From: Candidatus Sumerlaeia bacterium
Lineage (GTDB): Bacteria > Sumerlaeota > Sumerlaeia > SLMS01 > JANRJK01
Length of the DNA: 64,000 bases
Assembly (NCBI GenBank): GCA_033764015.1
Contig: JANRJK010000039.1
Location: 25,187-89,186, forward strand
Direction of reading: 5' to 3'
Shown: positions 1-64,000 of the stretch, in pieces
How the letters are laid out: each line of letters opens with the position of its first letter
How positions within the stretch are numbered: position 1 is the first letter of the stretch
Notes under the pieces: model-generated
What the model was told of the DNA's origin: nothing
Databases searched by the model: none
Seen by the model: the letters and a program-made list of their open reading frames with translations, nothing else
Made by a program: the position numbers and the translations under genes

Positions 1-1122
1 CTCCTCGATTGCGCCGCCAAGCTCCGAGGCACGGTGCAGGCCGACATCCTCAAGGAGGTGCAGGCGCAGAACGAGACGCTCTTCCCGCTCGAACCCAGCC
101 TCCGCCTCCTCGGCGACATGGTAGACTGGTGCGCGGACAACGCCCCGCGCTGGTACCCCGTCTCCATCAGCGGCTACCACATCGCGGAGGCCGGCGCCGA
201 CCCCGTCGAGCAGCTCGCCTTCACGCTCGGGAACGGCCTCTACTACGCGGACGCCTTCCGCCGCCGCGGCATGGACCTCGAAAAGGTGGTCCCGCGATTC
301 TCGTTCTTCTTCCAGTTCGACTACGACCTCGAGTCCGCCGTGATCGGGCGCGTCGCGCGCCGCGCCTGGGCCATCGCCATGCGTCGGCACTTCGGCCTCG
401 GCGACCGCGCCGCGCGGCTCAAGTTCCACGCGCAGACCAGCGGGCGCTCGCTCACCGAGCAAGGGCTCCTCAACAACATCACCCGCACCGCGCTGCAGGT
501 CTTCCTCGCGCTCGCGAACTACGCCAACTCCGCCCACTCGAACAGCTACGACGAGGCGATCACCACCCCCACCGCCGAGGCCGCTCTCATCGCGAGCCAG
601 ACGCAGGCGCTCCTGCTGGAGGAGACCGGCATGTTCCGCCACACCATGGGCCTCTTCACCACGGGCCCGGGCCTCTCGCTCCTGACGGACCGGGTCGAGG
701 AGGGCGTCGCGCGCATCTGGGAGGAAATGGACCGCGTCGGCGGCGTGATCGAGGCCGTCGAAACGCGCTACGTGCGCGGGCGCATCCAGGACAGCTTCTA
801 CAAGCGCGCGCAGCAGGCGCACGCCGGCGAGCGGCGGCTGGTCGGGGTGAACTGCTACCGCAACGAGGAGGAGGCGCGCCCGCGAGTCGAGCTCTCGCGC
901 ACCTCGAAGGAGCGCCAGCGGCTGCAGGCCGACCGCACCCGCGCGTTCAAGGCCGCCAACTCCGAGGCCGCGGAGGTGGCGCTGCGGCGCCTCGCCGACG
1001 CCGCGGAGCGCGACGCGGACAACGTGTTCGCGGAACTGCTCGATGCCGTCGAGGTGTGTTCCCTCGGCCAGATCACCGGCACATTGCAGGAAAGCTGGGG
1101 GCGCTTCCGGGCGATGGTGTAG
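1..1122 (+). CDS. B12-dependent acyl-CoA mutase catalytic domain (methylmalonyl-CoA mutase family, IcmF-like), 5' truncated by window edge
   Basis: Frame is open from base 1 (LLDCAAKLRGTVQADILKEVQAQN). Motifs SISGYHIAEAGA, QLAFTL, HAQTSGRSL, NSYDEAITTPT, CSLGQIT. GTVQADILKE and QTSGRSL resemble IcmF. No C-terminal B12-binding domain follows. Confidence 0.85.
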   Translation, partial: LLDCAAKLRGTVQADILKEVQAQNETLFPLEPSLRLLGDMVDWCADNAPRWYPVSISGYHIAEAGADPVEQLAFTLGNGLYYADAFRRRGMDLEKVVPRFSFFFQFDYDLESAVIGRVARRAWAIAMRRHFGLGDRAARLKFHAQTSGRSLTEQGLLNNITRTALQVFLALANYANSAHSNSYDEAITTPTAEAALIASQTQALLLEETGMFRHTMGLFTTGPGLSLLTDRVEEGVARIWEEMDRVGGVIEAVETRYVRGRIQDSFYKRAQQAHAGERRLVGVNCYRNEEEARPRVELSRTSKERQRLQADRTRAFKAANSEAAEVALRRLADAAERDADNVFAELLDAVEVCSLGQITGTLQESWGRFRAMV

Positions 1123-1125
1123 CGC

Positions 1126-2325
1126 CTACGCCAGCGCCGCCACGAAGCGCTCCAGACGGTCCATCGCCTTCGCGAGCTGCTCCATCGACGTCGCGTACGA
1201 CATGCGGAAGCAGCGGTCCTCGCCGAAGGCCGAGCCCGGCACCGCCGCGACGTGCTCCGACTGCAGGAACGCCTCGCAGAAAGACGAGGAATCGGTGATG
1301 GCGATTCCTTTGTGCGACTTGCCGAAGTGCGCCGAGATGTCGGGGAACACGTAGAACGCGCCGCGCGGCGGGTGCTGCAGCGCCACGTCCGGGATCCCGG
1401 CCAGGCGGCCGATCACGTAGCGCCGGCGTTCGTCGAAGCGCACCAGCCACTCCGCGAGGTGCGGGCGCTCCGGCCCGAGCGCGCGCGCCGCCGCGTTCTG
1501 GCAAAAGCTCACCGGGTTGCTGGTCGACTGGCTTTGGAGCGCGTCCATCGCGGCGATCAGCTCCGCGGGCCCCGCCGCCCAGCCGAGCCGCCAGCCCGTC
1601 ATGGACCACGCCTTCGAGAGGCCGTTCACGATCAGCGAGCGGTCGCGCAGGTCCGGCATCTCGCGCACCAGCGAGAAGAACTCCGCGCCATCGTAGGTGA
1701 GGAGCTGGTACAGGTCGTCGGAGATCAGGAACACATGCGGGTGGCGCCGCAGCACTTCACCGAGCGCGAGGAGCTGCGCGCGCGTGTAGACGACACCGGT
1801 CGGGTTGCTGGGCGAGTTGAGGATGAAGAGCTTCGTGCGGGGCGTGATCGCCGCCTCGAGCTGCTCCGGGGAGAGAACGAAGCCGCTCTCCGGCGGGCAG
1901 TTCACCACCACTGGCGCGCCGTCCGCCGCGAGCACCTGCTCCGGGTACGAGAGCCAGTAGGGCGCGGGGATGATGACCTCGTCCCCCGATTCGACCAGCG
2001 CCATGATCGCGTTGTACAGCACGTGCTTGCCGCCACTGCCGAGCATCGCTTCCTTCGGCGAGTAGGTAAGGCCGTACTCGCGCTCCATGTAGCCGCAGAT
2101 CGCCGCGAGCACCGCCGGCGTGCCCTTCGAGGGCGTGTACTTCGTGACGCCGTCGCGGATGTCGTCGAGGGCGACCTGCTTGATGAATGCGGGCGTGTCG
2201 AAGTCCGGCTCGCCGGCGCTGAGGCCGACGACGTCGAGGCCGTCGGACTTCATCTGCTTGGCGCGCGCGGCGAGCGCGAGGGTCGCGGAGGGCTTGAGGG
2301 CGCGGACGCGCGCGGTCAGCTTCAT
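1126..2325 (-). CDS. aspC: PLP-dependent class I aminotransferase (aspartate aminotransferase-like)
   Basis: GEPDFDTP, NSPSNPTG, SDDLY, PLP-lysine motif GLSKAWSMTGWRLG, GAFYVF, RMSYA. Confidence 0.9.
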   Translation of the reverse strand: MKLTARVRALKPSATLALAARAKQMKSDGLDVVGLSAGEPDFDTPAFIKQVALDDIRDGVTKYTPSKGTPAVLAAICGYMEREYGLTYSPKEAMLGSGGKHVLYNAIMALVESGDEVIIPAPYWLSYPEQVLAADGAPVVVNCPPESGFVLSPEQLEAAITPRTKLFILNSPSNPTGVVYTRAQLLALGEVLRRHPHVFLISDDLYQLLTYDGAEFFSLVREMPDLRDRSLIVNGLSKAWSMTGWRLGWAAGPAELIAAMDALQSQSTSNPVSFCQNAAARALGPERPHLAEWLVRFDERRRYVIGRLAGIPDVALQHPPRGAFYVFPDISAHFGKSHKGIAITDSSSFCEAFLQSEHVAAVPGSAFGEDRCFRMSYATSMEQLAKAMDRLERFVAALA

Positions 2326-2457
2326 CGGGAGTGCTCCATGGCGGGATAAACGAAGCGATCATGGGGCGCGGCTTCCCTCGGGCGAGCCAAATCCGGCGAA
2401 CCGGCTTGCCGCCCTCCGGGAACGATGGCCATTCAACCTGTTGGAGACCCGCCTACG

Positions 2458-3225
2458 ATGCACGCCCACCTCCGCGCCTGGTTCACCCGCGAGCTCGCCC
2501 AGCGCGCCGGCGCCGACTACCGCGCCCGGGAAGTGGACGCGCACCACGTCTGGAGCCTCCCCGCGGCCGAGGCGCTCCGCCCCTGGGAGTTCCCGTGGAA
2601 GGAGCTGCGCCGCGATCCGGAGCGCTTTCCGGAGCTGCAACTCGTCAAGATGGCGAGCCGCCGCACCGTCCTCCGCACCGACGCCACCGGCGAGCCACTG
2701 TATGTGAAGCGCAGCCTTCTGCGCACGCCCGCGGAGCGACTCGCCGCGCTCGTGAAGCCCGGCAAGGAGTTCCGCGAAACGCTGCTCGCGCTCGACTGGC
2801 GCCGCGCCGGGATCCTCACGCCGGAGCCCGTCTGCGCCGCCGCCGGATGGAACGACCAGTTCGGCGTGCCCGCCCGCTACCTCGCCACGCGCGCGCTTCC
2901 GGCGACGGCGCTCGAACTGAAGCCGCTCCTCAAGGCCGAGGACTTCGAGGGGCCGCTCTGGCGCGCGCTCGCGGAGCACACCCGCGACCTGCACGCGGCG
3001 GGTTGCCACCACGCGGACTACCGCTGCGACCACCTGTTCGTTGAGTTTGTCAATGAATCGCCGCGCTTCTGGCACATCGACCTCGACGGTTCCCACGCGG
3101 GGCGCCCGGTTTCGGCGGGGCAGCGCAAGACCGCGCTGGCGCGCCTGTTCAAGTCGCTCGAGAACCACCGCCTCACGCAGGCGCGGCGGGACGCGTTCCT
3201 CGCCGCCTACTCGACGGGGACGTAG
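2458..3225 (+). CDS. Lipopolysaccharide kinase (Kdo/WaaP/InaA family)-like protein
   Basis: LYVKR, GILTPEP, catalytic-loop-like HADYRCDHLF, IDLD, C-terminal R..FLAAY. Start could be 2425. Confidence 0.7.
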   Translation: MHAHLRAWFTRELAQRAGADYRAREVDAHHVWSLPAAEALRPWEFPWKELRRDPERFPELQLVKMASRRTVLRTDATGEPLYVKRSLLRTPAERLAALVKPGKEFRETLLALDWRRAGILTPEPVCAAAGWNDQFGVPARYLATRALPATALELKPLLKAEDFEGPLWRALAEHTRDLHAAGCHHADYRCDHLFVEFVNESPRFWHIDLDGSHAGRPVSAGQRKTALARLFKSLENHRLTQARRDAFLAAYSTGT

Positions 3226-3671
3226 AGGTCGGTGAACAGCTTCGCCGGGTCCATGTGCTCGACGTCGCCGCGGTAGATCTCGAGGCAGGGACCCTCGCGG
3301 AACACGCGCCCCGGCTGCTTCATCCAAACCTCGACGAACTGGTACCACGCATCGGGGAGTCCGCTGTACGCGCCGTGGTGCGTGTAGACCGCGTAGCGCC
3401 CGCCCGGGACATGGACCGCCTCGAACTCCGGGTGAGGAAGCGGGGCGTCCGGGGACCAAACCATCGCCGCGTGGGCGCGCTGCTCCGCCTCTGGCGTGAT
3501 CCGCGGATTGTGGTAGTAGACGCCCACCGCGAGGAACCCGGGACCGACGAGGCCCGAACTCTCGGCGAGCGAGAAGAACCGCTGCCATGTCCGACCCACC
3601 CCGGAGTAGGCCCCCTCGTGGAGCAGGCCGGCGAGGTGCATGTCGGGATGTGTTTCGATGCGGACTTCCAT
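3207..3671 (-). CDS. GyrI-like small-molecule binding domain protein
   Basis: HEGAY, GVYYHNP, PGGRYAVYTHHGAYSGL, LEIY, TDLYVPV. Convergent 19-bp overlap with the upstream kinase gene. Confidence 0.85.
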   Translation of the reverse strand: MEVRIETHPDMHLAGLLHEGAYSGVGRTWQRFFSLAESSGLVGPGFLAVGVYYHNPRITPEAEQRAHAAMVWSPDAPLPHPEFEAVHVPGGRYAVYTHHGAYSGLPDAWYQFVEVWMKQPGRVFREGPCLEIYRGDVEHMDPAKLFTDLYVPVE

Positions 3672-3869
3672 AATCGCACCTCGTCTTGGGTTTGGCCCGA
3701 GTATTCGAGCGAATCGCTGATGCGCAATCCTTCTTCCGGGCGACCATTCGGTGCGCCCCGTGTACCTAATGGTACGTGCCCGCGCCGAGCACCGGCCCCA
3801 AGTCCAACGGAAGCGGTTGGCACGCCGGTCGCCCCGGAGCCTCGGACACCATTAGCGCGGGAGCCCCCC

Positions 3870-4889
3870 ATGCGCCTTCCTGCTGTCCTCCTTTACGCCG
3901 CCGTGGCAGCGTTCGCGACGCTCGCGGCACCGCTACCCGCCCAGTCGCGCGGCGAAGTCCTCACGGACGTTCCGTTCGCCAACGTGGGCGGACGCGACTT
4001 GATGATGAACATCCGGTTTCCAACGGACGGTTCCTCCCCGCCGTGGCCGCTCGTGGTGTACATCCACGGCGGAGGCTGGACCACCGGCTCTTACTCGGCT
4101 TCGCCGCCGCCCTACATCAACGAGCTGGCAGCCCGGGGCTATGCCGCGGCCAGCGTCGCGTACCGTCTCACGTCGCAGGAAGCGGATTGGGGCGGGGAGT
4201 CCGTGACGTTCCCCGCGCAGATCCACGACGTGAAGGCCGCGATCCGCTACCTGCGGGCGAACTCGACGACCTACAATCTCGCTCCGGACCGGTTCGCCGT
4301 GTGGGGACCCTCCGCGGGCGGGCACCTGTCCGCACTCGCGGGGACGAGCGGAAACGCACCGGAGCTTGAAGGCTCGGTCGGCGGCAACGAAGGCGTCTCC
4401 TCGGCGGTCCAAGCCGTCGTCGACTACTACGGGCCAAGCGACATCCTGATGATGAACCCCGACATCACCATCCCCCCCGGCTCGTCGATCAACCACGATG
4501 CCCCAACAAGCGGCGAGTCCGCCCTGCTCGGGTTCAACGGGACAGGGGAGGGGATCGGAGTCCTCCGGGCGAACATCGCGAACCCCAACCCGCCCTATCC
4601 GGAACTGGCGATTCTCGCCGAACAGGTGAACCCGATCTCTTGGGTGGATCCGTCCGATCCGCCCTTCTTCATCGTCCACGGAGAGAGCGATGTAGTCGTG
4701 CCGACCAACCAGAGCCAGCGCCTCGCGAACGCGCTGGCCGCCGCCGGGGTCCCGCACACCTTCCACCGGGTGCCGGGGATGGGGCACAACACGCCACCGG
4801 TGGAGTACAGCCTGGAGGCATTCGATTTCCTCAACAACACCATCGGCCCCGCCTCCCAGTCGCGAGTGCAGGGCTGGACGCTGCATTGA
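3870..4889 (+). CDS. Secreted alpha/beta hydrolase (BD-FAE/HSL-like esterase)
   Basis: Signal peptide MRLPAVLL...APLPA-Q. HGGGW oxyanion motif, GPSAGG nucleophile, HGESDVVVP, GMGH. Ends SRVQGWTLH. Confidence 0.85.
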   Translation: MRLPAVLLYAAVAAFATLAAPLPAQSRGEVLTDVPFANVGGRDLMMNIRFPTDGSSPPWPLVVYIHGGGWTTGSYSASPPPYINELAARGYAAASVAYRLTSQEADWGGESVTFPAQIHDVKAAIRYLRANSTTYNLAPDRFAVWGPSAGGHLSALAGTSGNAPELEGSVGGNEGVSSAVQAVVDYYGPSDILMMNPDITIPPGSSINHDAPTSGESALLGFNGTGEGIGVLRANIANPNPPYPELAILAEQVNPISWVDPSDPPFFIVHGESDVVVPTNQSQRLANALAAAGVPHTFHRVPGMGHNTPPVEYSLEAFDFLNNTIGPASQSRVQGWTLH

Positions 4890-4910
4890 GCACCCAGCCC
4901 CTGCGCCGCT

Positions 4911-5447
4911 TCAGAACGGCCCGAAACGCGTGATGTCCCCGATGCTGACCGCTCCGTTCGTCGGGTCGTACTCGACGTAGGGCACCACATCCCAAACCAC
5001 GTTCGGTCCGCAGGAGTGCAGCATGTACCTCCCCTCCGGCACAGCCGCCCAGACGGGGCCGTAGGTGTCGCCGCTCATCCCGATGGAAGTGGTCGCCCGG
5101 TCGCGGTAGACGTAGCCTTGGAAGCGGACCGCGTCGCTGAAGTTGTACGGCGCTGGACCGAACACGTCGCGGGGCACTTCGGCCAGGTAGGCGACCGGCG
5201 ACTCCAACCGCCAGAGCGGATCCTCGAGCAGGATGTCGCCCCCCGCGATCGCCGCGTGCGGGTATGCCGCGTTGTCCGTGCGGTATGCTTCGAGCGCGGT
5301 GGCGATGGTGCGCATGTCGGACTGGACGCGGGAGACCTTCGCGCGGGCCTGGGCGGCTTGGTAGTTCACCGCCCCGAGCGTCGCGAGGATCGCGATGACC
5401 GCGACCACGACCAGCAGTTCGATCAAGGTGAAGGCGCGCTGCGTCAT
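4911..5447 (-). CDS. Prepilin-type N-terminal cleavage/methylation protein (GspG-like pilin/pseudopilin)
   Basis: MTQRA/FTLIELLVVVAVIAILA class III signal (F+1, E+5), then RAKVSRVQSDMRTIATALEAY and C-terminal YDPTNG..SIGDI. Confidence 0.9.
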   Translation of the reverse strand: MTQRAFTLIELLVVVAVIAILATLGAVNYQAAQARAKVSRVQSDMRTIATALEAYRTDNAAYPHAAIAGGDILLEDPLWRLESPVAYLAEVPRDVFGPAPYNFSDAVRFQGYVYRDRATTSIGMSGDTYGPVWAAVPEGRYMLHSCGPNVVWDVVPYVEYDPTNGAVSIGDITRFGPF

Positions 5448-5452
5448 GGCTG

Positions 5453-6262
5453 TCACCACCAGATCGAGTTGGCGCCGTCGATCACGAAGCGGCCCGCCTC
5501 GTCCTTCGACACCGCCATCTTGATCGTCTTCTCCGGGAAGCCGGGGAAGGGGACGCGGACGGGGTACAGCTCGACGCCGGGCGCCGTCGGGTGCGGCTGC
5601 GGGGAGCCTACCTTCTCCGCGGGACGCGGCGTGAACGTGTCGTACCACTTCGCGAAGTCGTCGCGCAGGCTGCCCGGCGCGAAGATCGCCATCGTGTCGT
5701 AGTCCTTCTCGCTGGCGGCGCGCCAGAACGCCCGGATCACGCCCTCGGCGCTCTTCGGGTACGCCTCGCCGAGCGAGTCCGCCGCCTTGCGGGCGGCCTT
5801 CGCGGCCTCCACGCGCGCGTCGCGACTCTTCAGCGCTTTCTTCAGCGAGTCGCCCTCGCCAAGCTCCCAGAAGGAGAGGTCCTGGCGCAGCACTGTGCGC
5901 CCCGACGCATCCTTCGCGACCGCCATCGCGCAATTGTAGGTGTAGGCGCCGAACGGAACGGCGACGAGGAGCAGCTCGACGCCCTCGGCCTCCGGGTGCT
6001 TTCCGCGGTCCAGGATCTCGGGAGCGCCGGAGGGCGCGTAGCGCGAGGCCATCGCGAGGAAGTCCTCGGCGTTCGCGTCCGGCGAGATCTGCTTCAGGAG
6101 CGTAGCGTCCTTGCTGGCGAACGCACGCCAGTAGGTGATGACGACGTCTTCGGCGGTGGCGGGCGCTGGCGCCTGCGTGGCGGGGGAGGGATCGGCGGCG
6201 CACCAGTGCGGCGAGCCGGTGGCGAGCATCAGTGCGGCGGCGATCAGTCGGATGCGGTTCAT
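5453..6262 (-). CDS. Secreted protein with two tandem homologous ~90-aa domains, function unknown
   Basis: Signal peptide MNRIRLIAAALMLA, Pro/Ala linker, clear internal duplication, GGAG RBS upstream. Confidence 0.75.
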   Translation of the reverse strand: MNRIRLIAAALMLATGSPHWCAADPSPATQAPAPATAEDVVITYWRAFASKDATLLKQISPDANAEDFLAMASRYAPSGAPEILDRGKHPEAEGVELLLVAVPFGAYTYNCAMAVAKDASGRTVLRQDLSFWELGEGDSLKKALKSRDARVEAAKAARKAADSLGEAYPKSAEGVIRAFWRAASEKDYDTMAIFAPGSLRDDFAKWYDTFTPRPAEKVGSPQPHPTAPGVELYPVRVPFPGFPEKTIKMAVSKDEAGRFVIDGANSIWW

Positions 6263-6494
6263 AGTGTGGCTCCTTCGGAGGTCGGGTGTGTGGCGCCGTG
6301 CTGGCGTCCGGGGAGCACTCAACGCCGGCCCCGCTGCGATTTCCACATCCCGCCCGGCGATCGGGTCCGGGGTGCCGCTGGCCGGAGCGAACGGCCCCCG
6401 CCGCCGTCCGCGCCCGATCCGCGACCGTTCGCCGCGAACGCGCTTTCCCGTTGGGCGGCGGCAGGCATCCAGTTACGACAGAAGAGGAACCACC

Positions 6495-7703
6495 ATGGCC
6501 ACCAAGGCAGCCCCGACCCCCACCGCTATCCCCCGCATCTGGCTCGGACGCGGCCAAGTGCCGCTTCGCCACGCGCTGCGCATCGGCGCGGGACGCTCCA
6601 TCGCCTCTCGCGAAGCGCTCTACCACAGCCTTTTGTGGGGTGTGAGCATTGGCTTGGCGAACGGCATCATGACCCCGAGCCGAATCGGCTACATGATGTT
6701 TGCGAACCTCATGTTCTCCTTCGCGATCGGCTACCTGAGTTCCGTTCCTTGGCGCTGGCGTCTGGTGCCGGCGGGCGCACCGGTGGCGCTCCGCGCCGTT
6801 GCGTCGACGGTGGTGGCCTGCGCCGCGGGCTACATGCTGTTCGTGGCGTCGATGACATTGCCCCACTTCCTGCTGTACGGGGCGGGTCCCTCTCCGGAAT
6901 TGATGCGCACTTTCCTGCGACTCGGCGCGTTCGGATTCGTTTTCGCCGTGGTGGGCTTCTACATCGTGCTCGGCCAGGACGAGGAGCGCCGCGCGCGGCT
7001 CCTCGAGCGGGACGCCCGCCGCCTCGCGCGCCTGGCGGAGCAGGCGCGCCTCGTCGCCCTCCGCGCGCAGATCAACCCGCACTTCTTCTTCAACGCGCTC
7101 AACACCGTCGCCGCGCTGATCCCCACGCGCCCCGCGGACGCGGAGCGCGCCGTCGAGCTCCTCGCGCAGGCGCTCCGCCCCGTGCTGACCCGCGAGCAGC
7201 CGTTGCTCGCCAACGTCGCCTCGGAGGTGGAAGTGGCGCGCGCCTACGGCGAGGTCGAACGGCTCCGCGCCGGCGAGCGCCTAGCGCTGACCTTCGACAT
7301 CGAGCCCGCCGCCGCGGCGCGCGAGGTTCCTTCGCTGCTCCTCCAACCACTTGTCGAGAACTCGGTGCGCTACGGCCTCGATGCCACCACGGGGACGGTG
7401 GCGATCGCGGTCCGCGCCCGGATCGACGGAGGCGCGTTGCGCCTCGAGGTCGAGAACCGCGCAACCGGCGCCGCGGGTCCCGCCACCGGCGAAGCCGCCC
7501 ACCGGCCGGGCCACGCGCTCCACAATGTAGCGCAACGACTGCGCGCGCTCTTCGGCCCCGACGCCGGAATCCGCTGCGAAGTCGGCAAGGGCTGGGCGCG
7601 CGCGGAGGTCCGCATCCCCGCCACGGCGCCCGCACCCGAGGTGCTCGCCGCCGCCGAGCGCGCGCGCCGCTCCGCCCCGCCCCTGCTCACGGCGGAGGCG
7701 TGA
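6495..7703 (+). CDS. LytS/YehU-family membrane sensor histidine kinase
   Basis: About four N-terminal TM segments. H-box LRAQINPHFFFNALN, LLLQPLVENSVRYG, GHALHNVAQRL. GAGG RBS. Confidence 0.9.
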   Translation: MATKAAPTPTAIPRIWLGRGQVPLRHALRIGAGRSIASREALYHSLLWGVSIGLANGIMTPSRIGYMMFANLMFSFAIGYLSSVPWRWRLVPAGAPVALRAVASTVVACAAGYMLFVASMTLPHFLLYGAGPSPELMRTFLRLGAFGFVFAVVGFYIVLGQDEERRARLLERDARRLARLAEQARLVALRAQINPHFFFNALNTVAALIPTRPADAERAVELLAQALRPVLTREQPLLANVASEVEVARAYGEVERLRAGERLALTFDIEPAAAAREVPSLLLQPLVENSVRYGLDATTGTVAIAVRARIDGGALRLEVENRATGAAGPATGEAAHRPGHALHNVAQRLRALFGPDAGIRCEVGKGWARAEVRIPATAPAPEVLAAAERARRSAPPLLTAEA

Positions 7704-7704
7704 C

Positions 7705-8418
7705 ATGTCGGCCGCCACGCTCCGGGTGCTGATCGTCGACGACGAGCCGCTCGCGCGGGAGCGGCTGCGCATGCTGCTCGCGCGCGTCGGCGGCAACGAC
7801 GTCGCCGGCGAGGCCGCCGACGGCCACCAGGCGCTCCGCGCGATCGACGAACTGCAGCCCGACGTGGTCTTTCTCGACATCCGCATGCCCGGCCTGGACG
7901 GCCTCCGCGTGATCGAGGCGCTCGACGACCCCCCGCCGGTTGTGCTCTCCACCGCGCACGAGGAGCACGCGGTCCGGGCCTTCGACCTCGACGTGGCGGA
8001 CTACCTGCTCAAGCCCTACTCCGCGGAGCGCGTGGCGCGCGCGCTCGACCGTGCGCGCCGGCTCGCCTCGCCCGCCCCGCCGACCCGTGCCGCCACCCGC
8101 GTCGCCGCCCAGGACGGCGCCTCCACGGTGCTGGTGCCTGTCGACGCGATCGTGGCGATCCGTCTGGAGGAAGGCGTCGTGTTCATCCACCGCGAGGATG
8201 GCGAGCGGCTGATCGCGGACGACCCCTTGCAGCGCCTCGAGGAGATCCTCGCCGGAGGCGACCTGCTCCGGGTCAGCAGGCAGGCGCTGGTCAACTTGCG
8301 CCGCGTCGAGTCCTTCGAGCCCACCGACGAGGGTGGCCTCCGGCTGCGCCTCTCCGACGGTTCGACCGAGACCGCGTCGCGGCGGCGGGCCCGCGCGGTT
8401 CGCGCGCGGCTGGGGTAG
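7705..8418 (+). CDS. LytTR-family response regulator
   Basis: Receiver IVDDEPLAR, FLDIRMPG, DYLLKP. LytTR domain RVSRQALVNL...SRRR. Starts 1 bp after the kinase stop. Confidence 0.92.
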   Translation: MSAATLRVLIVDDEPLARERLRMLLARVGGNDVAGEAADGHQALRAIDELQPDVVFLDIRMPGLDGLRVIEALDDPPPVVLSTAHEEHAVRAFDLDVADYLLKPYSAERVARALDRARRLASPAPPTRAATRVAAQDGASTVLVPVDAIVAIRLEEGVVFIHREDGERLIADDPLQRLEEILAGGDLLRVSRQALVNLRRVESFEPTDEGGLRLRLSDGSTETASRRRARAVRARLG

Positions 8419-8472
8419 CCACACCGTTCCCGCTTGTCCACCGGCCCCCCTCGGCGTCCATCAAGGGGAGCC

Positions 8473-9114
8473 ATGGTCGCCACCGCCCTCGCCCTAGCCG
8501 CCGCCTACCTCGCCGGCGCGATCCCAACCGGCCTGTTCGTCGGGAAGGCGAAGGGCGTGGACCTGCGCGAGGTCGGCTCGAAGAACATCGGCTTCACCAA
8601 TGCGTGGCGGGTGCTCGGCGCAGGCCCCGGGCTGGTGGTTCTGGTGGTGGATGTGGGCAAGGCGTTCGCCGCCGCGCGCTACCTTCCTCCACTGGCCGAC
8701 AGCTCCGCGGCATGGGTGCCGGCCGCGGCGGGGATTGCGGTGCTGCTGGGCAACTTCTTCAACGTGTTCCTGCGCGGCAAGGGCGGCAAGGGAGTGGCCA
8801 CGGGGCTCGGTGTCTTCGCCGCCCTCGCGCCCCAGTCCATCGGCGCCGCCGCGGTCGTCTTCTTCCTCACGGTGGCGGCGACGCGCTACATCAGCCTCGG
8901 CTCGCTGCTCGCCGTGACAGTGCTGCTCGCGGGCACGCTCTACTGGGACGACTGGCCGGTGCGCGCCATCGCCGCGCTGACCTGGGCGCTCGTCGTCTAC
9001 AAGCACCGCGAGAACATCGGGCGCCTCCGCGCCGGCACCGAGCGCAAGTTCGGCCGCGCAGGCTCGGAGCCCTCCAAGCCCGAAACGCTGGACGGTGGAA
9101 GCCAGCCCCGCTAG
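8473..9114 (+). CDS. plsY: Glycerol-3-phosphate acyltransferase PlsY
   Basis: AYLAGAIPTG, GSKNIGFTNAWR, DVGK, GGKGVATGLG, YISLGS, HRENIGRL..GTE. Confidence 0.93.
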   Translation: MVATALALAAAYLAGAIPTGLFVGKAKGVDLREVGSKNIGFTNAWRVLGAGPGLVVLVVDVGKAFAAARYLPPLADSSAAWVPAAAGIAVLLGNFFNVFLRGKGGKGVATGLGVFAALAPQSIGAAAVVFFLTVAATRYISLGSLLAVTVLLAGTLYWDDWPVRAIAALTWALVVYKHRENIGRLRAGTERKFGRAGSEPSKPETLDGGSQPR

Positions 9115-9167
9115 CATCACCGGGAACACCAACGCTTCGACCACCCCGCCGACGGAGGCGCCCCCCG

Positions 9168-12100
9168 GTGACGACGCCGCCGCAATCGCACGACCCCTCC
9201 GAAGAGTTCGCCAACCTAGGCGGCCTGCCCGCCGAGGCCACGGCCTCCTACCTTGGTCCGCCCTCGGCGGTAGCCCGGGAATCCGCGACGCTTGGCACCG
9301 TGTCGTTGTGGGCGGTGCCGTCGGCGGCGGGCGAATTCGCCGCTCTCGCGCCGACGGAGGCCGCCGCTCCGATGTACCGCCTGAAGCGTATCGTCGGCCG
9401 CGGCGGCATGGGCGAAGTGTGGGAGGCGGAGCAGGTCAGCCTCCGCCGCAGCGTCGCCGTGAAGCGCGCGCAACTCCCCGCCGGCTCGGGCGCCGACGAT
9501 CCCCGCCTCGCGGAGTTCCAGCGCGAAGCGCTCATCTCCGCCCGACTCGAGCACCCGAACATCGTCCCGGTCCACGACCTCGGCAAGGACGAGGCGGGCC
9601 GACCGCTGCTCGCGATGAAGCTCGTCGAGGGCCGCGGCTGGGACCGCGCGCTCCGCGAGGAATTCGGCTCGCTCTCAGCCAGCGAGTTCCTCGCGAAGCA
9701 CCTCCCGATCTTGATCGACGTGGCCCAGGCGGTCGCCTTCGCCCACGACCGCGGCGTGCTCCACCGCGACCTCAAGCCCTCGCAGGTGATGCTCGGCGCC
9801 TACGGCGAAGTGATGCTGATGGATTGGGGCCTCGCCATGTACGTCGGCGACGCGCCGGACCCGGACCTCGCCCGGAGCCTCCCCACGCGCGCGACCGCCA
9901 GCTCGCCCTCCGGCACCCCCGCCCTCATGGCGCCGGAGCAAACCGACCGCGACACCTCGCGCACCGGCACGTGGACCGACGTCTATCTGCTCGGGGGCAC
10001 CCTTTACTACCTGCTGACGGGCACTTTCCCGCACGATGCGCCGACCGCCGCGATCGCCATGGCGAAGGCGCGCTCTGGAGTCGTCGCCCCCCCGCGCGGG
10101 CGCGCACCGCAACGCGACGTCCCGGCGGACCTCGAAGCGCTTTGCATGGAGTCGCTCCTGCCGGACCCCGCCGCGCGGCTCGCCTCGGCCAAGGAGTTCG
10201 CTTCGCGGCTCGGGGACCATCTCAGCGGAGCCACCCGGCGGCGGGAGTCCCAATCGCTCGGGAGGGTTGTCGCCGAAGCTCCGCTCGAGTCCTCGCGCGG
10301 CTACCGTGCGTTCGTTGAAGCCCAGTCGCAGCTCGCCCGCGCCCGGGCGCTCTGGTTCGACAACCCGGAACTTGATCAGCTCGAAGAGCGCGTCGCGGTC
10401 GCCTACGCGGAGGCGGCGCTCAGCCGGCGCGACCTCGTCCTCGCGAACGAACAGGCGGAACGGCTCCCCCCCGGAGCCGCGCGGAGCGCGCTCGCCCGCC
10501 GGGTGGACGCCGCGATCGCCGCCGCGCGCCGCCGCGAGCTCCAGCGCCGCGCGTCCATCGCCGCGGTCCTCGTGCTGGCGGTCGTCTCGACCGCGCTGGC
10601 CGTCTGGAGCGACGGCCTTCGCCGCGACGCCGAGCGCGCCCGCGCCCGCGCGGACGAGCAGTTCCAGGCCGCCGAGGCGGCCCGCGCCGCCGCCTCCCGC
10701 GAGCGCGACGCCGCCGACGCCGCGCGCCTCCGCGCCCAGGACTCCCGCGACCGGGCCGAGGGACTCATCAACTTCATGCTCTCCGACCTGCGGACCGGAC
10801 TCGCAGAGGTCGGGCGCATCGACCTCCTCGAGTCCGTCGCGGCCCGGGCGGTCGGATTCTTCGAGGAGAATCCGGTGGCCCCCGAGGACCCCCTCCGGGC
10901 CCAGGCGACGCGCGCGCTGGCGCTGGGATCCCTTGCGATCGTCCTTTACGACCAAGGGAAGTTCGAGGAGGCCGACGCCGCCGCCGCCGCCGCCGTGGAG
11001 GCCGGCCGGCCACCAGCAGCGCAGGCCGGGAGTCCCGAGGACGTGGCGCCCCTGCTCGCCGCGCTCGATGTGCGGGTTCGGATTTCCCAGGAACGCGTCG
11101 GCGTCGAGGAGTGGAGGGCGCGCCTCGATGCGTTCGAGGATGCGGCGGCCAGCCTTCCCGCTGACCTGGTGCGCGCCTCCACGGCCTACCCGCGGCTGGC
11201 CATGGTGCCTCGCGCGCGCGCCGCCCTTCGCCTTTTCGCGGGCGACACTTCGGGTTCCCTCGATATCGCCTCCGCGGCTTTCGCTGAATGGGACGCGCGC
11301 CTCGACGGGGACCCCGCGCTCGGGGTCCCCGAGTACTATGTCAATCTCGCGGAGCTCGCCGTCGCCGCCGGCGACAGCAGGCTGCTCGCGAGCGAGCCGG
11401 ACTCCGCAGCCGGGTGGTACCGCCGCGCCGCAGGGATCATCGACGAAGGAATCGCGCGCCATCCCCGCTCCACATCGCTCATCTATTCCTCCACGGTTTC
11501 CGGAGCCCGCCTAGGGTATACCCTGCAGGACTTCCTGGGGCGGACCGACGAAGCGCTCGAGGTGAACTCACGGATCGCGGAGGTGAACCGCCGCCTCGTC
11601 GAACTGGCGCCAACCAACGCGCAGTACCACGACAGCCATGCTGTCCAGCTGGTGCTCGTCGGATACGGACTCCAGTCCCTCGGACGGAACACCGAAGCGC
11701 TAGAGTCGTTCCGCGGCGCAGTCGCCGCCCAGCGTGAGGCGCTCCGGTTCTCCCCCGACACCGCGCCGGCCAAGTGGTTCCGCCTCGCGGACCGCCTGTC
11801 GAACCTCGGCCAGCACGCCGTCGCCGTGGGGCGCGGGGAGGAGGCGCTCGCGTGCATCGCGGAACTCGACGCCATCGAGGACCGCGTCCGCGGCACCGAC
11901 GTCTGGGACGCGGCGCTCGGCCAGGCCTTCACCCAGTCGCAGGTCTTCCACTTCGCCCTGACCCGCATCTCGCTCGCCACTGTGCGCAACCAGGAGGGGA
12001 GCCACCGCGAGGCGCTCGCGCTCCTCGAACCGGTGCTGCGCAACCTCGGCGGCGATCCGCCTCCGATCGGTTTCGTCTACCCGCAATTCATCCATGTGGT

Positions 12101-12539
12101 CCGGCTGCGCAACGAAGCCGCGCGGGCGTGCTCCGCCCTCGGCGACCCTGCCCGGGCGGCGGCCCTGGTCCAGGGCGCCTTGGCCATCTCGAACGCGCAC
12201 ACCGCGTCGGAATCGCGCGCCGGCCTGCCGAACGAACGGGCTCTTCAGGAGGCGCTCGGCCACGAGTCCGTCTCGCACCTCCTGGCCGCCCAAGCCGCCG
12301 CCCTGCGAGGCGATCGTGCCGCCATGGAGCAATCCCTCGCGGAGGCCCTCCGACTCGCGCCGCTCGGGCTGCCGGCTTGGGGAGCCCTCTCGCCCCACGA
12401 GCGCGCCTTCGAGGCCGCCGCGATCCGGGGCGACCGGGCGGCTGCTCTGTCTGCGCTCGAACAACTTGGCGGCGCGGAATCGCTCAACGCATGGCAACGC
12501 TCGCTCGCGCCGGCGGCATGGGGTTTGGCGGGGGAGTAG
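9168..12539 (+). CDS. Hanks-type Ser/Thr protein kinase with TM segment and C-terminal TPR-like region
   Basis: GRGGMGEV, VAVK, LEHPNIVPVHD, HRDLKPSQ, DWG, GTPALMAPEQ, DVYLLG. TM IAAVLVLAVVSTALAVW. GTG start with GGAGG RBS. Confidence 0.88.
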   Translation: MTTPPQSHDPSEEFANLGGLPAEATASYLGPPSAVARESATLGTVSLWAVPSAAGEFAALAPTEAAAPMYRLKRIVGRGGMGEVWEAEQVSLRRSVAVKRAQLPAGSGADDPRLAEFQREALISARLEHPNIVPVHDLGKDEAGRPLLAMKLVEGRGWDRALREEFGSLSASEFLAKHLPILIDVAQAVAFAHDRGVLHRDLKPSQVMLGAYGEVMLMDWGLAMYVGDAPDPDLARSLPTRATASSPSGTPALMAPEQTDRDTSRTGTWTDVYLLGGTLYYLLTGTFPHDAPTAAIAMAKARSGVVAPPRGRAPQRDVPADLEALCMESLLPDPAARLASAKEFASRLGDHLSGATRRRESQSLGRVVAEAPLESSRGYRAFVEAQSQLARARALWFDNPELDQLEERVAVAYAEAALSRRDLVLANEQAERLPPGAARSALARRVDAAIAAARRRELQRRASIAAVLVLAVVSTALAVWSDGLRRDAERARARADEQFQAAEAARAAASRERDAADAARLRAQDSRDRAEGLINFMLSDLRTGLAEVGRIDLLESVAARAVGFFEENPVAPEDPLRAQATRALALGSLAIVLYDQGKFEEADAAAAAAVEAGRPPAAQAGSPEDVAPLLAALDVRVRISQERVGVEEWRARLDAFEDAAASLPADLVRASTAYPRLAMVPRARAALRLFAGDTSGSLDIASAAFAEWDARLDGDPALGVPEYYVNLAELAVAAGDSRLLASEPDSAAGWYRRAAGIIDEGIARHPRSTSLIYSSTVSGARLGYTLQDFLGRTDEALEVNSRIAEVNRRLVELAPTNAQYHDSHAVQLVLVGYGLQSLGRNTEALESFRGAVAAQREALRFSPDTAPAKWFRLADRLSNLGQHAVAVGRGEEALACIAELDAIEDRVRGTDVWDAALGQAFTQSQVFHFALTRISLATVRNQEGSHREALALLEPVLRNLGGDPPPIGFVYPQFIHVVRLRNEAARACSALGDPARAAALVQGALAISNAHTASESRAGLPNERALQEALGHESVSHLLAAQAAALRGDRAAMEQSLAEALRLAPLGLPAWGALSPHERAFEAAAIRGDRAAALSALEQLGGAESLNAWQRSLAPAAWGLAGE

Positions 12540-12542
12540 CGC

Positions 12543-13694
12543 CTACCCGCGCTTGCCGCCCGCGAGCAGCCCGCGCACGGGGCGTGTCGCGAGGCGCGCC
12601 GCGATGGTGCGCTGTGCCCGCGCCTCGTCCTCCGGCGCCAGGAAGTCGATCCGCGCCGCCGCGACCAGCACCGACTCCGGCACCCGGTTCGGATCGTCCA
12701 GTTTCACCGCGTCCTTCTCGGTGATCGCGATGAAGTCCGCCCCGAGCCGCTTGCGGCTCGCGTCCAGCTTGCGAAGCTCCTTCGCCGTCAGCCCCTCGTG
12801 GTCCGCGAGGTAGCGCGCCGCCATCACGCGCATTCCCGCGCCTTCGAGCGTCTGGCGGAACGAGCGCGGATTGGCGAGCCCGCAGGCCAGGACCACCTTG
12901 CGGCCGCGCAGCTCCTCCGCGGTGATCTCCGCCGTCTCGTGGAACAACCGCCCCGAGACCAAGCCCACATCGGTGCGGACTAGCGGGAGGCCCGGGTGTT
13001 CGCGCTTCAGCCAGCGCAGCAGCCGCCTCGCCTCGTCGCCCGCCTGGTGCATGCGCGTGGCGACGACCAGGTGGGCGTTGCGCAGCGCGCCGAGCGGCTC
13101 GCGGAGCGTGCCCCGCGGGAAGAGCTGCAACTCCTCGAGCGGCCGAGTCGCGTCCAGCAGCACGATGTCGCAGTCGCGCGCCATCGCGAGGTGCTGGAAT
13201 CCGTCGTCGAGCACGAGCGAATCGACCGCGAGGCGCTTGACCGCGAGGCGCGCCGCGCGCGAGCGGTCCGCGCACGCGACGATCGGAGTGTCGCCCAGCA
13301 GCCGCGCCAACAGCACCGGCTCGTCGCCCGCGGTCCGCGTCGTCGCCTTCAGGTACTTGCCGTCGTGGACGATCGTGAGCTGCGACTCGTCCTCGCGGCC
13401 GTAGCCCCGCGTGAGGATCGCGGGGCGCTTGCCGGTCGATTGCATCCAGCGCGTGAGCCAGACGCAGAACGGGGTCTTGCCGGTGCCGCCGAGCGTCAGG
13501 TTGCCGACACTGACGACGGGCACCGGGGCGCGGTGGCGCTCCCGGATGCCGGTGTCGTAGAGGAGGCGGTTCGCCGCGGCGCCGGCGCCGTAGGCCAGAC
13601 CGAGCGGCGCGAGGACGCGCTGCAGCGCCAGCTCCGCGGGCGAGTGCGGGCGGCCGTCGTCCGCCAGGCGGAGGAACTGCTCGCGGAGGCCCAT
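12543..13694 (-). CDS. lpxK: Tetraacyldisaccharide 4'-kinase
   Basis: VSVGNLTLGGTGKTP, LTRGYG, GDEP, LDDGFQH, PRGTLREP, ITEKDAVK. Confidence 0.95.
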   Translation of the reverse strand: MGLREQFLRLADDGRPHSPAELALQRVLAPLGLAYGAGAAANRLLYDTGIRERHRAPVPVVSVGNLTLGGTGKTPFCVWLTRWMQSTGKRPAILTRGYGREDESQLTIVHDGKYLKATTRTAGDEPVLLARLLGDTPIVACADRSRAARLAVKRLAVDSLVLDDGFQHLAMARDCDIVLLDATRPLEELQLFPRGTLREPLGALRNAHLVVATRMHQAGDEARRLLRWLKREHPGLPLVRTDVGLVSGRLFHETAEITAEELRGRKVVLACGLANPRSFRQTLEGAGMRVMAARYLADHEGLTAKELRKLDASRKRLGADFIAITEKDAVKLDDPNRVPESVLVAAARIDFLAPEDEARAQRTIAARLATRPVRGLLAGGKRG

Positions 13695-14425
13695 CAGCCC
13701 TTACCCCCTTCCAGCAGGTCGTGCCGGCGCAGGAAGCTGTAGGCGTTGGCGGCGCGGTGCGCGGCGCGGGCGTAGCCCTGCGGCAGCGCCGCCGAAGGCG
13801 GCGCGACCTCCGAGGGCGCCGTCGCGAGGTCGGCCACCACCTGCGCCATCGCCTTCTGGCTGCGTCCGAACCCCATGTCCACCGCGCACGCGGAGCTTTC
13901 CTCGAGCGTGTCGAGGAAGTGCCGCAGTGTCGCGTCGCTCCGGTTCATCATCGCGGGGAAATCGAACATGGCCGTGTCCAGCCGCGGCGTCACCGGCGAG
14001 GACTTGCGCACCAGGTCTACCCATCGCGTCAGCGTGCCGTCGACGCGCTCGACCTCCATCAGCACCAGCGCGGCGATGTCGTTCCAGGGGCAGAAGATCG
14101 GCTGGCCGGCGAAGTCGGTCAGCGCCATGCCCCCGCCGCCGTGGCGGGCGTCCTTCACCCAGATGAAGAGGTGCCCGCGGAGCGCGCCGTCGGAGACCAC
14201 GAATGCTCGCGCGCCGAAGGCCTCGAGCTGCTGCTTGAGGCCCTCCGCGTTCGCCACCTTCGCGAACCGCCGCAGGACCGTGTAGCCGGGCGACTTGAAC
14301 AGGCCGGGGACGTTCGCCTCCTCCTCTTGGAGCAGGCGCGCCACGGGGCGCGCGGGCAGTTCCAGCTCCGGCGGCTGCGGCGGCAGGATCAGGTAGTAGG
14401 TTTGCTGCGGTGCCGGTGCGGCCAT
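13694..14425 (-). CDS. Hypothetical protein (243 aa)
   Basis: Protein-like composition from MAAPAPQQTYYLIL. Stop overlaps the lpxK start by 1 bp, suggesting translational coupling. Confidence 0.7.
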   Translation of the reverse strand: MAAPAPQQTYYLILPPQPPELELPARPVARLLQEEEANVPGLFKSPGYTVLRRFAKVANAEGLKQQLEAFGARAFVVSDGALRGHLFIWVKDARHGGGGMALTDFAGQPIFCPWNDIAALVLMEVERVDGTLTRWVDLVRKSSPVTPRLDTAMFDFPAMMNRSDATLRHFLDTLEESSACAVDMGFGRSQKAMAQVVADLATAPSEVAPPSAALPQGYARAAHRAANAYSFLRRHDLLEGGKG

Positions 14426-14493
14426 TGCGCGAGCCTCGCTGCGGTGCGTGATGCGACCACGCAACGCCCCCGTGCAACGCGGGGCAAGGGCCG

Positions 14494-15648
14494 CTACCGC
14501 GCGGCCGCGGCGAACAGCGCCTCGACGAACGCGAGCGGCTCGAAGTCCCGCAGGTCGTCGATCCCCTCGCCGACCCCCACGAGCGTAACCGGGATGTCGA
14601 AGCGGTCGCGCAGCGTCACCAGCACGCCGCCCTTCGCGGTCCCGTCCAGCTTTGTCATCACAATGCCCGTGATCGGCACCGACTTCGAGAACTCCGCCAC
14701 CTGGTTGACGGCGTTCTGCCCCGTCGTCGCGTCGATCACGATCAGCGTCTCGTGGGGCGCGGCGGGAATCTGCTTCTTGATCACGCGGGAGACCTTCTCG
14801 AGCTCCGCCATCAGGTTGCTCTTGGTGTGCAGACGCCCCGCGGTGTCGATCAGCACCACATCGCAGGCCCGCACCGAGGGCCGCTGGAGCGCGTCGAAGA
14901 CCAGCGAGCCGGCGTCCGCTCCGTGCGGCGCCTTGACGATCTCCGCGCCGGACCGCGCCGCCCACACGTCGAGCTGCTCCACCGCCGCCGCCCGGAACGT
15001 GTCGCCGGCCACCAGCGCCACCTTGAGCCCCTCGTCCGCGAAGCGCTTCGCCATCTTGCCGATCGTCGTCGTCTTCCCGACGCCGTTCACCCCGACGACC
15101 ATGACGACGTAGGGCGGCGCGACGCCGCGGGGATCGACCGACCGTCCGCGGCGCAGGAACACGCGCGCGATCTCGTCCTTCACCGCGGCCATCACCGCGT
15201 CGCGGCCCTCGATGCGCTCGCGCCGCGCCCGCTCCCGCAGGCGCGAGACGATCTTGCCCGTCGTCTCCATCGATACGTCGCTCTGGATGAGCACCTCTTC
15301 GATCGTGTCGAGGGTTTCCGAGTCCAGCTTGGCGCCGATGCCGAGGACGCTGCGCAGGCGCCCGGTGAGCGAACTCGAAGCCTTGCCGAGCCTCTCCGTC
15401 AGCCGCGCGAACCACCCGCCTCCCGGCTCTTCCGGCATCGGCTCGGCGCCGACCTTCTTGCCGCCGCCGAACAGGCCGCGCAGCAAGCCACGCTTCGCTT
15501 CCGGCGCCGGCTCCGCAGGGGAGGGAGCCGGGTCAGCGGCCGCCGGGGCGCCCTGCTCCTTCTTCCACTCGACGACGCGGCTGAAGAACCCCGGCCGCAA
15601 CTCGCGCTCCGTCGGCTGCTCCTGCGCTTCCCGCGGTTCCTCGGACAT
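14494..15648 (-). CDS. ftsY: Signal recognition particle receptor FtsY
   Basis: GVNGVGKTTTIGK, DTFRAAAVEQL, DTAGRLHT, DATTGQNA, TKLDGTAKGG, GVGEGIDDL. Confidence 0.97.
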   Translation of the reverse strand: MSEEPREAQEQPTERELRPGFFSRVVEWKKEQGAPAAADPAPSPAEPAPEAKRGLLRGLFGGGKKVGAEPMPEEPGGGWFARLTERLGKASSSLTGRLRSVLGIGAKLDSETLDTIEEVLIQSDVSMETTGKIVSRLRERARRERIEGRDAVMAAVKDEIARVFLRRGRSVDPRGVAPPYVVMVVGVNGVGKTTTIGKMAKRFADEGLKVALVAGDTFRAAAVEQLDVWAARSGAEIVKAPHGADAGSLVFDALQRPSVRACDVVLIDTAGRLHTKSNLMAELEKVSRVIKKQIPAAPHETLIVIDATTGQNAVNQVAEFSKSVPITGIVMTKLDGTAKGGVLVTLRDRFDIPVTLVGVGEGIDDLRDFEPLAFVEALFAAAAR

Positions 15649-15652
15649 CCGG

Positions 15653-16381
15653 TCAGCCCCGCCCTTCGACGAGCGCCACCATGTCGCGCACCGCGCGGTC
15701 CATCCCGGCGAACACGGCGCGGCCCACGATCGCGTGGCCGATGTTCAGCTCGTTCATTCCCTCGATCCGCGCCACGGGGACCACGTTGCGGTAGTTGAGC
15801 CCGTGCCCGGCGTTCACCACGAGGCCGAGCGCCCGCGCCTCCGAGCACGCCCGCTCCAGCCTCGCGAACTCCTCCGCCGCGCCGGCGGGGGAGTGGTCGT
15901 AGAGTTCGCAATAGCGTCCCGTGTGGAACTCCACGTGCGTCGCGCCGAGCGCGGCGGACGCCCGGATATGCTCGCTATCCGGATCGATGAACATGCTCAC
16001 GGCGACGCCCAGCGCCCGGAGCGCCGCGGTCCCCCCAGCGAGCGCGGGACCGGCGCCGGCGACGTCGAGGCCCCCCTCGGTGGTGACCTCCTCCCGGCGT
16101 TCCGGCACGTAGGTCACTTGGTGCGGGCGCAGGCGGGACGCGATGGCCAGCATCTCGGCCGTGCAGGCCATCTCCATGTTGAGGAGCCCCTTCACCGTGG
16201 CCTTCAACAGCTCGGCGTCCCGGTCCGTGATGTGGCGGCGGTCCTCGCGGAGGTGGAAGGTGATGCCGCATGCGCCGGCGAGTTCGCAAAGCGCCGCCGC
16301 GTGCACCGGATCCGGCTCGGTGATGCGGCGCGCGTTGCGGACCGTCGCGACGTGGTCGATGTTGACGCAGAGCTTCGCCAT
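15653..16381 (-). CDS. pdxJ: Pyridoxine 5'-phosphate synthase
   Basis: [59 protein letters not shown]. Confidence 0.97.
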
Positions 16382-16390
16382 GGGCGTGTG

Positions 16391-17467
16391 CTACTCCAGT
16401 TCTCTCGGATCAGGCCCCGGAGTCCGGGAAGCCTCGATGGAGACGCGGACCGTCCGCGGCGAGTTCTCCACCTGCAGGGACGCGCCGGCGCGGGCCTCCT
16501 CGCGGACAGTCACGCGCACCGGCACCTCCTGGGTGCTCCCCGCCTCCTCAAGCACATCCGAGACCGTTGCGAAGAGATCCTCCGGGCCGAGCGCGGCGAC
16601 CACGCTCCGCGGGCCCGAGACCGTCACGGAGACGTTCGCGGGGAAGACCGTCGCGTCCAGCCCCGCGAGCACCGGCGTGTACGGCACCGGCACTCCGGTG
16701 AAGGTCCGCGACGTGCTCGATTCGATCAGCTCGACGGTGACCGACACGCTTTGCGGCGAAACCGCCGGCAGCGGCTTGATCCCCTCGTTGACCGGGTACT
16801 CCACCCGCACCCGCTCCTCCACAAGCCGGGTGCGCCCTTCGAGGGACACCTGCTCCGTGCGCAGGACCGGCGCGACATCCTCACCGCTCGCGAGGCGCTG
16901 CTCGACCCGCTCCGTGATGGCGGCGCGGACCTTCGGGGGTTCGACCACCATCGTATCGAGCGACGCCTCGTACCCCTCCGCCGGGGAGCCGGTCACCAGC
17001 GGCGCCACATCGAACTCCCAGATCCGGTAGCGCGCGTACCAGACGATGCGCTTCACGTCCCGGAGTCCGGTCGGCATCATCCCCTCCGGCGGGGTGAAGC
17101 CCGGCTTCGGCACCACGTCCGCCACGGTGATCGCCTCCGAGTCCTCGCGCTGCAGGTCCGAATTGGGGTCCGGCCGAACGCGCGAGCCACGGACCTCGAC
17201 CCGCCAGTCGGCCGGCGACAGCAGCCGCTCCGCGACGTTCGGAAAGGTGAAGACCACCGGCACGGTCCGCGTGGCGTCGTCCAGGTCGAATTCGATCGTT
17301 TCGTCCAGCCCCACGACGACCACCGGGATGTTGAGCGTGGTCGTCGAGGTGTCCTGGTTCTTGACGATGAACCAGACGAGGATGCCGAGGAGGAGCGAGG
17401 CCGCGGCGGTGCCGAGCCATCCCCCCCGCTCGGCGCCGGCGGCGCGCTCAGCGCCCTGCTTCGCCAT
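16391..17467 (-). CDS. cdaR: CdaR/YbbR-like diadenylate cyclase regulator
   Basis: N-terminal TM (SLLLGILVWFIV), repeated YbbR-like units (V.P..V.V.GP, G.PAEGY). Overlaps the 3' end of cdaA. Confidence 0.75.
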   Translation of the reverse strand: MAKQGAERAAGAERGGWLGTAAASLLLGILVWFIVKNQDTSTTTLNIPVVVVGLDETIEFDLDDATRTVPVVFTFPNVAERLLSPADWRVEVRGSRVRPDPNSDLQREDSEAITVADVVPKPGFTPPEGMMPTGLRDVKRIVWYARYRIWEFDVAPLVTGSPAEGYEASLDTMVVEPPKVRAAITERVEQRLASGEDVAPVLRTEQVSLEGRTRLVEERVRVEYPVNEGIKPLPAVSPQSVSVTVELIESSTSRTFTGVPVPYTPVLAGLDATVFPANVSVTVSGPRSVVAALGPEDLFATVSDVLEEAGSTQEVPVRVTVREEARAGASLQVENSPRTVRVSIEASRTPGPDPRELE

Positions 17468-18251
17468 CGTCGTCCTCCTCGTCGAGGTCGAAGAGCGCCT
17501 TCAGCTTGCTGCGGAGCGACTCCGCGGTCTCCGGGCGCTCGATGCGCCCGTCGCGCGCCAGCGAAATCACGCCGGTCTCCTCCGAGCACACCAGCACCAC
17601 GGCGTCCGTCTCCTCTGCGAGGCCCAACGCCGCGCGGTGCCGCGTGCCGAGGTCCTTGGGGATCGACGTCGACTCGGACAGCGGCAGCAGGCACCCCGCC
17701 GCGAAGACCCGGTTGTTGCGGATGATCACCGCGCCGTCGTGCAGCGGCGTGTAGAGGGCGAAAATCGTGCGGAGCAGCTCCACGGAAACCGCCGCGTCGA
17801 GCTCCGTCCCGGTCTCCGCGTAGGAGCGGAGCGAGTCGTCGCGCTGGATGGCGATCAGCGCGCCGGTCTTCTTCTCGGCGAGCCGGGTGGCGGCGACGAT
17901 GATGTCCTCGATCGCCGTCGTCCGTTGCGCGAAGAAGCTCCGGAAGAGCGGACGGCGCCCGAGGTCCGTGAGTCCGCGCTTGATCTCGTTCTGGAAGCAG
18001 ATGAGGAACACGAGGATCAGCACGATCCAGAGGTTCTCGAACAGGCGCACCGTGGCGGAGAGGCCGAGCTGCTGGGCGACCGTGTAGAGGAGGAATCCGC
18101 CGAGCGTCGAGATGACGAGACCCCGCAGCGCCAGCGGCGACCGGCTCTCGCGGATCACACTAAGCAGCAGGAAGAACGCGAACGACACCAGGAGGATGTC
18201 GATCGCGTCGCTCCAAGTCAGCGCGCCGAGGGTGGGGAACAGGTCGTCCAT
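17448..18251 (-). CDS. cdaA: Membrane-bound diadenylate cyclase CdaA/DacA
   Basis: Three TMs, FQNEIKRGL, GALIAI, catalytic LHDGAVII and GTRHRAALG, SEETG. Confidence 0.95.
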   Translation of the reverse strand: MDDLFPTLGALTWSDAIDILLVSFAFFLLLSVIRESRSPLALRGLVISTLGGFLLYTVAQQLGLSATVRLFENLWIVLILVFLICFQNEIKRGLTDLGRRPLFRSFFAQRTTAIEDIIVAATRLAEKKTGALIAIQRDDSLRSYAETGTELDAAVSVELLRTIFALYTPLHDGAVIIRNNRVFAAGCLLPLSESTSIPKDLGTRHRAALGLAEETDAVVLVCSEETGVISLARDGRIERPETAESLRSKLKALFDLDEEDDDGEAGR

Positions 18252-18311
18252 GGAGAGCAAGCTAGCGGAGGCGCGACGCGCCGCGGCAAGCGCCAAGGCG
18301 CCCCAAACAGC

Positions 18312-18340
18312 GCGGGCGGGCCCTCGATGGGCCCGCCCGC
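18312..18340 (-). terminator. GC-rich hairpin, probable terminator or attenuator between the helical-protein pair and cdaA
   Basis: Perfect 12-bp stem GCGGGCGGGCCC-tcgat-GGGCCCGCCCGC, followed on the minus strand by only a weak U tract (gctgttt). Confidence 0.5.
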
Positions 18341-18377
18341 CATGGGTTCGGAAAGGGGGGAGCCCCCGGTGCCGCGG

Positions 18378-19094
18378 TTACTCGTCCCCGAGCGGGATCT
18401 GCAACTGCTCCATGCGCGGCGAGCGGAGGCTGATCTCCTTCAGCGCGACGATCAGGTGGTGCTCCACCCGGTCGGAGGAGTCGCGGAACTCTCCGCGCTG
18501 CAGGCGCTCCATGCGGGCGGCGACGCCGTCCAGCACTTCGCCGTAGGCCTCGATCTCCGGGGCCACCTGCGGATCGGCGACCTGCACCGTGATCAGGTCG
18601 TAGATGAAGTTGGCGAAGGCCTCGCGGCCGTTCTCCGTCGCCAGCGTGGCGGCGAGCGCTTCGATGTCCGCCTTGTGCTCGTCGATCGCGGTGTCGACCA
18701 GCGCTTCGATCCGCGCCTGGAGGTAGTCCGCCTCGGCGTCCATGCGCCGGTCGATCTCCTTCATCAGCTCCTGGCGGCCCTCGGGAATGAAGGCGACCAG
18801 CTCGTCGACGCTCTCGTTGATGAGTTCCGGACCGCGGGTGCGGATCTCCGCGACCGCCGCGCGGCGTATGGCGGGGATCTGCCGCTCGATGGCCTGCGTG
18901 GCCATGAGCACCAGCGACTCCTTGTTGGTCATTTCGATCACCATCGACCGGAGCCAGGTGAGATAGCCCGAGAAGATCACGATCAGCACGACGTAGGCGG
19001 CGATCGTGATGGTCTTCGCCGAGCTGGCGGATTCGATCTGCTGGTTCAGTTTCTTCTCGAGCGAATCGAGGGACTGCTGGGTGTTGTCAGCCAT
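18378..19094 (-). CDS. Hypothetical single-TM, acidic alpha-helical protein
   Basis: Short N-terminal helix, TM (IAAYVVLIVIFSGYLTW), long amphipathic helical region, GGAGG RBS. Confidence 0.75.
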   Translation of the reverse strand: MADNTQQSLDSLEKKLNQQIESASSAKTITIAAYVVLIVIFSGYLTWLRSMVIEMTNKESLVLMATQAIERQIPAIRRAAVAEIRTRGPELINESVDELVAFIPEGRQELMKEIDRRMDAEADYLQARIEALVDTAIDEHKADIEALAATLATENGREAFANFIYDLITVQVADPQVAPEIEAYGEVLDGVAARMERLQRGEFRDSSDRVEHHLIVALKEISLRSPRMEQLQIPLGDE

Positions 19095-19109
19095 TTCTCT
19101 GGGCCTCCG

Positions 19110-19892
19110 TCACTTCGCCGCCGCGAGGGCGGTCGGGGAGTCGCCTGCGGCGCTGGAAACGGTCTGCGCGTCCGAGAACGCGAAGCGCGCGCCGATCAGC
19201 TCGACCAGCAGGCCGAACGTGTGGTTCAGCAACTGGTCGTTCGTCATGTCCTTCAACTCCGCGGGGACCTCGAAGCCGTCGAACGCCTCGCCCGCGCGCA
19301 GGATCGCCTTGCGGTGCGTGTCGAAGTGGTCGCGGAGCACCCGGGCGGTCGCGTCGTCGAGCGCGAGCTGGAGGTTCTTGAACGCCTCCTCCTGCGAGCG
19401 TTCGTCCGCCAGCGTCGGGAAGTCCTCCTTCAGCTTCGCCACGTACTTGTCGTTCAGGGCCGCGCCGCGCGTCGCCAGTTCCTCGTCGAACTTCAGCTTC
19501 AGGTCGGAGCCGAGCTGCACGGCCTCCGCCTCCAGCGTCGCCGCGATACGCTGCACCGCCACCGGGACCTCGTTCGCGACGGTCTCCTCGATGAACGGCT
19601 TCAGGTCCTTCTCGAACATGTCCTTGGCCTCGGCCTGCAGCTTGGGCGCGATCGACTCCTCGATCTGCTGCTGCATCGCCACGGCATAGTCCATGCGGCG
19701 GTTGTAGAGGTCGAGCAACGGCTCCAGGAGCCGGTACACGAGGAACAGCAGGATGACGCTGAGGATCACCGTCATCAGGCGTCCCGTGTTCTTTACGGAG
19801 GCGGAAACCTTGAGGTACTCGTCGAACCGGTCCTCGATGCGCCGGACCTGGCCCTCAATGTTCCCACCGGATGGGGTCCCCGTGGATGCCAT
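19110..19892 (-). CDS. Hypothetical single-TM, acidic alpha-helical protein (likely paralogue of neighbour)
   Basis: GGAGGT RBS before ATG 19892. TM (LMTVILSVILLFLVY), coiled-coil-like remainder. Confidence 0.75.
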   Translation of the reverse strand: MASTGTPSGGNIEGQVRRIEDRFDEYLKVSASVKNTGRLMTVILSVILLFLVYRLLEPLLDLYNRRMDYAVAMQQQIEESIAPKLQAEAKDMFEKDLKPFIEETVANEVPVAVQRIAATLEAEAVQLGSDLKLKFDEELATRGAALNDKYVAKLKEDFPTLADERSQEEAFKNLQLALDDATARVLRDHFDTHRKAILRAGEAFDGFEVPAELKDMTNDQLLNHTFGLLVELIGARFAFSDAQTVSSAAGDSPTALAAAK

Positions 19893-19970
19893 GGGGTACA
19901 CCTCCATGTTTGGGATTGTGCGTAAGCATTCACCGGGATGGTCAGGCGCTTCGGGCCGAAGGGGACAACG

Positions 19971-20000
19971 AAAAACCGCCGCTCCTTCCGGGACGGCGGT
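19971..20000 (-). terminator. Rho-independent terminator for the ychF-lipoprotein transcript
   Basis: Minus strand reads ACCGCCgtcccggaaggagcGGCGGT followed by TTTT. Confidence 0.65.
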
Positions 20001-20029
20001 CCTCCTGCGGGCGGTCCGTGGTCGGCGCG

Positions 20030-20896
20030 TCAGGGCTCGGTGTCGGATTCCAGCGCCACTTCGAGGCGGTCGATGACGAGGTTTCGCGCCGGGTCGCCCT
20101 TCGTTTGCACGATGCGCGCGGGCGGCGCGTCGGTTGCGTCGCCAGCCCACACGATGGCGATCTCGTTCACCGCGCCGTTGGCCCGGTTCGTCATGCGGCA
20201 GAGCGTCGCCCGGCCTTGCGCGTCGCGCTCCACCACCACCTCCGTCGATGCGGGATCCATCTTCTCGGCTGCGGCGACGTAGTCGCGCGCCAGCGCCTCC
20301 GGCAGGAGCTTCATCCGCATCGCCGCCGTGGGCAGGCCGGGCTCACCGACGCCGGCGCCCTCCGTCATCGAGCGCATCACGTAGTTCCCCGCGCCGTCGA
20401 ATCGGTACAGCACCCGGGCCTTCAGGTTCTGCGGCGCGGTCGGCGCGTCGTCCAGCGTCTCGGTGCCGTCCAGCGCGACGAGGTGCCGGACCGGACCCTC
20501 GACCGTTTCCAGCACCACGTCCTCCGCGCCGTCCGCGTACCGGTAAACCGTGGTCCGCTGCACTTGGTACGGGATGTCCCGCCCGGTCGCTTCGTCGCGG
20601 CGGCTCGGCAGGCGGAGCACGTAGGCGAGTTGCTTGCCGTCGCGCGTGCCCATGCCGCGCTTCAGTTCCGTGGAGGTCTTCGCGGGGAACTCGTTCCGCG
20701 AAGTGAAGACCAGTGTGCGGGCAAGCTCCTTGCCGGCGATCGGCACGTCGGTTACGACTTCGTTGTTCATGGCGGGAGTGGCCTCGGGTGGCGTGACGAT
20801 GTCGAGTTGCCTTGGCTTTCCGGGTTGTTCGTCGCGGCAGGCGGTCGCCGCCAGCGCCGCTAGGATGCAAAAAGTGATCGCGAAGGGCCGTATCAT
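20030..20896 (-). CDS. Hypothetical lipoprotein
   Basis: MIRPFAITFCILAALAATA-C lipobox-like signal, beta-rich mature part, 2 bp downstream of ychF. Confidence 0.7.
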   Translation of the reverse strand: MIRPFAITFCILAALAATACRDEQPGKPRQLDIVTPPEATPAMNNEVVTDVPIAGKELARTLVFTSRNEFPAKTSTELKRGMGTRDGKQLAYVLRLPSRRDEATGRDIPYQVQRTTVYRYADGAEDVVLETVEGPVRHLVALDGTETLDDAPTAPQNLKARVLYRFDGAGNYVMRSMTEGAGVGEPGLPTAAMRMKLLPEALARDYVAAAEKMDPASTEVVVERDAQGRATLCRMTNRANGAVNEIAIVWAGDATDAPPARIVQTKGDPARNLVIDRLEVALESDTEP

Positions 20897-20898
20897 GG

Positions 20899-21999
20899 TT
20901 ACGCCCCGACCCGGAAGAAGCACACGTCGCCGTCCTTCATGACGTACTCCTTCCCTTCCACGCGCAGCTTCCCGGCGTCCCGCGCGGCGTTCCAACTGCC
21001 CGCCGCGATCAAGTCGTCGTAGCCGACAACCTCCGCGCGGATATAGGTCTTCTCGAAGTCCGAGTGGATCACGCCGGCGCAGGCCGGCGCCTTCCAGCCG
21101 CGGTGGTACGTCCAGGCGCGGACCTCCTTTTCGCCGCCGGTGAAGAAGGTCTCCAGCCCCAGCAGGCGGTAAGCGGCGTGCGTCAGGCGGTCCAGCCCGC
21201 TCTCCGTGAGGCCCAACTCCACCAGGAAGTCCCGCTTCTCCTCCTCGGAAAGCTCGGCGATTTCGGATTCGACCTTCGCGGAGATGGAGACATGCTCGGC
21301 GCCGAGCGAGGCCGCGTGCGCCGCGACCGCCTTCACGCGGTCCAGTTCCTCCGCCCGCGCCACGTCGCCCTCGCCCACGTTGCACACGAAGAGGAAGGGC
21401 TTCGCCGTCAGCAGGCAAAGCTCCTTCAGCACCGCCGCCTCATCCTCATTCTCCGCGGCGACTCGGTTCGCGAGCTTCCCCGATTCCAAATGCGCCTTCA
21501 GCCGCGAGAGGAACTCGTATTCCTTCGCGGCGTCCTTGTGCGCCTTCGCCGCGCGCGAGGTGCGGTCGATCCGCTTCTCCAGCGTGGCGAGGTCGGCGAA
21601 GATCAGCTCGAGGTTGATGGTGTCGATGTCCGAAACCGGATCGATCTCCCCATGCACGTGGACCACGTCGTCGTCGTCGAAGCAGCGCACCACGCCGATG
21701 ATCGCGTCGACCTCGCGGATGTGCGAAAGGAACTGGTTGCCGAGGCCCTCGCCCTTAGACGCGCCCCGGACCAGTCCGGCGATGTCCACGAACTGGAAGG
21801 TCGTCGGGACGGTCTGCTTGGGCTTGAAGATGCCGGTCAGCACCGCGAGGCGGGAATCCGGCACCTCGACGATGCCCACATTGGGTTCGATGGTGCAGAA
21901 GGGGTAGTTGGCCGCCTCCGCGCCAGCATTGGTGATGGCGTTGAAGAGGGTGCTCTTGCCGACGTTGGGCAAACCGACGATTCCCGCCTGAAGCGGCAT
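20899..21999 (-). CDS. ychF: Redox-regulated ATPase YchF
   Basis: GIVGLPNVGKSTLFNA, ANYPFCTIEPN, DIAGLVRGASKGEGLGNQFL, TGS domain RVEGKEYVMKDGD. Confidence 0.97.
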   Translation of the reverse strand: MPLQAGIVGLPNVGKSTLFNAITNAGAEAANYPFCTIEPNVGIVEVPDSRLAVLTGIFKPKQTVPTTFQFVDIAGLVRGASKGEGLGNQFLSHIREVDAIIGVVRCFDDDDVVHVHGEIDPVSDIDTINLELIFADLATLEKRIDRTSRAAKAHKDAAKEYEFLSRLKAHLESGKLANRVAAENEDEAAVLKELCLLTAKPFLFVCNVGEGDVARAEELDRVKAVAAHAASLGAEHVSISAKVESEIAELSEEEKRDFLVELGLTESGLDRLTHAAYRLLGLETFFTGGEKEVRAWTYHRGWKAPACAGVIHSDFEKTYIRAEVVGYDDLIAAGSWNAARDAGKLRVEGKEYVMKDGDVCFFRVGA

Positions 22000-22099
22000 G
22001 GGGGCCTCGCTCTTGGAGTGGCTTTTGGGGGCCGGCGCGGCGGCCCGCCCCCCTTGATCGGTTCCCCCCGCCGCGCGGGCAAGAGCGGAACCGCCCCGG

Positions 22100-23635
22100 C
22101 TACCGGACTAGCAGTCCCTCGCCGCGCCGCGCGAGGTCCGTCTCCACGCGCATCGTCATCAGGAACCCGTCCGCCCCGCCGTTGCTGGTTCGCGCCGTTG
22201 CGTCCGGCGGCCCGAAAATGCAGATGCCCTCGAACGAGCCCGCCAGCACCAGGCGGCCGTCATTCATCAGCTTCAGGTGCGAAGCGGTCTCGTTGCCCGT
22301 GCCGCCGATCTGGTGGGCCGCGATCGCGCCGCCGTCCGAGACGCGGAAGAGCGCCACGACCATGTCGCTCCCCCCCCGCGATTCCAGAAACGGGAAGCCA
22401 AGGTAGGAGAGCGTGTTCTCGAACGAGGAGACGGTGGCGGCGAGTCCCGCGTCGGGGAGGTACACCAGGTCCTGGGCGTAGTTGGCCCCTTCGCTGTTCA
22501 AGGCGCTTACCCAAAGGAGGCGGCCGTCGCCCCGCCGGGCCTTGGCGATGAACGTATCGGTCGCGGAGCCGACAGTGTTGAGGACCCGCGTGCTTCCGTC
22601 CGCCATCTGGAAGCCCGCGCCGTTGCTGTAGTTCCCTGCGAAGAGGAAATCCCCCGAGGGCAGCGCCTCCACATGGAACGCGTCGTCCCCGAGCGTGCCT
22701 CCGTGAGCCAGCGCCCACACCAGTTCGCCGTCGCCGTCGAACTCCGCCGTGAGGATGTCGAAGTCGCCCGCGCCGGTGAGCGTCGCCTCCGACGGGCGCC
22801 CGCACGCGAGTTTCGAGGTTCCGCTGAACTTCCCCACCGTCACGATGTGGCCGTCGGCGAACCGCGACACCGCCGAATAGAAGTCCTCGCGCTCCCCGCA
22901 GTTCGCCGTCACCCACGCCAGCGACCCGTCGCCACGGTACTTCGCGATCGTGCCGTCGAAGAACTTGTTCGTCTCCGGGTGGGTGAACTGGTCCGGCTGC
23001 CCCGTGCGGAACGTCAGCGAGCCCCGTCCCCACACGCATGCGAAGAAATCCAGCCCGCGTCCTGGCGCGAACTCCCGGCAGAGGCTCGTCAGCGGCCCGC
23101 TGATCCATTCGGTCCATTCGAAGCCAAGCCCGCCCGGCTCCACCGCTAGCAGCACCGGATCGAAGGACCCATCCACCGAGGACAAGCTGTACGGCGTCGT
23201 CGTCTCGGCCCCGATGGTTGTGGCGCCGGAGACGCCCAGGCTTGCGAGGATCGTCCCGTCCGGAAGAGCGCCGAGCTCGGGCGCCTCCTGGATCTGCGGG
23301 CCCCGCGCCGTGAACACCCAGTCCACCGCGTTCGTGTCGATGTCCATGCGCGCGAAGAAGACGTCGCCGTTCCCTTGGTGCTGCAGGGTGAAAGAGCCCC
23401 CACCGGTCCGAGGGAGAGTGAAGTTTCCGTAATACGAACCCCCGAAGATCACATCCGAACCGCCTCCGTACGGGAGGATCGGGAATGCGAACTGGTCGTT
23501 CAGCGATCCGAAGGTCAGCACGCGGTCGGTCGTGATGGTCGTCTGCGCGCGGGCGGCGTGTGGCAATCCTGCAACGACAATCGAAGCGGCGCACAGTACG
23601 GCGCGCCGCGACCCCGGGAATCCAAATCGAAACAT
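22100..23635 (-). CDS. Secreted beta-propeller repeat protein (SBBP-like repeats)
   Basis: Signal peptide ending AARA-Q. About seven repeats of D-x-F/hydrophobic-x-A...DG...W (GDVFFARMD, FDGTIAKYRGDG.LAW, FDILTAEFDGDG.LVW, TDTFIAKARRGDG.LLW). Ends GEGLLVR. Confidence 0.75.
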   Translation of the reverse strand: MFRFGFPGSRRAVLCAASIVVAGLPHAARAQTTITTDRVLTFGSLNDQFAFPILPYGGGSDVIFGGSYYGNFTLPRTGGGSFTLQHQGNGDVFFARMDIDTNAVDWVFTARGPQIQEAPELGALPDGTILASLGVSGATTIGAETTTPYSLSSVDGSFDPVLLAVEPGGLGFEWTEWISGPLTSLCREFAPGRGLDFFACVWGRGSLTFRTGQPDQFTHPETNKFFDGTIAKYRGDGSLAWVTANCGEREDFYSAVSRFADGHIVTVGKFSGTSKLACGRPSEATLTGAGDFDILTAEFDGDGELVWALAHGGTLGDDAFHVEALPSGDFLFAGNYSNGAGFQMADGSTRVLNTVGSATDTFIAKARRGDGRLLWVSALNSEGANYAQDLVYLPDAGLAATVSSFENTLSYLGFPFLESRGGSDMVVALFRVSDGGAIAAHQIGGTGNETASHLKLMNDGRLVLAGSFEGICIFGPPDATARTSNGGADGFLMTMRVETDLARRGEGLLVR

Positions 23636-23694
23636 AAGGCCACCCCCTCGAATCCGCCTCGCGGGCGAAAAGCCTGCCAGTGGCGGCTTGTCCG

Positions 23695-24804
23695 CTAACC
23701 TCCCGCCGCTTCCCGGCGCGCCTGCTCCACGGCCCGGTGAGGCGCCAACTTCTCCAGCACCTCCTCTAGCAGCCCCCGGTGCGCCGCCACCCACGCGTGC
23801 AGCCTCCGGACGCCCTCCTCGGGACCGGTCTTCGGATCCCAGTCGAGCTCGCGGCGCGCCTTCGAGATATTGCTGTAGTACGCGCGCTGGTCCCCCGGGC
23901 GCCAGTCCGCATAACCGACATGCGGATGGTGGTGGCCGAGCTTCTCGAGCAGCACCAGCAAGCGCCGCAGCGTGAGCCGCTGGTTCGGTCCGCCGCCGAC
24001 GTTGTACACTTGGCCGGCCGCCGTTTCGATCCGCTCGACGGCGCGCTCGTAAAGCGCCACCAGGTCGTCGATCCACAGCACATCGCGGACCTGGTAGCCA
24101 TCCCCGTAAACGGTGATGCGCCGGTCGAGCAAGCTCGCGATCGCGAACCAGGCGACCCAGCCCTGGTCCTCGATGCCGAGTTGGTGCGTGCCGAAGATGC
24201 ACGATTGGCGGAACACCACGGTGGGCATCTTGTAGATACGGTGGAAGTCGCGGCAGTACTGGTCCGCCGCCCCCTTCGAACAGCCGTAGGGGGAGTGGAA
24301 GTCGAGCGGCTGCGACTCGTCGATCCCCGCTCGGCCGTCCTTGTAGGCGTACCACTCCGCGGAGGGGTCGAAGGCGATTCCGACCTCCTCCATGCCCCCG
24401 TAGACCTTGTTCGTCGACGGATACACCACGGGGATGGAGCGGTCCACTTCGCGCACCGCTTCCAGCACGTTGAAGGTGCCGAGCGCGTTCACCTCGAAGT
24501 CGAGCCGGGGCTTGGCGATCGACGTGGTGACGGCCACCTGCGAGGCTTGGTGGAAGAGCGCCGACTTGCCGCGGGGCGCCTCCGACAGCACGCGGACGAG
24601 CGCCGCCCCATCGCGGATATCCTCGTTCCGGAACCGGATCGAGGGGTAGTCCCGCAGCAGCAACTCGAGGTTCTGCCGCGTGCCCGGCCGCGAAAGGTTG
24701 TCCACGACATCGACCGTGGCCCCCTTGGAGGCGACCGCACGGGCGAGGTGCGATCCGATGAACCCGGCTCCGCCGGTGATGATGAAGTGGTTGTATTTAG
24801 CCAT
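23695..24804 (-). CDS. NAD-dependent epimerase, CDP-paratose 2-epimerase (RfbE/Tyv)-like
   Basis: ITGGAGFIGSH, QVAVTTS, STNKVYG, SPYGCSKGAADQY, FRQSCIFG..Q.G.EDQGWVAWF, WRPGDQ. Confidence 0.85.
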   Translation of the reverse strand: MAKYNHFIITGGAGFIGSHLARAVASKGATVDVVDNLSRPGTRQNLELLLRDYPSIRFRNEDIRDGAALVRVLSEAPRGKSALFHQASQVAVTTSIAKPRLDFEVNALGTFNVLEAVREVDRSIPVVYPSTNKVYGGMEEVGIAFDPSAEWYAYKDGRAGIDESQPLDFHSPYGCSKGAADQYCRDFHRIYKMPTVVFRQSCIFGTHQLGIEDQGWVAWFAIASLLDRRITVYGDGYQVRDVLWIDDLVALYERAVERIETAAGQVYNVGGGPNQRLTLRRLLVLLEKLGHHHPHVGYADWRPGDQRAYYSNISKARRELDWDPKTGPEEGVRRLHAWVAAHRGLLEEVLEKLAPHRAVEQARREAAGG

Positions 24805-25017
24805 GCGCGCCGCGCTGCCTGCCTTTTCAACGCCGTCTTTTCGGTCCGAAAGCCGAACGAAGCCAAGGCGATTCGCCCGTACCGGAAATAATGCGACAAA
24901 TCGACGCTCCATTGGACAAACTTTGGGCAGGCCGCATGATTCCGGTGGACAGTGGCGCACCCTCCGAAGATGGTGATAAGCGCTTTATCGACAGGAAACC
25001 GGACCCGGAACCTCAAA

Positions 25018-26214
25018 ATGATCCCCTCCCTGAAGCACCTCGCCGGCGGCATCCTCGCCACCATCGCCCTCACGCTCGCGACAAACCACCTCCCCGCGCA
25101 GCGAATCGAAGCGGTCCCGCTGCCGCTGGAGTACAGCCCCACCGGCGTCCTCTTCCGCGTCAAGGCACCCGGCGCCCAGTCGGTCTTTGTCGCCGGCACG
25201 TTCAACGGCTGGGGCGGGTCCGACGGCTCCACCATCAGCGACCCCTCGACGCGCATGTACGGCCCCGACGAGAACGGCGTCTTCGAGTACTTCGTCAGCC
25301 TCACGCCCGGCACCCACGTCTTCAAGTACGCCATCAACGGCAACCAGTGGATCCCGGGGCCGCCGAACCTGCCGCGCATGAAGGACGACTTCGACACGAC
25401 CCCGGGCCAGGGCGACCAGTCCGGCTCCGCGTTCGACTTCTCCCTCGAGGAACCGCCCTGGCCCTCCTACGTTCCCACGGTCGAGATGATGCCGGCCGTG
25501 GTCATCCACCAGGAGACCGGCGAGCCGTTCCTCCGCGTGCGCTTCTTCAGCCGCTACGCGACGACGGCCCACATCGTGGGCGGGCACGACGGCTGGGGCG
25601 GCATCTCCAACCGCGCCGTCTTCTCCGACTGGCACAAGATGCAGCCCACGCGCGTTCCCAATGTGTGGCAGAAGTACATCGGCCCGCTGAAGGAAGGGTT
25701 CCAAGAGTACAAGATCGTCGCCAACAACCGCCAGTGGCTCTCCGACCCGTCCGTTTCGGAGATGAGCCAGGACGGCAACACGATGATCCGCATCTCGAAG
25801 GCCACCGGCACATGGCAGGCCACCTACACCCCGCGCTTCGACCCGAACGCGAAGCGGCAGGACACCAAGAGCCGCTGGGGCAACGACCTCGTCTGGGAGG
25901 ACGACCGCAACACGGGCTTCGCGCAGGCGCAGCTCATGCAGCAGCGCATGCTCTGGGTCATCAGCCTGCCGCAGTCGGGCCTAAGCGAGTCGCTGATGAA
26001 GAACATCAACGGCGATGCGGAACTGGTCGGCATGCTCTCGGGATCGACGATCTGCCTGGAGACCCCGGCGCACGAGGTGCTCGACATCATCCGCGGGCGC
26101 ATGATCCAGCGCCTCCCCTATGTCGTTCTCGTGGACTCCAGCTACCGACCCGTCTGGGAGAAGTTCAATCCGGGCACGGACGAGTTGAAGGAGCAGTTGC
26201 GCAACTTGAAGTAG
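25018..26214 (+). CDS. Secreted protein with two CBM48/glycogen-binding-like domains and a C-terminal thioredoxin-like domain
   Basis: Signal peptide. Domain 1: APGAQSVFVAGTFNGW...LTPGTHVFKYAING.QW. Domain 2: AHIVGGHDGW...EGFQEYKIVAN..QWLSDP. C-terminal LVWEDD...I.RLPYVVLVD with no CxxC. Confidence 0.7.
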   Translation: MIPSLKHLAGGILATIALTLATNHLPAQRIEAVPLPLEYSPTGVLFRVKAPGAQSVFVAGTFNGWGGSDGSTISDPSTRMYGPDENGVFEYFVSLTPGTHVFKYAINGNQWIPGPPNLPRMKDDFDTTPGQGDQSGSAFDFSLEEPPWPSYVPTVEMMPAVVIHQETGEPFLRVRFFSRYATTAHIVGGHDGWGGISNRAVFSDWHKMQPTRVPNVWQKYIGPLKEGFQEYKIVANNRQWLSDPSVSEMSQDGNTMIRISKATGTWQATYTPRFDPNAKRQDTKSRWGNDLVWEDDRNTGFAQAQLMQQRMLWVISLPQSGLSESLMKNINGDAELVGMLSGSTICLETPAHEVLDIIRGRMIQRLPYVVLVDSSYRPVWEKFNPGTDELKEQLRNLK

Positions 26215-26237
26215 CCGCGCCCGCGCTGCCCCCGGGC

Positions 26238-27218
26238 TCATGGCGCCTCCGCCTCCACCGGCGGAGGCGCTTTGCGTTGGCGGGCGGCGTCGACCTCCGC
26301 CGCCTCGCCGGAATCGATCGGTCCCGGCGCCCAGTTCAAACCGCCCGGCACCAGCTCCAGCCGGTTCCCCCGTTCATCGACGAACCGCAGGTCCCGCACC
26401 TTCCGGTCCGCGGTGTAGACGTGCCGCGCGGTCCGGTCCCATACCCGCAGCGGGCCGTCGTCGCAGACCACGGCGAGCCAGCGACTGCTCGCGGATTGGC
26501 GCAGGAGCGCCGCCGCCTTGCAGGCACCCCCTTCGAGCAGCGTCTCGCCCTCCGCAAACCGCACCGCCCCCCCGCGATCCAGCAGCAATAGGCTGGCTGA
26601 CCCCGCCTCCGACGCGAACGTCATCGCGTCGCCCGGCTCCAGGCGCGCGATCGGCTCCGCCATGAACGTCTCGAAAGGCATCGCGTGCAGCGCGCGGTCG
26701 TCCTTCAGGAAGTACACCCCCCGGAGCGCGGGGTCCCACTCGAGCTGCCACACGGCGCCGAGCTCCGCCGGCAATTCGCCGCGCAACGATTGATTGCGCA
26801 GCACCCAGATCCGTACCGCGCCCGCGATCGAGCCGGTGGCGAGCATACGCCCGTCCGGCGAGAACCGCAGCGCCGTCACGGTCTCCGAGTGGGGGCGGAA
26901 GTTGAACAGCTCGTCGCCGGTGGTGGAGAGGACGACGAACACGCGGCCGGACTCGTCGCCGACGGCCGCGAGGTTCCCGGGTGTGGAAAGGTCGAGCGCG
27001 GTCCACGCCGCCCCCTCCAGCGGCGTGTCCCAAGCCACCGTCCGCGTTTCCATGTCGATGAGCAGGAGCCGCTCCGGGAGCGTGGTGGCGCCCCAGCGGC
27101 CCGCCTCGTCGACCGCCACCAACCGTGTCTCGCCCTCCACGATGGGAAAGCCCTTCGCAGGGTAATCCGCCGCGTGGGCGGCCGCCGCGGCGCCGCACGC
27201 CAGGAGCGCCGCACGCAG
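26238..27218 (-). CDS. WD40-repeat protein, probably exported (start uncertain)
   Basis: HSETVTALRFSPDGRMLATGSIAGAVRIW is a canonical WD40 unit with neighbouring repeats. Signal-like LRAALLACGAAAAAHA-A. No clean ATG/GTG found. Confidence 0.7.
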   Translation of the reverse strand: MRAALLACGAAAAAHAADYPAKGFPIVEGETRLVAVDEAGRWGATTLPERLLLIDMETRTVAWDTPLEGAAWTALDLSTPGNLAAVGDESGRVFVVLSTTGDELFNFRPHSETVTALRFSPDGRMLATGSIAGAVRIWVLRNQSLRGELPAELGAVWQLEWDPALRGVYFLKDDRALHAMPFETFMAEPIARLEPGDAMTFASEAGSASLLLLDRGGAVRFAEGETLLEGGACKAAALLRQSASSRWLAVVCDDGPLRVWDRTARHVYTADRKVRDLRFVDERGNRLELVPGGLNWAPGPIDSGEAAEVDAARQRKAPPPVEAEAP

Positions 27219-27306
27219 CTTGCGCCAGCGGGCGCGCCGTTCGATAAACCGAACGCGCGCCCACCCTGCGGCGCGCCGCCTTCCCGCACACGGAGTGACT
27301 GCCAAG

Positions 27307-28788
27307 ATGCCGAACGCCCTGTCCGCCATGAGGCGCATCCTCCTCGCGGCCCTCGCCGCGGCCACCGCCTGCGCGGCCCCCGCCGGGCCTGTGGTCATCA
27401 GTGTGTCGCAGGAGACCCAGTTTGGCCAGAGCGTTTTCGTCTCCTCGCCGCGCCTCGAAACCGGGCTCGGCGACATCACCAAGTCCGTCAAGCTCTCGCC
27501 GCACAACTACCCGGTCTGGAGCGTGACGCTCGATCTCCCCGCGGGCGCGCAGATCACTCCCCAGTTCTACCTGCGCAGCGACGCCGCCGCGGACCTCGGC
27601 GGCGCGGCGAATGGCACCCTTGCCTCGACCGGGAGCACGCTCACGGCCGGCGCCGCCGACGATACGCCCACGACGATCACGATCTACCCTGCGCAAGCGT
27701 CGGACGTCGCGCTCGTCACGGTCATCTCCGCCAACGGCGGCGGGACCGTTGCGCAAATCCCCATGACACGGAACGACGCGAACGGCTTGGTGCGCTACGA
27801 GGCCCAACTCCCCGCCGTGCACGCCCGCGACCGCCACATGATGCAGGCTTCCGTCGGCGGGACGCTTTACCCCTCGGACGGCTACGTGCGCGTGAACCCT
27901 GCTCCGACCTGGTGGCGCTTCGGGCAGGGGTTCCTCTACGACCCCGCGACGATGACCGCCGCCCCCGCGGCCGCGCGGACCACCACGTTCACGTTCCAGC
28001 CCACCGCGGTCCCCGGCGGAGGCTCCGCGTTCGGCTCGCGGACGATCCGCGTCCAGCTTCCCCGCGGCTACGATGCCGCGACAAAGGCGTACCCGGTCCT
28101 CTATGCGCAGGACGGCCAGAACGTCTTCGCGCCCGGCGGACCATTCGGCTCCTGGGACCTCGATGTCGCCGTCCGCACTCTGACCAACAGGGCGGAGATG
28201 CCCGAAGTCATTTTGGTCGGCATCGACAACACCAGCGGCCGGTTCGCCGAGTACACGCCCGAGTACGGCAACATCAGCGGCACGCAAGGGCGCGGCGGCG
28301 AGTTCCTGACCATGCTCCGTGACCAGCTCCTCCCCGAGGTCGAAAGCCGCTACCGAGTCCTGCAGGGCCCGGAGAACACCGCCCACATCGGCAGCTCCCT
28401 CGGAGGACTCCTCGGCTTCCACGCGGCCAACGAGTTCGAGGACACCTGGGGCTCCGTGGTCGCCATGTCGCCCAGCTTCCAAGTGAACTCTACGGAGAAC
28501 TTCCGCCGCGCGCTCTTCGCGCCCGCGGAGTTCGGCCGCCTCTACATCGACTCCGGCAACACCGGCACCTCGGCGGACGGCTACGCGAACACGGTCACCG
28601 TGCGCGACCGGCGCCTCGAGGCGGGCGAGCCCCTCGGCGAGCGCTTCTGGCACACCGTCGGCCTCGGCATGCAGCACAACGAGGCCGCATGGCGCCAGCG
28701 CTCGCCCGACGCGCTGCGCTGGCTCTACTCGCCCGCGCTGCGGGAGGCGTCCCAGCCCTCCGCCGCGAGCGGCCTCCTGATCTTCTAG
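27307..28788 (+). CDS. Secreted esterase (Fes/IroE-like alpha/beta hydrolase) with N-terminal CBM20-like starch-binding domain
   Basis: Signal peptide. ETQFGQSVFV...LG...VKLSPHNYPVWSVTLDLP is CBM20-like. Also YPVLYAQDGQN, GSSLGG, YIDSG, HNEAAW.R. Ends SGLLIF. Confidence 0.8.
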   Translation: MPNALSAMRRILLAALAAATACAAPAGPVVISVSQETQFGQSVFVSSPRLETGLGDITKSVKLSPHNYPVWSVTLDLPAGAQITPQFYLRSDAAADLGGAANGTLASTGSTLTAGAADDTPTTITIYPAQASDVALVTVISANGGGTVAQIPMTRNDANGLVRYEAQLPAVHARDRHMMQASVGGTLYPSDGYVRVNPAPTWWRFGQGFLYDPATMTAAPAAARTTTFTFQPTAVPGGGSAFGSRTIRVQLPRGYDAATKAYPVLYAQDGQNVFAPGGPFGSWDLDVAVRTLTNRAEMPEVILVGIDNTSGRFAEYTPEYGNISGTQGRGGEFLTMLRDQLLPEVESRYRVLQGPENTAHIGSSLGGLLGFHAANEFEDTWGSVVAMSPSFQVNSTENFRRALFAPAEFGRLYIDSGNTGTSADGYANTVTVRDRRLEAGEPLGERFWHTVGLGMQHNEAAWRQRSPDALRWLYSPALREASQPSAASGLLIF

Positions 28789-28808
28789 ACCAATCGAAAG
28801 GCAACGCC

Positions 28809-30353
28809 TTGAAGCGAGCCCTCACCGCACCCGACCGCCTCGACACGCCCGGGCGCGAGACCGCCAAGTACGAAGCCCGCCTCGCCGACTGGCGCATGGG
28901 CCACACTGTCTACCAGATCTACGTGGACCGCTTCGCGCCCTCCCAGCGCCTCGATGGCAAGCGCCACCACTACGCCTCGCCGAAGCTACTCCGCGACTGG
29001 TCCCAGCAGCCCTCCCGCGGAAACTACCTCGCCGACGTCCACAACAACGAAGGCGAGATCGAGTTCTGGGGCGGCGACTTCGATTCGGTCCGCGGTAAGG
29101 TTGACTATCTCAAGCAACTCGGCGTCGAGGTGGTCTACTTCAACCCCGTCTTCGAGGCCTTCACGAACCACAAGTACGACGGCTACGACTACTTCAGGAT
29201 CGATCCGCAGTTCGGAACGAAGGAGGAGTTGAAGGAACTGGTCGAGGAGCTGCACGCGAACGGCATCCGCGTGCTGCTCGACGGCGTCTTCAACCACCTC
29301 GGGCGCCGCTCGCCCCACTTCCTGGAAGCCAAGGCGGACCCTTCCAGCCCGAAGCGCTCCTGGTTCTTCTTCGGCGACGAGTACCGCAACGGCTACCGCG
29401 CCTGGCGCAACGGCGCGAACCTGCCGGAGCTGAACCTCGAGAACCCCGAGGTGCGCCGCATGGCGATCGAGGGGCCGGACTCCGCGGTGCAGCATTACAT
29501 CCGCGACATCGGCATCGACGGCTGGCGAATCGACGTGGGGCCGGACGTCGGCTACCGCTGGTTGCGGGCCGTGACCGACAACTCGCACGAGGCGCGCCCC
29601 GACACGGTGGTGATCGGCGAGTGCTGGAACTACCCGGAGGAGTGGTTGCATGTGATGGACGGCGTGATGAACATGCACGCCCGCATGCTGCTCCTGAAGG
29701 GCATCGGCGGCGAAATGCCCGCCCGCGCCCTCGCCCGCGCGCTCGACCGGATGGCCGCCGACTGCGACGAGGACGGCCTCCTCCGCAGCCACCTCGTGCT
29801 CGACAACCACGACACTCCGCGGCTCCGCCACTTCCTCAAGAGCCACGTGCAGCGCGCGCTCGCGCGCACGCTCCAGTTCACGCTTCCGGGGTGCCCCGTC
29901 GTCTACTACGGCTCCGAGGCCGACATGGACGGCGGCCACGATCCAGGCAGCCGCGGCCCCATGGACTGGGACGCGGCCAACGACACCAACCCGCACTTCC
30001 GTCTGGTCAAGCAGCTCGCCGAGCTGCGCCGCGAGCACCCGGCCCTGCGGGTCGGCTCGTTCCGCGTCCTCGAGGCGGAGAAGCTGCTGGCCTTCATCCG
30101 CACCACGGACCGCGCCCGCGAGACCATCCTCGTGCTCGCAAACCCCTCGCGGGAGTGGGTGCGCGAACTGGTGCCGATCCGCGACTCGCGCCTCATGGAC
30201 GCCTCCGCGCTCCGGTGCCTGCTGAGCGGCGAACGAGTGCACCTTCAGTGCGGCACCATCGAGACCACCGTGCCGCCGCACTCGGCGCGCGTGTACCGCA
30301 CGGAGGACCTCGGCGACCGCCCCGGCTACTCGATGTTCAAGCGCGTCCCGTAG
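28809..30353 (+). CDS. GH13 alpha-amylase family glycosidase (cyclomaltodextrinase/neopullulanase-like), no signal peptide
   Basis: YQIYVDRF, NHKYD, LDGVFNH, catalytic DGWRIDVG / IGECW / LDNHD, PGCPVVYYGSE. TTG start inferred. Confidence 0.9.
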   Translation: MKRALTAPDRLDTPGRETAKYEARLADWRMGHTVYQIYVDRFAPSQRLDGKRHHYASPKLLRDWSQQPSRGNYLADVHNNEGEIEFWGGDFDSVRGKVDYLKQLGVEVVYFNPVFEAFTNHKYDGYDYFRIDPQFGTKEELKELVEELHANGIRVLLDGVFNHLGRRSPHFLEAKADPSSPKRSWFFFGDEYRNGYRAWRNGANLPELNLENPEVRRMAIEGPDSAVQHYIRDIGIDGWRIDVGPDVGYRWLRAVTDNSHEARPDTVVIGECWNYPEEWLHVMDGVMNMHARMLLLKGIGGEMPARALARALDRMAADCDEDGLLRSHLVLDNHDTPRLRHFLKSHVQRALARTLQFTLPGCPVVYYGSEADMDGGHDPGSRGPMDWDAANDTNPHFRLVKQLAELRREHPALRVGSFRVLEAEKLLAFIRTTDRARETILVLANPSREWVRELVPIRDSRLMDASALRCLLSGERVHLQCGTIETTVPPHSARVYRTEDLGDRPGYSMFKRVP

Positions 30354-30359
30354 CGGCGC

Positions 30360-31406
30360 CTACTTCGCGCGGAACGCTTCCTTGAGCGACCGCTTGTAGG
30401 GGGGGCGCAACACGCCCGCCTCGGTCACGATCGCCGAAACGTACTTCGCCGGCGTGACGTCGAAGGCGGGGGAGAAAACGCGCACCCCCTTCGGCGCCAC
30501 GCGCGTGCCGCCGAAGCTGGTGACCTCCTCCGCGCCGCGCTCCTCCACGGGGATTCCGGATCCGTCCCCCGTCGAGAGGTCCACGGTGCTAAGCGGCGCG
30601 GCGACGTAGAGCGGCACCTTGAAGTGCGCGGCCAGGATCGCCAGCGGCATCGTGCCCACTTTGTTCGCCGTGTCGCCGTTCGCCGCGATCCGGTCCGCGC
30701 CGACCACGACCGCCTGCACGCGCCCCTGCGAGAGCACCGTCGCCGCCATCGAGTCGGTGATGAGCACCGTGTCGATGCCCGCCTGCGCCAGCTCCCAAGC
30801 GGTGAGGCGCGCGCCCTGCAGGAGCGGACGCGTCTCGTCCGCGTACACCGTGAAGCGGCGCTTCTTCGCGGCCTCGTAGATCAGTGCCAGTGCGGTGCCC
30901 ATGCCGCCGGTGGCGAGCGCGCCCGCGTTGCAGTGCGTGAGCACGCCGTCCACTCCGTCGAGCAGCGGCGCTCCGTGGCGGCCGATCGCGGCGCAGGTGG
31001 CCCGGTCCGACTCGTGGATCGCAAGCGCCTCCGCCAGCGTGGCGGCGAGCACCTCCTCCGCCGTCGCCGCGTCCGGCAGCCCCCGCACCATCGCGCGGCA
31101 GCGGTCCAGCGCCCAGAACAGGTTCACCGCCGTCGGCCGCGAGGTGGCGAGGTAGTCCGCCGCGCGGAGAGCGACCCGCACCGCCTGCGCCCCGCTCCCG
31201 GGCTTCGCCGCCCGGACGGCGAGGAACACGCCGTAGCCCGCCGCGACTCCGATCGCCGGCGCGCCGCGGACGCGCAGCTTCTTGATCGCCTCCCACATCG
31301 CCTTCTCGTCCTTGATGGCGAGGAAGCGCGTCTTCCCCGGCAGCAGCGTCTGGTCGATGATGCGCACGTCGCGCCCGGTCCACTCGATCGTTTCGACAGG
31401 AGGCAT
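30360..31406 (-). CDS. mtnA: S-methyl-5-thioribose-1-phosphate isomerase
   Basis: IDQTLLP, RGAPAIG, SRPTAVNL, THCNAGALAT, DETRP, GADRIAANGDTANKVGT, PAFDVTP. Confidence 0.96.
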   Translation of the reverse strand: MPPVETIEWTGRDVRIIDQTLLPGKTRFLAIKDEKAMWEAIKKLRVRGAPAIGVAAGYGVFLAVRAAKPGSGAQAVRVALRAADYLATSRPTAVNLFWALDRCRAMVRGLPDAATAEEVLAATLAEALAIHESDRATCAAIGRHGAPLLDGVDGVLTHCNAGALATGGMGTALALIYEAAKKRRFTVYADETRPLLQGARLTAWELAQAGIDTVLITDSMAATVLSQGRVQAVVVGADRIAANGDTANKVGTMPLAILAAHFKVPLYVAAPLSTVDLSTGDGSGIPVEERGAEEVTSFGGTRVAPKGVRVFSPAFDVTPAKYVSAIVTEAGVLRPPYKRSLKEAFRAK

Positions 31407-31428
31407 GTCGCCTGCTCCTAGCGGATGA

Positions 31429-31441
31429 TTGACTTAGTCAA
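31429..31441. promoter_or_regulatory. Perfect AT-rich palindrome upstream of mtnA, candidate operator
   Basis: TTGACT-t-AGTCAA in the 42-bp gap between the large secreted gene and mtnA. Confidence 0.4.
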
Positions 31442-31448
31442 GAGAGCA

Positions 31449-34400
31449 CTACTCGAGGCGCCAACCGGTCGGGGCGAGCGCCGCGCGGACCACCTCCGAC
31501 GCGTCGACCACAAGCGCACGCCCGTCCTGCAGGCCGGCGACGAGCGTGCCGTCCGAAGCGGCCAGCGCTCGGATGTAGCGGAAGCCGTTCGCCGCCGGCG
31601 GCGGCTCCCAGCAACCCACGTGGCGGACCGTCCCCGATGGGGGCACGTGGTAGAAGTGCACCGCGTAGACGCCGTCCGCGACCGCGAGCACCTCCGGCGC
31701 CAACCACGCGACCGCCGACGCGTCGACCAGTTCCTCCGCCAGCGGGGCATAGTCCAGGGGCCGGCCATCCTCCGCAAGGTCCACCACCACCGCGCCACGG
31801 TTGCGCCGCGCGAAGGCGAGACGCCGCGAGCCCGGCTCGATGTCGCCCCAAGCCTTGAGTCGCGGAATCTCGAGGCGCTCGTGGTCTTCCTGCGACAGCG
31901 AATCCGCGGGAACGTAGTCGAGCCCGAAGTCCTCCACCGCGACCAGCACCGCGCCGTCGGCGAACGGGCCGAATACGTCCTGGAAGGTGCCCTCCGGCGC
32001 GAGGTACGCGGCCTCGCGCGCGAAGCCCTCCGGGCCGAGCGACAGCCGCCGCAGGCCGAGCTCGCGCGTCGTCACCCACCAGCGTTCGCCGTCCGCGAGC
32101 GCGTCCAACGCGCCTCCGGTGAAGGCGTAGAACTCCGCCGTGGGGGCGGACTCGAACTCGGCGGGGGAGTGGAATCGCAGGCCCGTCATGGTGCTGGTGC
32201 CGACGATGCCGCCGTTGGCGAAGAACCACTGCGAGGCGGCGTATCTGGTCGGCCCGGTGAACTGCCGCACGGCGCCGCCGTCCAGCAGCTCGAACACGCG
32301 CGGTGGAATCTGGTCCAGGTCGGTCAGCGCGCTCACCGCGACCAGCCGCCGCGCTGTATCGTACTCGATACGTTCGGGCCAAGTCGGCGATCCGAACGGC
32401 GCGCGCACGGGGACTGTGTGGGTGACTGGAAGGTCGAATTCGCACGGCTGGGCGCCCGCGTCCGTCTCGACCGACTCGACCGCAAGCAGGCCGCCTTCGC
32501 CGAAGTCCACGAGCGCGAATTCGCCGGGCGGCAACTCGATCCGCCAACGCCCTCCCCCGAGCCCGCTAGCTACCCGCCCGCCGACCAGGTCGCGCGGGGG
32601 CGCGAACCAATCGCTATCCGCGGTGAACTCCACCGCGACGCTCCGGTCGCCATCCGCGTTGACGAACCACGCGTAACTCCCGTCGGCGTCGGACGTGCGC
32701 GAGGCGATCAGCGGGCGCGGGACACCCGCCACTCGCGTTGGGAGGGCCAGCGACTGCAGTAACGGACCGAGCCGGTCCGTCATCTTATGGAACTCGACGA
32801 AGGGCGCCGCGACGGAGGTCCGCTCGAGGTCGAAGTCGCGGATCCCCTCGCGCCCGAAGATCGACGTCCACGTGAACGACAGCGTTCCCTTGATCCCCGC
32901 CGCGAGCCCCGCGCCGAGGTGCGCCCGGATCGCGGAGGGCTTCACCGCGCGGATGTGCTGCTGCTCCAGGGAGACGAAAGCCTGCGGCGTGAGCCAGAGG
33001 TCCTTGCCCGCCGCCGCGGCGGCCGCCGCGTAGCCCTCCAACTCGTCCTGGAAATCGAACAGGATGTCCGGGTCCGGCATCTGGATTCCGCTGTCGTACG
33101 GGTAGAGGTCGACGATGTGGACGGGCGAGTCGATGAGCGACAAATCCGCCGCGTCGATGTAGGCGGGCGCGTGGATGGCGAACGCGTTCTTGAGCACTGG
33201 GTCCTGCGCGGCCGCGAGCTGCACCCGCCGCAGACGCCGGAACGCCCGGTCCCCGAAAGGCTCGTCCACCGCGTAAATGCCCATGAAGTGGGGCGAGCCC
33301 GAGACCGGGGCCGCGAGCGCGCGCGCCTCCGACGTGTACCACTCGGACGAAAACGAGTCGTCGTAGAGCCGGTTCGAGAACAACCGGGTGATGTCGTCCA
33401 TGGATAGCAGGAACGGGAACGACTCCGCGTCGACGGCTTCGCGCACTTCGGCGAGCTGGTCCGCGCGCACGATCAGCATCCCGAAGTCGAAGCCGTCCTC
33501 CTTCGCCGCGCGGATCGCCCGCGTGATGTAGCCGGGCTCGTCGGTGGCGAGGAACCACATGAACGCGCCGTTCGGGAAGTCTCCGAGCCGGAACGGCGGG
33601 GGAGCGGCGGTCCCCGCGGGCGCCTCGACGATGGCGACGGGGGCTTCCAGCGTGAACGGATCGAAGCCGGTCCCTTCGAGCCGCGCGCGGATCGTCCAGC
33701 TCCCGGCGCCGGGGGCCTCCGCCACGGGCAGGCGCGCCCGCAGTGTGGTTCCGAGCGCCTCCGCGGCGAGCGGCCTCGCTACGCCGCGCGCCGCGTCGAC
33801 CAGCTCGAGCGTCCCCGTCGTCAGGAGGCCGGGTAGCGCCGCGGTCACCACCAGGTCGTCGTCCGGGCTCGTGCTGCCGACGGTCCACTCGGAGGGCTCG
33901 ACCAGCAGGAATCCGCGCGCGAGCGCCTCAATCTCCGCCGCGCCGGAGAGCGCCTCGATCCGCAGCTCCGAAAGTCCCGAGACATTCCGCGGCGTCGGGT
34001 CGAAGGCGAGTACCCGCTGGGTCGGGACACCTCCCCCGGGGATCGTCGCCGTTGCGGAGCGCGGCGCATCGGCGTCCGCGCTCGATCGCCGCAGCGGCGT
34101 CGCCGTTGCGACTATCTCCGAACCATCCGCGGAGGTCGCGCGGAGGAGGGTGAAGTAGCGCTCGAACAGCCGCCCCTGCACCACGGTCGCCGTCGCGGAC
34201 GAACCCGCCGCGAGCTCGAGCCTGCCGCCTTCCAACGCGGCACCGCCCGCGAGCGCCCAGCGCTCCCCGTCGAATGGCGGCGCGCCCTCGCGCAGCAACT
34301 CGAGGTTGTCGTATCGGACGAACGTGCGCGAGTAGCGCGACGCGGGGAAGAGCTGCGCCGTCGAGGATCCCTCGGGCATCCGGTGCAAAGTCCAGAAGTC

Positions 34401-34889
34401 GCCCCAGCCGCCTGTTTCCGTGCGCATGATGACCGATGCGTCGAACGTCGGCCAGTCGATGAACTGCAGGAGCGGGGAGTAGTGCTCGAAGTGGATCCGC
34501 ACCGTCTCGAAGTCGAATTCGCTCCATGCCTTGCCGCGCACCACGGCGTGCTGGAAGGGATCCGCCGGCGTCACCAGGTCCTGGTACCAGCCATGGAGGC
34601 GCTGCGAGCGGATCGAATTCGAGCCCTCGAAGGCGGTGGCCGGGTCGGTGTCGAACACCGCGAGGCGGAACTGGCTCCAGCCCGCAGGCAGCCCCGCCGT
34701 CGTCAGCGCCTCGAAGCCCGGGTTGACGATTTCGGGATTCGCGAGGAACCGCGGCTTCGGCATCGGATTGTTGCGCAGCGCGGCCACCGTGGAGCGCAAC
34801 CGGTCCCACCCCTCCTCTCCGGCCGGAGGCTCCTGCGCCGGAACGGAGCCCGCGAGCAGCGCCGCGCACAGCTGCAGCGCGCGCCTCAC
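31449..34889 (-). CDS. Large (~1146 aa) secreted multidomain protein: CBM-like beta-sandwiches, putative glycoside-hydrolase-like barrel, C-terminal beta-propeller
   Basis: GTG start overlaps the nth stop (GTGA). Signal peptide VRRALQLCAALLAGSVPA-Q. NPGFE..PAGW (CBM-like), GIYAVDEP / DLYPY / WLTPQAF core. Ends APTGWRLE. Confidence 0.7.
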   Translation of the reverse strand: MRRALQLCAALLAGSVPAQEPPAGEEGWDRLRSTVAALRNNPMPKPRFLANPEIVNPGFEALTTAGLPAGWSQFRLAVFDTDPATAFEGSNSIRSQRLHGWYQDLVTPADPFQHAVVRGKAWSEFDFETVRIHFEHYSPLLQFIDWPTFDASVIMRTETGGWGDFWTLHRMPEGSSTAQLFPASRYSRTFVRYDNLELLREGAPPFDGERWALAGGAALEGGRLELAAGSSATATVVQGRLFERYFTLLRATSADGSEIVATATPLRRSSADADAPRSATATIPGGGVPTQRVLAFDPTPRNVSGLSELRIEALSGAAEIEALARGFLLVEPSEWTVGSTSPDDDLVVTAALPGLLTTGTLELVDAARGVARPLAAEALGTTLRARLPVAEAPGAGSWTIRARLEGTGFDPFTLEAPVAIVEAPAGTAAPPPFRLGDFPNGAFMWFLATDEPGYITRAIRAAKEDGFDFGMLIVRADQLAEVREAVDAESFPFLLSMDDITRLFSNRLYDDSFSSEWYTSEARALAAPVSGSPHFMGIYAVDEPFGDRAFRRLRRVQLAAAQDPVLKNAFAIHAPAYIDAADLSLIDSPVHIVDLYPYDSGIQMPDPDILFDFQDELEGYAAAAAAAGKDLWLTPQAFVSLEQQHIRAVKPSAIRAHLGAGLAAGIKGTLSFTWTSIFGREGIRDFDLERTSVAAPFVEFHKMTDRLGPLLQSLALPTRVAGVPRPLIASRTSDADGSYAWFVNADGDRSVAVEFTADSDWFAPPRDLVGGRVASGLGGGRWRIELPPGEFALVDFGEGGLLAVESVETDAGAQPCEFDLPVTHTVPVRAPFGSPTWPERIEYDTARRLVAVSALTDLDQIPPRVFELLDGGAVRQFTGPTRYAASQWFFANGGIVGTSTMTGLRFHSPAEFESAPTAEFYAFTGGALDALADGERWWVTTRELGLRRLSLGPEGFAREAAYLAPEGTFQDVFGPFADGAVLVAVEDFGLDYVPADSLSQEDHERLEIPRLKAWGDIEPGSRRLAFARRNRGAVVVDLAEDGRPLDYAPLAEELVDASAVAWLAPEVLAVADGVYAVHFYHVPPSGTVRHVGCWEPPPAANGFRYIRALAASDGTLVAGLQDGRALVVDASEVVRAALAPTGWRLE

Positions 34890-35614
34890 GCGGATTCCCT
34901 CGATGGGCAGAGCCCGCCCAGCGGGCACTCGCCGCAGGCGGGCTTCCGCGCCTTGCACGTCCTGCGCCCGTGGAGGATCACCGCGTGGCTGAAATGCGAG
35001 TAGCGCTCCGGCGCGAGCAGCGCCGCCACGTCGAACTCGATCTTCTCCGGATCGTCCTCCTTCGTCAGGCCGAGGCGGTGCGAGATGCGTGTGAAGTGCG
35101 TGTCCACCGTGATCGCCGGCATCCCGAAGGCGTTCGCGCGCACCACGTTCGCCGTTTTGCGGGCGACGCCGCGTAGCGTCAGCAGCTCCTCCATCGCGGC
35201 GGGCACGCGGCCGCCGAAGCGCTCCTCGACGCCGCGCGCCATCTCGCGGATCGCCTTCGCCTTGTTGTTGAAGAAGCCTGTGCTGTGGATCGCCTCCTCC
35301 AACTCCCCCGGAGGCGACTCCGCGAAAGCGCGCGGCGACGGGTATCTCTTGAAAAGGCCGGGCGTGACCATGTTCACGCGCTCGTCGGTGCACTGCGCGG
35401 AGAGGATCGTCGCGACCACCAGCTCGAAGGCGTTCGAGTAGTGCAGCGCGCAGGTGGCGTCGGGGAACTCGCGGAGCAGGACATCCGCCACGGCGCCGGC
35501 GCGCTCCACCAGCGGCCTGCGCGGCTTGCGCTCGGCGATGGCCCCGCGCAGCCGCGCGTCCAGCTCCGGCCAGCGGGGCGACGAGGCCTGCGGGGGAGCC
35601 TTACGCGCCGGCAC
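34886..35614 (-). CDS. nth: Endonuclease III
   Basis: ATILSAQCTDERVN, HhH motif LLTLRGVARKTANVV, VDTH, 4Fe-4S motif CKARKPACGECPLGGLCPS. Confidence 0.95.
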   Translation of the reverse strand: MPARKAPPQASSPRWPELDARLRGAIAERKPRRPLVERAGAVADVLLREFPDATCALHYSNAFELVVATILSAQCTDERVNMVTPGLFKRYPSPRAFAESPPGELEEAIHSTGFFNNKAKAIREMARGVEERFGGRVPAAMEELLTLRGVARKTANVVRANAFGMPAITVDTHFTRISHRLGLTKEDDPEKIEFDVAALLAPERYSHFSHAVILHGRRTCKARKPACGECPLGGLCPSRESA

Positions 35615-37349
35615 GGGCCGCCCTCCGGGCTCGCGCGAACGAGAGGAAGCCTTCCGCGGAGAGGCAGTTCAGGCAGCGCTCGCGCGTCAGCCACCCCTTC
35701 CGGCCCTGCGCGATGGCGAAGTTGACGTTCTCGAGCCCCGCCACTGTGTGCGCGTCCGCCGTCACCGCGATCCACACGCCCTCGTCGAGCGCGAACTTCA
35801 CCAGCGTCCAGTCCAGCTCGAGCCGGTGCGGATCGCCGTTGATCTCGATCGCGACGCCTTCGCGCGCGCAGGCGCGGATCACCTCGCGCTCGTCGCACTT
35901 GATCCCGTCGCGCTTCAGGAGCAGGCGCCCCGTCATGTGCCCCACCACGGTCAGGAACGGATTCGCGGCCGCCGCGACGAGGCGCGCCGTCTGCTCCTCC
36001 GGCGAGAGCTGGAAGTGCTGGTGGATCGAGCCCACGATGAAGTCGAAGCGCGCGAGCGTCTCCTCGTCGTAGTCGAGGCGCCCGTCCGCGAGGATGTCGC
36101 TCTCGATGCCCTTCAGCAGCCGCACGCCGCGACCCTCCCCGTTGATGCGGTCGATCTCCGCGTGCTGGGCGGCGACGCGGTCGGGCTTCAGGCCGCCGGC
36201 GTAGAAGGCCGTCTGCGAATGGTCCGTGATGCCCATCCACTCGACCCCCGCGGCGCGCGCCCACGTGGCGTAGTCCTCCAGCTTCGGCGCGCCGTCGCTC
36301 CAGTTCGTGTGCATGTGGAGCATCCCGCGCACGTCGCCCCGTTCGAGCAGGCGGGGAAAGTCCGCCGCCGCCGCGTGCTCGATCTCGCCGCGGTCCTCGC
36401 GCAGCTCCGGCGGGACGAAGCGGAGGCCGAGGTGGGCGAAGACCGCCGCCTCGTCCGCCGCGGGAAGCGGCGCAGACCCGTCCTCCGGGTGCAGGCCGTA
36501 CTCGTTCATGCGCAGGCCGCGGTCCTTCGCCAGCCGGCGCATCGCCGTGTTGTGCTCCTTGCTGCCCGTGAAGTGGTGCAGCGCGTAGGGGAACTGCGCG
36601 GGGGGGACGCAGCGCAGGTCCGCCTGGAGTCCCGACTCGAGGACGATGGAGGACTTCGCCTCGCCGTGCCCGAGCACGCGCTGCCGGTCCGGATAGTTGA
36701 CAAAGGCAAGCATCACCGCGGCGGGGTCTTCCGTCTCCGCGACGAAGTCGAGGTCCTTGACCGTTTCGCGCCAGCGCCGCAGCGAACCGGCCACCTCCGC
36801 GCGCGAGACCGCCTTGAGCCCGCGCAGGTAGCGCAGCACCGGATTCGCCGCGGCCCAGGCGCGGTCGAGCCGGACGCGCCCGTGGTTGGCGCGGAGCTGC
36901 GCGATCGAAAGCAGGAGGTTCTCCACGGTCTTCTTGCCGAAGCCCCGCAGCTCCGCGAGCCGCCCGTCCTTCGCCGCCTCCTCCAGGCCGTCCAGCGTCG
37001 TCACGCCGAGCTCCTGCCAAACCGACCGGATCTTCTTCGGGCCGAAGCCGTTGATCTTCGACAGTTCGACGAGCGTCGCGGGAACGCGCAGCCGCAGCTC
37101 GTCCAATTCGGCGATGGCGCCGGTGCGCAGGTACTCGTCGATCTTCTCGGCCAACCCCTTGCCGACGCCGTCGATCTCCGTCAGGCGCCCCTCCGCGGCG
37201 AGCGCGCGCAAGTCGCCTTCGAACTCCGCCACGGCGCGCGAGCCCTTCTCGTGGGCGGCCACCTTGAAGGAGTTCGCGCCGTCGAGCTCCAGCAGCGCGG
37301 CCATCTCGCCGAGCCTCTTCGCCAGCATCAACACGTTCGCGTCCGCCAC
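35601..37349 (-). CDS. polX: DNA polymerase X / PHP-domain 3'-5' exonuclease PolX
   Basis: HhH motifs, GSLRR..ETVKDLD and QADLR (catalytic Asp triad intact), HFTGSKEHN, PHP motifs HMHT..SDG, TDHS, GIESDI, ADAH. Confidence 0.93.
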   Translation of the reverse strand: MADANVLMLAKRLGEMAALLELDGANSFKVAAHEKGSRAVAEFEGDLRALAAEGRLTEIDGVGKGLAEKIDEYLRTGAIAELDELRLRVPATLVELSKINGFGPKKIRSVWQELGVTTLDGLEEAAKDGRLAELRGFGKKTVENLLLSIAQLRANHGRVRLDRAWAAANPVLRYLRGLKAVSRAEVAGSLRRWRETVKDLDFVAETEDPAAVMLAFVNYPDRQRVLGHGEAKSSIVLESGLQADLRCVPPAQFPYALHHFTGSKEHNTAMRRLAKDRGLRMNEYGLHPEDGSAPLPAADEAAVFAHLGLRFVPPELREDRGEIEHAAAADFPRLLERGDVRGMLHMHTNWSDGAPKLEDYATWARAAGVEWMGITDHSQTAFYAGGLKPDRVAAQHAEIDRINGEGRGVRLLKGIESDILADGRLDYDEETLARFDFIVGSIHQHFQLSPEEQTARLVAAAANPFLTVVGHMTGRLLLKRDGIKCDEREVIRACAREGVAIEINGDPHRLELDWTLVKFALDEGVWIAVTADAHTVAGLENVNFAIAQGRKGWLTRERCLNCLSAEGFLSFARARRAARAGA

Positions 37350-37353
37350 CGCC

Positions 37354-40215
37354 TCAGACCTTTCCGCCGCGCGCCGCTTGCAGGAGGTAGCGCCCCGTCA
37401 CGCTTTCCGGCACCGCCGCCACCTGCTCCGGCGTGCCCTCGGCGACCACGCGGCCGCCGAACTTGCCGCCGCCCGGGCCCATGTCCACGATGTAGTCGGC
37501 GCGGCGAAGGAACTCAAGGTGATGCTCGATCACCAGCAGCGAAAAACCGCTCTCCAGCAGCCGGTCGAACACTTCCAGCAGCGTCTCCAGGTCCGACGGG
37601 TGGAGCCCCGTGGTCGGCTCGTCGAAGAGCAGCAGCGTGCCGCGCTGCTTCTCCGCCGCCGCCAGGTGCCCTGCGATCTTCAGCCGCTGCGCCTCGCCCC
37701 CGGAAAGCGTCGAGGTGCTCTGCCCGAGCCGCAGGTAGCCGAGCCCAACGTCGGCGAGTGGCTTCAACCCCGCCTCGATCTTGCGGTCGCCGGCGAAGAA
37801 CGCGAGCGCCTCGCGCACCGTCATCGCGAGGATCTCGTTCACGTTCTTCTCCTTCCATCGGATGTCGAGCACGCGTTCCTGGAAGCGGGCGCCGTCGCAC
37901 TTCTCGCAGGTCACCTCGACGTCCGCGAGGAACAGCATCTCCACCGTCTGCGTGCCGGTGCCTTCGCAGGTTTCGCAGCGCCCGCCGGGCACGTTGAAGG
38001 AGAAGTCGCCCGGCTTGAGCCCGCGCGCCTTCGCTTCGCGCGTCGCGGCGAGCAGCGCGCGGATCTGGTCGTACGCCTTCAGGTACGTCGCCGCGTTGCT
38101 GCGGGTGCTGCGGGAGAGCGGCGACTGGTCGACAAGCACCATGTCGGCGACCCGGTCCAGTCCCGCGATGCGGGCCACGCGTCCCGTCTCCACGTCCGTG
38201 TCGCCCCGCTCGCGGCGGTAGTTGCCGTAGAGGCAGGCCTTGAGCAGCGTCGACTTCCCGCTCCCGCTCACGCCGGAGAGGCACCCGAGCACGCCGAGCG
38301 GCAGCCGGACCGTCAGGTTGCGGAGATTGTTCTCCTCCGCCCCCTCCACCGTGATCCAGCCGGTCGGCTTGCGGCGCCCGTGCGCGTCCTCCGCGGCGGC
38401 GTCCTTGGCCGGCTTGCCGCGCCGGCGACCCGCGAGTCCCGCGTCCAGGTACTTCGCCGTGACCGATTCGCCCGGCGAGGCGAGCAGGGCCTTCGGCGTG
38501 CCTTGGAACAGGAGGCGCCCGCCGCGTTCGCCCGCCTCCGGGCCGATGTCCAGCAGCCAGTCCGCCTCGCGCATCACTTCGAGGTCGTGCTCCACCAGCA
38601 CCACCGTATTGCCGAGCTCCACCAGCGAGCGGAGGATGCGCACCAGCCGGTCTGTGTCCACCGGGTGCAGGCCGACCGTCGGCTCGTCGAGCACGTAGAG
38701 CGTCTCCGTGAGCGCGCTGCCGAGCGCCGTGGCGAGGTTGATTCGCTGCGCCTCGCCGCCGCTCAGCGTGCGGGTCGCGCGCGCCAGCGTCAGGTACGAG
38801 AGGCCGACCTCGTTGAGGTACGCCAGCCGCGCGCGCACCGCGGAAAGCGGCCGCTCGAGCGCTTCCTCCGCCGCCGCCGGCAGCTTGAGCGAGCCGAACC
38901 AGTCGGCGAGGTCCCCGACGCTCATCGAGCACAGGTCGCCGAAGCCCGCCCCGCCGAAGCGCACCGCGCGCCCCGCCGCCCCGATGCGCGCGCCGCCGCA
39001 GGAGCCGCACGGCTCGAAGGAGCGGTAGCGCGCGATCATGATCCGCGACTGGACCTTGTAGCGCGTCTCCTCCAGCCACTTGAAGTAGCCCGACACGCCC
39101 GGCCACTTCCCCTTGCCGAACTTGATGATCGACTGCTGCTCCGGCGGAAGGTCGCGGAACGGCGCCTTCGCGGCGATCTTGAACTCCTTGCCGTTGAAGC
39201 GCGCGAAGTAGTCGTACATCTCGCGCCCCGTCTCGCCGTTCCAGCACGCGATGCAGCCGTCGTCGATCGACAGCGACGGGTTCGGAATCACCTTCCCCCA
39301 GTCGATGCCGGTGATGCGTCCGAATCCTTGGCACTCGGGGCAGGCGCCGAGCGGGTTGTTGAAGTTGAAGAGCGTCGGCTCCGGTTCGCGGTACGCGGCG
39401 CCGCAGGCGTTGCACGCGAAGGCGCGGTTGAAGTCGAGGCGCGCCCCGCCGTCGATGACCGCGGCGCAGCGGCCGCCCGCGAGCTGGAACGCCGCCTCGA
39501 CCGCCGTGGCGAGACGCGAGCGCGAGGAGTCCTTCGCCACCACGCGGTCGATCACCACGTCCACCGTCTCGAGCGCGTCGATGCGGGATGCGTCCAGCTC
39601 GTCCAGCTCCGTCGCGGCGCCGTCGATCCACACGCGGTCGTAGCCCTGCCGCCGAAGCTTCGCGGAGGCCGTCTCCGCGCCGCCGCCCTGCCGCATCGCC
39701 ACCGGCGCCAGCACGACGAGTTTGGCCCCCTCCCCGCGCGCAAGGAGCGCGTCGCACGCGGACTGTGGCGAATCGGCTCGGACTCGGGTGCCGCAGTTGG
39801 CGCAGAACACCTCGCCCGCCCGCCCGAACAGCAGGCGCAGGTAGTCGTTGATCTCCGTCGCCGTGCCGACCGTCGAGCGCGCGTTGCGCACGGTGTTCTT
39901 CTGCTCGAGCGCGATCGCGGGCGGGATGTGGTCGATCGAGTCGGCGTCGGGGCGCGCCATGCGGGCGAGGAACTGGCGCGCGTAGGTGGAGAGCGACTCG
40001 ACGTACCGTCGCTGGCCCTCTGCATAGAGCGTGTCGAAGGCGAGGGAGGACTTGCCGGAGCCCGAGACGCCGGTGACGACCGTCAGCCGCCCGGCGGGGA
40101 TGTCGCAGTCGATCCCCTTCAGGTTGTGGGTGCGCACGCCGCGCAGCGTGATCGGCGGCGCTTCGGGTTGCGGGGGCGGCGTCGGCTTGCGGGTGCGTGC
40201 CGCTTTCGTCGTCAT
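37354..40215 (-). CDS. uvrA: Excinuclease ABC subunit A (UvrA family, likely second-copy type)
   Basis: GVSGSGKSSLAFDTLYAEGQRRYVESLS, zinc-binding CxxC pairs, two LSGGEAQR signatures, DEPT, GPGGG..GG. Confidence 0.93.
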   Translation of the reverse strand: MTTKAARTRKPTPPPQPEAPPITLRGVRTHNLKGIDCDIPAGRLTVVTGVSGSGKSSLAFDTLYAEGQRRYVESLSTYARQFLARMARPDADSIDHIPPAIALEQKNTVRNARSTVGTATEINDYLRLLFGRAGEVFCANCGTRVRADSPQSACDALLARGEGAKLVVLAPVAMRQGGGAETASAKLRRQGYDRVWIDGAATELDELDASRIDALETVDVVIDRVVAKDSSRSRLATAVEAAFQLAGGRCAAVIDGGARLDFNRAFACNACGAAYREPEPTLFNFNNPLGACPECQGFGRITGIDWGKVIPNPSLSIDDGCIACWNGETGREMYDYFARFNGKEFKIAAKAPFRDLPPEQQSIIKFGKGKWPGVSGYFKWLEETRYKVQSRIMIARYRSFEPCGSCGGARIGAAGRAVRFGGAGFGDLCSMSVGDLADWFGSLKLPAAAEEALERPLSAVRARLAYLNEVGLSYLTLARATRTLSGGEAQRINLATALGSALTETLYVLDEPTVGLHPVDTDRLVRILRSLVELGNTVVLVEHDLEVMREADWLLDIGPEAGERGGRLLFQGTPKALLASPGESVTAKYLDAGLAGRRRGKPAKDAAAEDAHGRRKPTGWITVEGAEENNLRNLTVRLPLGVLGCLSGVSGSGKSTLLKACLYGNYRRERGDTDVETGRVARIAGLDRVADMVLVDQSPLSRSTRSNAATYLKAYDQIRALLAATREAKARGLKPGDFSFNVPGGRCETCEGTGTQTVEMLFLADVEVTCEKCDGARFQERVLDIRWKEKNVNEILAMTVREALAFFAGDRKIEAGLKPLADVGLGYLRLGQSTSTLSGGEAQRLKIAGHLAAAEKQRGTLLLFDEPTTGLHPSDLETLLEVFDRLLESGFSLLVIEHHLEFLRRADYIVDMGPGGGKFGGRVVAEGTPEQVAAVPESVTGRYLLQAARGGKV

Positions 40216-40293
40216 GGTGGCTGCGGTCCGGCGGGGTGGCTGAATGCACGGCGCCGGTCGGGGAGGCGCATCCCGTGCCGGACCGCGCGCGGG

Positions 40294-40719
40294 CTATTCG
40301 AGCGAGAAGGGGATGGTGCCGTCGGGGTTGCGCCGGGTCTTCGCGGAGGCGCCGTACAACTCCTCCTCGTAGAGCGTGTCGTTGCCCTTCGCACCCTCCG
40401 GCTTCGCATCCGCGGCCGGCGGCGCGTGGTGGCCCTCGTGCGCGGTCGCGGCGCCGCTCAGCAGCGCGCAGATCGAGTGCAACTGCCCGGCGACGCACAC
40501 CGCGTCCTTGTACTTCAGGTTGCGCGGCGACATGTCGCGCATCTCGCGGAGGATGCCGTTGCCGGCGAAGACCTGCTTCGCCTCCGCGAGCAGCGCGTTG
40601 AACGCGTCGGAGGTCTCGGAGTCCACCACGTTCACCGGGTTCAGGTGGGTCACGAAGCGGATGTCGTCGTAGAGCTGCTTGGTCAGGTAGTAGAGGACGG
40701 TGCGGGAGTCTGCGGGCAT
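40294..40719 (-). CDS. Hypothetical protein (~141 aa)
   Basis: Helical N-domain, low-complexity linker, charged tail ending RRNPDGTIPFSLE. Co-directional in the operon. Alternative GTG start at 40731. Confidence 0.7.
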   Translation of the reverse strand: MPADSRTVLYYLTKQLYDDIRFVTHLNPVNVVDSETSDAFNALLAEAKQVFAGNGILREMRDMSPRNLKYKDAVCVAGQLHSICALLSGAATAHEGHHAPPAADAKPEGAKGNDTLYEEELYGASAKTRRNPDGTIPFSLE

Positions 40720-40743
40720 TGCCGGTGGCACCCTTCCGCGGAG

Positions 40744-41874
40744 CTAGTCCGCCAAGGCGGTTTCAATTCGTCCCCGCAAGCGTGGAGACGGCGCGGGAGC
40801 ATTGCCAAGGGCAGATTCGGCGGCGGCTCCGAGGAGGCCGCGGCGCCCCTTCGCGCGGGCCATCCGCAAGGGCCAGGCGGTGGCTCCCCCCGCGCGCAGC
40901 CGCGCCACCCGCGCAAGATCCGACAGCACACCGGTCGCGCTGCTCTCGGCGCCTGCGCCGGGGCCGCTGAGGAAGATCCCGCCGGCCTCCGCGGTATCGA
41001 TCCAAAGGCCGTTCCGCACGCCGTTGAGCTGCCCGAGCGGATGCGTCCGCGGGATGTACGCCGGGCGCACCGCGAGGCGCAGCCGGCCGTCCCGAAGCTC
41101 CGCGCTCGCCAGCAGCCGCAGCGCCAGCCGGTGCTCCAGCCCGTCGAGGATCTCGGACGGCGTCACGTGGCGGATGCCCGTGGTCGCCACGTCCTCCGGG
41201 CGAACCTCCTGGCCGAAGCAGAGCTGCGCCAGCACACAGAGCTTCTGCGCGGCGTCGTGCCCGTCCACATCCAGCGACGGGTCAGCCTCCGCGTAGCCGA
41301 GCGCCGAGGCCTCGGCCAAGGCTTCGCCGAACGTCATCCCGGCGCGCTCCGCCATCGAACTCAGGATGAAGTTCGTCGTTCCGTTCACCACGCCGTGGAC
41401 CGAGCGGACGCGGCACACGCCGAGGCTGTCCTCGATCACGTCGATCACCGGGGTGCCCGCGCCCACGGCCGTCTCGAAGAAGAGGAGGCGTCCCGCCGCC
41501 TCCGCGCGCGCCGCGAGCTCCGGGCCCCGGTGCGCCAGGAGCGCCTTGTTCGCCGTCACCACGTCGCGTCCGACGCCGATCGCGGCGGCCACCAGCGCGC
41601 CCGCGCGGTCGACCCCGCCGATCAGCTCCACCACGACGTCCGCATCCGCCGCCGCCAGCTCCTCGAGCGTCCCGGCCATGCGCACCGAATCGGGGAGTGC
41701 GAGCCCGCGCGCCTTCCCCGGGTCGCGGACGCACACCGCCGCCAGCTCGAGTCGGAGCGGCGACACCGCATGCACTGGATGCGAGGGATCCAGCAGCCAC
41801 TCCGCGACCTTGCCTCCGACGCAGCCGAGGCCCGCGAGCGCGATCCGCAGCGTCCGCCGCGCGGCGCCGCTCAC
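40744..41874 (-). CDS. hom: Homoserine dehydrogenase (no evident ACT domain)
   Basis: GLGCVG, VVELIGG, VVTANK, FETAVGAGTP, NGTTNFIL, GYAEADPSLDVDGHDAAQK, GPGAG. Confidence 0.93.
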   Translation of the reverse strand: MSGAARRTLRIALAGLGCVGGKVAEWLLDPSHPVHAVSPLRLELAAVCVRDPGKARGLALPDSVRMAGTLEELAAADADVVVELIGGVDRAGALVAAAIGVGRDVVTANKALLAHRGPELAARAEAAGRLLFFETAVGAGTPVIDVIEDSLGVCRVRSVHGVVNGTTNFILSSMAERAGMTFGEALAEASALGYAEADPSLDVDGHDAAQKLCVLAQLCFGQEVRPEDVATTGIRHVTPSEILDGLEHRLALRLLASAELRDGRLRLAVRPAYIPRTHPLGQLNGVRNGLWIDTAEAGGIFLSGPGAGAESSATGVLSDLARVARLRAGGATAWPLRMARAKGRRGLLGAAAESALGNAPAPSPRLRGRIETALAD

Positions 41875-42842
41875 GCCGGCTTCTTTCCGGACTTCTTCGC
41901 CGCCGGCTCCCGCAGCGCCAGCGTCCTCGAAGACACCTTCGGCAGCGACGTCATCGAGGCGACGACCGCGAGGCGCTCGGCGATGTCCTCGGAGGTGAGC
42001 TTCGTGATGCGCTTCACGCTGAAGTCCTCCACCGCGAAGCTCGCCATCACGCAGCCGACCTGCGTCGCGCGGACCAGGTTGTCCTCGGTGACCTTCCCGA
42101 GCCTCGCCAGGTAGCCCACCATCGAGGCCGCGAACGTGTCGCCGGCCCCCGTCGGGTCCTTCACCTTCCGCACCGGGAACGCCGGGATCGCGACGATGCG
42201 CTCGGGGAAGACCACCAAAGCGCCGTGCTCGCCCTTCTTCACGATGACCGCCTTCGGCCCCATCTTGCGGACCGCGAGCGCCGCCTCGATCGTGTTGCTC
42301 GTTTCTGTGAACATGCGCGCTTCCTGGTCGTTGATCATCATCACGTCCGCGCGCTTCACCACCTTGGTCAGCTCCGCCTTGCTGCCCTCGATCCAGAAGT
42401 TCATCGTGTCCACCACGACCAGCTTCGGCGATTCCATCTGGGCGAACACGTGCATCTGCAGCGCCGGGTGGATGTTCGCCAGGAACACGAAGGGCGAGCG
42501 GCGCTGCGCTTCGGTGAGCTTCGGGCTGAACTGCTCGAACACGTTCAGCGCCGTCGTCGTGGTGAACGCCGTCCCCATGTCGCGCTCGTAGTAACCGTGC
42601 CAGCGGAAGGTCTCGCCCTCGCGCACCTCGAGCCCGGACAGGTCCACCCCGCGCGATTGCAGCAGCGCGAGGTGCTTCTTCGGAAAGTCGGTGCCCACGA
42701 TTCCCACCAGCGACACGTCGGAGAAGAGGCTCGCCGCGATGCTTCCGTAGGAAGCGGAGCCCCCGAGAACTTCCTTCACATCCCCGTGGGGCGTGGAGAT
42801 GGAGTCGAGGCCGATGGATCCGACAATCAGGGTGGAGGGCAC
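41871..42842 (-). CDS. PfkB-family sugar kinase
   Basis: GGSASY, DTMNFWI, INDQEA, KKGEHGA, DPTGAGDTFA. Confidence 0.9.
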   Translation of the reverse strand: MPSTLIVGSIGLDSISTPHGDVKEVLGGSASYGSIAASLFSDVSLVGIVGTDFPKKHLALLQSRGVDLSGLEVREGETFRWHGYYERDMGTAFTTTTALNVFEQFSPKLTEAQRRSPFVFLANIHPALQMHVFAQMESPKLVVVDTMNFWIEGSKAELTKVVKRADVMMINDQEARMFTETSNTIEAALAVRKMGPKAVIVKKGEHGALVVFPERIVAIPAFPVRKVKDPTGAGDTFAASMVGYLARLGKVTEDNLVRATQVGCVMASFAVEDFSVKRITKLTSEDIAERLAVVASMTSLPKVSSRTLALREPAAKKSGKKPA

Positions 42843-42927
42843 ATGCGATCCTTGGTCCCCGGCGTGGCGGGGGGGCTGGCGCGCGCGAGGCGCGAACCGC
42901 TTAGGGCGCGGCAGCGCGCGCCGCGGG

Positions 42928-43962
42928 TCAAGGAGTAGGGGGCGCGGGCTCTTCCTCGACCACCGTGCGGTCGCCGAGGACGATCGGCAGCCAAAGCGCG
43001 TAGAGCGAGAAGCCCCCGTCGCGCCGTCCCCAGCCGAGCATGCCCCACAGCGGGCCGTGGCGCGAGTCGTCCGCGCGGCCGTCCTCGGTCCGTGTGCGGC
43101 TCGAATGCCAGAGGATGCCGCCTCCGAGCGAGCGGCCCCGCTTGGTCCAACGCGCCGCGCCTTCCTCGCGCGTCTCGCCCGGACGCGCCGTGTGGACCGT
43201 GCGCCCGGAATAGCCCAGCCAGCCGATCAGCGGGCCGTGCGCCCACAGGTTCCGGCGCTCGTCCCCGCGCCCGATCGTGTCGAAGTCGTAGCTGGTCCAG
43301 GCCAGCGCGCCCGGGAGGCCTCCCGCCATCAACGGCAGCACCACGTATCCGCTCACGTCCGTCTGGGGGATCGGCTCCGCTTCCGTGCCGCCGAGCTGTT
43401 GGGCGGCGTCGAAGCGGGTCGAGGCGTAGAACGGGCCGAGGGTCCAGAGGTGCGTCGCCGCGTTGAACCGTCCCGCGTACCGCTCCGATTCCACGCCGAC
43501 CCGGCTGAAGAGCAGCGGCACGCCGTAGGCCCGCACCTTGGGCGCGTCCGGCTTGCGGTCCGCCTCCGAAACGCCGGTCCAGAACGGCGACCATGTGAAG
43601 CGGAAGCCCGAGCTCGACTCCGCACCGCGCTGGAACTCCGCCGACTTCACCGAAATCCAGAGCGGCGCATTGAAAAGGATGAAGACACCCAGGTCGTGCC
43701 AACGCACCGAGGTGTAGTCCGCTTCCGTGGCGTCCTCGTTGAACACCCACTGCTTGATCGTCACCTGGTTAGGCAGCAGCCAGAACGAGGTGTTTCCGCC
43801 CTGCTTCGGTTTCGCCTCGTCGGCCCGCGTCCAGTACTCGTCCACAAGCGGTTCGCCGAGCCCCGGCGCGACACGGGTTCCGAGCGTCGGCGCTCCGGTG
43901 CGGATCGAGCAGCCGGCGAGCAACGGCAGGATGGCGAGCGGGAGGAATCGGCGCAGGGTCAC
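42928..43962 (-). CDS. Hypothetical lipoprotein, Trp/Gly/Pro-rich repeats
   Basis: VTLRRFLPLAILPLLAG-C lipobox. Recurrent units WTLGPFY, LWAHGPLIGWLGY, RHGPLWGMLGWG. Confidence 0.7.
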   Translation of the reverse strand: MTLRRFLPLAILPLLAGCSIRTGAPTLGTRVAPGLGEPLVDEYWTRADEAKPKQGGNTSFWLLPNQVTIKQWVFNEDATEADYTSVRWHDLGVFILFNAPLWISVKSAEFQRGAESSSGFRFTWSPFWTGVSEADRKPDAPKVRAYGVPLLFSRVGVESERYAGRFNAATHLWTLGPFYASTRFDAAQQLGGTEAEPIPQTDVSGYVVLPLMAGGLPGALAWTSYDFDTIGRGDERRNLWAHGPLIGWLGYSGRTVHTARPGETREEGAARWTKRGRSLGGGILWHSSRTRTEDGRADDSRHGPLWGMLGWGRRDGGFSLYALWLPIVLGDRTVVEEEPAPPTP

Positions 43963-44120
43963 AGGGCGTCCTTGGAGTGAAGTCGACACGAGCAGAGTGC
44001 GGAGGAGCGTGGCGACGCAAGCGCGGGAATGGGGCGGAGCCGCCCCCTCGGCGATATCCGTTGTCCAACCTCCCGCGGTATGGCCCTCTGCGTTGGCAAC
44101 CCACCACTTGGAACGCGCGC

Positions 44121-46175
44121 ATGGATCCGACCGCAAGCACCCGGGAAATCTACTGGAACATCAACATCCCGGAGCCTTGGCGGACCATCATCGTCGTGCT
44201 CCTCGGGTTCGTCCCGCTGGTGATCGTCGTCCGGGCGCTGCGCGCGCGATGGCTCGAATGGAAGTCCGTCGGCGCCCTCGACGAACTCCCCCCCCGCAGC
44301 GAGTGGCCCGACCGCGCGAAACGCACGCTCCTCGCCACGCTCGGGCAGACCCGCGTGCGCCGCCGCAAGCTCGGCGGCTGGACGCACACCGCTTTCTTCT
44401 ACAGCTTCATCACCCTCTTCATCGGCACGTGCATCGTCGCCTTCCAGCACGATTTCGCACAGCCGGTGCTCGGCTGGTACTTCTTCCAAGGGTTCTTCTA
44501 CGAAATCTACTCGGCGACCCTCGAAGTCGCCGGGGTCGTGGGCATCATCGCGGTGTCGCTTGCGCTCCACCGGCGCTACGTCTCCAAGCCGAAGCACCTC
44601 GGCGGCAGCATCGACTGGGTTCCGTCGCTCTGGTGGCTGCAAGCGGTGCTCGTCACGGGGTTCCTGCTCGAGGGCGCGCGCATCTCCGGCACCGGCTTCC
44701 CGGAGTTCGAACGGACCGCCTCCTTCGTTGGCTACCTGATCGGCACGCTGATCCCGCAGGACGCCGCCGCCTCGATCCATTTGGTGATCTGGTGGGGTCA
44801 CTTCGCCATTTCGCTCGCGTTCCTCGCCACCTTCGGCGGCGCGGCGATGGGGCACGTGGCCAATTCCGCGGTGAACATCTTCCTCGCGCGGCCGCTCCCC
44901 GGGTCCGCGCCGAGGCCCATCGAGAACATCGAGGAAGCGGAGGTCTTCGGCGTCCTCACGGTGGACCAGTTCCGCCGCGCGCACCTTCGCGACGCCGACG
45001 TCTGCGTCCAGTGCGGACGCTGCGTCGAGGTCTGCCCGGCCAACATCACCGGCAAGCCGCTCAGCCCGAAGAAGATCGTCAACGACGTCCGCGACGCCTG
45101 GCGCGAGCAGCTCCTGCACCCCGCGCCAAACCTGGTCGAGCTGGTCGGCCGCGAGGACGGCAACAAGATCGACCCGGACGAGATCTGGTCCTGCACCACC
45201 TGCGGCGCGTGCGAGCGCGAATGCCCGGTCCACATCGAGATCGTCGAGAAGATCGTCGAGCTGCGCCGCGGCCAGACGCTGATGAAGTCCGAGTTCCCCC
45301 CCGAGATGCAGCTGGCGTTCACGAACCTCGAGCAGCAGGGCAACCCGTGGGGGAAGCCCGCCGACGAGCGCGGCAAGTGGACCGAGGAACTGGAAGCGGA
45401 GCAGTTCCACGTCCCGGTCGTCGGCGAGCCGGAGGCGGAGGGCGCCGAGTACCTGTTCTGGGTGGGGTGCGCGGGATCCTTCGACGCCAAGGGGCAGCGG
45501 ACCTCGCGGGCGCTGGCGCGCCTGATGCGCCGCGCAGGGATCAAGTTCGCCATCCTTGGCCCGATGGAGACCTGCACCGGCGACCCAGCGCTGCGCTCCG
45601 GCAACGAGTACCTCTACCAGGTCCTCGCCAAGCAGAACATCGAGACGCTCCAGTCCGCCCCGAAGAAGATCGTCACCGCGTGCCCGCACTGCCTGCAGAC
45701 GATCAAGAAGGACTACGCGCTGCTGGGTGGCGGGTTCGACATTGTGCACCACTCGGAGCTGCTGTCGGAGCTGCTCGAAGCCGGGCGCATCCCGAAGGGG
45801 TCCGCGGACGTCGACGCGGTGATCCACGACTCGTGCTACCTGAGCCGGCACAACGGCATCACGGAGCAGCCACGCGCCGTGGCCGAGGCCGCGGCCGGCG
45901 GCAGGGCCGCCAAGGAGCCCGCGCGCTGCGGCGAGAAGGGCCTCTGTTGCGGAGCCGGCGGAGGGCGCATGTGGATGGAAGAAAAGCTCGGCCACAAGAA
46001 TGTGAGCGAAGAGCGCGCCGGCGAGCTGCTCGCAACGGGCGCCTCTACGGTCGTGGTGGCCTGCCCATTCTGCAAGACGATGGTCGGCGACGGCGCCAAG
46101 AAGGTGGCTCCCGACCAGCAGGTGGAGATCATGGACATCGCGGAACTGCTCGAGAAGGGGCTGGAGGGGAAGTAG
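44121..46175 (+). CDS. Membrane Fe-S oxidoreductase (FadF/HdrD-like; TM domain + 2x[4Fe-4S] + CCG domains)
   Basis: About five TMs with His residues, CVQCGRCVEVCP, CTTCGACERECP, WVGC, CTG, TACPHC, HDSCYL.R.N, CCGAGGG, ACPFC. Confidence 0.88.
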   Translation: MDPTASTREIYWNINIPEPWRTIIVVLLGFVPLVIVVRALRARWLEWKSVGALDELPPRSEWPDRAKRTLLATLGQTRVRRRKLGGWTHTAFFYSFITLFIGTCIVAFQHDFAQPVLGWYFFQGFFYEIYSATLEVAGVVGIIAVSLALHRRYVSKPKHLGGSIDWVPSLWWLQAVLVTGFLLEGARISGTGFPEFERTASFVGYLIGTLIPQDAAASIHLVIWWGHFAISLAFLATFGGAAMGHVANSAVNIFLARPLPGSAPRPIENIEEAEVFGVLTVDQFRRAHLRDADVCVQCGRCVEVCPANITGKPLSPKKIVNDVRDAWREQLLHPAPNLVELVGREDGNKIDPDEIWSCTTCGACERECPVHIEIVEKIVELRRGQTLMKSEFPPEMQLAFTNLEQQGNPWGKPADERGKWTEELEAEQFHVPVVGEPEAEGAEYLFWVGCAGSFDAKGQRTSRALARLMRRAGIKFAILGPMETCTGDPALRSGNEYLYQVLAKQNIETLQSAPKKIVTACPHCLQTIKKDYALLGGGFDIVHHSELLSELLEAGRIPKGSADVDAVIHDSCYLSRHNGITEQPRAVAEAAAGGRAAKEPARCGEKGLCCGAGGGRMWMEEKLGHKNVSEERAGELLATGASTVVVACPFCKTMVGDGAKKVAPDQQVEIMDIAELLEKGLEGK

Positions 46176-46218
46176 GGCGCGCCGCGCTGGTGGCACACCG
46201 CTTGCCCCTAACGATTGC

Positions 46219-46950
46219 ATGAGCGCTCCGTCCCCCGCCCCGGCCACCGCCGAACCGTCCTCCGCGTCGCGAACCGCCGTCGAACTTCGCGCAGTCGAGA
46301 AGTCCTACCCCGGCCCAGATGGCGGTGCCCCGGTGTCGGTCCTGCGCGGAGTGACGCTGGACTTCGCCGAGGGGTCGTTCGTAGCTCTGATGGGAGCATC
46401 CGGCAGCGGCAAGACCACGCTACTGAACCTGATCGGCGGCCTCGATGCGCCGGACGAAGGCACGATCCGGCTGGACGGCACGGATTACGCGCACTTCGAC
46501 GACGACGGGCGCAGCGAGTTCCGGCTCCGCCACATCGGCTTCATCTTCCAGTTCTTCAACCTGCTTCCGAACCTGACGGTGCGCGAGAACATCGCGCTGC
46601 CGGTGCTCCTGCTGCGCAGGAGCGAACGCGACGCCCGCGATGCCGCCGCGCGCATGGCGGAAGAGGTCGGCCTCGGGAACAAGCTCGACCGCATGGCGCA
46701 CCAGCTTTCCGGCGGCGAGATGCAACGCGTCGCCATCGCCCGCGCGCTCGTTCACGGCCCGCGGCTCCTGCTCGCCGACGAGCCCACCGGGAACCTCGAT
46801 TCGAAGACCGGCGAAACGATACTCGGCCTTGTCCGCGCGCTGGCCGCCTCGCACGGCGCAACCGTCGTGATGGCGACGCACGATGCGAGCGCCGCGGCCG
46901 CCGCCGACTACACGATCCATATGCGCGACGGCCGCGTCGTCGCCTCCTGA
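46219..46950 (+). CDS. ABC transporter ATP-binding protein (LolD/MacB-like)
   Basis: GASGSGKTT, IGFIFQFFNLL, LSGGEMQRVAIARAL, LADEPTGNLD, ATHD. Confidence 0.93.
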   Translation: MSAPSPAPATAEPSSASRTAVELRAVEKSYPGPDGGAPVSVLRGVTLDFAEGSFVALMGASGSGKTTLLNLIGGLDAPDEGTIRLDGTDYAHFDDDGRSEFRLRHIGFIFQFFNLLPNLTVRENIALPVLLLRRSERDARDAAARMAEEVGLGNKLDRMAHQLSGGEMQRVAIARALVHGPRLLLADEPTGNLDSKTGETILGLVRALAASHGATVVMATHDASAAAAADYTIHMRDGRVVAS

Positions 46951-46951
46951 C

Positions 46952-49549
46952 ATGCGCTGGCGGGCGGTCTTCCGCGCGCTCGTCGGCTGCTACGCGCGCC
47001 ACGAGCGGGGCCGCACCGCGCTCACGGTGCTCGGCGTCGCGCTCGGCGTCGCGGTGCTCATCGCCATCGACCTCGCCAACGAGTCCGCCGTCTCCAGCTT
47101 CAAGGGAACGCTCGACGACGTCGCCGGGCGCGCGCAGCTCACGGTGCGCGCCAACGGGTCCGCGCTGGACGGGGCGCTGGTCGCCCGCCTCGCCAAGGAG
47201 CCCGGCGTCCGAAGCGTCTCGCCGCTGATCGAAGGTCAAGCGCTGCACCGCCGCACGCCCGACGCCCCGCCCGAGACGCTCCTCGTGCTCGGCGTCGACC
47301 TGCTCGCGAGCGAGGAGCGCGATCCGCTTCCGGTCCGCGACATCGCCTTCACCCCCGAGAAGGACCGCCCGTTCACCAGCTTCCTGACCGATCCGCGAGT
47401 CGTGGTCGGCACACGACGCTTCGCCGACCGCGCGGGCGCTAGCGAAGGTGCCGAAGTGGAGTTCGAGATCAACGGCGCCCCCGTTCGGATGGTGCTTGGC
47501 GGCCTCATCTCCGGCGGCACGCTGGCGGACACGCTCGACGGCAATGTGCTGGTGGCGGACCTCGGCATCGCCGATGCGCTGCTAGGTCGCGGCGGGAAGC
47601 TCGACCGGATCGATCTCACGCTCGATGAAGGCGCGGACTCGGCGGAAGTGGCCGCGCGCCTCGCGGAGTCGCTTCCCGCGAACGCCCTCGTCGAACGCCC
47701 GGAGACCCGCGGCGAGCGCGTGGATGAAATGCTCGCCGCATTCCGCTTCAACCTGAACGCGCTCGGCCACATCTCGATCCTCGTCGGCGCGTTCCTGATC
47801 TTCAACACCATGAGCGTCGCCGTCGTCCGGCGGCGCCCCGCCATCGGCACGCTGCGCGCGCTCGGCGTTTCGCGCCGCGCGGTCGCCGCCGCCTTCCTCG
47901 CGGAGGGCTTCCTGATCGGAGCCATTGGTTCAGCGCTCGGGGTCCTCCTCGGAACGGGTCTCGCGCTTGCCATGCTCGACACCGTCAGCGCGGCGATCTC
48001 CATCAACTTCGTGCAGACCGACCCGACGCGGCTCGCGCCGGATGCGGGAATCGTGTTGGCGGGGGTGCTGCTTGGCATCGGCACATCGCTCGGAGCCGCG
48101 ATGGGTCCCGCGCTGGAGGCAGCCTCGACCCCCCCCGCGAACACCATGCGGCGGGGGAGCGCGGAGCGTGGTTCCGGCGGCGCGGTGCCCATGGCGGTGG
48201 CGGGCGCGGTGGCGTTCGCGCTTGCCGCGGCGCTTGCGCTTCGCGAGCCGCGCGGCACCGGCCTGCCGATCGGCGGTTACATCGCCGCGACGCTCGCCGT
48301 CGGCGCGTTCGTCGGATGGAGCCGGCTGGCGCTCGGCGGCGCCGCAAGCGGCCTCCGCGGCGTTTACTCGCGCCTCTTCGGCGCCGAGGGCCTGCTCGCC
48401 GTCGCCGGCACGCAGGCCACTCTGGGGCGCGCCACGGTCGCGGTCGCGGGTCTTCTTGTCAGCCTCGCCATGACGGTGGCCGTCGGCGTGATGGTGTCGA
48501 GCTTTCGCGGCACGGTGGTTGGCTGGATGGGCGAAGTGCTGCGCGCGGACTTGTATGTCTCCGCCGCGAGCCCGGGCGCCGGCGTCCGCCCCGCGCCGAT
48601 TCCCGCCGCGTTCGTCTCCGCCGCCGAGGCGATCCCCGGCGTCGAGGCGGTCGACCCCTTCCGCGGGCGCCGCATCGTCGTCAATGGGCGCGAGGCCTGG
48701 TTCGGCTCCGGACGCTTCGACATCGTGCGCTTCGAGAACCAGACCATGGAAGGCCGCCCGGCCGCCGAGGTCGTCCGCGAGGCGCTCGCGAACCGAGAGG
48801 CGATCGTCAGCGAGGCGTTCTCGCGCAAGCACCTCCTCGCGACCGGGGATTCGGTCGCCGTGCCCACCGCCGCGGGCGCGGTGGAACTGCGCATCGCCGG
48901 GGTGTACCGCGACTACTCGAGCGAGCAGGGCTATGTGATCGTGGACCGCTCGCTCTTCCTCGAGTTCTTCCCGGGCGAGACATCCGCGGATTCGCTCTCG
49001 CTCTACCTCGCCCCCGGGGCCGACCGCGCCGCGTTGCGCGAGCGCCTCGCCGCCCTGGCCGTCGAGGTGCCCGGCACTCCGGCGCTGCAAGTGCGCGCCA
49101 ACGACGAGCTCCGCGGCTTCGCCATCGAGGCGTTCGACAACACGTTCCGCGTCACCCACGCGCTCCAACTCATCGCGGTCGTGGTCGCCGTGCTCGGTGT
49201 CGCCGCGACGCTCCTGGCGCAGATCCTCGACCGGCAGCAGGAAATCACGACGCTCCGCCACCTCGGCGCCACCCAGTGGCGCGTGGCGAAGGTGATCGTG
49301 CTCGAATCGTCGCTGCTCGCGCTGGTCGGCGTCGCGCTCGGCGTGGGCGCGGGGCTCGCGCTCAGCTACATCCTCACCACCGTGATCATGCTTGAAAGCT
49401 TCGGCTGGACCATCGCCTTCGACGTGCCGTGGGGCCTCGTCGCGCAAAGCGCGCTGATCGTCTTCGTGGCGACGGTGTTGGCGGGATTGATCCCCTCGCG
49501 GGAGGCGGCGAAGCGCATGCGCTCCTCGGGACGGGTAGCGGTCGGTTAA
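46952..49549 (+). CDS. ABC transporter permease, duplicated FtsX/MacB-type
   Basis: RTALTVLGVALGVAV, two periplasmic domains, two FtsX C-domains (IGTLRALG; ITTLRHLGA). Confidence 0.9.
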   Translation: MRWRAVFRALVGCYARHERGRTALTVLGVALGVAVLIAIDLANESAVSSFKGTLDDVAGRAQLTVRANGSALDGALVARLAKEPGVRSVSPLIEGQALHRRTPDAPPETLLVLGVDLLASEERDPLPVRDIAFTPEKDRPFTSFLTDPRVVVGTRRFADRAGASEGAEVEFEINGAPVRMVLGGLISGGTLADTLDGNVLVADLGIADALLGRGGKLDRIDLTLDEGADSAEVAARLAESLPANALVERPETRGERVDEMLAAFRFNLNALGHISILVGAFLIFNTMSVAVVRRRPAIGTLRALGVSRRAVAAAFLAEGFLIGAIGSALGVLLGTGLALAMLDTVSAAISINFVQTDPTRLAPDAGIVLAGVLLGIGTSLGAAMGPALEAASTPPANTMRRGSAERGSGGAVPMAVAGAVAFALAAALALREPRGTGLPIGGYIAATLAVGAFVGWSRLALGGAASGLRGVYSRLFGAEGLLAVAGTQATLGRATVAVAGLLVSLAMTVAVGVMVSSFRGTVVGWMGEVLRADLYVSAASPGAGVRPAPIPAAFVSAAEAIPGVEAVDPFRGRRIVVNGREAWFGSGRFDIVRFENQTMEGRPAAEVVREALANREAIVSEAFSRKHLLATGDSVAVPTAAGAVELRIAGVYRDYSSEQGYVIVDRSLFLEFFPGETSADSLSLYLAPGADRAALRERLAALAVEVPGTPALQVRANDELRGFAIEAFDNTFRVTHALQLIAVVVAVLGVAATLLAQILDRQQEITTLRHLGATQWRVAKVIVLESSLLALVGVALGVGAGLALSYILTTVIMLESFGWTIAFDVPWGLVAQSALIVFVATVLAGLIPSREAAKRMRSSGRVAVG

Positions 49550-49561
49550 GGGAGCGGGGCC

Positions 49562-50269
49562 CTACCGCGTCTCCATCACTTGCTTCGCGTCCGGCAGCGA
49601 GCCGGTGAAGTTCTCGAGCGCCTCGAACACCGTCTTCTCGCGCTGGAACTGCGGGATCGGCGCCTCGTGGCCCATGCGGATCGACCCGGTCAGGAATGCG
49701 AATCGGTAAAGCGACACCTTCGCGTCCAGCGCGGCATCCATGGCGCCGGAGCTGTAGCGGTCGAAGAAGCCGATCCCGTGCTTCTCGAACAGGTGGTTCG
49801 CGAGCCAGGGCGAGCGCAGCGGCTGGCGGATCGTCGCGAGCGCCGGATTCGTCGCGGGCGCGCCGATGATTCCGCCGCAGAGCCGGAGCGACTTCTCGTC
49901 GTAGGCGAACGGCAATCCGGTGGCGTTGTTCGGCAGGTAGGCGAGCAGCGGCTCGAGCGCGGTCGCGTCGATCACGCTGCGGGGCAGGACGATGTCGCCG
50001 AGGCTGTAGCTGAAGCGCCCGACCGCGAGCGGCGCGGCCTCGACCTCGCCAAGCGCCAGCACGCGCCGCGCGCCCCGGTGCGCGAGCAGCCGCACCGCCA
50101 CGAAGGCCGCCTCCGGAGTCTCCTCCTCGACGCAAAGCAGGAGCGCGTCGTCGGTGGCGAGCCGTCCGCGCCATGCATAGAACGGCCCGTCCACCTCGCG
50201 GGTCCGCGAGCGGAGGGCTCTCGCGGCGCCCGCCGCGAGAGCCGTTCCGAAACAGGCCAGTCCGATCAT
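49562..50269 (-). CDS. Hypothetical protein, possibly degenerate nucleoside phosphorylase fold
   Basis: VLALG, LGDIVLP, TI..P segments recall the PNP/MTAN fold. 4-bp overlap with the upstream gene. Confidence 0.5.
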   Translation of the reverse strand: MIGLACFGTALAAGAARALRSRTREVDGPFYAWRGRLATDDALLLCVEEETPEAAFVAVRLLAHRGARRVLALGEVEAAPLAVGRFSYSLGDIVLPRSVIDATALEPLLAYLPNNATGLPFAYDEKSLRLCGGIIGAPATNPALATIRQPLRSPWLANHLFEKHGIGFFDRYSSGAMDAALDAKVSLYRFAFLTGSIRMGHEAPIPQFQREKTVFEALENFTGSLPDAKQVMETR

Positions 50270-51171
50270 TCGCCCTTGGGGGCTTCCTGCTGGGCTGGCT
50301 CCGCCTGCGGGGTGGCGCCCTGCGCCTCCTCGATGGCGGAGATGACCAATTGGTTGCCGGGCAGCAGCACGAGCGCGTTGCGGTACTCCTGCAGCGCCAG
50401 CTCGGGCCGCTTCATCTGCACCAGGATGCGTCCGCGGACGTAGTGGTTGTTCCAGTCGAACTTGTCGAGGTCGATCGCCTTCGAGGCGAACACCACCGCT
50501 TCCTCCAGCCGGTCCATCTGCGTGAGCGTGCGCGCGCGCTGGCGGTGCAGCGCCGCGTAGTTCGGATCCAGCGCGAGCCCGCGGTCGAGCGCGGCGAGCG
50601 ACGCGTCGTAGCTCCGGTCGAGCTGGAGGCGGCGTCCCTGCAGCAGGAGCGACAGCGGGCTGGGCTGCCCGATCTGCTCCGCGCGGCTGAGCATCCGCAT
50701 CGCGTCCGCGTCGTCCGTGGCGGTCATGGAGGCCATCAGCGAAACGTGCTGGTTGTTCGGCTGCGCCTGCAGCGCGCTCACGATGTTCTGCGTGATGCGA
50801 GGCATGATCGCCGGGGTGAGCGGCTCGTTCGGGAGCACGATCTCGATTGGATCGCCCTCGACGATGCGGACCGGTTCGATGATCGGGGCGAAGGATTCGG
50901 CGGTGGCGGTGAGGAGCCGAGTGCCGGTGGGGATGTCGCCGCGGATCGGCGTCAGCCCGAGGCGGGTGCCGTCGATGTAGACGTCGAACTGCGCCCCGTT
51001 CTGGGCGCGGATGATCATCGTCGCCTTCTTGTCGCTCTTCTCGATCTCACGCGGGAGGATGATCGGCTCGGCCGATCCCGGCTTGTTGATCAGCGCGGGT
51101 TCCTGCGCGTTCGCGCCCGCGAAGAGCGCTGCGGCGGCGCCGAGCGCCGCGAAGAGGTCAGTCGTTCTCAT
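50266..51171 (-). CDS. Exported PEGA-domain + TPR protein
   Basis: Signal peptide ending ANA-Q, PEGA-like VYIDG.RLGLTP, TPRs (LALDPNYAALH, KAIDLD, ALVLLPGN). Confidence 0.8.
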   Translation of the reverse strand: MRTTDLFAALGAAAALFAGANAQEPALINKPGSAEPIILPREIEKSDKKATMIIRAQNGAQFDVYIDGTRLGLTPIRGDIPTGTRLLTATAESFAPIIEPVRIVEGDPIEIVLPNEPLTPAIMPRITQNIVSALQAQPNNQHVSLMASMTATDDADAMRMLSRAEQIGQPSPLSLLLQGRRLQLDRSYDASLAALDRGLALDPNYAALHRQRARTLTQMDRLEEAVVFASKAIDLDKFDWNNHYVRGRILVQMKRPELALQEYRNALVLLPGNQLVISAIEEAQGATPQAEPAQQEAPKGE

Positions 51172-51370
51172 GGTTGTCCTTCCATTCTTCCCACCAGGCC
51201 ATTTGGATGGCCTCCAGTTTCGCCTCGTTCGACTGCTCCCGCGTGCCCTTGAACCCCTCGATGGCCAGGACGTAGCCGAGGAGGTCGGTGAAGCGCACCT
51301 GGAGCGGATCGACTTCCGGGTAGTTCTCGTACAGCTCGATGGCGATGTCTTCGACATCTTCGTAGTTCAT
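51158..51370 (-). CDS. iscX: Fe-S cluster assembly protein IscX
   Basis: DIAIELYENYPEVDPLQVRFTDL...SNEAKLEAIQMAW.EE is the IscX/YfhJ signature. Confidence 0.92.
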   Translation of the reverse strand: MNYEDVEDIAIELYENYPEVDPLQVRFTDLLGYVLAIEGFKGTREQSNEAKLEAIQMAWWEEWKDNHEND

Positions 51371-51499
51371 CGTCGGATGCCCCCGGGCGGGATCGGCGCG
51401 TCCGTCGCTGAAAGGACAGACTGGCGGAGGCTCGCGGGGTTTGGCCGCAGCCGCAACGGGGAAAGGGCCGGCGCCCCGCTTCGGCGCAGGGGGCCCACG

Positions 51500-52600
51500 C
51501 TAGCGCCCGCCCGCCGCTGGCCACTCGATACGGAGCAAGACCAAATCCTGGCGGTAAGCCTGCCCGGGTGAGCCGAAGGACTGCACGTAGGCGGCGATGC
51601 GGTCGCCGTCCGGCGAGAAATCGAAATCCGACGGCAGCGCGCGCCGACCGTCCAAGTGCTCGGGACTGCCCTTTCGGTTGAACCTCGTGAGTCGGCTCGC
51701 GGAACCGCCGTCGCGGCGCATCGCCCAGTACTCCGTGGTTGGCGTCATCCCGGAGCGCGGCTGCTCGATCCCGCGGGTCGTGGTCCAGACGATCCACTCG
51801 CCGTCGGGGGAGAAATGCGCGTGCTCGTCCCACTCTTCGTCGCGGGTGAGCCGCCGCGCCGAGCCGCTCGCCGCGTCCATGGCGAAGATGTCGAGCTTCC
51901 AATAGTCGGCCTTCGCAGGCGTCGCGCAGTAGAGCACCTCGCGGTCGTCCGGCGAAAAGCCGTGGACCTCGTAGAACGCCATGTTTCCCGGCGTCCGGTG
52001 CTCGACGCGGCCCAGTCGCGGCGGGGTGTCCCCGGCGGGAGGCGTGAACTCGGCGAAGGCGATACTCCAGCCGTTGCCGGGACGCAGCGCCGACCACACG
52101 AGGCGCTTTCCATCGTGCGAGAAGTGCGGGTGCAGCGCGCCCCCCCAGTCGCCGACGTCGGTCAACCGCCAGGCGCGCGTGCCGTCCGCCTCCGCCAACC
52201 AGAGGTCGTTGTTCACGCCGCCGCCCGGGCCGGTCATGTGCGACTGCGCGGCGGGTCCGACGCCGGGAATCGGCTTCAGCGCGGGATCGTGGACTTGGAA
52301 AACAAGCCATCGCCCGCCGGGGTGCCACCCCGGCTGCCCGGCGCTCCCCTTCGGAAGCGCCGCTAGCTTTCCGGAAACCGGCCGGAGGTCTCCACCACTC
52401 GGGTCCATCGTCCACAGTGTGAACTTCAGGTCCACGCCCAGCCGGTCCACGGCGAGGCGCGATCCATCGGCGGACCACGATACCCTGCCACCCCCACGAA
52501 GGACCCTCTCCGCCGCGACGACCCGGGGCTGCGCCCGCAGGAGCGGAGGAAGAGTGAGCAGTAGGAGGGCAACGGGGACTGCCAAGCGGAGGCTGATCAT
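51500..52600 (-). CDS. Exported TolB-like PD40 beta-propeller protein
   Basis: Signal peptide, repeated SWSADG, WHPGG, FSHDG, FSPDD, FSPDG blades. Confidence 0.82.
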   Translation of the reverse strand: MISLRLAVPVALLLLTLPPLLRAQPRVVAAERVLRGGGRVSWSADGSRLAVDRLGVDLKFTLWTMDPSGGDLRPVSGKLAALPKGSAGQPGWHPGGRWLVFQVHDPALKPIPGVGPAAQSHMTGPGGGVNNDLWLAEADGTRAWRLTDVGDWGGALHPHFSHDGKRLVWSALRPGNGWSIAFAEFTPPAGDTPPRLGRVEHRTPGNMAFYEVHGFSPDDREVLYCATPAKADYWKLDIFAMDAASGSARRLTRDEEWDEHAHFSPDGEWIVWTTTRGIEQPRSGMTPTTEYWAMRRDGGSASRLTRFNRKGSPEHLDGRRALPSDFDFSPDGDRIAAYVQSFGSPGQAYRQDLVLLRIEWPAAGGR

Positions 52601-52679
52601 GGGGGCACCCGAGGCGAAAGCTAGCATCAACACATGTTACGCTTCCAGGTGGTCAGGAATCACGCTTGAACTTTGGAAA

Positions 52680-52825
52680 AGCGACGCCCTTCCGCTCAGA
52701 GGTGCGGGCCCTGTCGCTAAGGGAGATGGGCATCCCGTCTCCGAGCGCCGATGGTCGGGTTGTCGGAGGCGCTTCGCCTTGCGGCCCGGCGCGTCGGGCC
52801 GCCTACTACGCCAGCGCCTCCGGCG
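52680..52825 (+). promoter_or_regulatory. Structured 5' leader of nadA (candidate cis-regulatory RNA)
   Basis: Three consecutive predicted helices. The last (CGGAGGCGCT 52764-52773 / AGCGCCTCCG 52813-52822, enclosing an 8-bp inner stem) ends next to the GGAG RBS. Confidence 0.3.
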
Positions 52826-52836
52826 CCGGAGCCTTA

Positions 52837-53976
52837 ATGAACAGCACCTCCACGAAAGCCGCGATCCCGCCCGCGGAGTTCGACCTCTACAGCATCCCGC
52901 CCCTGATCGGCAACGATGCCGTCGCACCCGCCCTCCGCGGCAGGATCCGAGCAGCCCGCGCCCGCCTCGGCGCCCGGGTCGCCGTCCTCGGCCACCACTA
53001 CCAGCGCGACGATGTCATCGCCTTCGCCGACAAGCGCGGCGACTCCCTCGACTTGTCCGCATACGCCGCGGACCTCCCGTCGGTCGAGTATGTCGTCTTC
53101 TGCGGCGTCCACTTCATGGCGGAGACCGCGGACATCCTCACCGACGCCTCGGTGCGCGTGATCCTCCCGGACCTGCGAGCCGGGTGCTCCATGGCCGACA
53201 TGGCGGAAATCGATCAGGTCGAGATGGCGTGGGATGTCCTGCGCGCCGCCACGCCGGAGACCATCATTCCGATCACGTACATCAACTCGACCGCCGACCT
53301 GAAGGCTTTCTGCGGCCGCAACGGCGGCGCCGTCTGCACCAGCAGCAACGCCCGCCGCGTGGTGCAGTGGGCGCTCGAACGCGGGTCGAAGGTCCTCTTC
53401 TTCCCCGACCAGCACCTCGGGCGGAACACCTGCCACGACCTCGGCGTCGCGCTCGACGACATGGTGGTCTACGACCCCCACGACCCCAACGAGCGCACCG
53501 GCGGCAATCCGCTTTCGGCCTACGCGGAGAAGCGCGCGATCCTCTGGCGCGGGCACTGCTCGGTGCACATGAACTTCAAGCCGAACCACCCGGACCTCTG
53601 GCGCCAGCGCGTCCCCGGCATCAACATCATCGTCCACCCCGAGTGCCAGTTCGAAGTCGTCCACAACGCCGACCTCGCGGGCTCGACCAAGTTCATCATT
53701 GAAACTGTCGCTAACTCTCCGACCGGCTCCAAGTGGGCCATCGGAACCGAGCACCACTTGGTGGACCGGTTGAGGCAGGAGCACCCGGACAAGTTCATCA
53801 CGAGCCTGGCGCCCTACGCCTGCCAGTGCTCGACGATGTTCCGCATCTCCCCGGAAGCGCTTTGCGCGACCCTGGAGAACCTCGCGGATGGCCGCGAGCG
53901 CAACGTGGTGTCCGTGCCCGAGGAGACCGCGAAGTGGGCAACCGTCGCGCTCGAGCGGATGCTGGAACTGCGATGA
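52837..53976 (+). CDS. nadA: Quinolinate synthase NadA (Bacillus-type)
   Basis: LGHHYQRD, GDSL, FCGVHFMAETA, AGCSMA, YINST, CTSSNA, PDQHLG.N, GHCSVH, HPEC, GTE, CQCSTM. Confidence 0.96.
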   Translation: MNSTSTKAAIPPAEFDLYSIPPLIGNDAVAPALRGRIRAARARLGARVAVLGHHYQRDDVIAFADKRGDSLDLSAYAADLPSVEYVVFCGVHFMAETADILTDASVRVILPDLRAGCSMADMAEIDQVEMAWDVLRAATPETIIPITYINSTADLKAFCGRNGGAVCTSSNARRVVQWALERGSKVLFFPDQHLGRNTCHDLGVALDDMVVYDPHDPNERTGGNPLSAYAEKRAILWRGHCSVHMNFKPNHPDLWRQRVPGINIIVHPECQFEVVHNADLAGSTKFIIETVANSPTGSKWAIGTEHHLVDRLRQEHPDKFITSLAPYACQCSTMFRISPEALCATLENLADGRERNVVSVPEETAKWATVALERMLELR

Positions 53977-53983
53977 CCGGGGT

Positions 53984-54406
53984 CTAGCCGGCGAGCCAGC
54001 CTTCGAGCATCGCGAAGCGTTCCGGCGATAGCCGCCGCGGGCGCCCGTCGCGCCCCATGTAGGCGTGGTGCGTGGCGGCGGTCGCGATCAGCGCGCCGTC
54101 AGCGGGGCGGAGCACTTCGTAGGCGAACGACAGCCGCGCGCGCGTCAGCGTGCTGAGCCGCGCGCGGATCTCCAGCAGGTCGTCGTAGCGGCCCGGCTGC
54201 CGCCAGGACGCCTCCGCCGACAGCAGCGGCATGTAGAAGCCGTCGTCCTCCCACGCCTTGTAGCTGTCGCCCAGCGAGCGGAGGAACTCCACGCGCGCCG
54301 TCTCGAAGTACACGAAGTACTTCGAGTGGTGCAGGAACTCCATGCGGTCCACGTCGGCGTAGCCGACGCGCTGGGTCCATACGAAGACGCGATCCTCAGC
54401 CCCCAC
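53984..54406 (-). CDS. YbgC/4HBT-family acyl-CoA thioesterase
   Basis: RVGYADVDRM..LHHSKY..YFETAR, P.RYDD.L hot-dog fold signature. Confidence 0.88.
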   Translation of the reverse strand: MGAEDRVFVWTQRVGYADVDRMEFLHHSKYFVYFETARVEFLRSLGDSYKAWEDDGFYMPLLSAEASWRQPGRYDDLLEIRARLSTLTRARLSFAYEVLRPADGALIATAATHHAYMGRDGRPRRLSPERFAMLEGWLAG

Positions 54407-55241
54407 GGGTAAGGTCCGCTTCGACCGCTGACAGCTCGGAAGGCTGGAGCATCGCGCCGTACTCGACCCCGCCGCTGAACCGCTTCAGGTCGAGGTGCAT
54501 CAGCGCCCAGCGTTCGTGCGTCCGGTGGGCGACGATGGAGCCCAGCTCGTCCTTACCCCAGTAGACCGCTTCCCAGCCCGTGCTGCCGAACTTGATCGAG
54601 ACGCGTCGCCCGCGGACGAGAAGCTGCTCCGGGGGCGGAGTTGTGAAGTTCGGGAGCGGCACGGCGCTGCTGCTCTTGGACTCGCCGCCGGACTCGAAAA
54701 CCTCCGGGATGAGGCGCACGTCCTCGTAATCGAGCAGGTGGAAGATCACCAGATCCCGTTCCCAGCGCAGGTTTGTCGCCAGATGGTCCAAGTAGTTCGG
54801 CGCGATACGGCCGATGGCGCGCACATCGTAGTTCGCGATCGGGATGCCCTGCGGCTTCACCCGCCCGCTCGGCGTCAGCGCGTAGACGAGGTCGTAGTCG
54901 CGGTCCTTCATCTTCCCCCGGTAGACCGCTATCGTCTCGTCTTCGAAGAACAGGATCGTCCCCGTGAGGTAGGCGCCCCCGGGACCAGTGGCGACCACTT
55001 CGCGTCGCAGGACGCCGGTCGCCGAGGAGGGAGAGACCGGCTGCGGCGCGCGCGGGGTCTGCGGCGGAGCAGCCGGAGCCGTCGGCGCCGAGCCGAGCCA
55101 CGGCGCGCCGGTCGACGACTTGCGTTCCTCCGGCGGTGGCCATGCCGGCGGCGGGGCCGCCGACGCCTTCCGCTCCTTGTCGAGAACGCTCTGGGCGAGC
55201 TTCTTCAGGTAATTCGTCTCTTCCGCGTCGGGACGGCTCAA
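54396..55241 (-). CDS. Hypothetical protein with Pro-rich N-terminal linker and two compact domains
   Basis: Protein-like composition, overlaps the thioesterase start, sigma70-like promoter upstream. Confidence 0.7.
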   Translation of the reverse strand: MSRPDAEETNYLKKLAQSVLDKERKASAAPPPAWPPPEERKSSTGAPWLGSAPTAPAAPPQTPRAPQPVSPSSATGVLRREVVATGPGGAYLTGTILFFEDETIAVYRGKMKDRDYDLVYALTPSGRVKPQGIPIANYDVRAIGRIAPNYLDHLATNLRWERDLVIFHLLDYEDVRLIPEVFESGGESKSSSAVPLPNFTTPPPEQLLVRGRRVSIKFGSTGWEAVYWGKDELGSIVAHRTHERWALMHLDLKRFSGGVEYGAMLQPSELSAVEADLTRGG

Positions 55242-55295
55242 TCTGATCGCTCCGTTGTGGGTCGCGGCGTGCGGGGTCCGCTTCCATGATAGGAC

Positions 55296-55324
55296 ATACT
55301 GTTCCTTGGACTTGCGATTGTCAA
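55296..55324 (-). promoter_or_regulatory. Sigma70-type promoter for the 55241 gene
   Basis: Minus strand TTGACA, 17-bp spacer, CAGTAT in an AT-richer intergenic gap. Confidence 0.5.
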
Positions 55325-55326
55325 TG

Positions 55327-55821
55327 TTACCGGACCATGGCTCCCGTGGCGCCGCTTCCCGCCGGCGCCGTTGAAGTGCCGAAAAACTCGATCAGGAACG
55401 GCGACTCCCCGGTGACCGTTGGAACGATGCGCGCACCGGCCCCAATCTGGAGCGGCGGATCGTACGAGTACTCCACTGTCTCGCCCGGCGCCTGGAGGTA
55501 GAAGTACGCAAGCGGCACCGTGCGGTCCGGAGGCGCGGCGATGGACACCTGCAGGCGCTGGGACCCCGACGCCGCCGTGGAGGATTGGTAGCTGAGCCGA
55601 ACACGCGTCACAAAGAGCGCGTCGTCGGCGGTGAAGTCGTAGGTGTTGTTCGTTCCCGGGCTCTGAAGGAAGAGCTGGCGGACGCTCCCGGCGTCCCGCT
55701 TGAAGCGCGACCAAGTCGTCCCGGCGGTGTCGACCGCCTGAGAGGGAATTTGGAGGAGGGCGAAGAGCGCGGCTCCAAGGATCGCGGCCGACGTGGCGGC
55801 GAGTGTCTTTGCGCGGTTCAT
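55327..55821 (-). CDS. Hypothetical secreted beta-sandwich protein
   Basis: AAAGGA RBS, signal peptide ending SQA-V, alternating beta-strand pattern. Confidence 0.7.
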   Translation of the reverse strand: MNRAKTLAATSAAILGAALFALLQIPSQAVDTAGTTWSRFKRDAGSVRQLFLQSPGTNNTYDFTADDALFVTRVRLSYQSSTAASGSQRLQVSIAAPPDRTVPLAYFYLQAPGETVEYSYDPPLQIGAGARIVPTVTGESPFLIEFFGTSTAPAGSGATGAMVR

Positions 55822-55911
55822 AGTTGGTTTTCCTTTGGGGCGCCATCAATGGCGGCGACCCTTTGCTTGTCGCTGACGGACCCGACCGGCGCAATGGCAG
55901 GCCGGGTGGGA

Positions 55912-58878
55912 TCACTCGTCCTCGGCGTCCGGGTCGTCCTCGTCATCCCCCCGGGCAAGCGCCCGGCTGCGGCTGTCGGCGCCCTCCATGCGGTCCAGCT
56001 CGGCGAGGGCCGCCTGCGGATCCACGAGGATCTCCCGGGGCTTGCTGCCCTTGTACGGGCCGACGATGCCCATGTCCTCCAGCATATCCATCAGGCGGCC
56101 CGCGCGTGCGAAGCCCACCTTCAGCCTCCGCTGCACCAGCGACGTCGAGCCCTTCTCCCCTTCGAGGATCACGCGTGCGGCGGCGCGCACCAGCGCCTCG
56201 TCGATTTCGTCGTCCCCCGCCTGCGCGCTGCCGCCGGAGTGCGGCACGAACATACCCTCTCGCACGTCGCCCATGACGCGGTTGGTGCCGCGCGCGGGCG
56301 CCTTGGCGAAGCGTTCCTGCCCGTCGAGGTCTTCGAACATGTCGGGGTTGCCGACCAGCTTGGCGAGTTCGCGGCGCTCCTTCTCCGAAAGCAGCGGCTC
56401 GAACTCCTCGACCTCGTAGACAGGCTCCTGCTGCGCGCGCCAGTGGTCCGTGATGCGCTCCACCTCCTGGTCGCTCACGAAGGCGCCCTGCAGACGGATC
56501 GGCTTCGGCTGGCCGCCCATCGCGAACAGCATGTCGCCGCGCCCCAGCAGCGCCTCCGCGCCGTTCTGGTCGAGGATCGTCCGCGAGTCCACCTTCTGCG
56601 AAACCTGGAACGCGATGCGGCTCGGGAAGTTGGCCTTGATGATGCCGGTGATGACGTTCACCGAGGGGCGCTGCGTGGCGAGGATGAGGTGGATGCCGAC
56701 CGCGCGCGCCATCTGGGCGAGCCGCTGGATCGACTCCTCCACCTCCGCCTTCGCCGTGATCATCAGGTCCGCCAACTCGTCGACGATCACCACCATGTGC
56801 GGCATCGGCTTCAGGCTCTTGCCGATGGAGCGGCGCGACTCGCTCGGGTTCTCCGCCAGCTTGTTGTAACCGTCGATGTTGCGGACGTTGAACTCGACGA
56901 GCGTCTTGTAGCGCTCCTCCATTTGCTCCACAGCCCAAGCCAGCGCGGCGGCGGCGCGCTTCGGCTCGCACACCACCGGGGCGATCAGGTGCGGGATCCG
57001 GTCGTACACCGACAGCTCGACGCGCTTCGGATCCACCATGATCAGCTTCACCTGGTCCGGTCGCATCCGGTACAGGATGGAGCAGATGATCGAGTTGAGG
57101 CAGACGGACTTGCCGGTGCCGGTAGCGCCGGCGATCAGGAGGTGCGGCATCCGCCGCAAGTCCACGAAGTGCGGCAGTCCCTCGATCGTCTTGCCGAGCG
57201 CGAACGTCAGCGGGCTCGACTGCTCCCAGAATTCGGAGCAGGCGATCAGTTCCTTCAGGTACACGCCCTGGCGCACGCGGTTCGGCACCTCGATGCCAAC
57301 CACCGCCTTGCCGGGGATCGGCGCGAGAATGCGCACGCTGACCGCCTTCATGGCCATGGCGATGTCGTGCTCGAGGGAGGCGATGCGGCTCACCTTCACG
57401 CCCGCGGCGGGCTTCAGCTCGAAGCGCGTGACCACCGGGCCCTGTCGCACCTCGATCACCTTCGCTTCGATGCCGAAGTCCGCGAAGGTCGTTTCGAGCG
57501 TCTTCGAGATTTCCAGCATTTCCTCCCGCGGCATCCGCACATCGACCTTGGGCGGGTCCTCAAGCAGCTCGATGTTCGGCAGCATGAGCGCGCGCGGGGC
57601 GGGCGCGGCGGGTGCCGCGGCGCGCTCCACCGCGGCGGCGACCCCCTCCGGCTTCGCGTCCACAGCGGCGTTGAAGATCGGGTCGCCGCCGTTCGCGTCC
57701 GGCCCCACCGGCCGTGCCGCACCGGGGGCCGTGAAGCGCGGCTCCGGGGTCGCGGCCTCCGGCTTCATCAGCTTCATCACCCGGTCGAGGCGCGGGTCGG
57801 GTGCGGCAGTCCCCGGCGGGGGAGCGGCCTCCGCGGGACGCTGGCGCGCGGGAGCGGCGGGAAACATCTGCGAAAGCTTGCCCTCCATCTGCGCGGGGGC
57901 GGGGCGCGCCGCCGGGGACGGGTTGGCGGGGTTGCCGCTCATCAGTCCCGGGGCTCCGGTGTCGTTCAGCGAAATGCGCGGTTCCGCGGGCGGCGCGGCG
58001 GGCTGGACTTCGCCGGCGAGTTCCCGGCGCAGCGCCTCCTCGAACTCGCGGTCCATCTCCGCTTCCTCAAGCGCACGCATCGCGGCTTCCGCGTCGTTGT
58101 CGAGCAGCCGCGGGAGCGGTGCGGCGTCCGCCTTGGCGCCCGCCTTCGCCGGCGCGGGCTTCGCATCCGGCGCGGGTGTGGCGGCCTCGGAGGGCGTCAG
58201 GCGGCGCACCGGACGGCTGCGGTGCTCTTCTTCGATCTGCGCCAGTTCGTCCTCGCTCGGCAGGCCGGCGAACTCCGGGGCGGGGGCCAGCAGGTGGCGC
58301 TCGCGCCAACGCGCGACGACAGCCTGCGCCATCCCGGTGAGGCCGAGTCCGAGGTTGAGGCCCACTCCGGCGACCGTCAGCGCGCCGAGAATCATGCCCG
58401 CGCCGACGGAGCCGAACATCCCCACAAGACGCAGCCCCTCCCATTCGACTAGGAATGCGCCGAGCGCGCCCGCCCGCTCGAAGGTCTCGCGGCGGAGCGT
58501 CTCCTCATCGGCGCCCGGCAGCGCGAGGAAGCCGCACACCCCAAGCAGGACCAGCGCGACGCCCAGCGCCCGAAGCCAATGCACCCCGAGCGCGCGGCCC
58601 ATGAAGAGGGCGCCAGCCTTGGCGAACAGCAGGAGCGGCACAGCCCAGGCGACGAACACGCCGAACAGGAACCGCAGCCCGGCCGCGATGCCCTCGCCGG
58701 CGGGACCCACGAGATGGCTTTGATCCGAGGGCATCCCGAGCGAGACGGCGACGTAAAGGCCAAGCAGCAGGAGCGCCGCGCCGAAACCTTCGCGGATCCA
58801 TCCCGCCGCGCCGGGCTCCCGTTCACCCGCCCGCGAGGGTTCCCGGTCTCCGTAGATCGCTGAATTCGCCGTCGCCAT
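55912..58878 (-). CDS. ftsK: DNA translocase FtsK
   Basis: N-terminal TMs, Pro/Ala linker, GPVVTRFE, PHLLIAGATGTGKSV, DELADLM, ATQRPSV, gamma domain STSLVQRRLKVGFARAGRLMD. Confidence 0.96.
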   Translation of the reverse strand: MATANSAIYGDREPSRAGEREPGAAGWIREGFGAALLLLGLYVAVSLGMPSDQSHLVGPAGEGIAAGLRFLFGVFVAWAVPLLLFAKAGALFMGRALGVHWLRALGVALVLLGVCGFLALPGADEETLRRETFERAGALGAFLVEWEGLRLVGMFGSVGAGMILGALTVAGVGLNLGLGLTGMAQAVVARWRERHLLAPAPEFAGLPSEDELAQIEEEHRSRPVRRLTPSEAATPAPDAKPAPAKAGAKADAAPLPRLLDNDAEAAMRALEEAEMDREFEEALRRELAGEVQPAAPPAEPRISLNDTGAPGLMSGNPANPSPAARPAPAQMEGKLSQMFPAAPARQRPAEAAPPPGTAAPDPRLDRVMKLMKPEAATPEPRFTAPGAARPVGPDANGGDPIFNAAVDAKPEGVAAAVERAAAPAAPAPRALMLPNIELLEDPPKVDVRMPREEMLEISKTLETTFADFGIEAKVIEVRQGPVVTRFELKPAAGVKVSRIASLEHDIAMAMKAVSVRILAPIPGKAVVGIEVPNRVRQGVYLKELIACSEFWEQSSPLTFALGKTIEGLPHFVDLRRMPHLLIAGATGTGKSVCLNSIICSILYRMRPDQVKLIMVDPKRVELSVYDRIPHLIAPVVCEPKRAAAALAWAVEQMEERYKTLVEFNVRNIDGYNKLAENPSESRRSIGKSLKPMPHMVVIVDELADLMITAKAEVEESIQRLAQMARAVGIHLILATQRPSVNVITGIIKANFPSRIAFQVSQKVDSRTILDQNGAEALLGRGDMLFAMGGQPKPIRLQGAFVSDQEVERITDHWRAQQEPVYEVEEFEPLLSEKERRELAKLVGNPDMFEDLDGQERFAKAPARGTNRVMGDVREGMFVPHSGGSAQAGDDEIDEALVRAAARVILEGEKGSTSLVQRRLKVGFARAGRLMDMLEDMGIVGPYKGSKPREILVDPQAALAELDRMEGADSRSRALARGDDEDDPDAEDE

Positions 58879-58998
58879 ATGTCGCCCGCCGCGGGGAAAG
58901 GAGTGGTCGAACCCCGTGGATGCGCGCGGCTCGCTAACACCGGCAACATGTTTTTCCGCGTCGGAGAGGCTTGCGGAGCTTGTGCGGCGCCGGGGGCG

Positions 58999-59349
58999 CT
59001 ACGCCGCCCCACGCCCCAACAGGGCCCGGCCCAGTTCCTCGCGGGTACGCACACCGCGAAGCACCAGTAGGAGGTAGACGAGCGTGGAAAGGTTGCCCAG
59101 GAGGACGAATGACACCGTCCAAGCGGCTGTGAGGAAAGGACTGCGCTCGCGGTAGGCGACCCACAGAGCGAAGAGCGCGATGCCCACGTAGAAGTCGAAC
59201 AAGGTTGCCTGGAACCACTTGTCCTCCATGAGGGCGCCGAATCCCTCGAAGAAGCCAGTGTCCGCGGCCATGCCAGCGTGGACGAAAAACGCGGCCATCC
59301 CGAGAAGCATCAGGACGGCCGCGGTCTTTGCGATCTTGGCGGGGCTCAA
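58999..59349 (-). CDS. Small membrane protein, DUF1475-like
   Basis: W.QATLFDFYVG..LF..WV.YRE...W......LGN...LVY pattern, TTG start with GAGG RBS. Confidence 0.7.
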   Translation of the reverse strand: MSPAKIAKTAAVLMLLGMAAFFVHAGMAADTGFFEGFGALMEDKWFQATLFDFYVGIALFALWVAYRERSPFLTAAWTVSFVLLGNLSTLVYLLLVLRGVRTREELGRALLGRGAA

Positions 59350-59356
59350 GCGACCC

Positions 59357-60415
59357 TCAATGCCGCGGGGGCGCGCTGTGGGCACGCGCCTCGGCGAAAG
59401 CCTGGCGGCGGCGCTGCGCCTCCTCGTAAAGCGACTTCGGGTGCGTCTTGATGTCCCAGACGAGGCCCACGAGCGACATGACGCGCAGCAAGTAGTGCGT
59501 GATGTCCAGCTCCCACCAGTACATCCCCTGCCGCTCGGAAGCGGGATAGCGGTGGTGGTTGTTGTGCCACCCCTCGCCAAGCGTGATGATCGACAGGATG
59601 AAGCTGTTCTTGCTCTCGTCCGTCGTTTCGAAGCGCCGCTTGCCGAAGATGTGCGAAAGCGAGTTGATCGTGAAGGTGCCGTGGTACAGGAGCACGGTGC
59701 TGAAGAAGAAGCCCCAGCCTAGCATTTGCCACGCGGTGGTGCCGAGCTGCGGGAAGTACTCCTGCAAGAACAGTCCGAGCATGAAGGTGGCGACGCCCAG
59801 GGTGATCGGCGCGATGACGTGGTACTTGTCGAGGAACTTCAGCTCCGGGAACTTCGCGAAGTCCTTGATCTCCTCCCAGCGGATCTCGCCGTACTTGCGG
59901 CACATCACCCAGCCGCAATGCGCCCACCAAAGGCCGCGGAGGCCCGGGGAGTGGATGTCCTCCTCCGTGTCCGAATGCCGGTGGTGGTGCCGATGGTGCG
60001 CCGCCCACCACAGGGGCCCCTGCTGCGCGGAGGACGCGCCGAGGAACGCCAGGCAGAACTGGAACCAGCGGCTTGTCTTGAAGGTGCGGTGCGAGAAGTA
60101 GCGGTGGTAGCCGCCGGTGATCGCGAACATGCGGATGAAATATAGGAACAGGCAGAACCCGAGCGCCACCCAATTGAACCCGGTGGCCACCACGAACGCC
60201 ACCGCTGCGACGTGCACACCCAGGAACGGGATGCTGCCGAGGAAATCGATGCTTTCGATCGCCTCTTTCGGGCGCTTGTAGAGCGACAAAGTCAGCGTTC
60301 GCGGGCTCGCGAGGATCTCGCGCGCGCGGCGGGCCTTCTCGGAATCGATCCGGACGCCGTCGCCGTGGTCGTGGTGGTCGTCGGCGGGGGTGTTCATAGG
60401 CACTTCGAGCGACAT
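59357..60415 (-). CDS. Acyl-CoA (delta-9-type) fatty acid desaturase
   Basis: Three His boxes GYHRYFSH, HHRHHH, GEGWHNNHH, plus TFTINSLSH. Confidence 0.93.
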   Translation of the reverse strand: MSLEVPMNTPADDHHDHGDGVRIDSEKARRAREILASPRTLTLSLYKRPKEAIESIDFLGSIPFLGVHVAAVAFVVATGFNWVALGFCLFLYFIRMFAITGGYHRYFSHRTFKTSRWFQFCLAFLGASSAQQGPLWWAAHHRHHHRHSDTEEDIHSPGLRGLWWAHCGWVMCRKYGEIRWEEIKDFAKFPELKFLDKYHVIAPITLGVATFMLGLFLQEYFPQLGTTAWQMLGWGFFFSTVLLYHGTFTINSLSHIFGKRRFETTDESKNSFILSIITLGEGWHNNHHRYPASERQGMYWWELDITHYLLRVMSLVGLVWDIKTHPKSLYEEAQRRRQAFAEARAHSAPPRH

Positions 60416-60425
60416 CGGCTCTCCT

Positions 60426-62417
60426 TCAGCTTGCGGGCAGTGCGCGGTTGTTCGGTCGGGTCAGCACGAGCTGCACGTTCGAGATGGTACGGGTGGAGAA
60501 GCCAGCCTCGCAATAGCAGAAATAGTACTCCCACATGCGGATGAACCGGTTGTCGAAGCCGAGCTGCTCGACCTCCGCGCGCTTGGCGAGGAAACGGTCG
60601 CGCCACTCCCGCAGCGTCCGGGCGTAGTGCACGCCGATGTCGTCCACCCGGTGCACGATCAGCCGGGACGCGCTGGTCATCGCGTTCACCATCGCGGTGA
60701 TCGAGGGGCACACGGCGCCGGGGAAGATGTGCTTCTGGATGAAGTCGCAATTGCGGAGGTAGCGCGCGTAGCGCTGGTCCGGCATCGTGATCCCCTGGAT
60801 CACCGCGAGGCCGTCCGGCTTCATCAGCCGGTCGATCGCGGCGAAGTAGGCCGGCAGGTTTTCGTGCCCGACCGCCTCGATCATCTCGATGGAGACCACC
60901 TTGTCGAAGGAGCCTTCGAGATCGCGGTAGTCGATCAGCCTCAGGTCGATCCGGCCCTCGAGGCCGCACTCGGCGATCCGCGCCTTGGCGAAGGCGAGTT
61001 GCTCCTTCGAAAGCGTGATGCCAGTCACGCGGCAGCCGATGGTTTGAGCCGCGCGGATCGCGAAACCGCCCCAGCCGCAGCCGATCTCCAGGACGTGGTC
61101 CGTGGGCTTGAGGTACGCCTTCGAGATGATCGCGTCCAGCTTCGCGACCTGCGCCTCGTGGTGCGTCGTTTCCGGCGAGGGGTAGACCCCGGAGGAGTAC
61201 ATCATCGTCGCCGGGTCGAGGAAGAGCTGGAAGAAGTCGTTCGACAAGTCGTAGTGGGCGGCGATGTTGCGCCGCGATCCCGCGCGCGAGTTCCGCCGCA
61301 GGAGGTGCGCAGCGCGGTTCGCCAGCGAGCCGAGCAGCGCCGTCGCGGGTTGGTCCTCGTTCACGTTCTGGATGTTGTCCGCGAAGAACGCCAGCGTCGC
61401 CGTCAGGTCCGGTGTGCTCCACTCGCCGGCCATGTACGACTCGGCGAACCCGATGTCGCCATCCGCGAGGCATCGGCTGAAGAAGTTCCAGTCGCTCACT
61501 CGCATCGAGGATTCCAGCCCGCCACCCTTGCCGAAGGTCCGTTGCGTGCGGTCGGGCAGCTCCACCGACAGGCGCCCGGTGGCCATGCGTTCGAACTGGC
61601 CCAGGATAAGGCTGGTGCCGAGCCGCTGGATCGCCGAGGGGGGCTCGGGGCGTACGGTAAGCGCGCTGGTGGGGCTGGGCTTGGGATACACCGGGAGTCC
61701 TTTTCCGTAGTACAGTTTCGCCGCCTGCCAGACGATCCGCGGCATCGTGAGTGCCGTGGCGAACGGCATCGCCGCAAGCGTCCGGGTCAAATCGCCCGTT
61801 GTGAAGGGACGCATCTTTCCCCGCAAGCTTGCGTAGAAGGCCGCTTTGCCTTCGCGCAGCACATTTACGCGGATATCGAGCCGGTCGCCCAGCTCTGCCA
61901 GGTGGAAGTCGAAGTCTCCCGCCCGCTCGTAGAACGGCGACACGTGGAAGTCCTTCGCCATGGTGAAGCGGCCGAGGAAGCCCGGCGGAGCCCCGCGCCC
62001 CGCGCCGACCATCGGGTACAGGTGCCGTTCCCCGAAGGTGTTGTTCACCTCCGCGAGGTACGCCACCGGGCGTCCATCGCCTCCGTAGGCGTAGAAGAAG
62101 CTAACGGGGTTGAACGCGTAGTTCATCAGTCGCGCGGTCGTCACCAGCTCGACGCGCGCGACGTCCTCTTCGAGGCCGAAGCGTCGGAGCAGCGCGATGA
62201 GCCGTTCCTTGAGCGGCGCTCCGCCCCCCTCGAGGTAGTCGCGTTCGAGGAGCGACACAAGCCCGGGCCGGTTGTGCGCGAACATGGGGATCCTCCGCGC
62301 CAGCTCGGGGAGTTCATCCAGATCGAAACAGTAGCAGAAGACGGGATAGCGGAACGTGTGGCGCACCGGGTCGAGGCGCGCGTGCGCCACCTCGCCGACG
62401 TAGAGGCGGCTCCTCAA
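60426..62417 (-). CDS. Fusion of DUF1365 (UfaO-like) domain and cyclopropane-fatty-acyl-synthase-family methyltransferase (UfaM/Cfa-like)
   Basis: N-half: HARLDPVRHTFRY, YAFNPVSFFY, AEVNNTFGERH, KDFHVSPF, IVWQAAKL. C-half: GFAESYM.GEW, HYDLSNDFF, VLEIGCGWGG, SIEMIEAVG, FIQKHIFPG, RMWEYY..YCEAGF. TTG start overlaps the upstream stop. Confidence 0.9.
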   Translation of the reverse strand: MRSRLYVGEVAHARLDPVRHTFRYPVFCYCFDLDELPELARRIPMFAHNRPGLVSLLERDYLEGGGAPLKERLIALLRRFGLEEDVARVELVTTARLMNYAFNPVSFFYAYGGDGRPVAYLAEVNNTFGERHLYPMVGAGRGAPPGFLGRFTMAKDFHVSPFYERAGDFDFHLAELGDRLDIRVNVLREGKAAFYASLRGKMRPFTTGDLTRTLAAMPFATALTMPRIVWQAAKLYYGKGLPVYPKPSPTSALTVRPEPPSAIQRLGTSLILGQFERMATGRLSVELPDRTQRTFGKGGGLESSMRVSDWNFFSRCLADGDIGFAESYMAGEWSTPDLTATLAFFADNIQNVNEDQPATALLGSLANRAAHLLRRNSRAGSRRNIAAHYDLSNDFFQLFLDPATMMYSSGVYPSPETTHHEAQVAKLDAIISKAYLKPTDHVLEIGCGWGGFAIRAAQTIGCRVTGITLSKEQLAFAKARIAECGLEGRIDLRLIDYRDLEGSFDKVVSIEMIEAVGHENLPAYFAAIDRLMKPDGLAVIQGITMPDQRYARYLRNCDFIQKHIFPGAVCPSITAMVNAMTSASRLIVHRVDDIGVHYARTLREWRDRFLAKRAEVEQLGFDNRFIRMWEYYFCYCEAGFSTRTISNVQLVLTRPNNRALPAS

Positions 62418-63718
62418 AGCTCCTGCCCGAACGCCTTGGCGACCGCGACGCCGCTCTTGATCGCGTCCTCGTGGAAGCCGTAGCCGAAGTAGCTGCCCGC
62501 GAAGTGCGTCCGCCGCTCGCCGTTCAGCCGACGCAGCGGCTCCTGCGTCGCGATCGACGCCTCCGTGTAGAGCGGGTGCGTGTACTGGAACTCGCGGACC
62601 ACGCGCTTCGGATCGATCACGCCGGCGCGGTTCAGCGTCACCAGGTAGCGGCGCCGAGTCGCGAGCCCCTGCAACCGGTTCATGTCGTAGGTCACCGACA
62701 GGTTGCCGTCCGCATCGCCGCCCGACTCGCGGACGTAGTTCCACGAGGCCCAGGCGCGCGGCTCCGGCGGCAGCACCCGCGTGTCGAAATGCAGGAGCGT
62801 GTGGTTCCGGTTGTAGCTCCACGCGCCGAGGAGGCGGCGCTCTTCCTCAGACGGGTCGGCAAGGAGCCGGAGCGCTTCGTCCGCGTGCGTGGCGACCACC
62901 GCGTGATCGAAGAGGCGCAGCTCGCCGCTCGCGAGGCGCACGCGCACGGCGTCCTCCCGCCGCTCGAGCGCCTCGACCGGACTCGCTGTGAAAACTTCGC
63001 CCTTGAACGAGCGCAGGAACGCCTTCACGTAGCTTTGGCTGCCCCCCACCACCGTCTGCCAACGGGGCCGGTTCTCCATCGACAGCAGTCCGTGGTTGCG
63101 GAAGAACGCAACCAGCGTCCGCGCCGGGAATCGAAGCATGCCGCGCGCGCTTGTGGACCAGATCGCCGCGCCCATCGGCAACAGGTAGCCGCGCACGAAG
63201 AACCCGTCGAACCGCTCGCGGCGGACGAACTCGCCCAGCGTGATTCCGTCCAGGCGGCCGCCGTCGAGCGCCTCGCCCGCGAGGCGGCAAAAGCGGCGGA
63301 TCTCCGCGAGGAAGCGCCAGAAACGCGGGCTTGCGAGGTTCGAGCGCTGCGCGAAAAGGCCGTTCCAATCGGTGCCGGCGTAGCGGAACCCTGTCCGCTC
63401 GTCCCAGAATGCGAAGGACATGTCGCTCCACCGCCACGGCACGCCGAGGCTCTTCAGGAAGCGGTGCATCGTGGGATAGGTCTTGTTGTTCAGGACGATG
63501 AAGCCGGTGTCGACCGGCGTGCCCGCATCCGGGCCGTCCCCGAGCACCACCGTGTTGGTATGGCCGCCGACGTAGGAGTTGCGCTCGAACATCGTGACGT
63601 CGTGCGCCCGCTGGAGCAGGTGCGCGGCGGAGACGCCGGCCGCGCCACCACCAATCACGGCGATGCGCAGGCGTCTCGCGGGGCCTTGGGGCGGGCGGGG
63701 TTCTCGCAATCTAGTCAC
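62414..63718 (-). CDS. FAD/NAD-binding oxidoreductase (COG2907-type, UfaD-like)
   Basis: IAVIGGGAAG, GGHTNT, VDTGFIVLN..TYP, PMGAAIWS, FFRNHGLL, AWASWNY, TYDMNRLQ, GFHEDA. Confidence 0.88.
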   Translation of the reverse strand: MTRLREPRPPQGPARRLRIAVIGGGAAGVSAAHLLQRAHDVTMFERNSYVGGHTNTVVLGDGPDAGTPVDTGFIVLNNKTYPTMHRFLKSLGVPWRWSDMSFAFWDERTGFRYAGTDWNGLFAQRSNLASPRFWRFLAEIRRFCRLAGEALDGGRLDGITLGEFVRRERFDGFFVRGYLLPMGAAIWSTSARGMLRFPARTLVAFFRNHGLLSMENRPRWQTVVGGSQSYVKAFLRSFKGEVFTASPVEALERREDAVRVRLASGELRLFDHAVVATHADEALRLLADPSEEERRLLGAWSYNRNHTLLHFDTRVLPPEPRAWASWNYVRESGGDADGNLSVTYDMNRLQGLATRRRYLVTLNRAGVIDPKRVVREFQYTHPLYTEASIATQEPLRRLNGERRTHFAGSYFGYGFHEDAIKSGVAVAKAFGQEL

Positions 63719-63735
63719 TGCCTATAGGATGCTGT

Positions 63736-63751
63736 TGTCTAGTTCTGGACA
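63736..63751. promoter_or_regulatory. Near-perfect palindrome upstream of the lipid-modification operon, candidate operator
   Basis: TGTCTAG-tt-CTGGACA, 17 bp upstream of the predicted GTG start. Confidence 0.4.
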
Positions 63752-63807
63752 CTCAGGTGTGATGTTGGCGAGCGGTGTGCCAATGGCGCCCCGGGGCGCA
63801 AAGCGAA

Positions 63808-63838
63808 CGGCGCCGTCCCCATGGGGGAGACGGCGCCG
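63808..63838 (-). terminator. Terminator hairpin downstream of the cold-shock gene
   Basis: CGGCGCCGTC-ccc atg gggga-GACGGCGCCG stem, followed on the minus strand by TTCGCTTT. Confidence 0.6.
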
Positions 63839-63887
63839 CTGTTTGAGCCTCGCTCAGGAGCGCATCGCGAGCGACGCGCCTGCCTGG

Positions 63888-64000
63888 TTACTGAGGGGTG
63901 ACCTTATCGGCCTGCATGCCCTTCGGGCCCTTGACGGCCTCGAAGTTCACGCGCTGGCCTTCCTGAAGGGTCCGGAAACCCTTCGTCTGGATCGCTGTGT
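63888..64000 (-). CDS. Cold-shock protein (CspA family), 5' part beyond window
   Basis: Translated by hand (not in the ORF track): (H)[36 protein letters not shown]. Confidence 0.92.

Follow-up and report, generated by a model that had tools for sequence, protein, structure and literature searches.

In the available portions of two recent papers, the tails of PilC/PilY1 proteins are described as a conserved Trp, one or two further residues and then a hydrophobic residue, the whole forming a strand that is added to PilX/PilK (PMC13711793; PMC13533445). TcpF, as far as the accessible part of its report goes, carries a disordered terminal export signal that binds a minor pilin (PMC10120004).

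The 64,000-nucleotide stretch of DNA analysed here (the window) derives from a member of the Sumerlaeota and encodes exported proteins with a short C-terminal tail. In this phylum a short Pro/Ala/Ser linker followed by [GSD]-W-x-[LMIV]-[YRFH] has been added to the ends of many Sec-exported enzymes and binding proteins that are unrelated to one another. The tag resembles, on the partial account of PilC/PilY1 given above, the peptide recently shown to dock these proteins on minor pilins, and it is probably a tag for docking or export, not described before and tied to pilin-like secretion machinery.

Tail-bearing genes in the window

The earlier note on this DNA had proposed that four unrelated secreted proteins share the C-terminal pattern G-[WL]-x-[LVI]-x-stop. 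All four are real coding frames and end as claimed, in GWTLH, GLLVR, GLLIF and GWRLE. Once their C-termini were scored with a motif matrix, the esterase and the CBM20-esterase stood as carriers and the large orphan protein was borderline with a weak score, but the beta-propeller was unsupported (Table 1). A fifth protein of the window carries a tail that the note had overlooked, and the remaining 48 of 53 window genes scored −2.9 bits or below.

Table 1. Window genes considered in the analysis of the C-terminal tail
Feature	Positions	Strand	C-terminus	Tail score (bits)	Remarks
Secreted BD-FAE/alpha-beta-hydrolase esterase	3870..4889	+	...GPASQSRVQGWTLH-stop	19.4-19.9	Tail codons ~4845-4886; Pfam BD-FAE at residues 46-289
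GspG-like pilin paralogue (N_methyl + T2SSG)	4911..5459	-			Assigned by Pfam; convergent to the esterase
Exported beta-propeller-like protein	22100..23635	-	...ARRGEGLLVR-stop	-0.8	Unsupported as carrier
CBM20 + esterase protein	27307..28788	+	...QPSAASGLLIF-stop	13.3-13.4	Divergent tail, Leu at the Trp position
Large orphan exported protein	31449..34889	-	...ALAPTGWRLE-stop	7.4-8.1	Borderline carrier
164-aa signal-peptide protein	55327..55821	-	...APAGSGATGAMVR-stop (ends TGAMVR)	17.3-17.5	Overlooked by the earlier note

No Pfam or NCBIfam family was found for the large orphan protein, and a search with its residues 700-1146 returned no homologue besides itself. The 164-residue protein likewise matched no NCBIfam family. 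A DNA-level repeat at the gene ends was considered and rejected, as the four ends do not align.

Definition and enrichment of the motif

The pattern as originally written matched the C-termini of 27 of 2947 called proteins of the genome, against 6.4 expected from its internal frequency, and gave between 1 and 8 matches when moved inwards by 2 to 11 residues. Its association with signal peptides was also borne out (23/27 matching proteins against 1099/2920 others). The enrichment was real, but the pattern was too loose: the true motif spans about 12 residues, is centred on Trp and reads P-x-[AS]-[SAG]-[AV]-x-[GSD]-W-x-[LMIV]-[YRFH]-(E/Q)-stop, with the Trp almost invariant. A position table of 55 tails contained W in 49, a variable residue at +1 and L, V, M or I at +2 in 49. 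Arg directly followed the hydrophobic residue in 16 tails, and 19 had an extra terminal residue, often E or Q. Three or four residues follow the Trp, without a hydrophobic stretch.

A matrix score of at least 10 bits was reached by 55 of 2947 proteins, with internal cuts of the proteins scored by the same matrix as a control. The matrix found 55-58 C-termini among the 2947 proteins, compared with approximately 0.2 expected from internal cuts, and on leave-one-out scoring 52 of the 55 tails still reached at least 8 bits. The tail marks about 2% of the called proteome, and the proteins concerned are almost all exported enzymes belonging to unrelated families. Signal peptides were called in 50 of 58 carriers and in 1072 of 2889 other proteins (odds ratio 10.6, p=2.8e-14), gene and signal-peptide calls alike resting on our own heuristics rather than on a validated predictor. 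Sixty-three carriers fell into 53 unrelated BLAST groups. The proposal of a short terminal tag on unrelated signal-peptide proteins is upheld by these figures.

Pfam domains on the carriers included S8, S15 and M28 peptidases, GH16 with CBM6, esterases, CBM96/DNRLRE, EEP nuclease/phosphatase with LTD, and cytochrome c. No Pfam model reached the tail in the 23 proteins scanned (22 candidate carriers plus a gene adjacent to one of these), and no NCBIfam model covered it in the 14 proteins scanned; the sole NCBIfam trace, NF038129, lay outside the tail and with 13.4 bits fell short of its cut-off of 65. No description of the tail was found in the literature on Sumerlaeota/Sumerlaea secretion and pili, sorting signals and T2SS signals, and the accessible part of PMC8092238 mentions no such tag. 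Some carriers, among them the diheme cytochrome c and the DUF1501 protein, come from families that may remain periplasmic, an observation that speaks against export.

Conservation and modularity

Stretches of six other genomes were sampled and their C-termini scored with the protein matrix. At least 10 bits were reached by 11 of 1820 C-termini, 10 of these belonging to proteins with a signal peptide, compared with none of 17,970 internal cuts. As had been supposed, the tail is lineage-wide: it occurred in five of the six genomes, one of which bears a title outside Sumerlaeota, and it is conserved across genomes of 55-70% G+C. All 12 homologues of one 271-residue carrier (31-65% identity) keep a terminal W-x-x-[YH]-x in which the Trp is invariant, and the tail is also kept in orthologues from six relatives. 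Judged by these alignments, the tail is under strong selection.

An AlphaFold2 model of the 271-residue carrier (mean pLDDT 86.6) has a fold that ends at the strand 251-258, and the last 11 residues fall to pLDDT 53-40. The nearest orthologue of the window esterase (59% identity, from another family) ends in ...PPKVVGE and lacks the tail. Orthologues of the CBM20-esterase end in ...DNWVVY, in ...DKWLVR, or in W-x-[LV] followed by 4-12 further residues. Among 150 representatives of this family, the tail stood at the end of 4 and, by eye, the motif was followed by extra residues in approximately 9; 28 had dockerin-like ends, and most others stopped at the end of the fold. Three distant homologues of the beta-propeller have no tail, and one of them has the T9SS C-terminal domain PF18962. 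The tail is an add-on and not part of the fold: the nearest esterase orthologue does without it, distant homologues have dockerin-like ends in its place, and it is unpacked in the AlphaFold model. Its position beyond the folded domain, which the note had claimed, is supported.

Association with pilin-like genes

The genome encodes 35 GspG-like pilin paralogues. A carrier lay among the next three same-strand genes for 6 of the 35, compared with 3.0% of other genes (p=5.8e-4), giving six operons in which a pilin gene is followed by a carrier. Seen from the other side, a pilin-like gene lay no more than four genes away for 15 of 65 carriers, compared with 240 of 2847 other proteins (p=3.4e-4). 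The adjacency recurred in 79 loci of other Sumerlaeota genomes, where it was found for 10 of 84 pilins and 26 of 717 other genes. A link to T2SS or pilin apparatus, which had been a guess, accordingly has a statistical basis in the association of the tail with pilin-like genes of the T2SS GspG type. One pilin gene and its carrier overlap by 4 bases, suggesting a coupled pair.

Several observations run against docking on these pilins. Fifty of the 65 carriers lie more than four genes from any pilin gene, and no carrier follows downstream of 29 of the 35 pilin-like genes. Counts of pilins and tails did not track each other in the six genome samples (3/4, 3/2, 1/2, 4/2, 2/0 and 7/1). The operon pilins are GspG-like by Pfam and not PilK/GspK-like, and all eight that were aligned keep a conserved C-terminal YDPTNGT-S-GD segment of their own, so that a simple 'missing strand' is not evident. 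A complex prediction for residues 50-222 of the operon pilin with residues 22-271 of its 271-residue carrier scored 0.01, which is uninformative either way, and an AlphaFold2 model of the pilin monomer built from eight paralogues was too poor to read (mean pLDDT 49).

For the wider machinery, the genome yielded 7 secretin-domain matches, 17 T2SSE-type ATPase matches and prepilin peptidase matches. Three of the 7 secretin genes lay within three genes of a carrier, compared with 12.6% of random genes, a weak signal from few genes. A genome search for the PilY1 domain PF05567 gave nothing at E≤0.1. Division of the tails into those with G and those with S, D or N before the Trp gave a weak trend with pilin adjacency (2/9 versus 33/56, p=0.07); the trend was absent from the 79 loci of other Sumerlaeota genomes and the subclasses were rejected.

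Interpretation

We tentatively infer, with rather less than even confidence, that the tail works as a modular tag, placed at the C-terminus for docking or export and read by pilin-like subunits of a type IV filament through strand addition. Once the carrier had been exported to the periplasm and had folded, the unpacked tail would form a short beta-strand and dock on a pilin-like subunit of a type IV filament machine of the T2SS or type IV pilus kind, much as PilC/PilY1, with its final ~10 residues, fills out the beta-sheet of a minor pilin of the PilK family. The docked cargo would then pass through the secretin or be displayed on the filament, and the 35 GspG-like paralogues, several of them directly upstream of carriers, could be the docking subunits or adaptors. 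Stated in full, that a transferable C-terminal peptide serves the Sumerlaeota as a T2SS/type IV filament export or display signal for ~60 unrelated cargos in the PilY1 manner, with the GspG-like paralogues as adaptors, the proposal is doubtful.

The majority of carriers do not lie beside pilin genes, and pilin and tail counts are uncorrelated across the genome samples, as would be expected if the tail were instead recognised, for sorting or for retention at the surface, by a machine with no relation to pilins, the pilin genes merely sharing substrate-utilisation loci with the carriers. Candidate readers of this kind are a translocon of the outer membrane, a receptor at the surface and a layer of the envelope that keeps enzymes on the cell. 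Carriers cluster among themselves (for 20 of 65 the next carrier is at most two genes away) and also occur near ABC sugar-transporter permeases and sigma-factor-like genes, both of which agree with such a machine. Set against it are the neighbourhood analysis, which gave no candidate receptor family except pilins, the approximately threefold enrichment of pilin adjacency in the genome and again in the 79 loci elsewhere, and the 4-base overlap of one pilin/carrier pair; on balance a pilin-unrelated reader appears somewhat unlikely. Classic PDZ ligands are hydrophobic or aromatic C-terminal peptides. Recognition by a C-terminal-processing protease of the CtpA/Prc/DegP type or by a PDZ domain, for instance one of the GspC type, serving maturation, quality control or hand-over, would also draw on the roughly eight PDZ-bearing proteins of the genome, one of which (C46:102473-103813) lies 3.7 kb upstream of a group of pilin, carrier and secretin genes. 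There is a precedent within T2SS, where the PDZ domain of EpsC is needed for secretion of VesB according to the portion available of PMC12369372. This reading is nevertheless improbable: the distance of the motif from the terminal carboxylate varies, with one extra residue in 19 of 55 tails and 4-12 residues past the motif in the ~9 CBM20-esterase orthologues, a variable register that tells to some degree against a PDZ ligand. Arg follows the hydrophobic residue in 16 of 55 tails, and no PDZ match fell inside the two canonical T2SS-like clusters, which lie at about 11.4-20.5 kb of contig C14 and about 123.5-132 kb of contig C17.

That the tail is no signal at all, being a structural end-piece (a self-packing strand or an oligomerisation element) or a by-product of composition, would be in keeping with a receptor that is not known, and a single AlphaFold model could miss an interaction in cis. 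The same tail, however, occurs on 53 unrelated groups of proteins, while close orthologues lack it and others bear dockerin-like modules. It persists across genomes of 55-70% G+C, the gene ends share no DNA and the internal-position controls were essentially zero, all of which makes a non-signal origin very improbable.

For decades it has been an open question how folded substrates are recognised by T2SS and the filament machines related to it, and we know of no general linear signal. Were filament machinery to read the tag, substrate recognition of the T2SS type would gain its first general sequence signal and become testable with peptides and point mutants, and the large unexplained families of pilin paralogues in Sumerlaeota and in further environmental phyla would acquire a function. 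Should the receptor be a different one, the tag would still predict the secretome of an uncultured, polymer-degrading phylum and would be a candidate handle for enzyme display.

Comparison with known systems

Outer-membrane-protein beta-signals were considered and rejected: the carriers have soluble hydrolase or binding folds, Arg stands at the aromatic position in 16 of 55 tails and a further polar residue follows in 19.

PEP-CTERM/exosortase, GlyGly-CTERM/rhombosortase, LPXTG/sortase and MYXO-CTERM tags are likewise lineage-specific, C-terminal and carried by many unrelated signal-peptide proteins, and PEP-CTERM-type tags were found by the same genome-wide logic. They consist of a motif, a transmembrane helix and a basic cluster, whereas the Sumerlaeota tail has no hydrophobic helix, and no NCBIfam model of the PEP-CTERM, GlyGly-CTERM or LPXTG type reached its cut-off in the 14 proteins scanned. 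The T9SS C-terminal domain (PF18962, or type A CTD) also marks a secretome of hydrolases for export across the outer membrane, and occupies the equivalent place on the one distant beta-propeller homologue. It is a folded domain of 70-100 residues, and neither PF18962 nor PF13585 matched any of the 23 carrier-related proteins scanned against Pfam. The note's separation of the tail from PEP-CTERM, GlyGly-CTERM, LPXTG and the T9SS domain was therefore correct. Dockerins resemble the tail as appended C-terminal docking modules, and dockerin-like repeats replace it in distant CBM20-esterase homologues; a dockerin, however, is a calcium-binding, cohesin-binding domain of ~60 residues and the tail a linear motif of ~12.

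TcpF and CofJ, like the carriers, are periplasmic cargos with a short terminal peptide that is disordered; in their case, as partially available accounts describe it, this peptide suffices for export and binds the minor pilin at the filament tip. Their signal lies at the N-terminus, with a single cargo for each system, whereas the Sumerlaeota tag is C-terminal and found on ~2% of the proteome. PilC/PilY1 (and MshQ) are closest, so far as the available parts of the papers describe them. In each system the peptide falls within the ~10 C-terminal residues of a protein exported by Sec and is located outside the folded domain; when compared with the verbal descriptions in those papers, each has a conserved Trp, then one or two residues that vary and one that is hydrophobic. 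PilC/PilY1 genes adjoin pilin genes, an adjacency that is enriched but partial for the Sumerlaeota carriers, and the partner proposed for the tail is again pilin-like. PilC/PilY1 constitute a single adhesin family with a PilY1 beta-propeller, compared with more than 50 unrelated enzymes and binding proteins in the Sumerlaeota. Their partner is PilK-like, whereas the pilins neighbouring the carriers are GspG-like, and the Sumerlaeota tail is shorter after the Trp than the tails described in the accessible parts of the papers.

Definition and enrichment of the C-terminal tail

The genome comprises 3.94 Mb in 55 contigs, the window corresponding to positions 25187-89186 of contig C39. Since the window has a G+C content of approximately 70%, which makes raw ORF lists unreliable, genes were called across the whole genome with a self-trained codon log-odds model, yielding 2947 genes that occupy 87% of the sequence. 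The gene calls, signal-peptide calls and tail matrix are our own constructions; the signal-peptide heuristic is simple and generous, with 38% of all proteins positive.

The earlier note had reported that four secreted proteins in the window end in G-[W/L]-x-[L/V/I]-x-stop. All four ORFs are called genes and translate as claimed, with the ends GWTLH, GLLVR, GLLIF and GWRLE; no DNA repeat common to their 3' ends was found. Genome-wide, this pattern terminates 27 of 2947 proteins against 6.4 predicted from its internal frequency, and when moved 2-11 residues inward it occurred 1-8 times. Tryptophan was in excess at positions -4 and -5 from the end only (73 each, 42 expected). Inspection revealed a longer motif and a 14-column, Trp-anchored matrix allowing one optional extra residue was therefore built and refined in iterative rounds. 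The last round put 55 C-termini at ≥10 bits and 63 at ≥8 bits, where 0.2 and 0.4 respectively were predicted from random internal cuts scored with the same matrix; the final matrix gave 58 and 65. Under leave-one-out scoring 52 of 55 still reached ≥8 bits, with a median of 16.3. The consensus (n=55) reads P/A - A/P - A/S - G/A/S - V/A - E/T/D/S, then G(34)/S(10)/D(6), leading into a core of W(49) - x - L(31)/V/M/I - Y(25)/R(16)/F(7). One more residue follows the core in 19 of the 55, and is E in 13 of those. Signal peptides were called by the heuristic for 50 of 58 proteins ending in the tail (carriers) against 1072 of 2889 other proteins (odds ratio 10.6, p=2.8e-14). A terminal motif of secreted proteins is thus borne out, in a form longer than first written and anchored on Trp.

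By score, the tail is upheld for the two esterases of the original four, left in doubt for the large orphan and unsupported for the beta-propeller, while a fifth carrier had been missed; all remaining window genes scored ≤-2.9 bits.

Window proteins assessed for the C-terminal tail
Protein	Coordinates	Strand	Tail score (bits)	Assessment
Esterase	3870-4889		19.4-19.9	clear member
Beta-propeller	22100-23635		-0.8	unsupported
CBM20-esterase	27307-28788		13.3-13.4	member, Leu for Trp
Large orphan	31449-34889	-	7.4-8.1	borderline
Fifth carrier	55327-55821	-	17.3	164 aa

The large orphan, an exported protein of 1146 aa, matched no Pfam or NCBIfam family, and a database search with its residues 700-1146 returned no homologue besides itself. 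In P0021, a distant homologue of the beta-propeller, a T9SS C-terminal domain (PF18962) occurs together with SBBP repeats (PF06739).

Carrier proteins

With the tail removed, 63 carriers clustered at E≤1e-5 into 53 BLAST components of at most four members. Pfam was scanned with 23 window and genome proteins, namely 22 candidate carriers and one neighbouring gene. The carriers included BD-FAE and 'Esterase' hydrolases, one with CBM20; S8, S15 and M28 peptidases; GH16 with CBM6; an EEP nuclease/phosphatase with a lamin-tail domain; and CBM96/DNRLRE, DUF1501, PD40 repeats and diheme cytochrome c, several others having no Pfam family. No Pfam model extended into the tail in these 23 proteins, nor did any NCBIfam model, including those for C-terminal sorting, cover it in the 14 proteins scanned. 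The defining features of PEP-CTERM, GlyGly-CTERM, LPXTG and T9SS signals were each tested and found absent; membership of these classes was rejected, as the earlier note had argued. No published description of the tail was found in the literature on Sumerlaeota secretion and pili, sorting signals or T2SS signals.

Genes lying up to four positions from carriers in this genome repeatedly encode ABC sugar-transporter permeases (4-5 of 5-6 paralogues) or are sigma-factor-like (3 of 8), which suggests substrate-utilisation loci.

The tail as an interchangeable terminal module

For a 271-aa carrier (C36:278861-279676), 12 homologues of 31-65% identity were found in the database. Each of them ends in W-x-x-[YH]-x or W-x-x-[YH], with the Trp invariant and the Tyr ≥90% conserved, which marks the tail as being under selection. 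Orthologue ends from six relatives, one of another class, read AWSLYE, NWSLYE, TWSIW, NWQMFE, NWHLYE, TWEMYQ and DWILH. In the AlphaFold2 model of this carrier (pLDDT 86.6, pTM 0.85) the last strand of the fold spans residues 251-258, and the final 11 residues have a pLDDT of 53, then 40. The tail was absent at each of 18 distinct ends of esterase-related ORFs in relatives, among them the nearest orthologue of the window esterase (59% identity), which ends ...PPKVVGE. For the CBM20-esterase family 150 representatives were examined, and the canonical tail stands at the end of 4. A loose pattern caught 19 more, of which 9 by eye have W-x-[LVM] followed by 2-12 residues (for example ...EGWTLT plus 10 residues), and at least 28 (P0040-P0132) have C-terminal dockerin-like D-x-N-x-DG repeats in the tail's place; most of the other 99 end where the fold ends. 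Taken together, the model, the tailless esterase orthologue and the varied CBM20-esterase ends indicate an interchangeable terminal module, and the contention that the tails lie beyond the folded domain, rather than being integral to it, held.

Approximately 15 of the 150 representatives (P0090-P0166) share another recurrent end, [FY]-[FY]-R-[LIV] plus 2-10 residues (...PRFYRLRLAR, ...RQFYRIEIQNP), which may represent the C-terminal tag of another lineage or belong to an appended domain as its last strand.

Occurrence in other genomes

Six other genomes, among which kin are not independent, were sampled at approximately 0.4 Mb each and scored with the matrix trained on the present genome. C-termini of ≥10 bits numbered 4 of 305 in G001 (same family), 2 of 251 in G004 and 2 of 286 in G011 (same order), 2 of 299 in G025 and 0 of 282 in G024 (each of another family in the same class) and 1 of 397 in G049 (record title 'Candidatus Omnitrophota ... 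OLB16-2'). Pooled, these amount to 11 of 1820, 10 with a signal peptide, against 0 of 17,970 internal cuts. A compositional origin of the tail is rejected, since the sampled genomes range from 55 to 67% G+C. PMC9765126 treats OLB16 as a separate phylum. G049 also has PEP-CTERM-like ends (locus L238; C1 near 251961), consisting of PEP, a hydrophobic helix and a basic cluster; a casual look noticed none in the present genome.

Pilin-like neighbours and filament machinery

Within four genes on each side of carriers one family stands out, that of some 36 pilin-like proteins. An N-terminal motif identified 35 such genes (Pfam N_methyl and T2SSG), with the common conserved end YDPTNGT-S-GD-I-x-R. 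A pilin-like gene lies within four genes of 15 of 65 carriers against 240 of 2847 others (p=3.4e-4), and a carrier occurs among the next three same-strand genes for 6 of the 35 pilin-like genes against 3.0% of the other 2912 (p=5.8e-4). The immediate same-strand downstream gene is a carrier for 3 of the 22 pilins having such a neighbour (p=0.012), and one pilin-carrier pair overlaps by four bases.

Of the relatives of the pilin-like proteins in named genomes, nearly all come under the titles Candidatus Sumerlaeota, Sumerlaeia, Sumerlaeaceae or BRC1 (79 loci), confirming the assignment of the present genome to Sumerlaeota. In these loci, a sample biased by selection for a pilin relative, a carrier lies downstream of 10 of 84 pilin-like genes against 26 of 717 other genes; carriers of ≥10 bits make up 19 of 801 genes, 15 of the 19 with a signal peptide. 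This arrangement recurs in the OLB16-2 record, where a pilin precedes a 275-aa protein that ends ...HWDLYE.

Matches in the genome also number 7 for secretin domains and 17 for T2SSE-type ATPases (five of full length); prepilin peptidase matches and two canonical T2SS- or T4P-like clusters are present as well. Together with 35 GspG-like pilins, this is an unusually large type IV filament inventory for 3.9 Mb. Some pilin paralogues end ...GDIWRLK, solitary ones among them, or ...GDVFRLRQ, scoring 7-9 bits on the tail matrix, which may hint at mimicry or be chance. Within one canonical T2SS-like cluster the T2SSK-domain protein ends ...RITRWIE and its pilin-like neighbour ...DPGAVWLR (C14:13891-16229), both loosely tail-like.

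Proposed function and comparison with known systems

We tentatively propose that the tail may be a docking peptide, which would dock its cargo on a pilin-like subunit through strand addition, the cargo then being exported through a secretin or displayed on the filament. We infer the docking step by analogy, from a sequence logic like that of PilC/PilY1, a tail that is unpacked in the model and tolerates residues after it, and above-chance proximity to pilin-like genes. Several results speak against the link: most carriers have no pilin neighbour and most pilins no carrier neighbour, pilin and tail numbers do not track across the six genome samples, and secretin-carrier proximity is weak. The statistical association with pilin-like genes agrees with the T2SS/pilin apparatus guessed at in the earlier note. 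That some sorting or retention machine other than a pilin reads the tail is rather unlikely, while a PDZ or C-terminal-protease ligand is improbable given the variable register of the motif. It is very improbable that the tail is simply a structural end carrying no signal, against which stand both its modularity and the control cuts.

For the proposed pilin docking, two recent papers describe a close precedent. In PilC/PilY1 adhesins and, according to modelling, in MshQ, the last ~10 residues act in trans as the final beta-strand that completes the small sheet of a PilK/PilX minor pilin; T2SS GspK has the equivalent strand in cis (PMC13533445; PMC13711793). According to these papers, a conserved Trp in the PilC/PilY1 tails is followed by one or two residues, often charged, and then by a hydrophobic residue that is also conserved. 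TcpF provides a second precedent, in which a disordered terminal export signal suffices for export and binds the minor pilin at the tip (PMC10120004). Compared with the verbal description of the PilC/PilY1 tails, the tail found here shares the sequence logic of the PilC/PilY1 peptide. The PilC/PilY1 system uses PilK/PilX minor pilins, whereas the operon pilins here are GspG-like and retain a C-terminal segment of their own. The genome yielded no match to a PilY1 domain, and the tail falls outside the PilC/PilY1 family because its carriers are not PilY1 proteins. It would nevertheless work most like the PilC/PilY1 peptide, as a short C-terminal docking peptide used proteome-wide.
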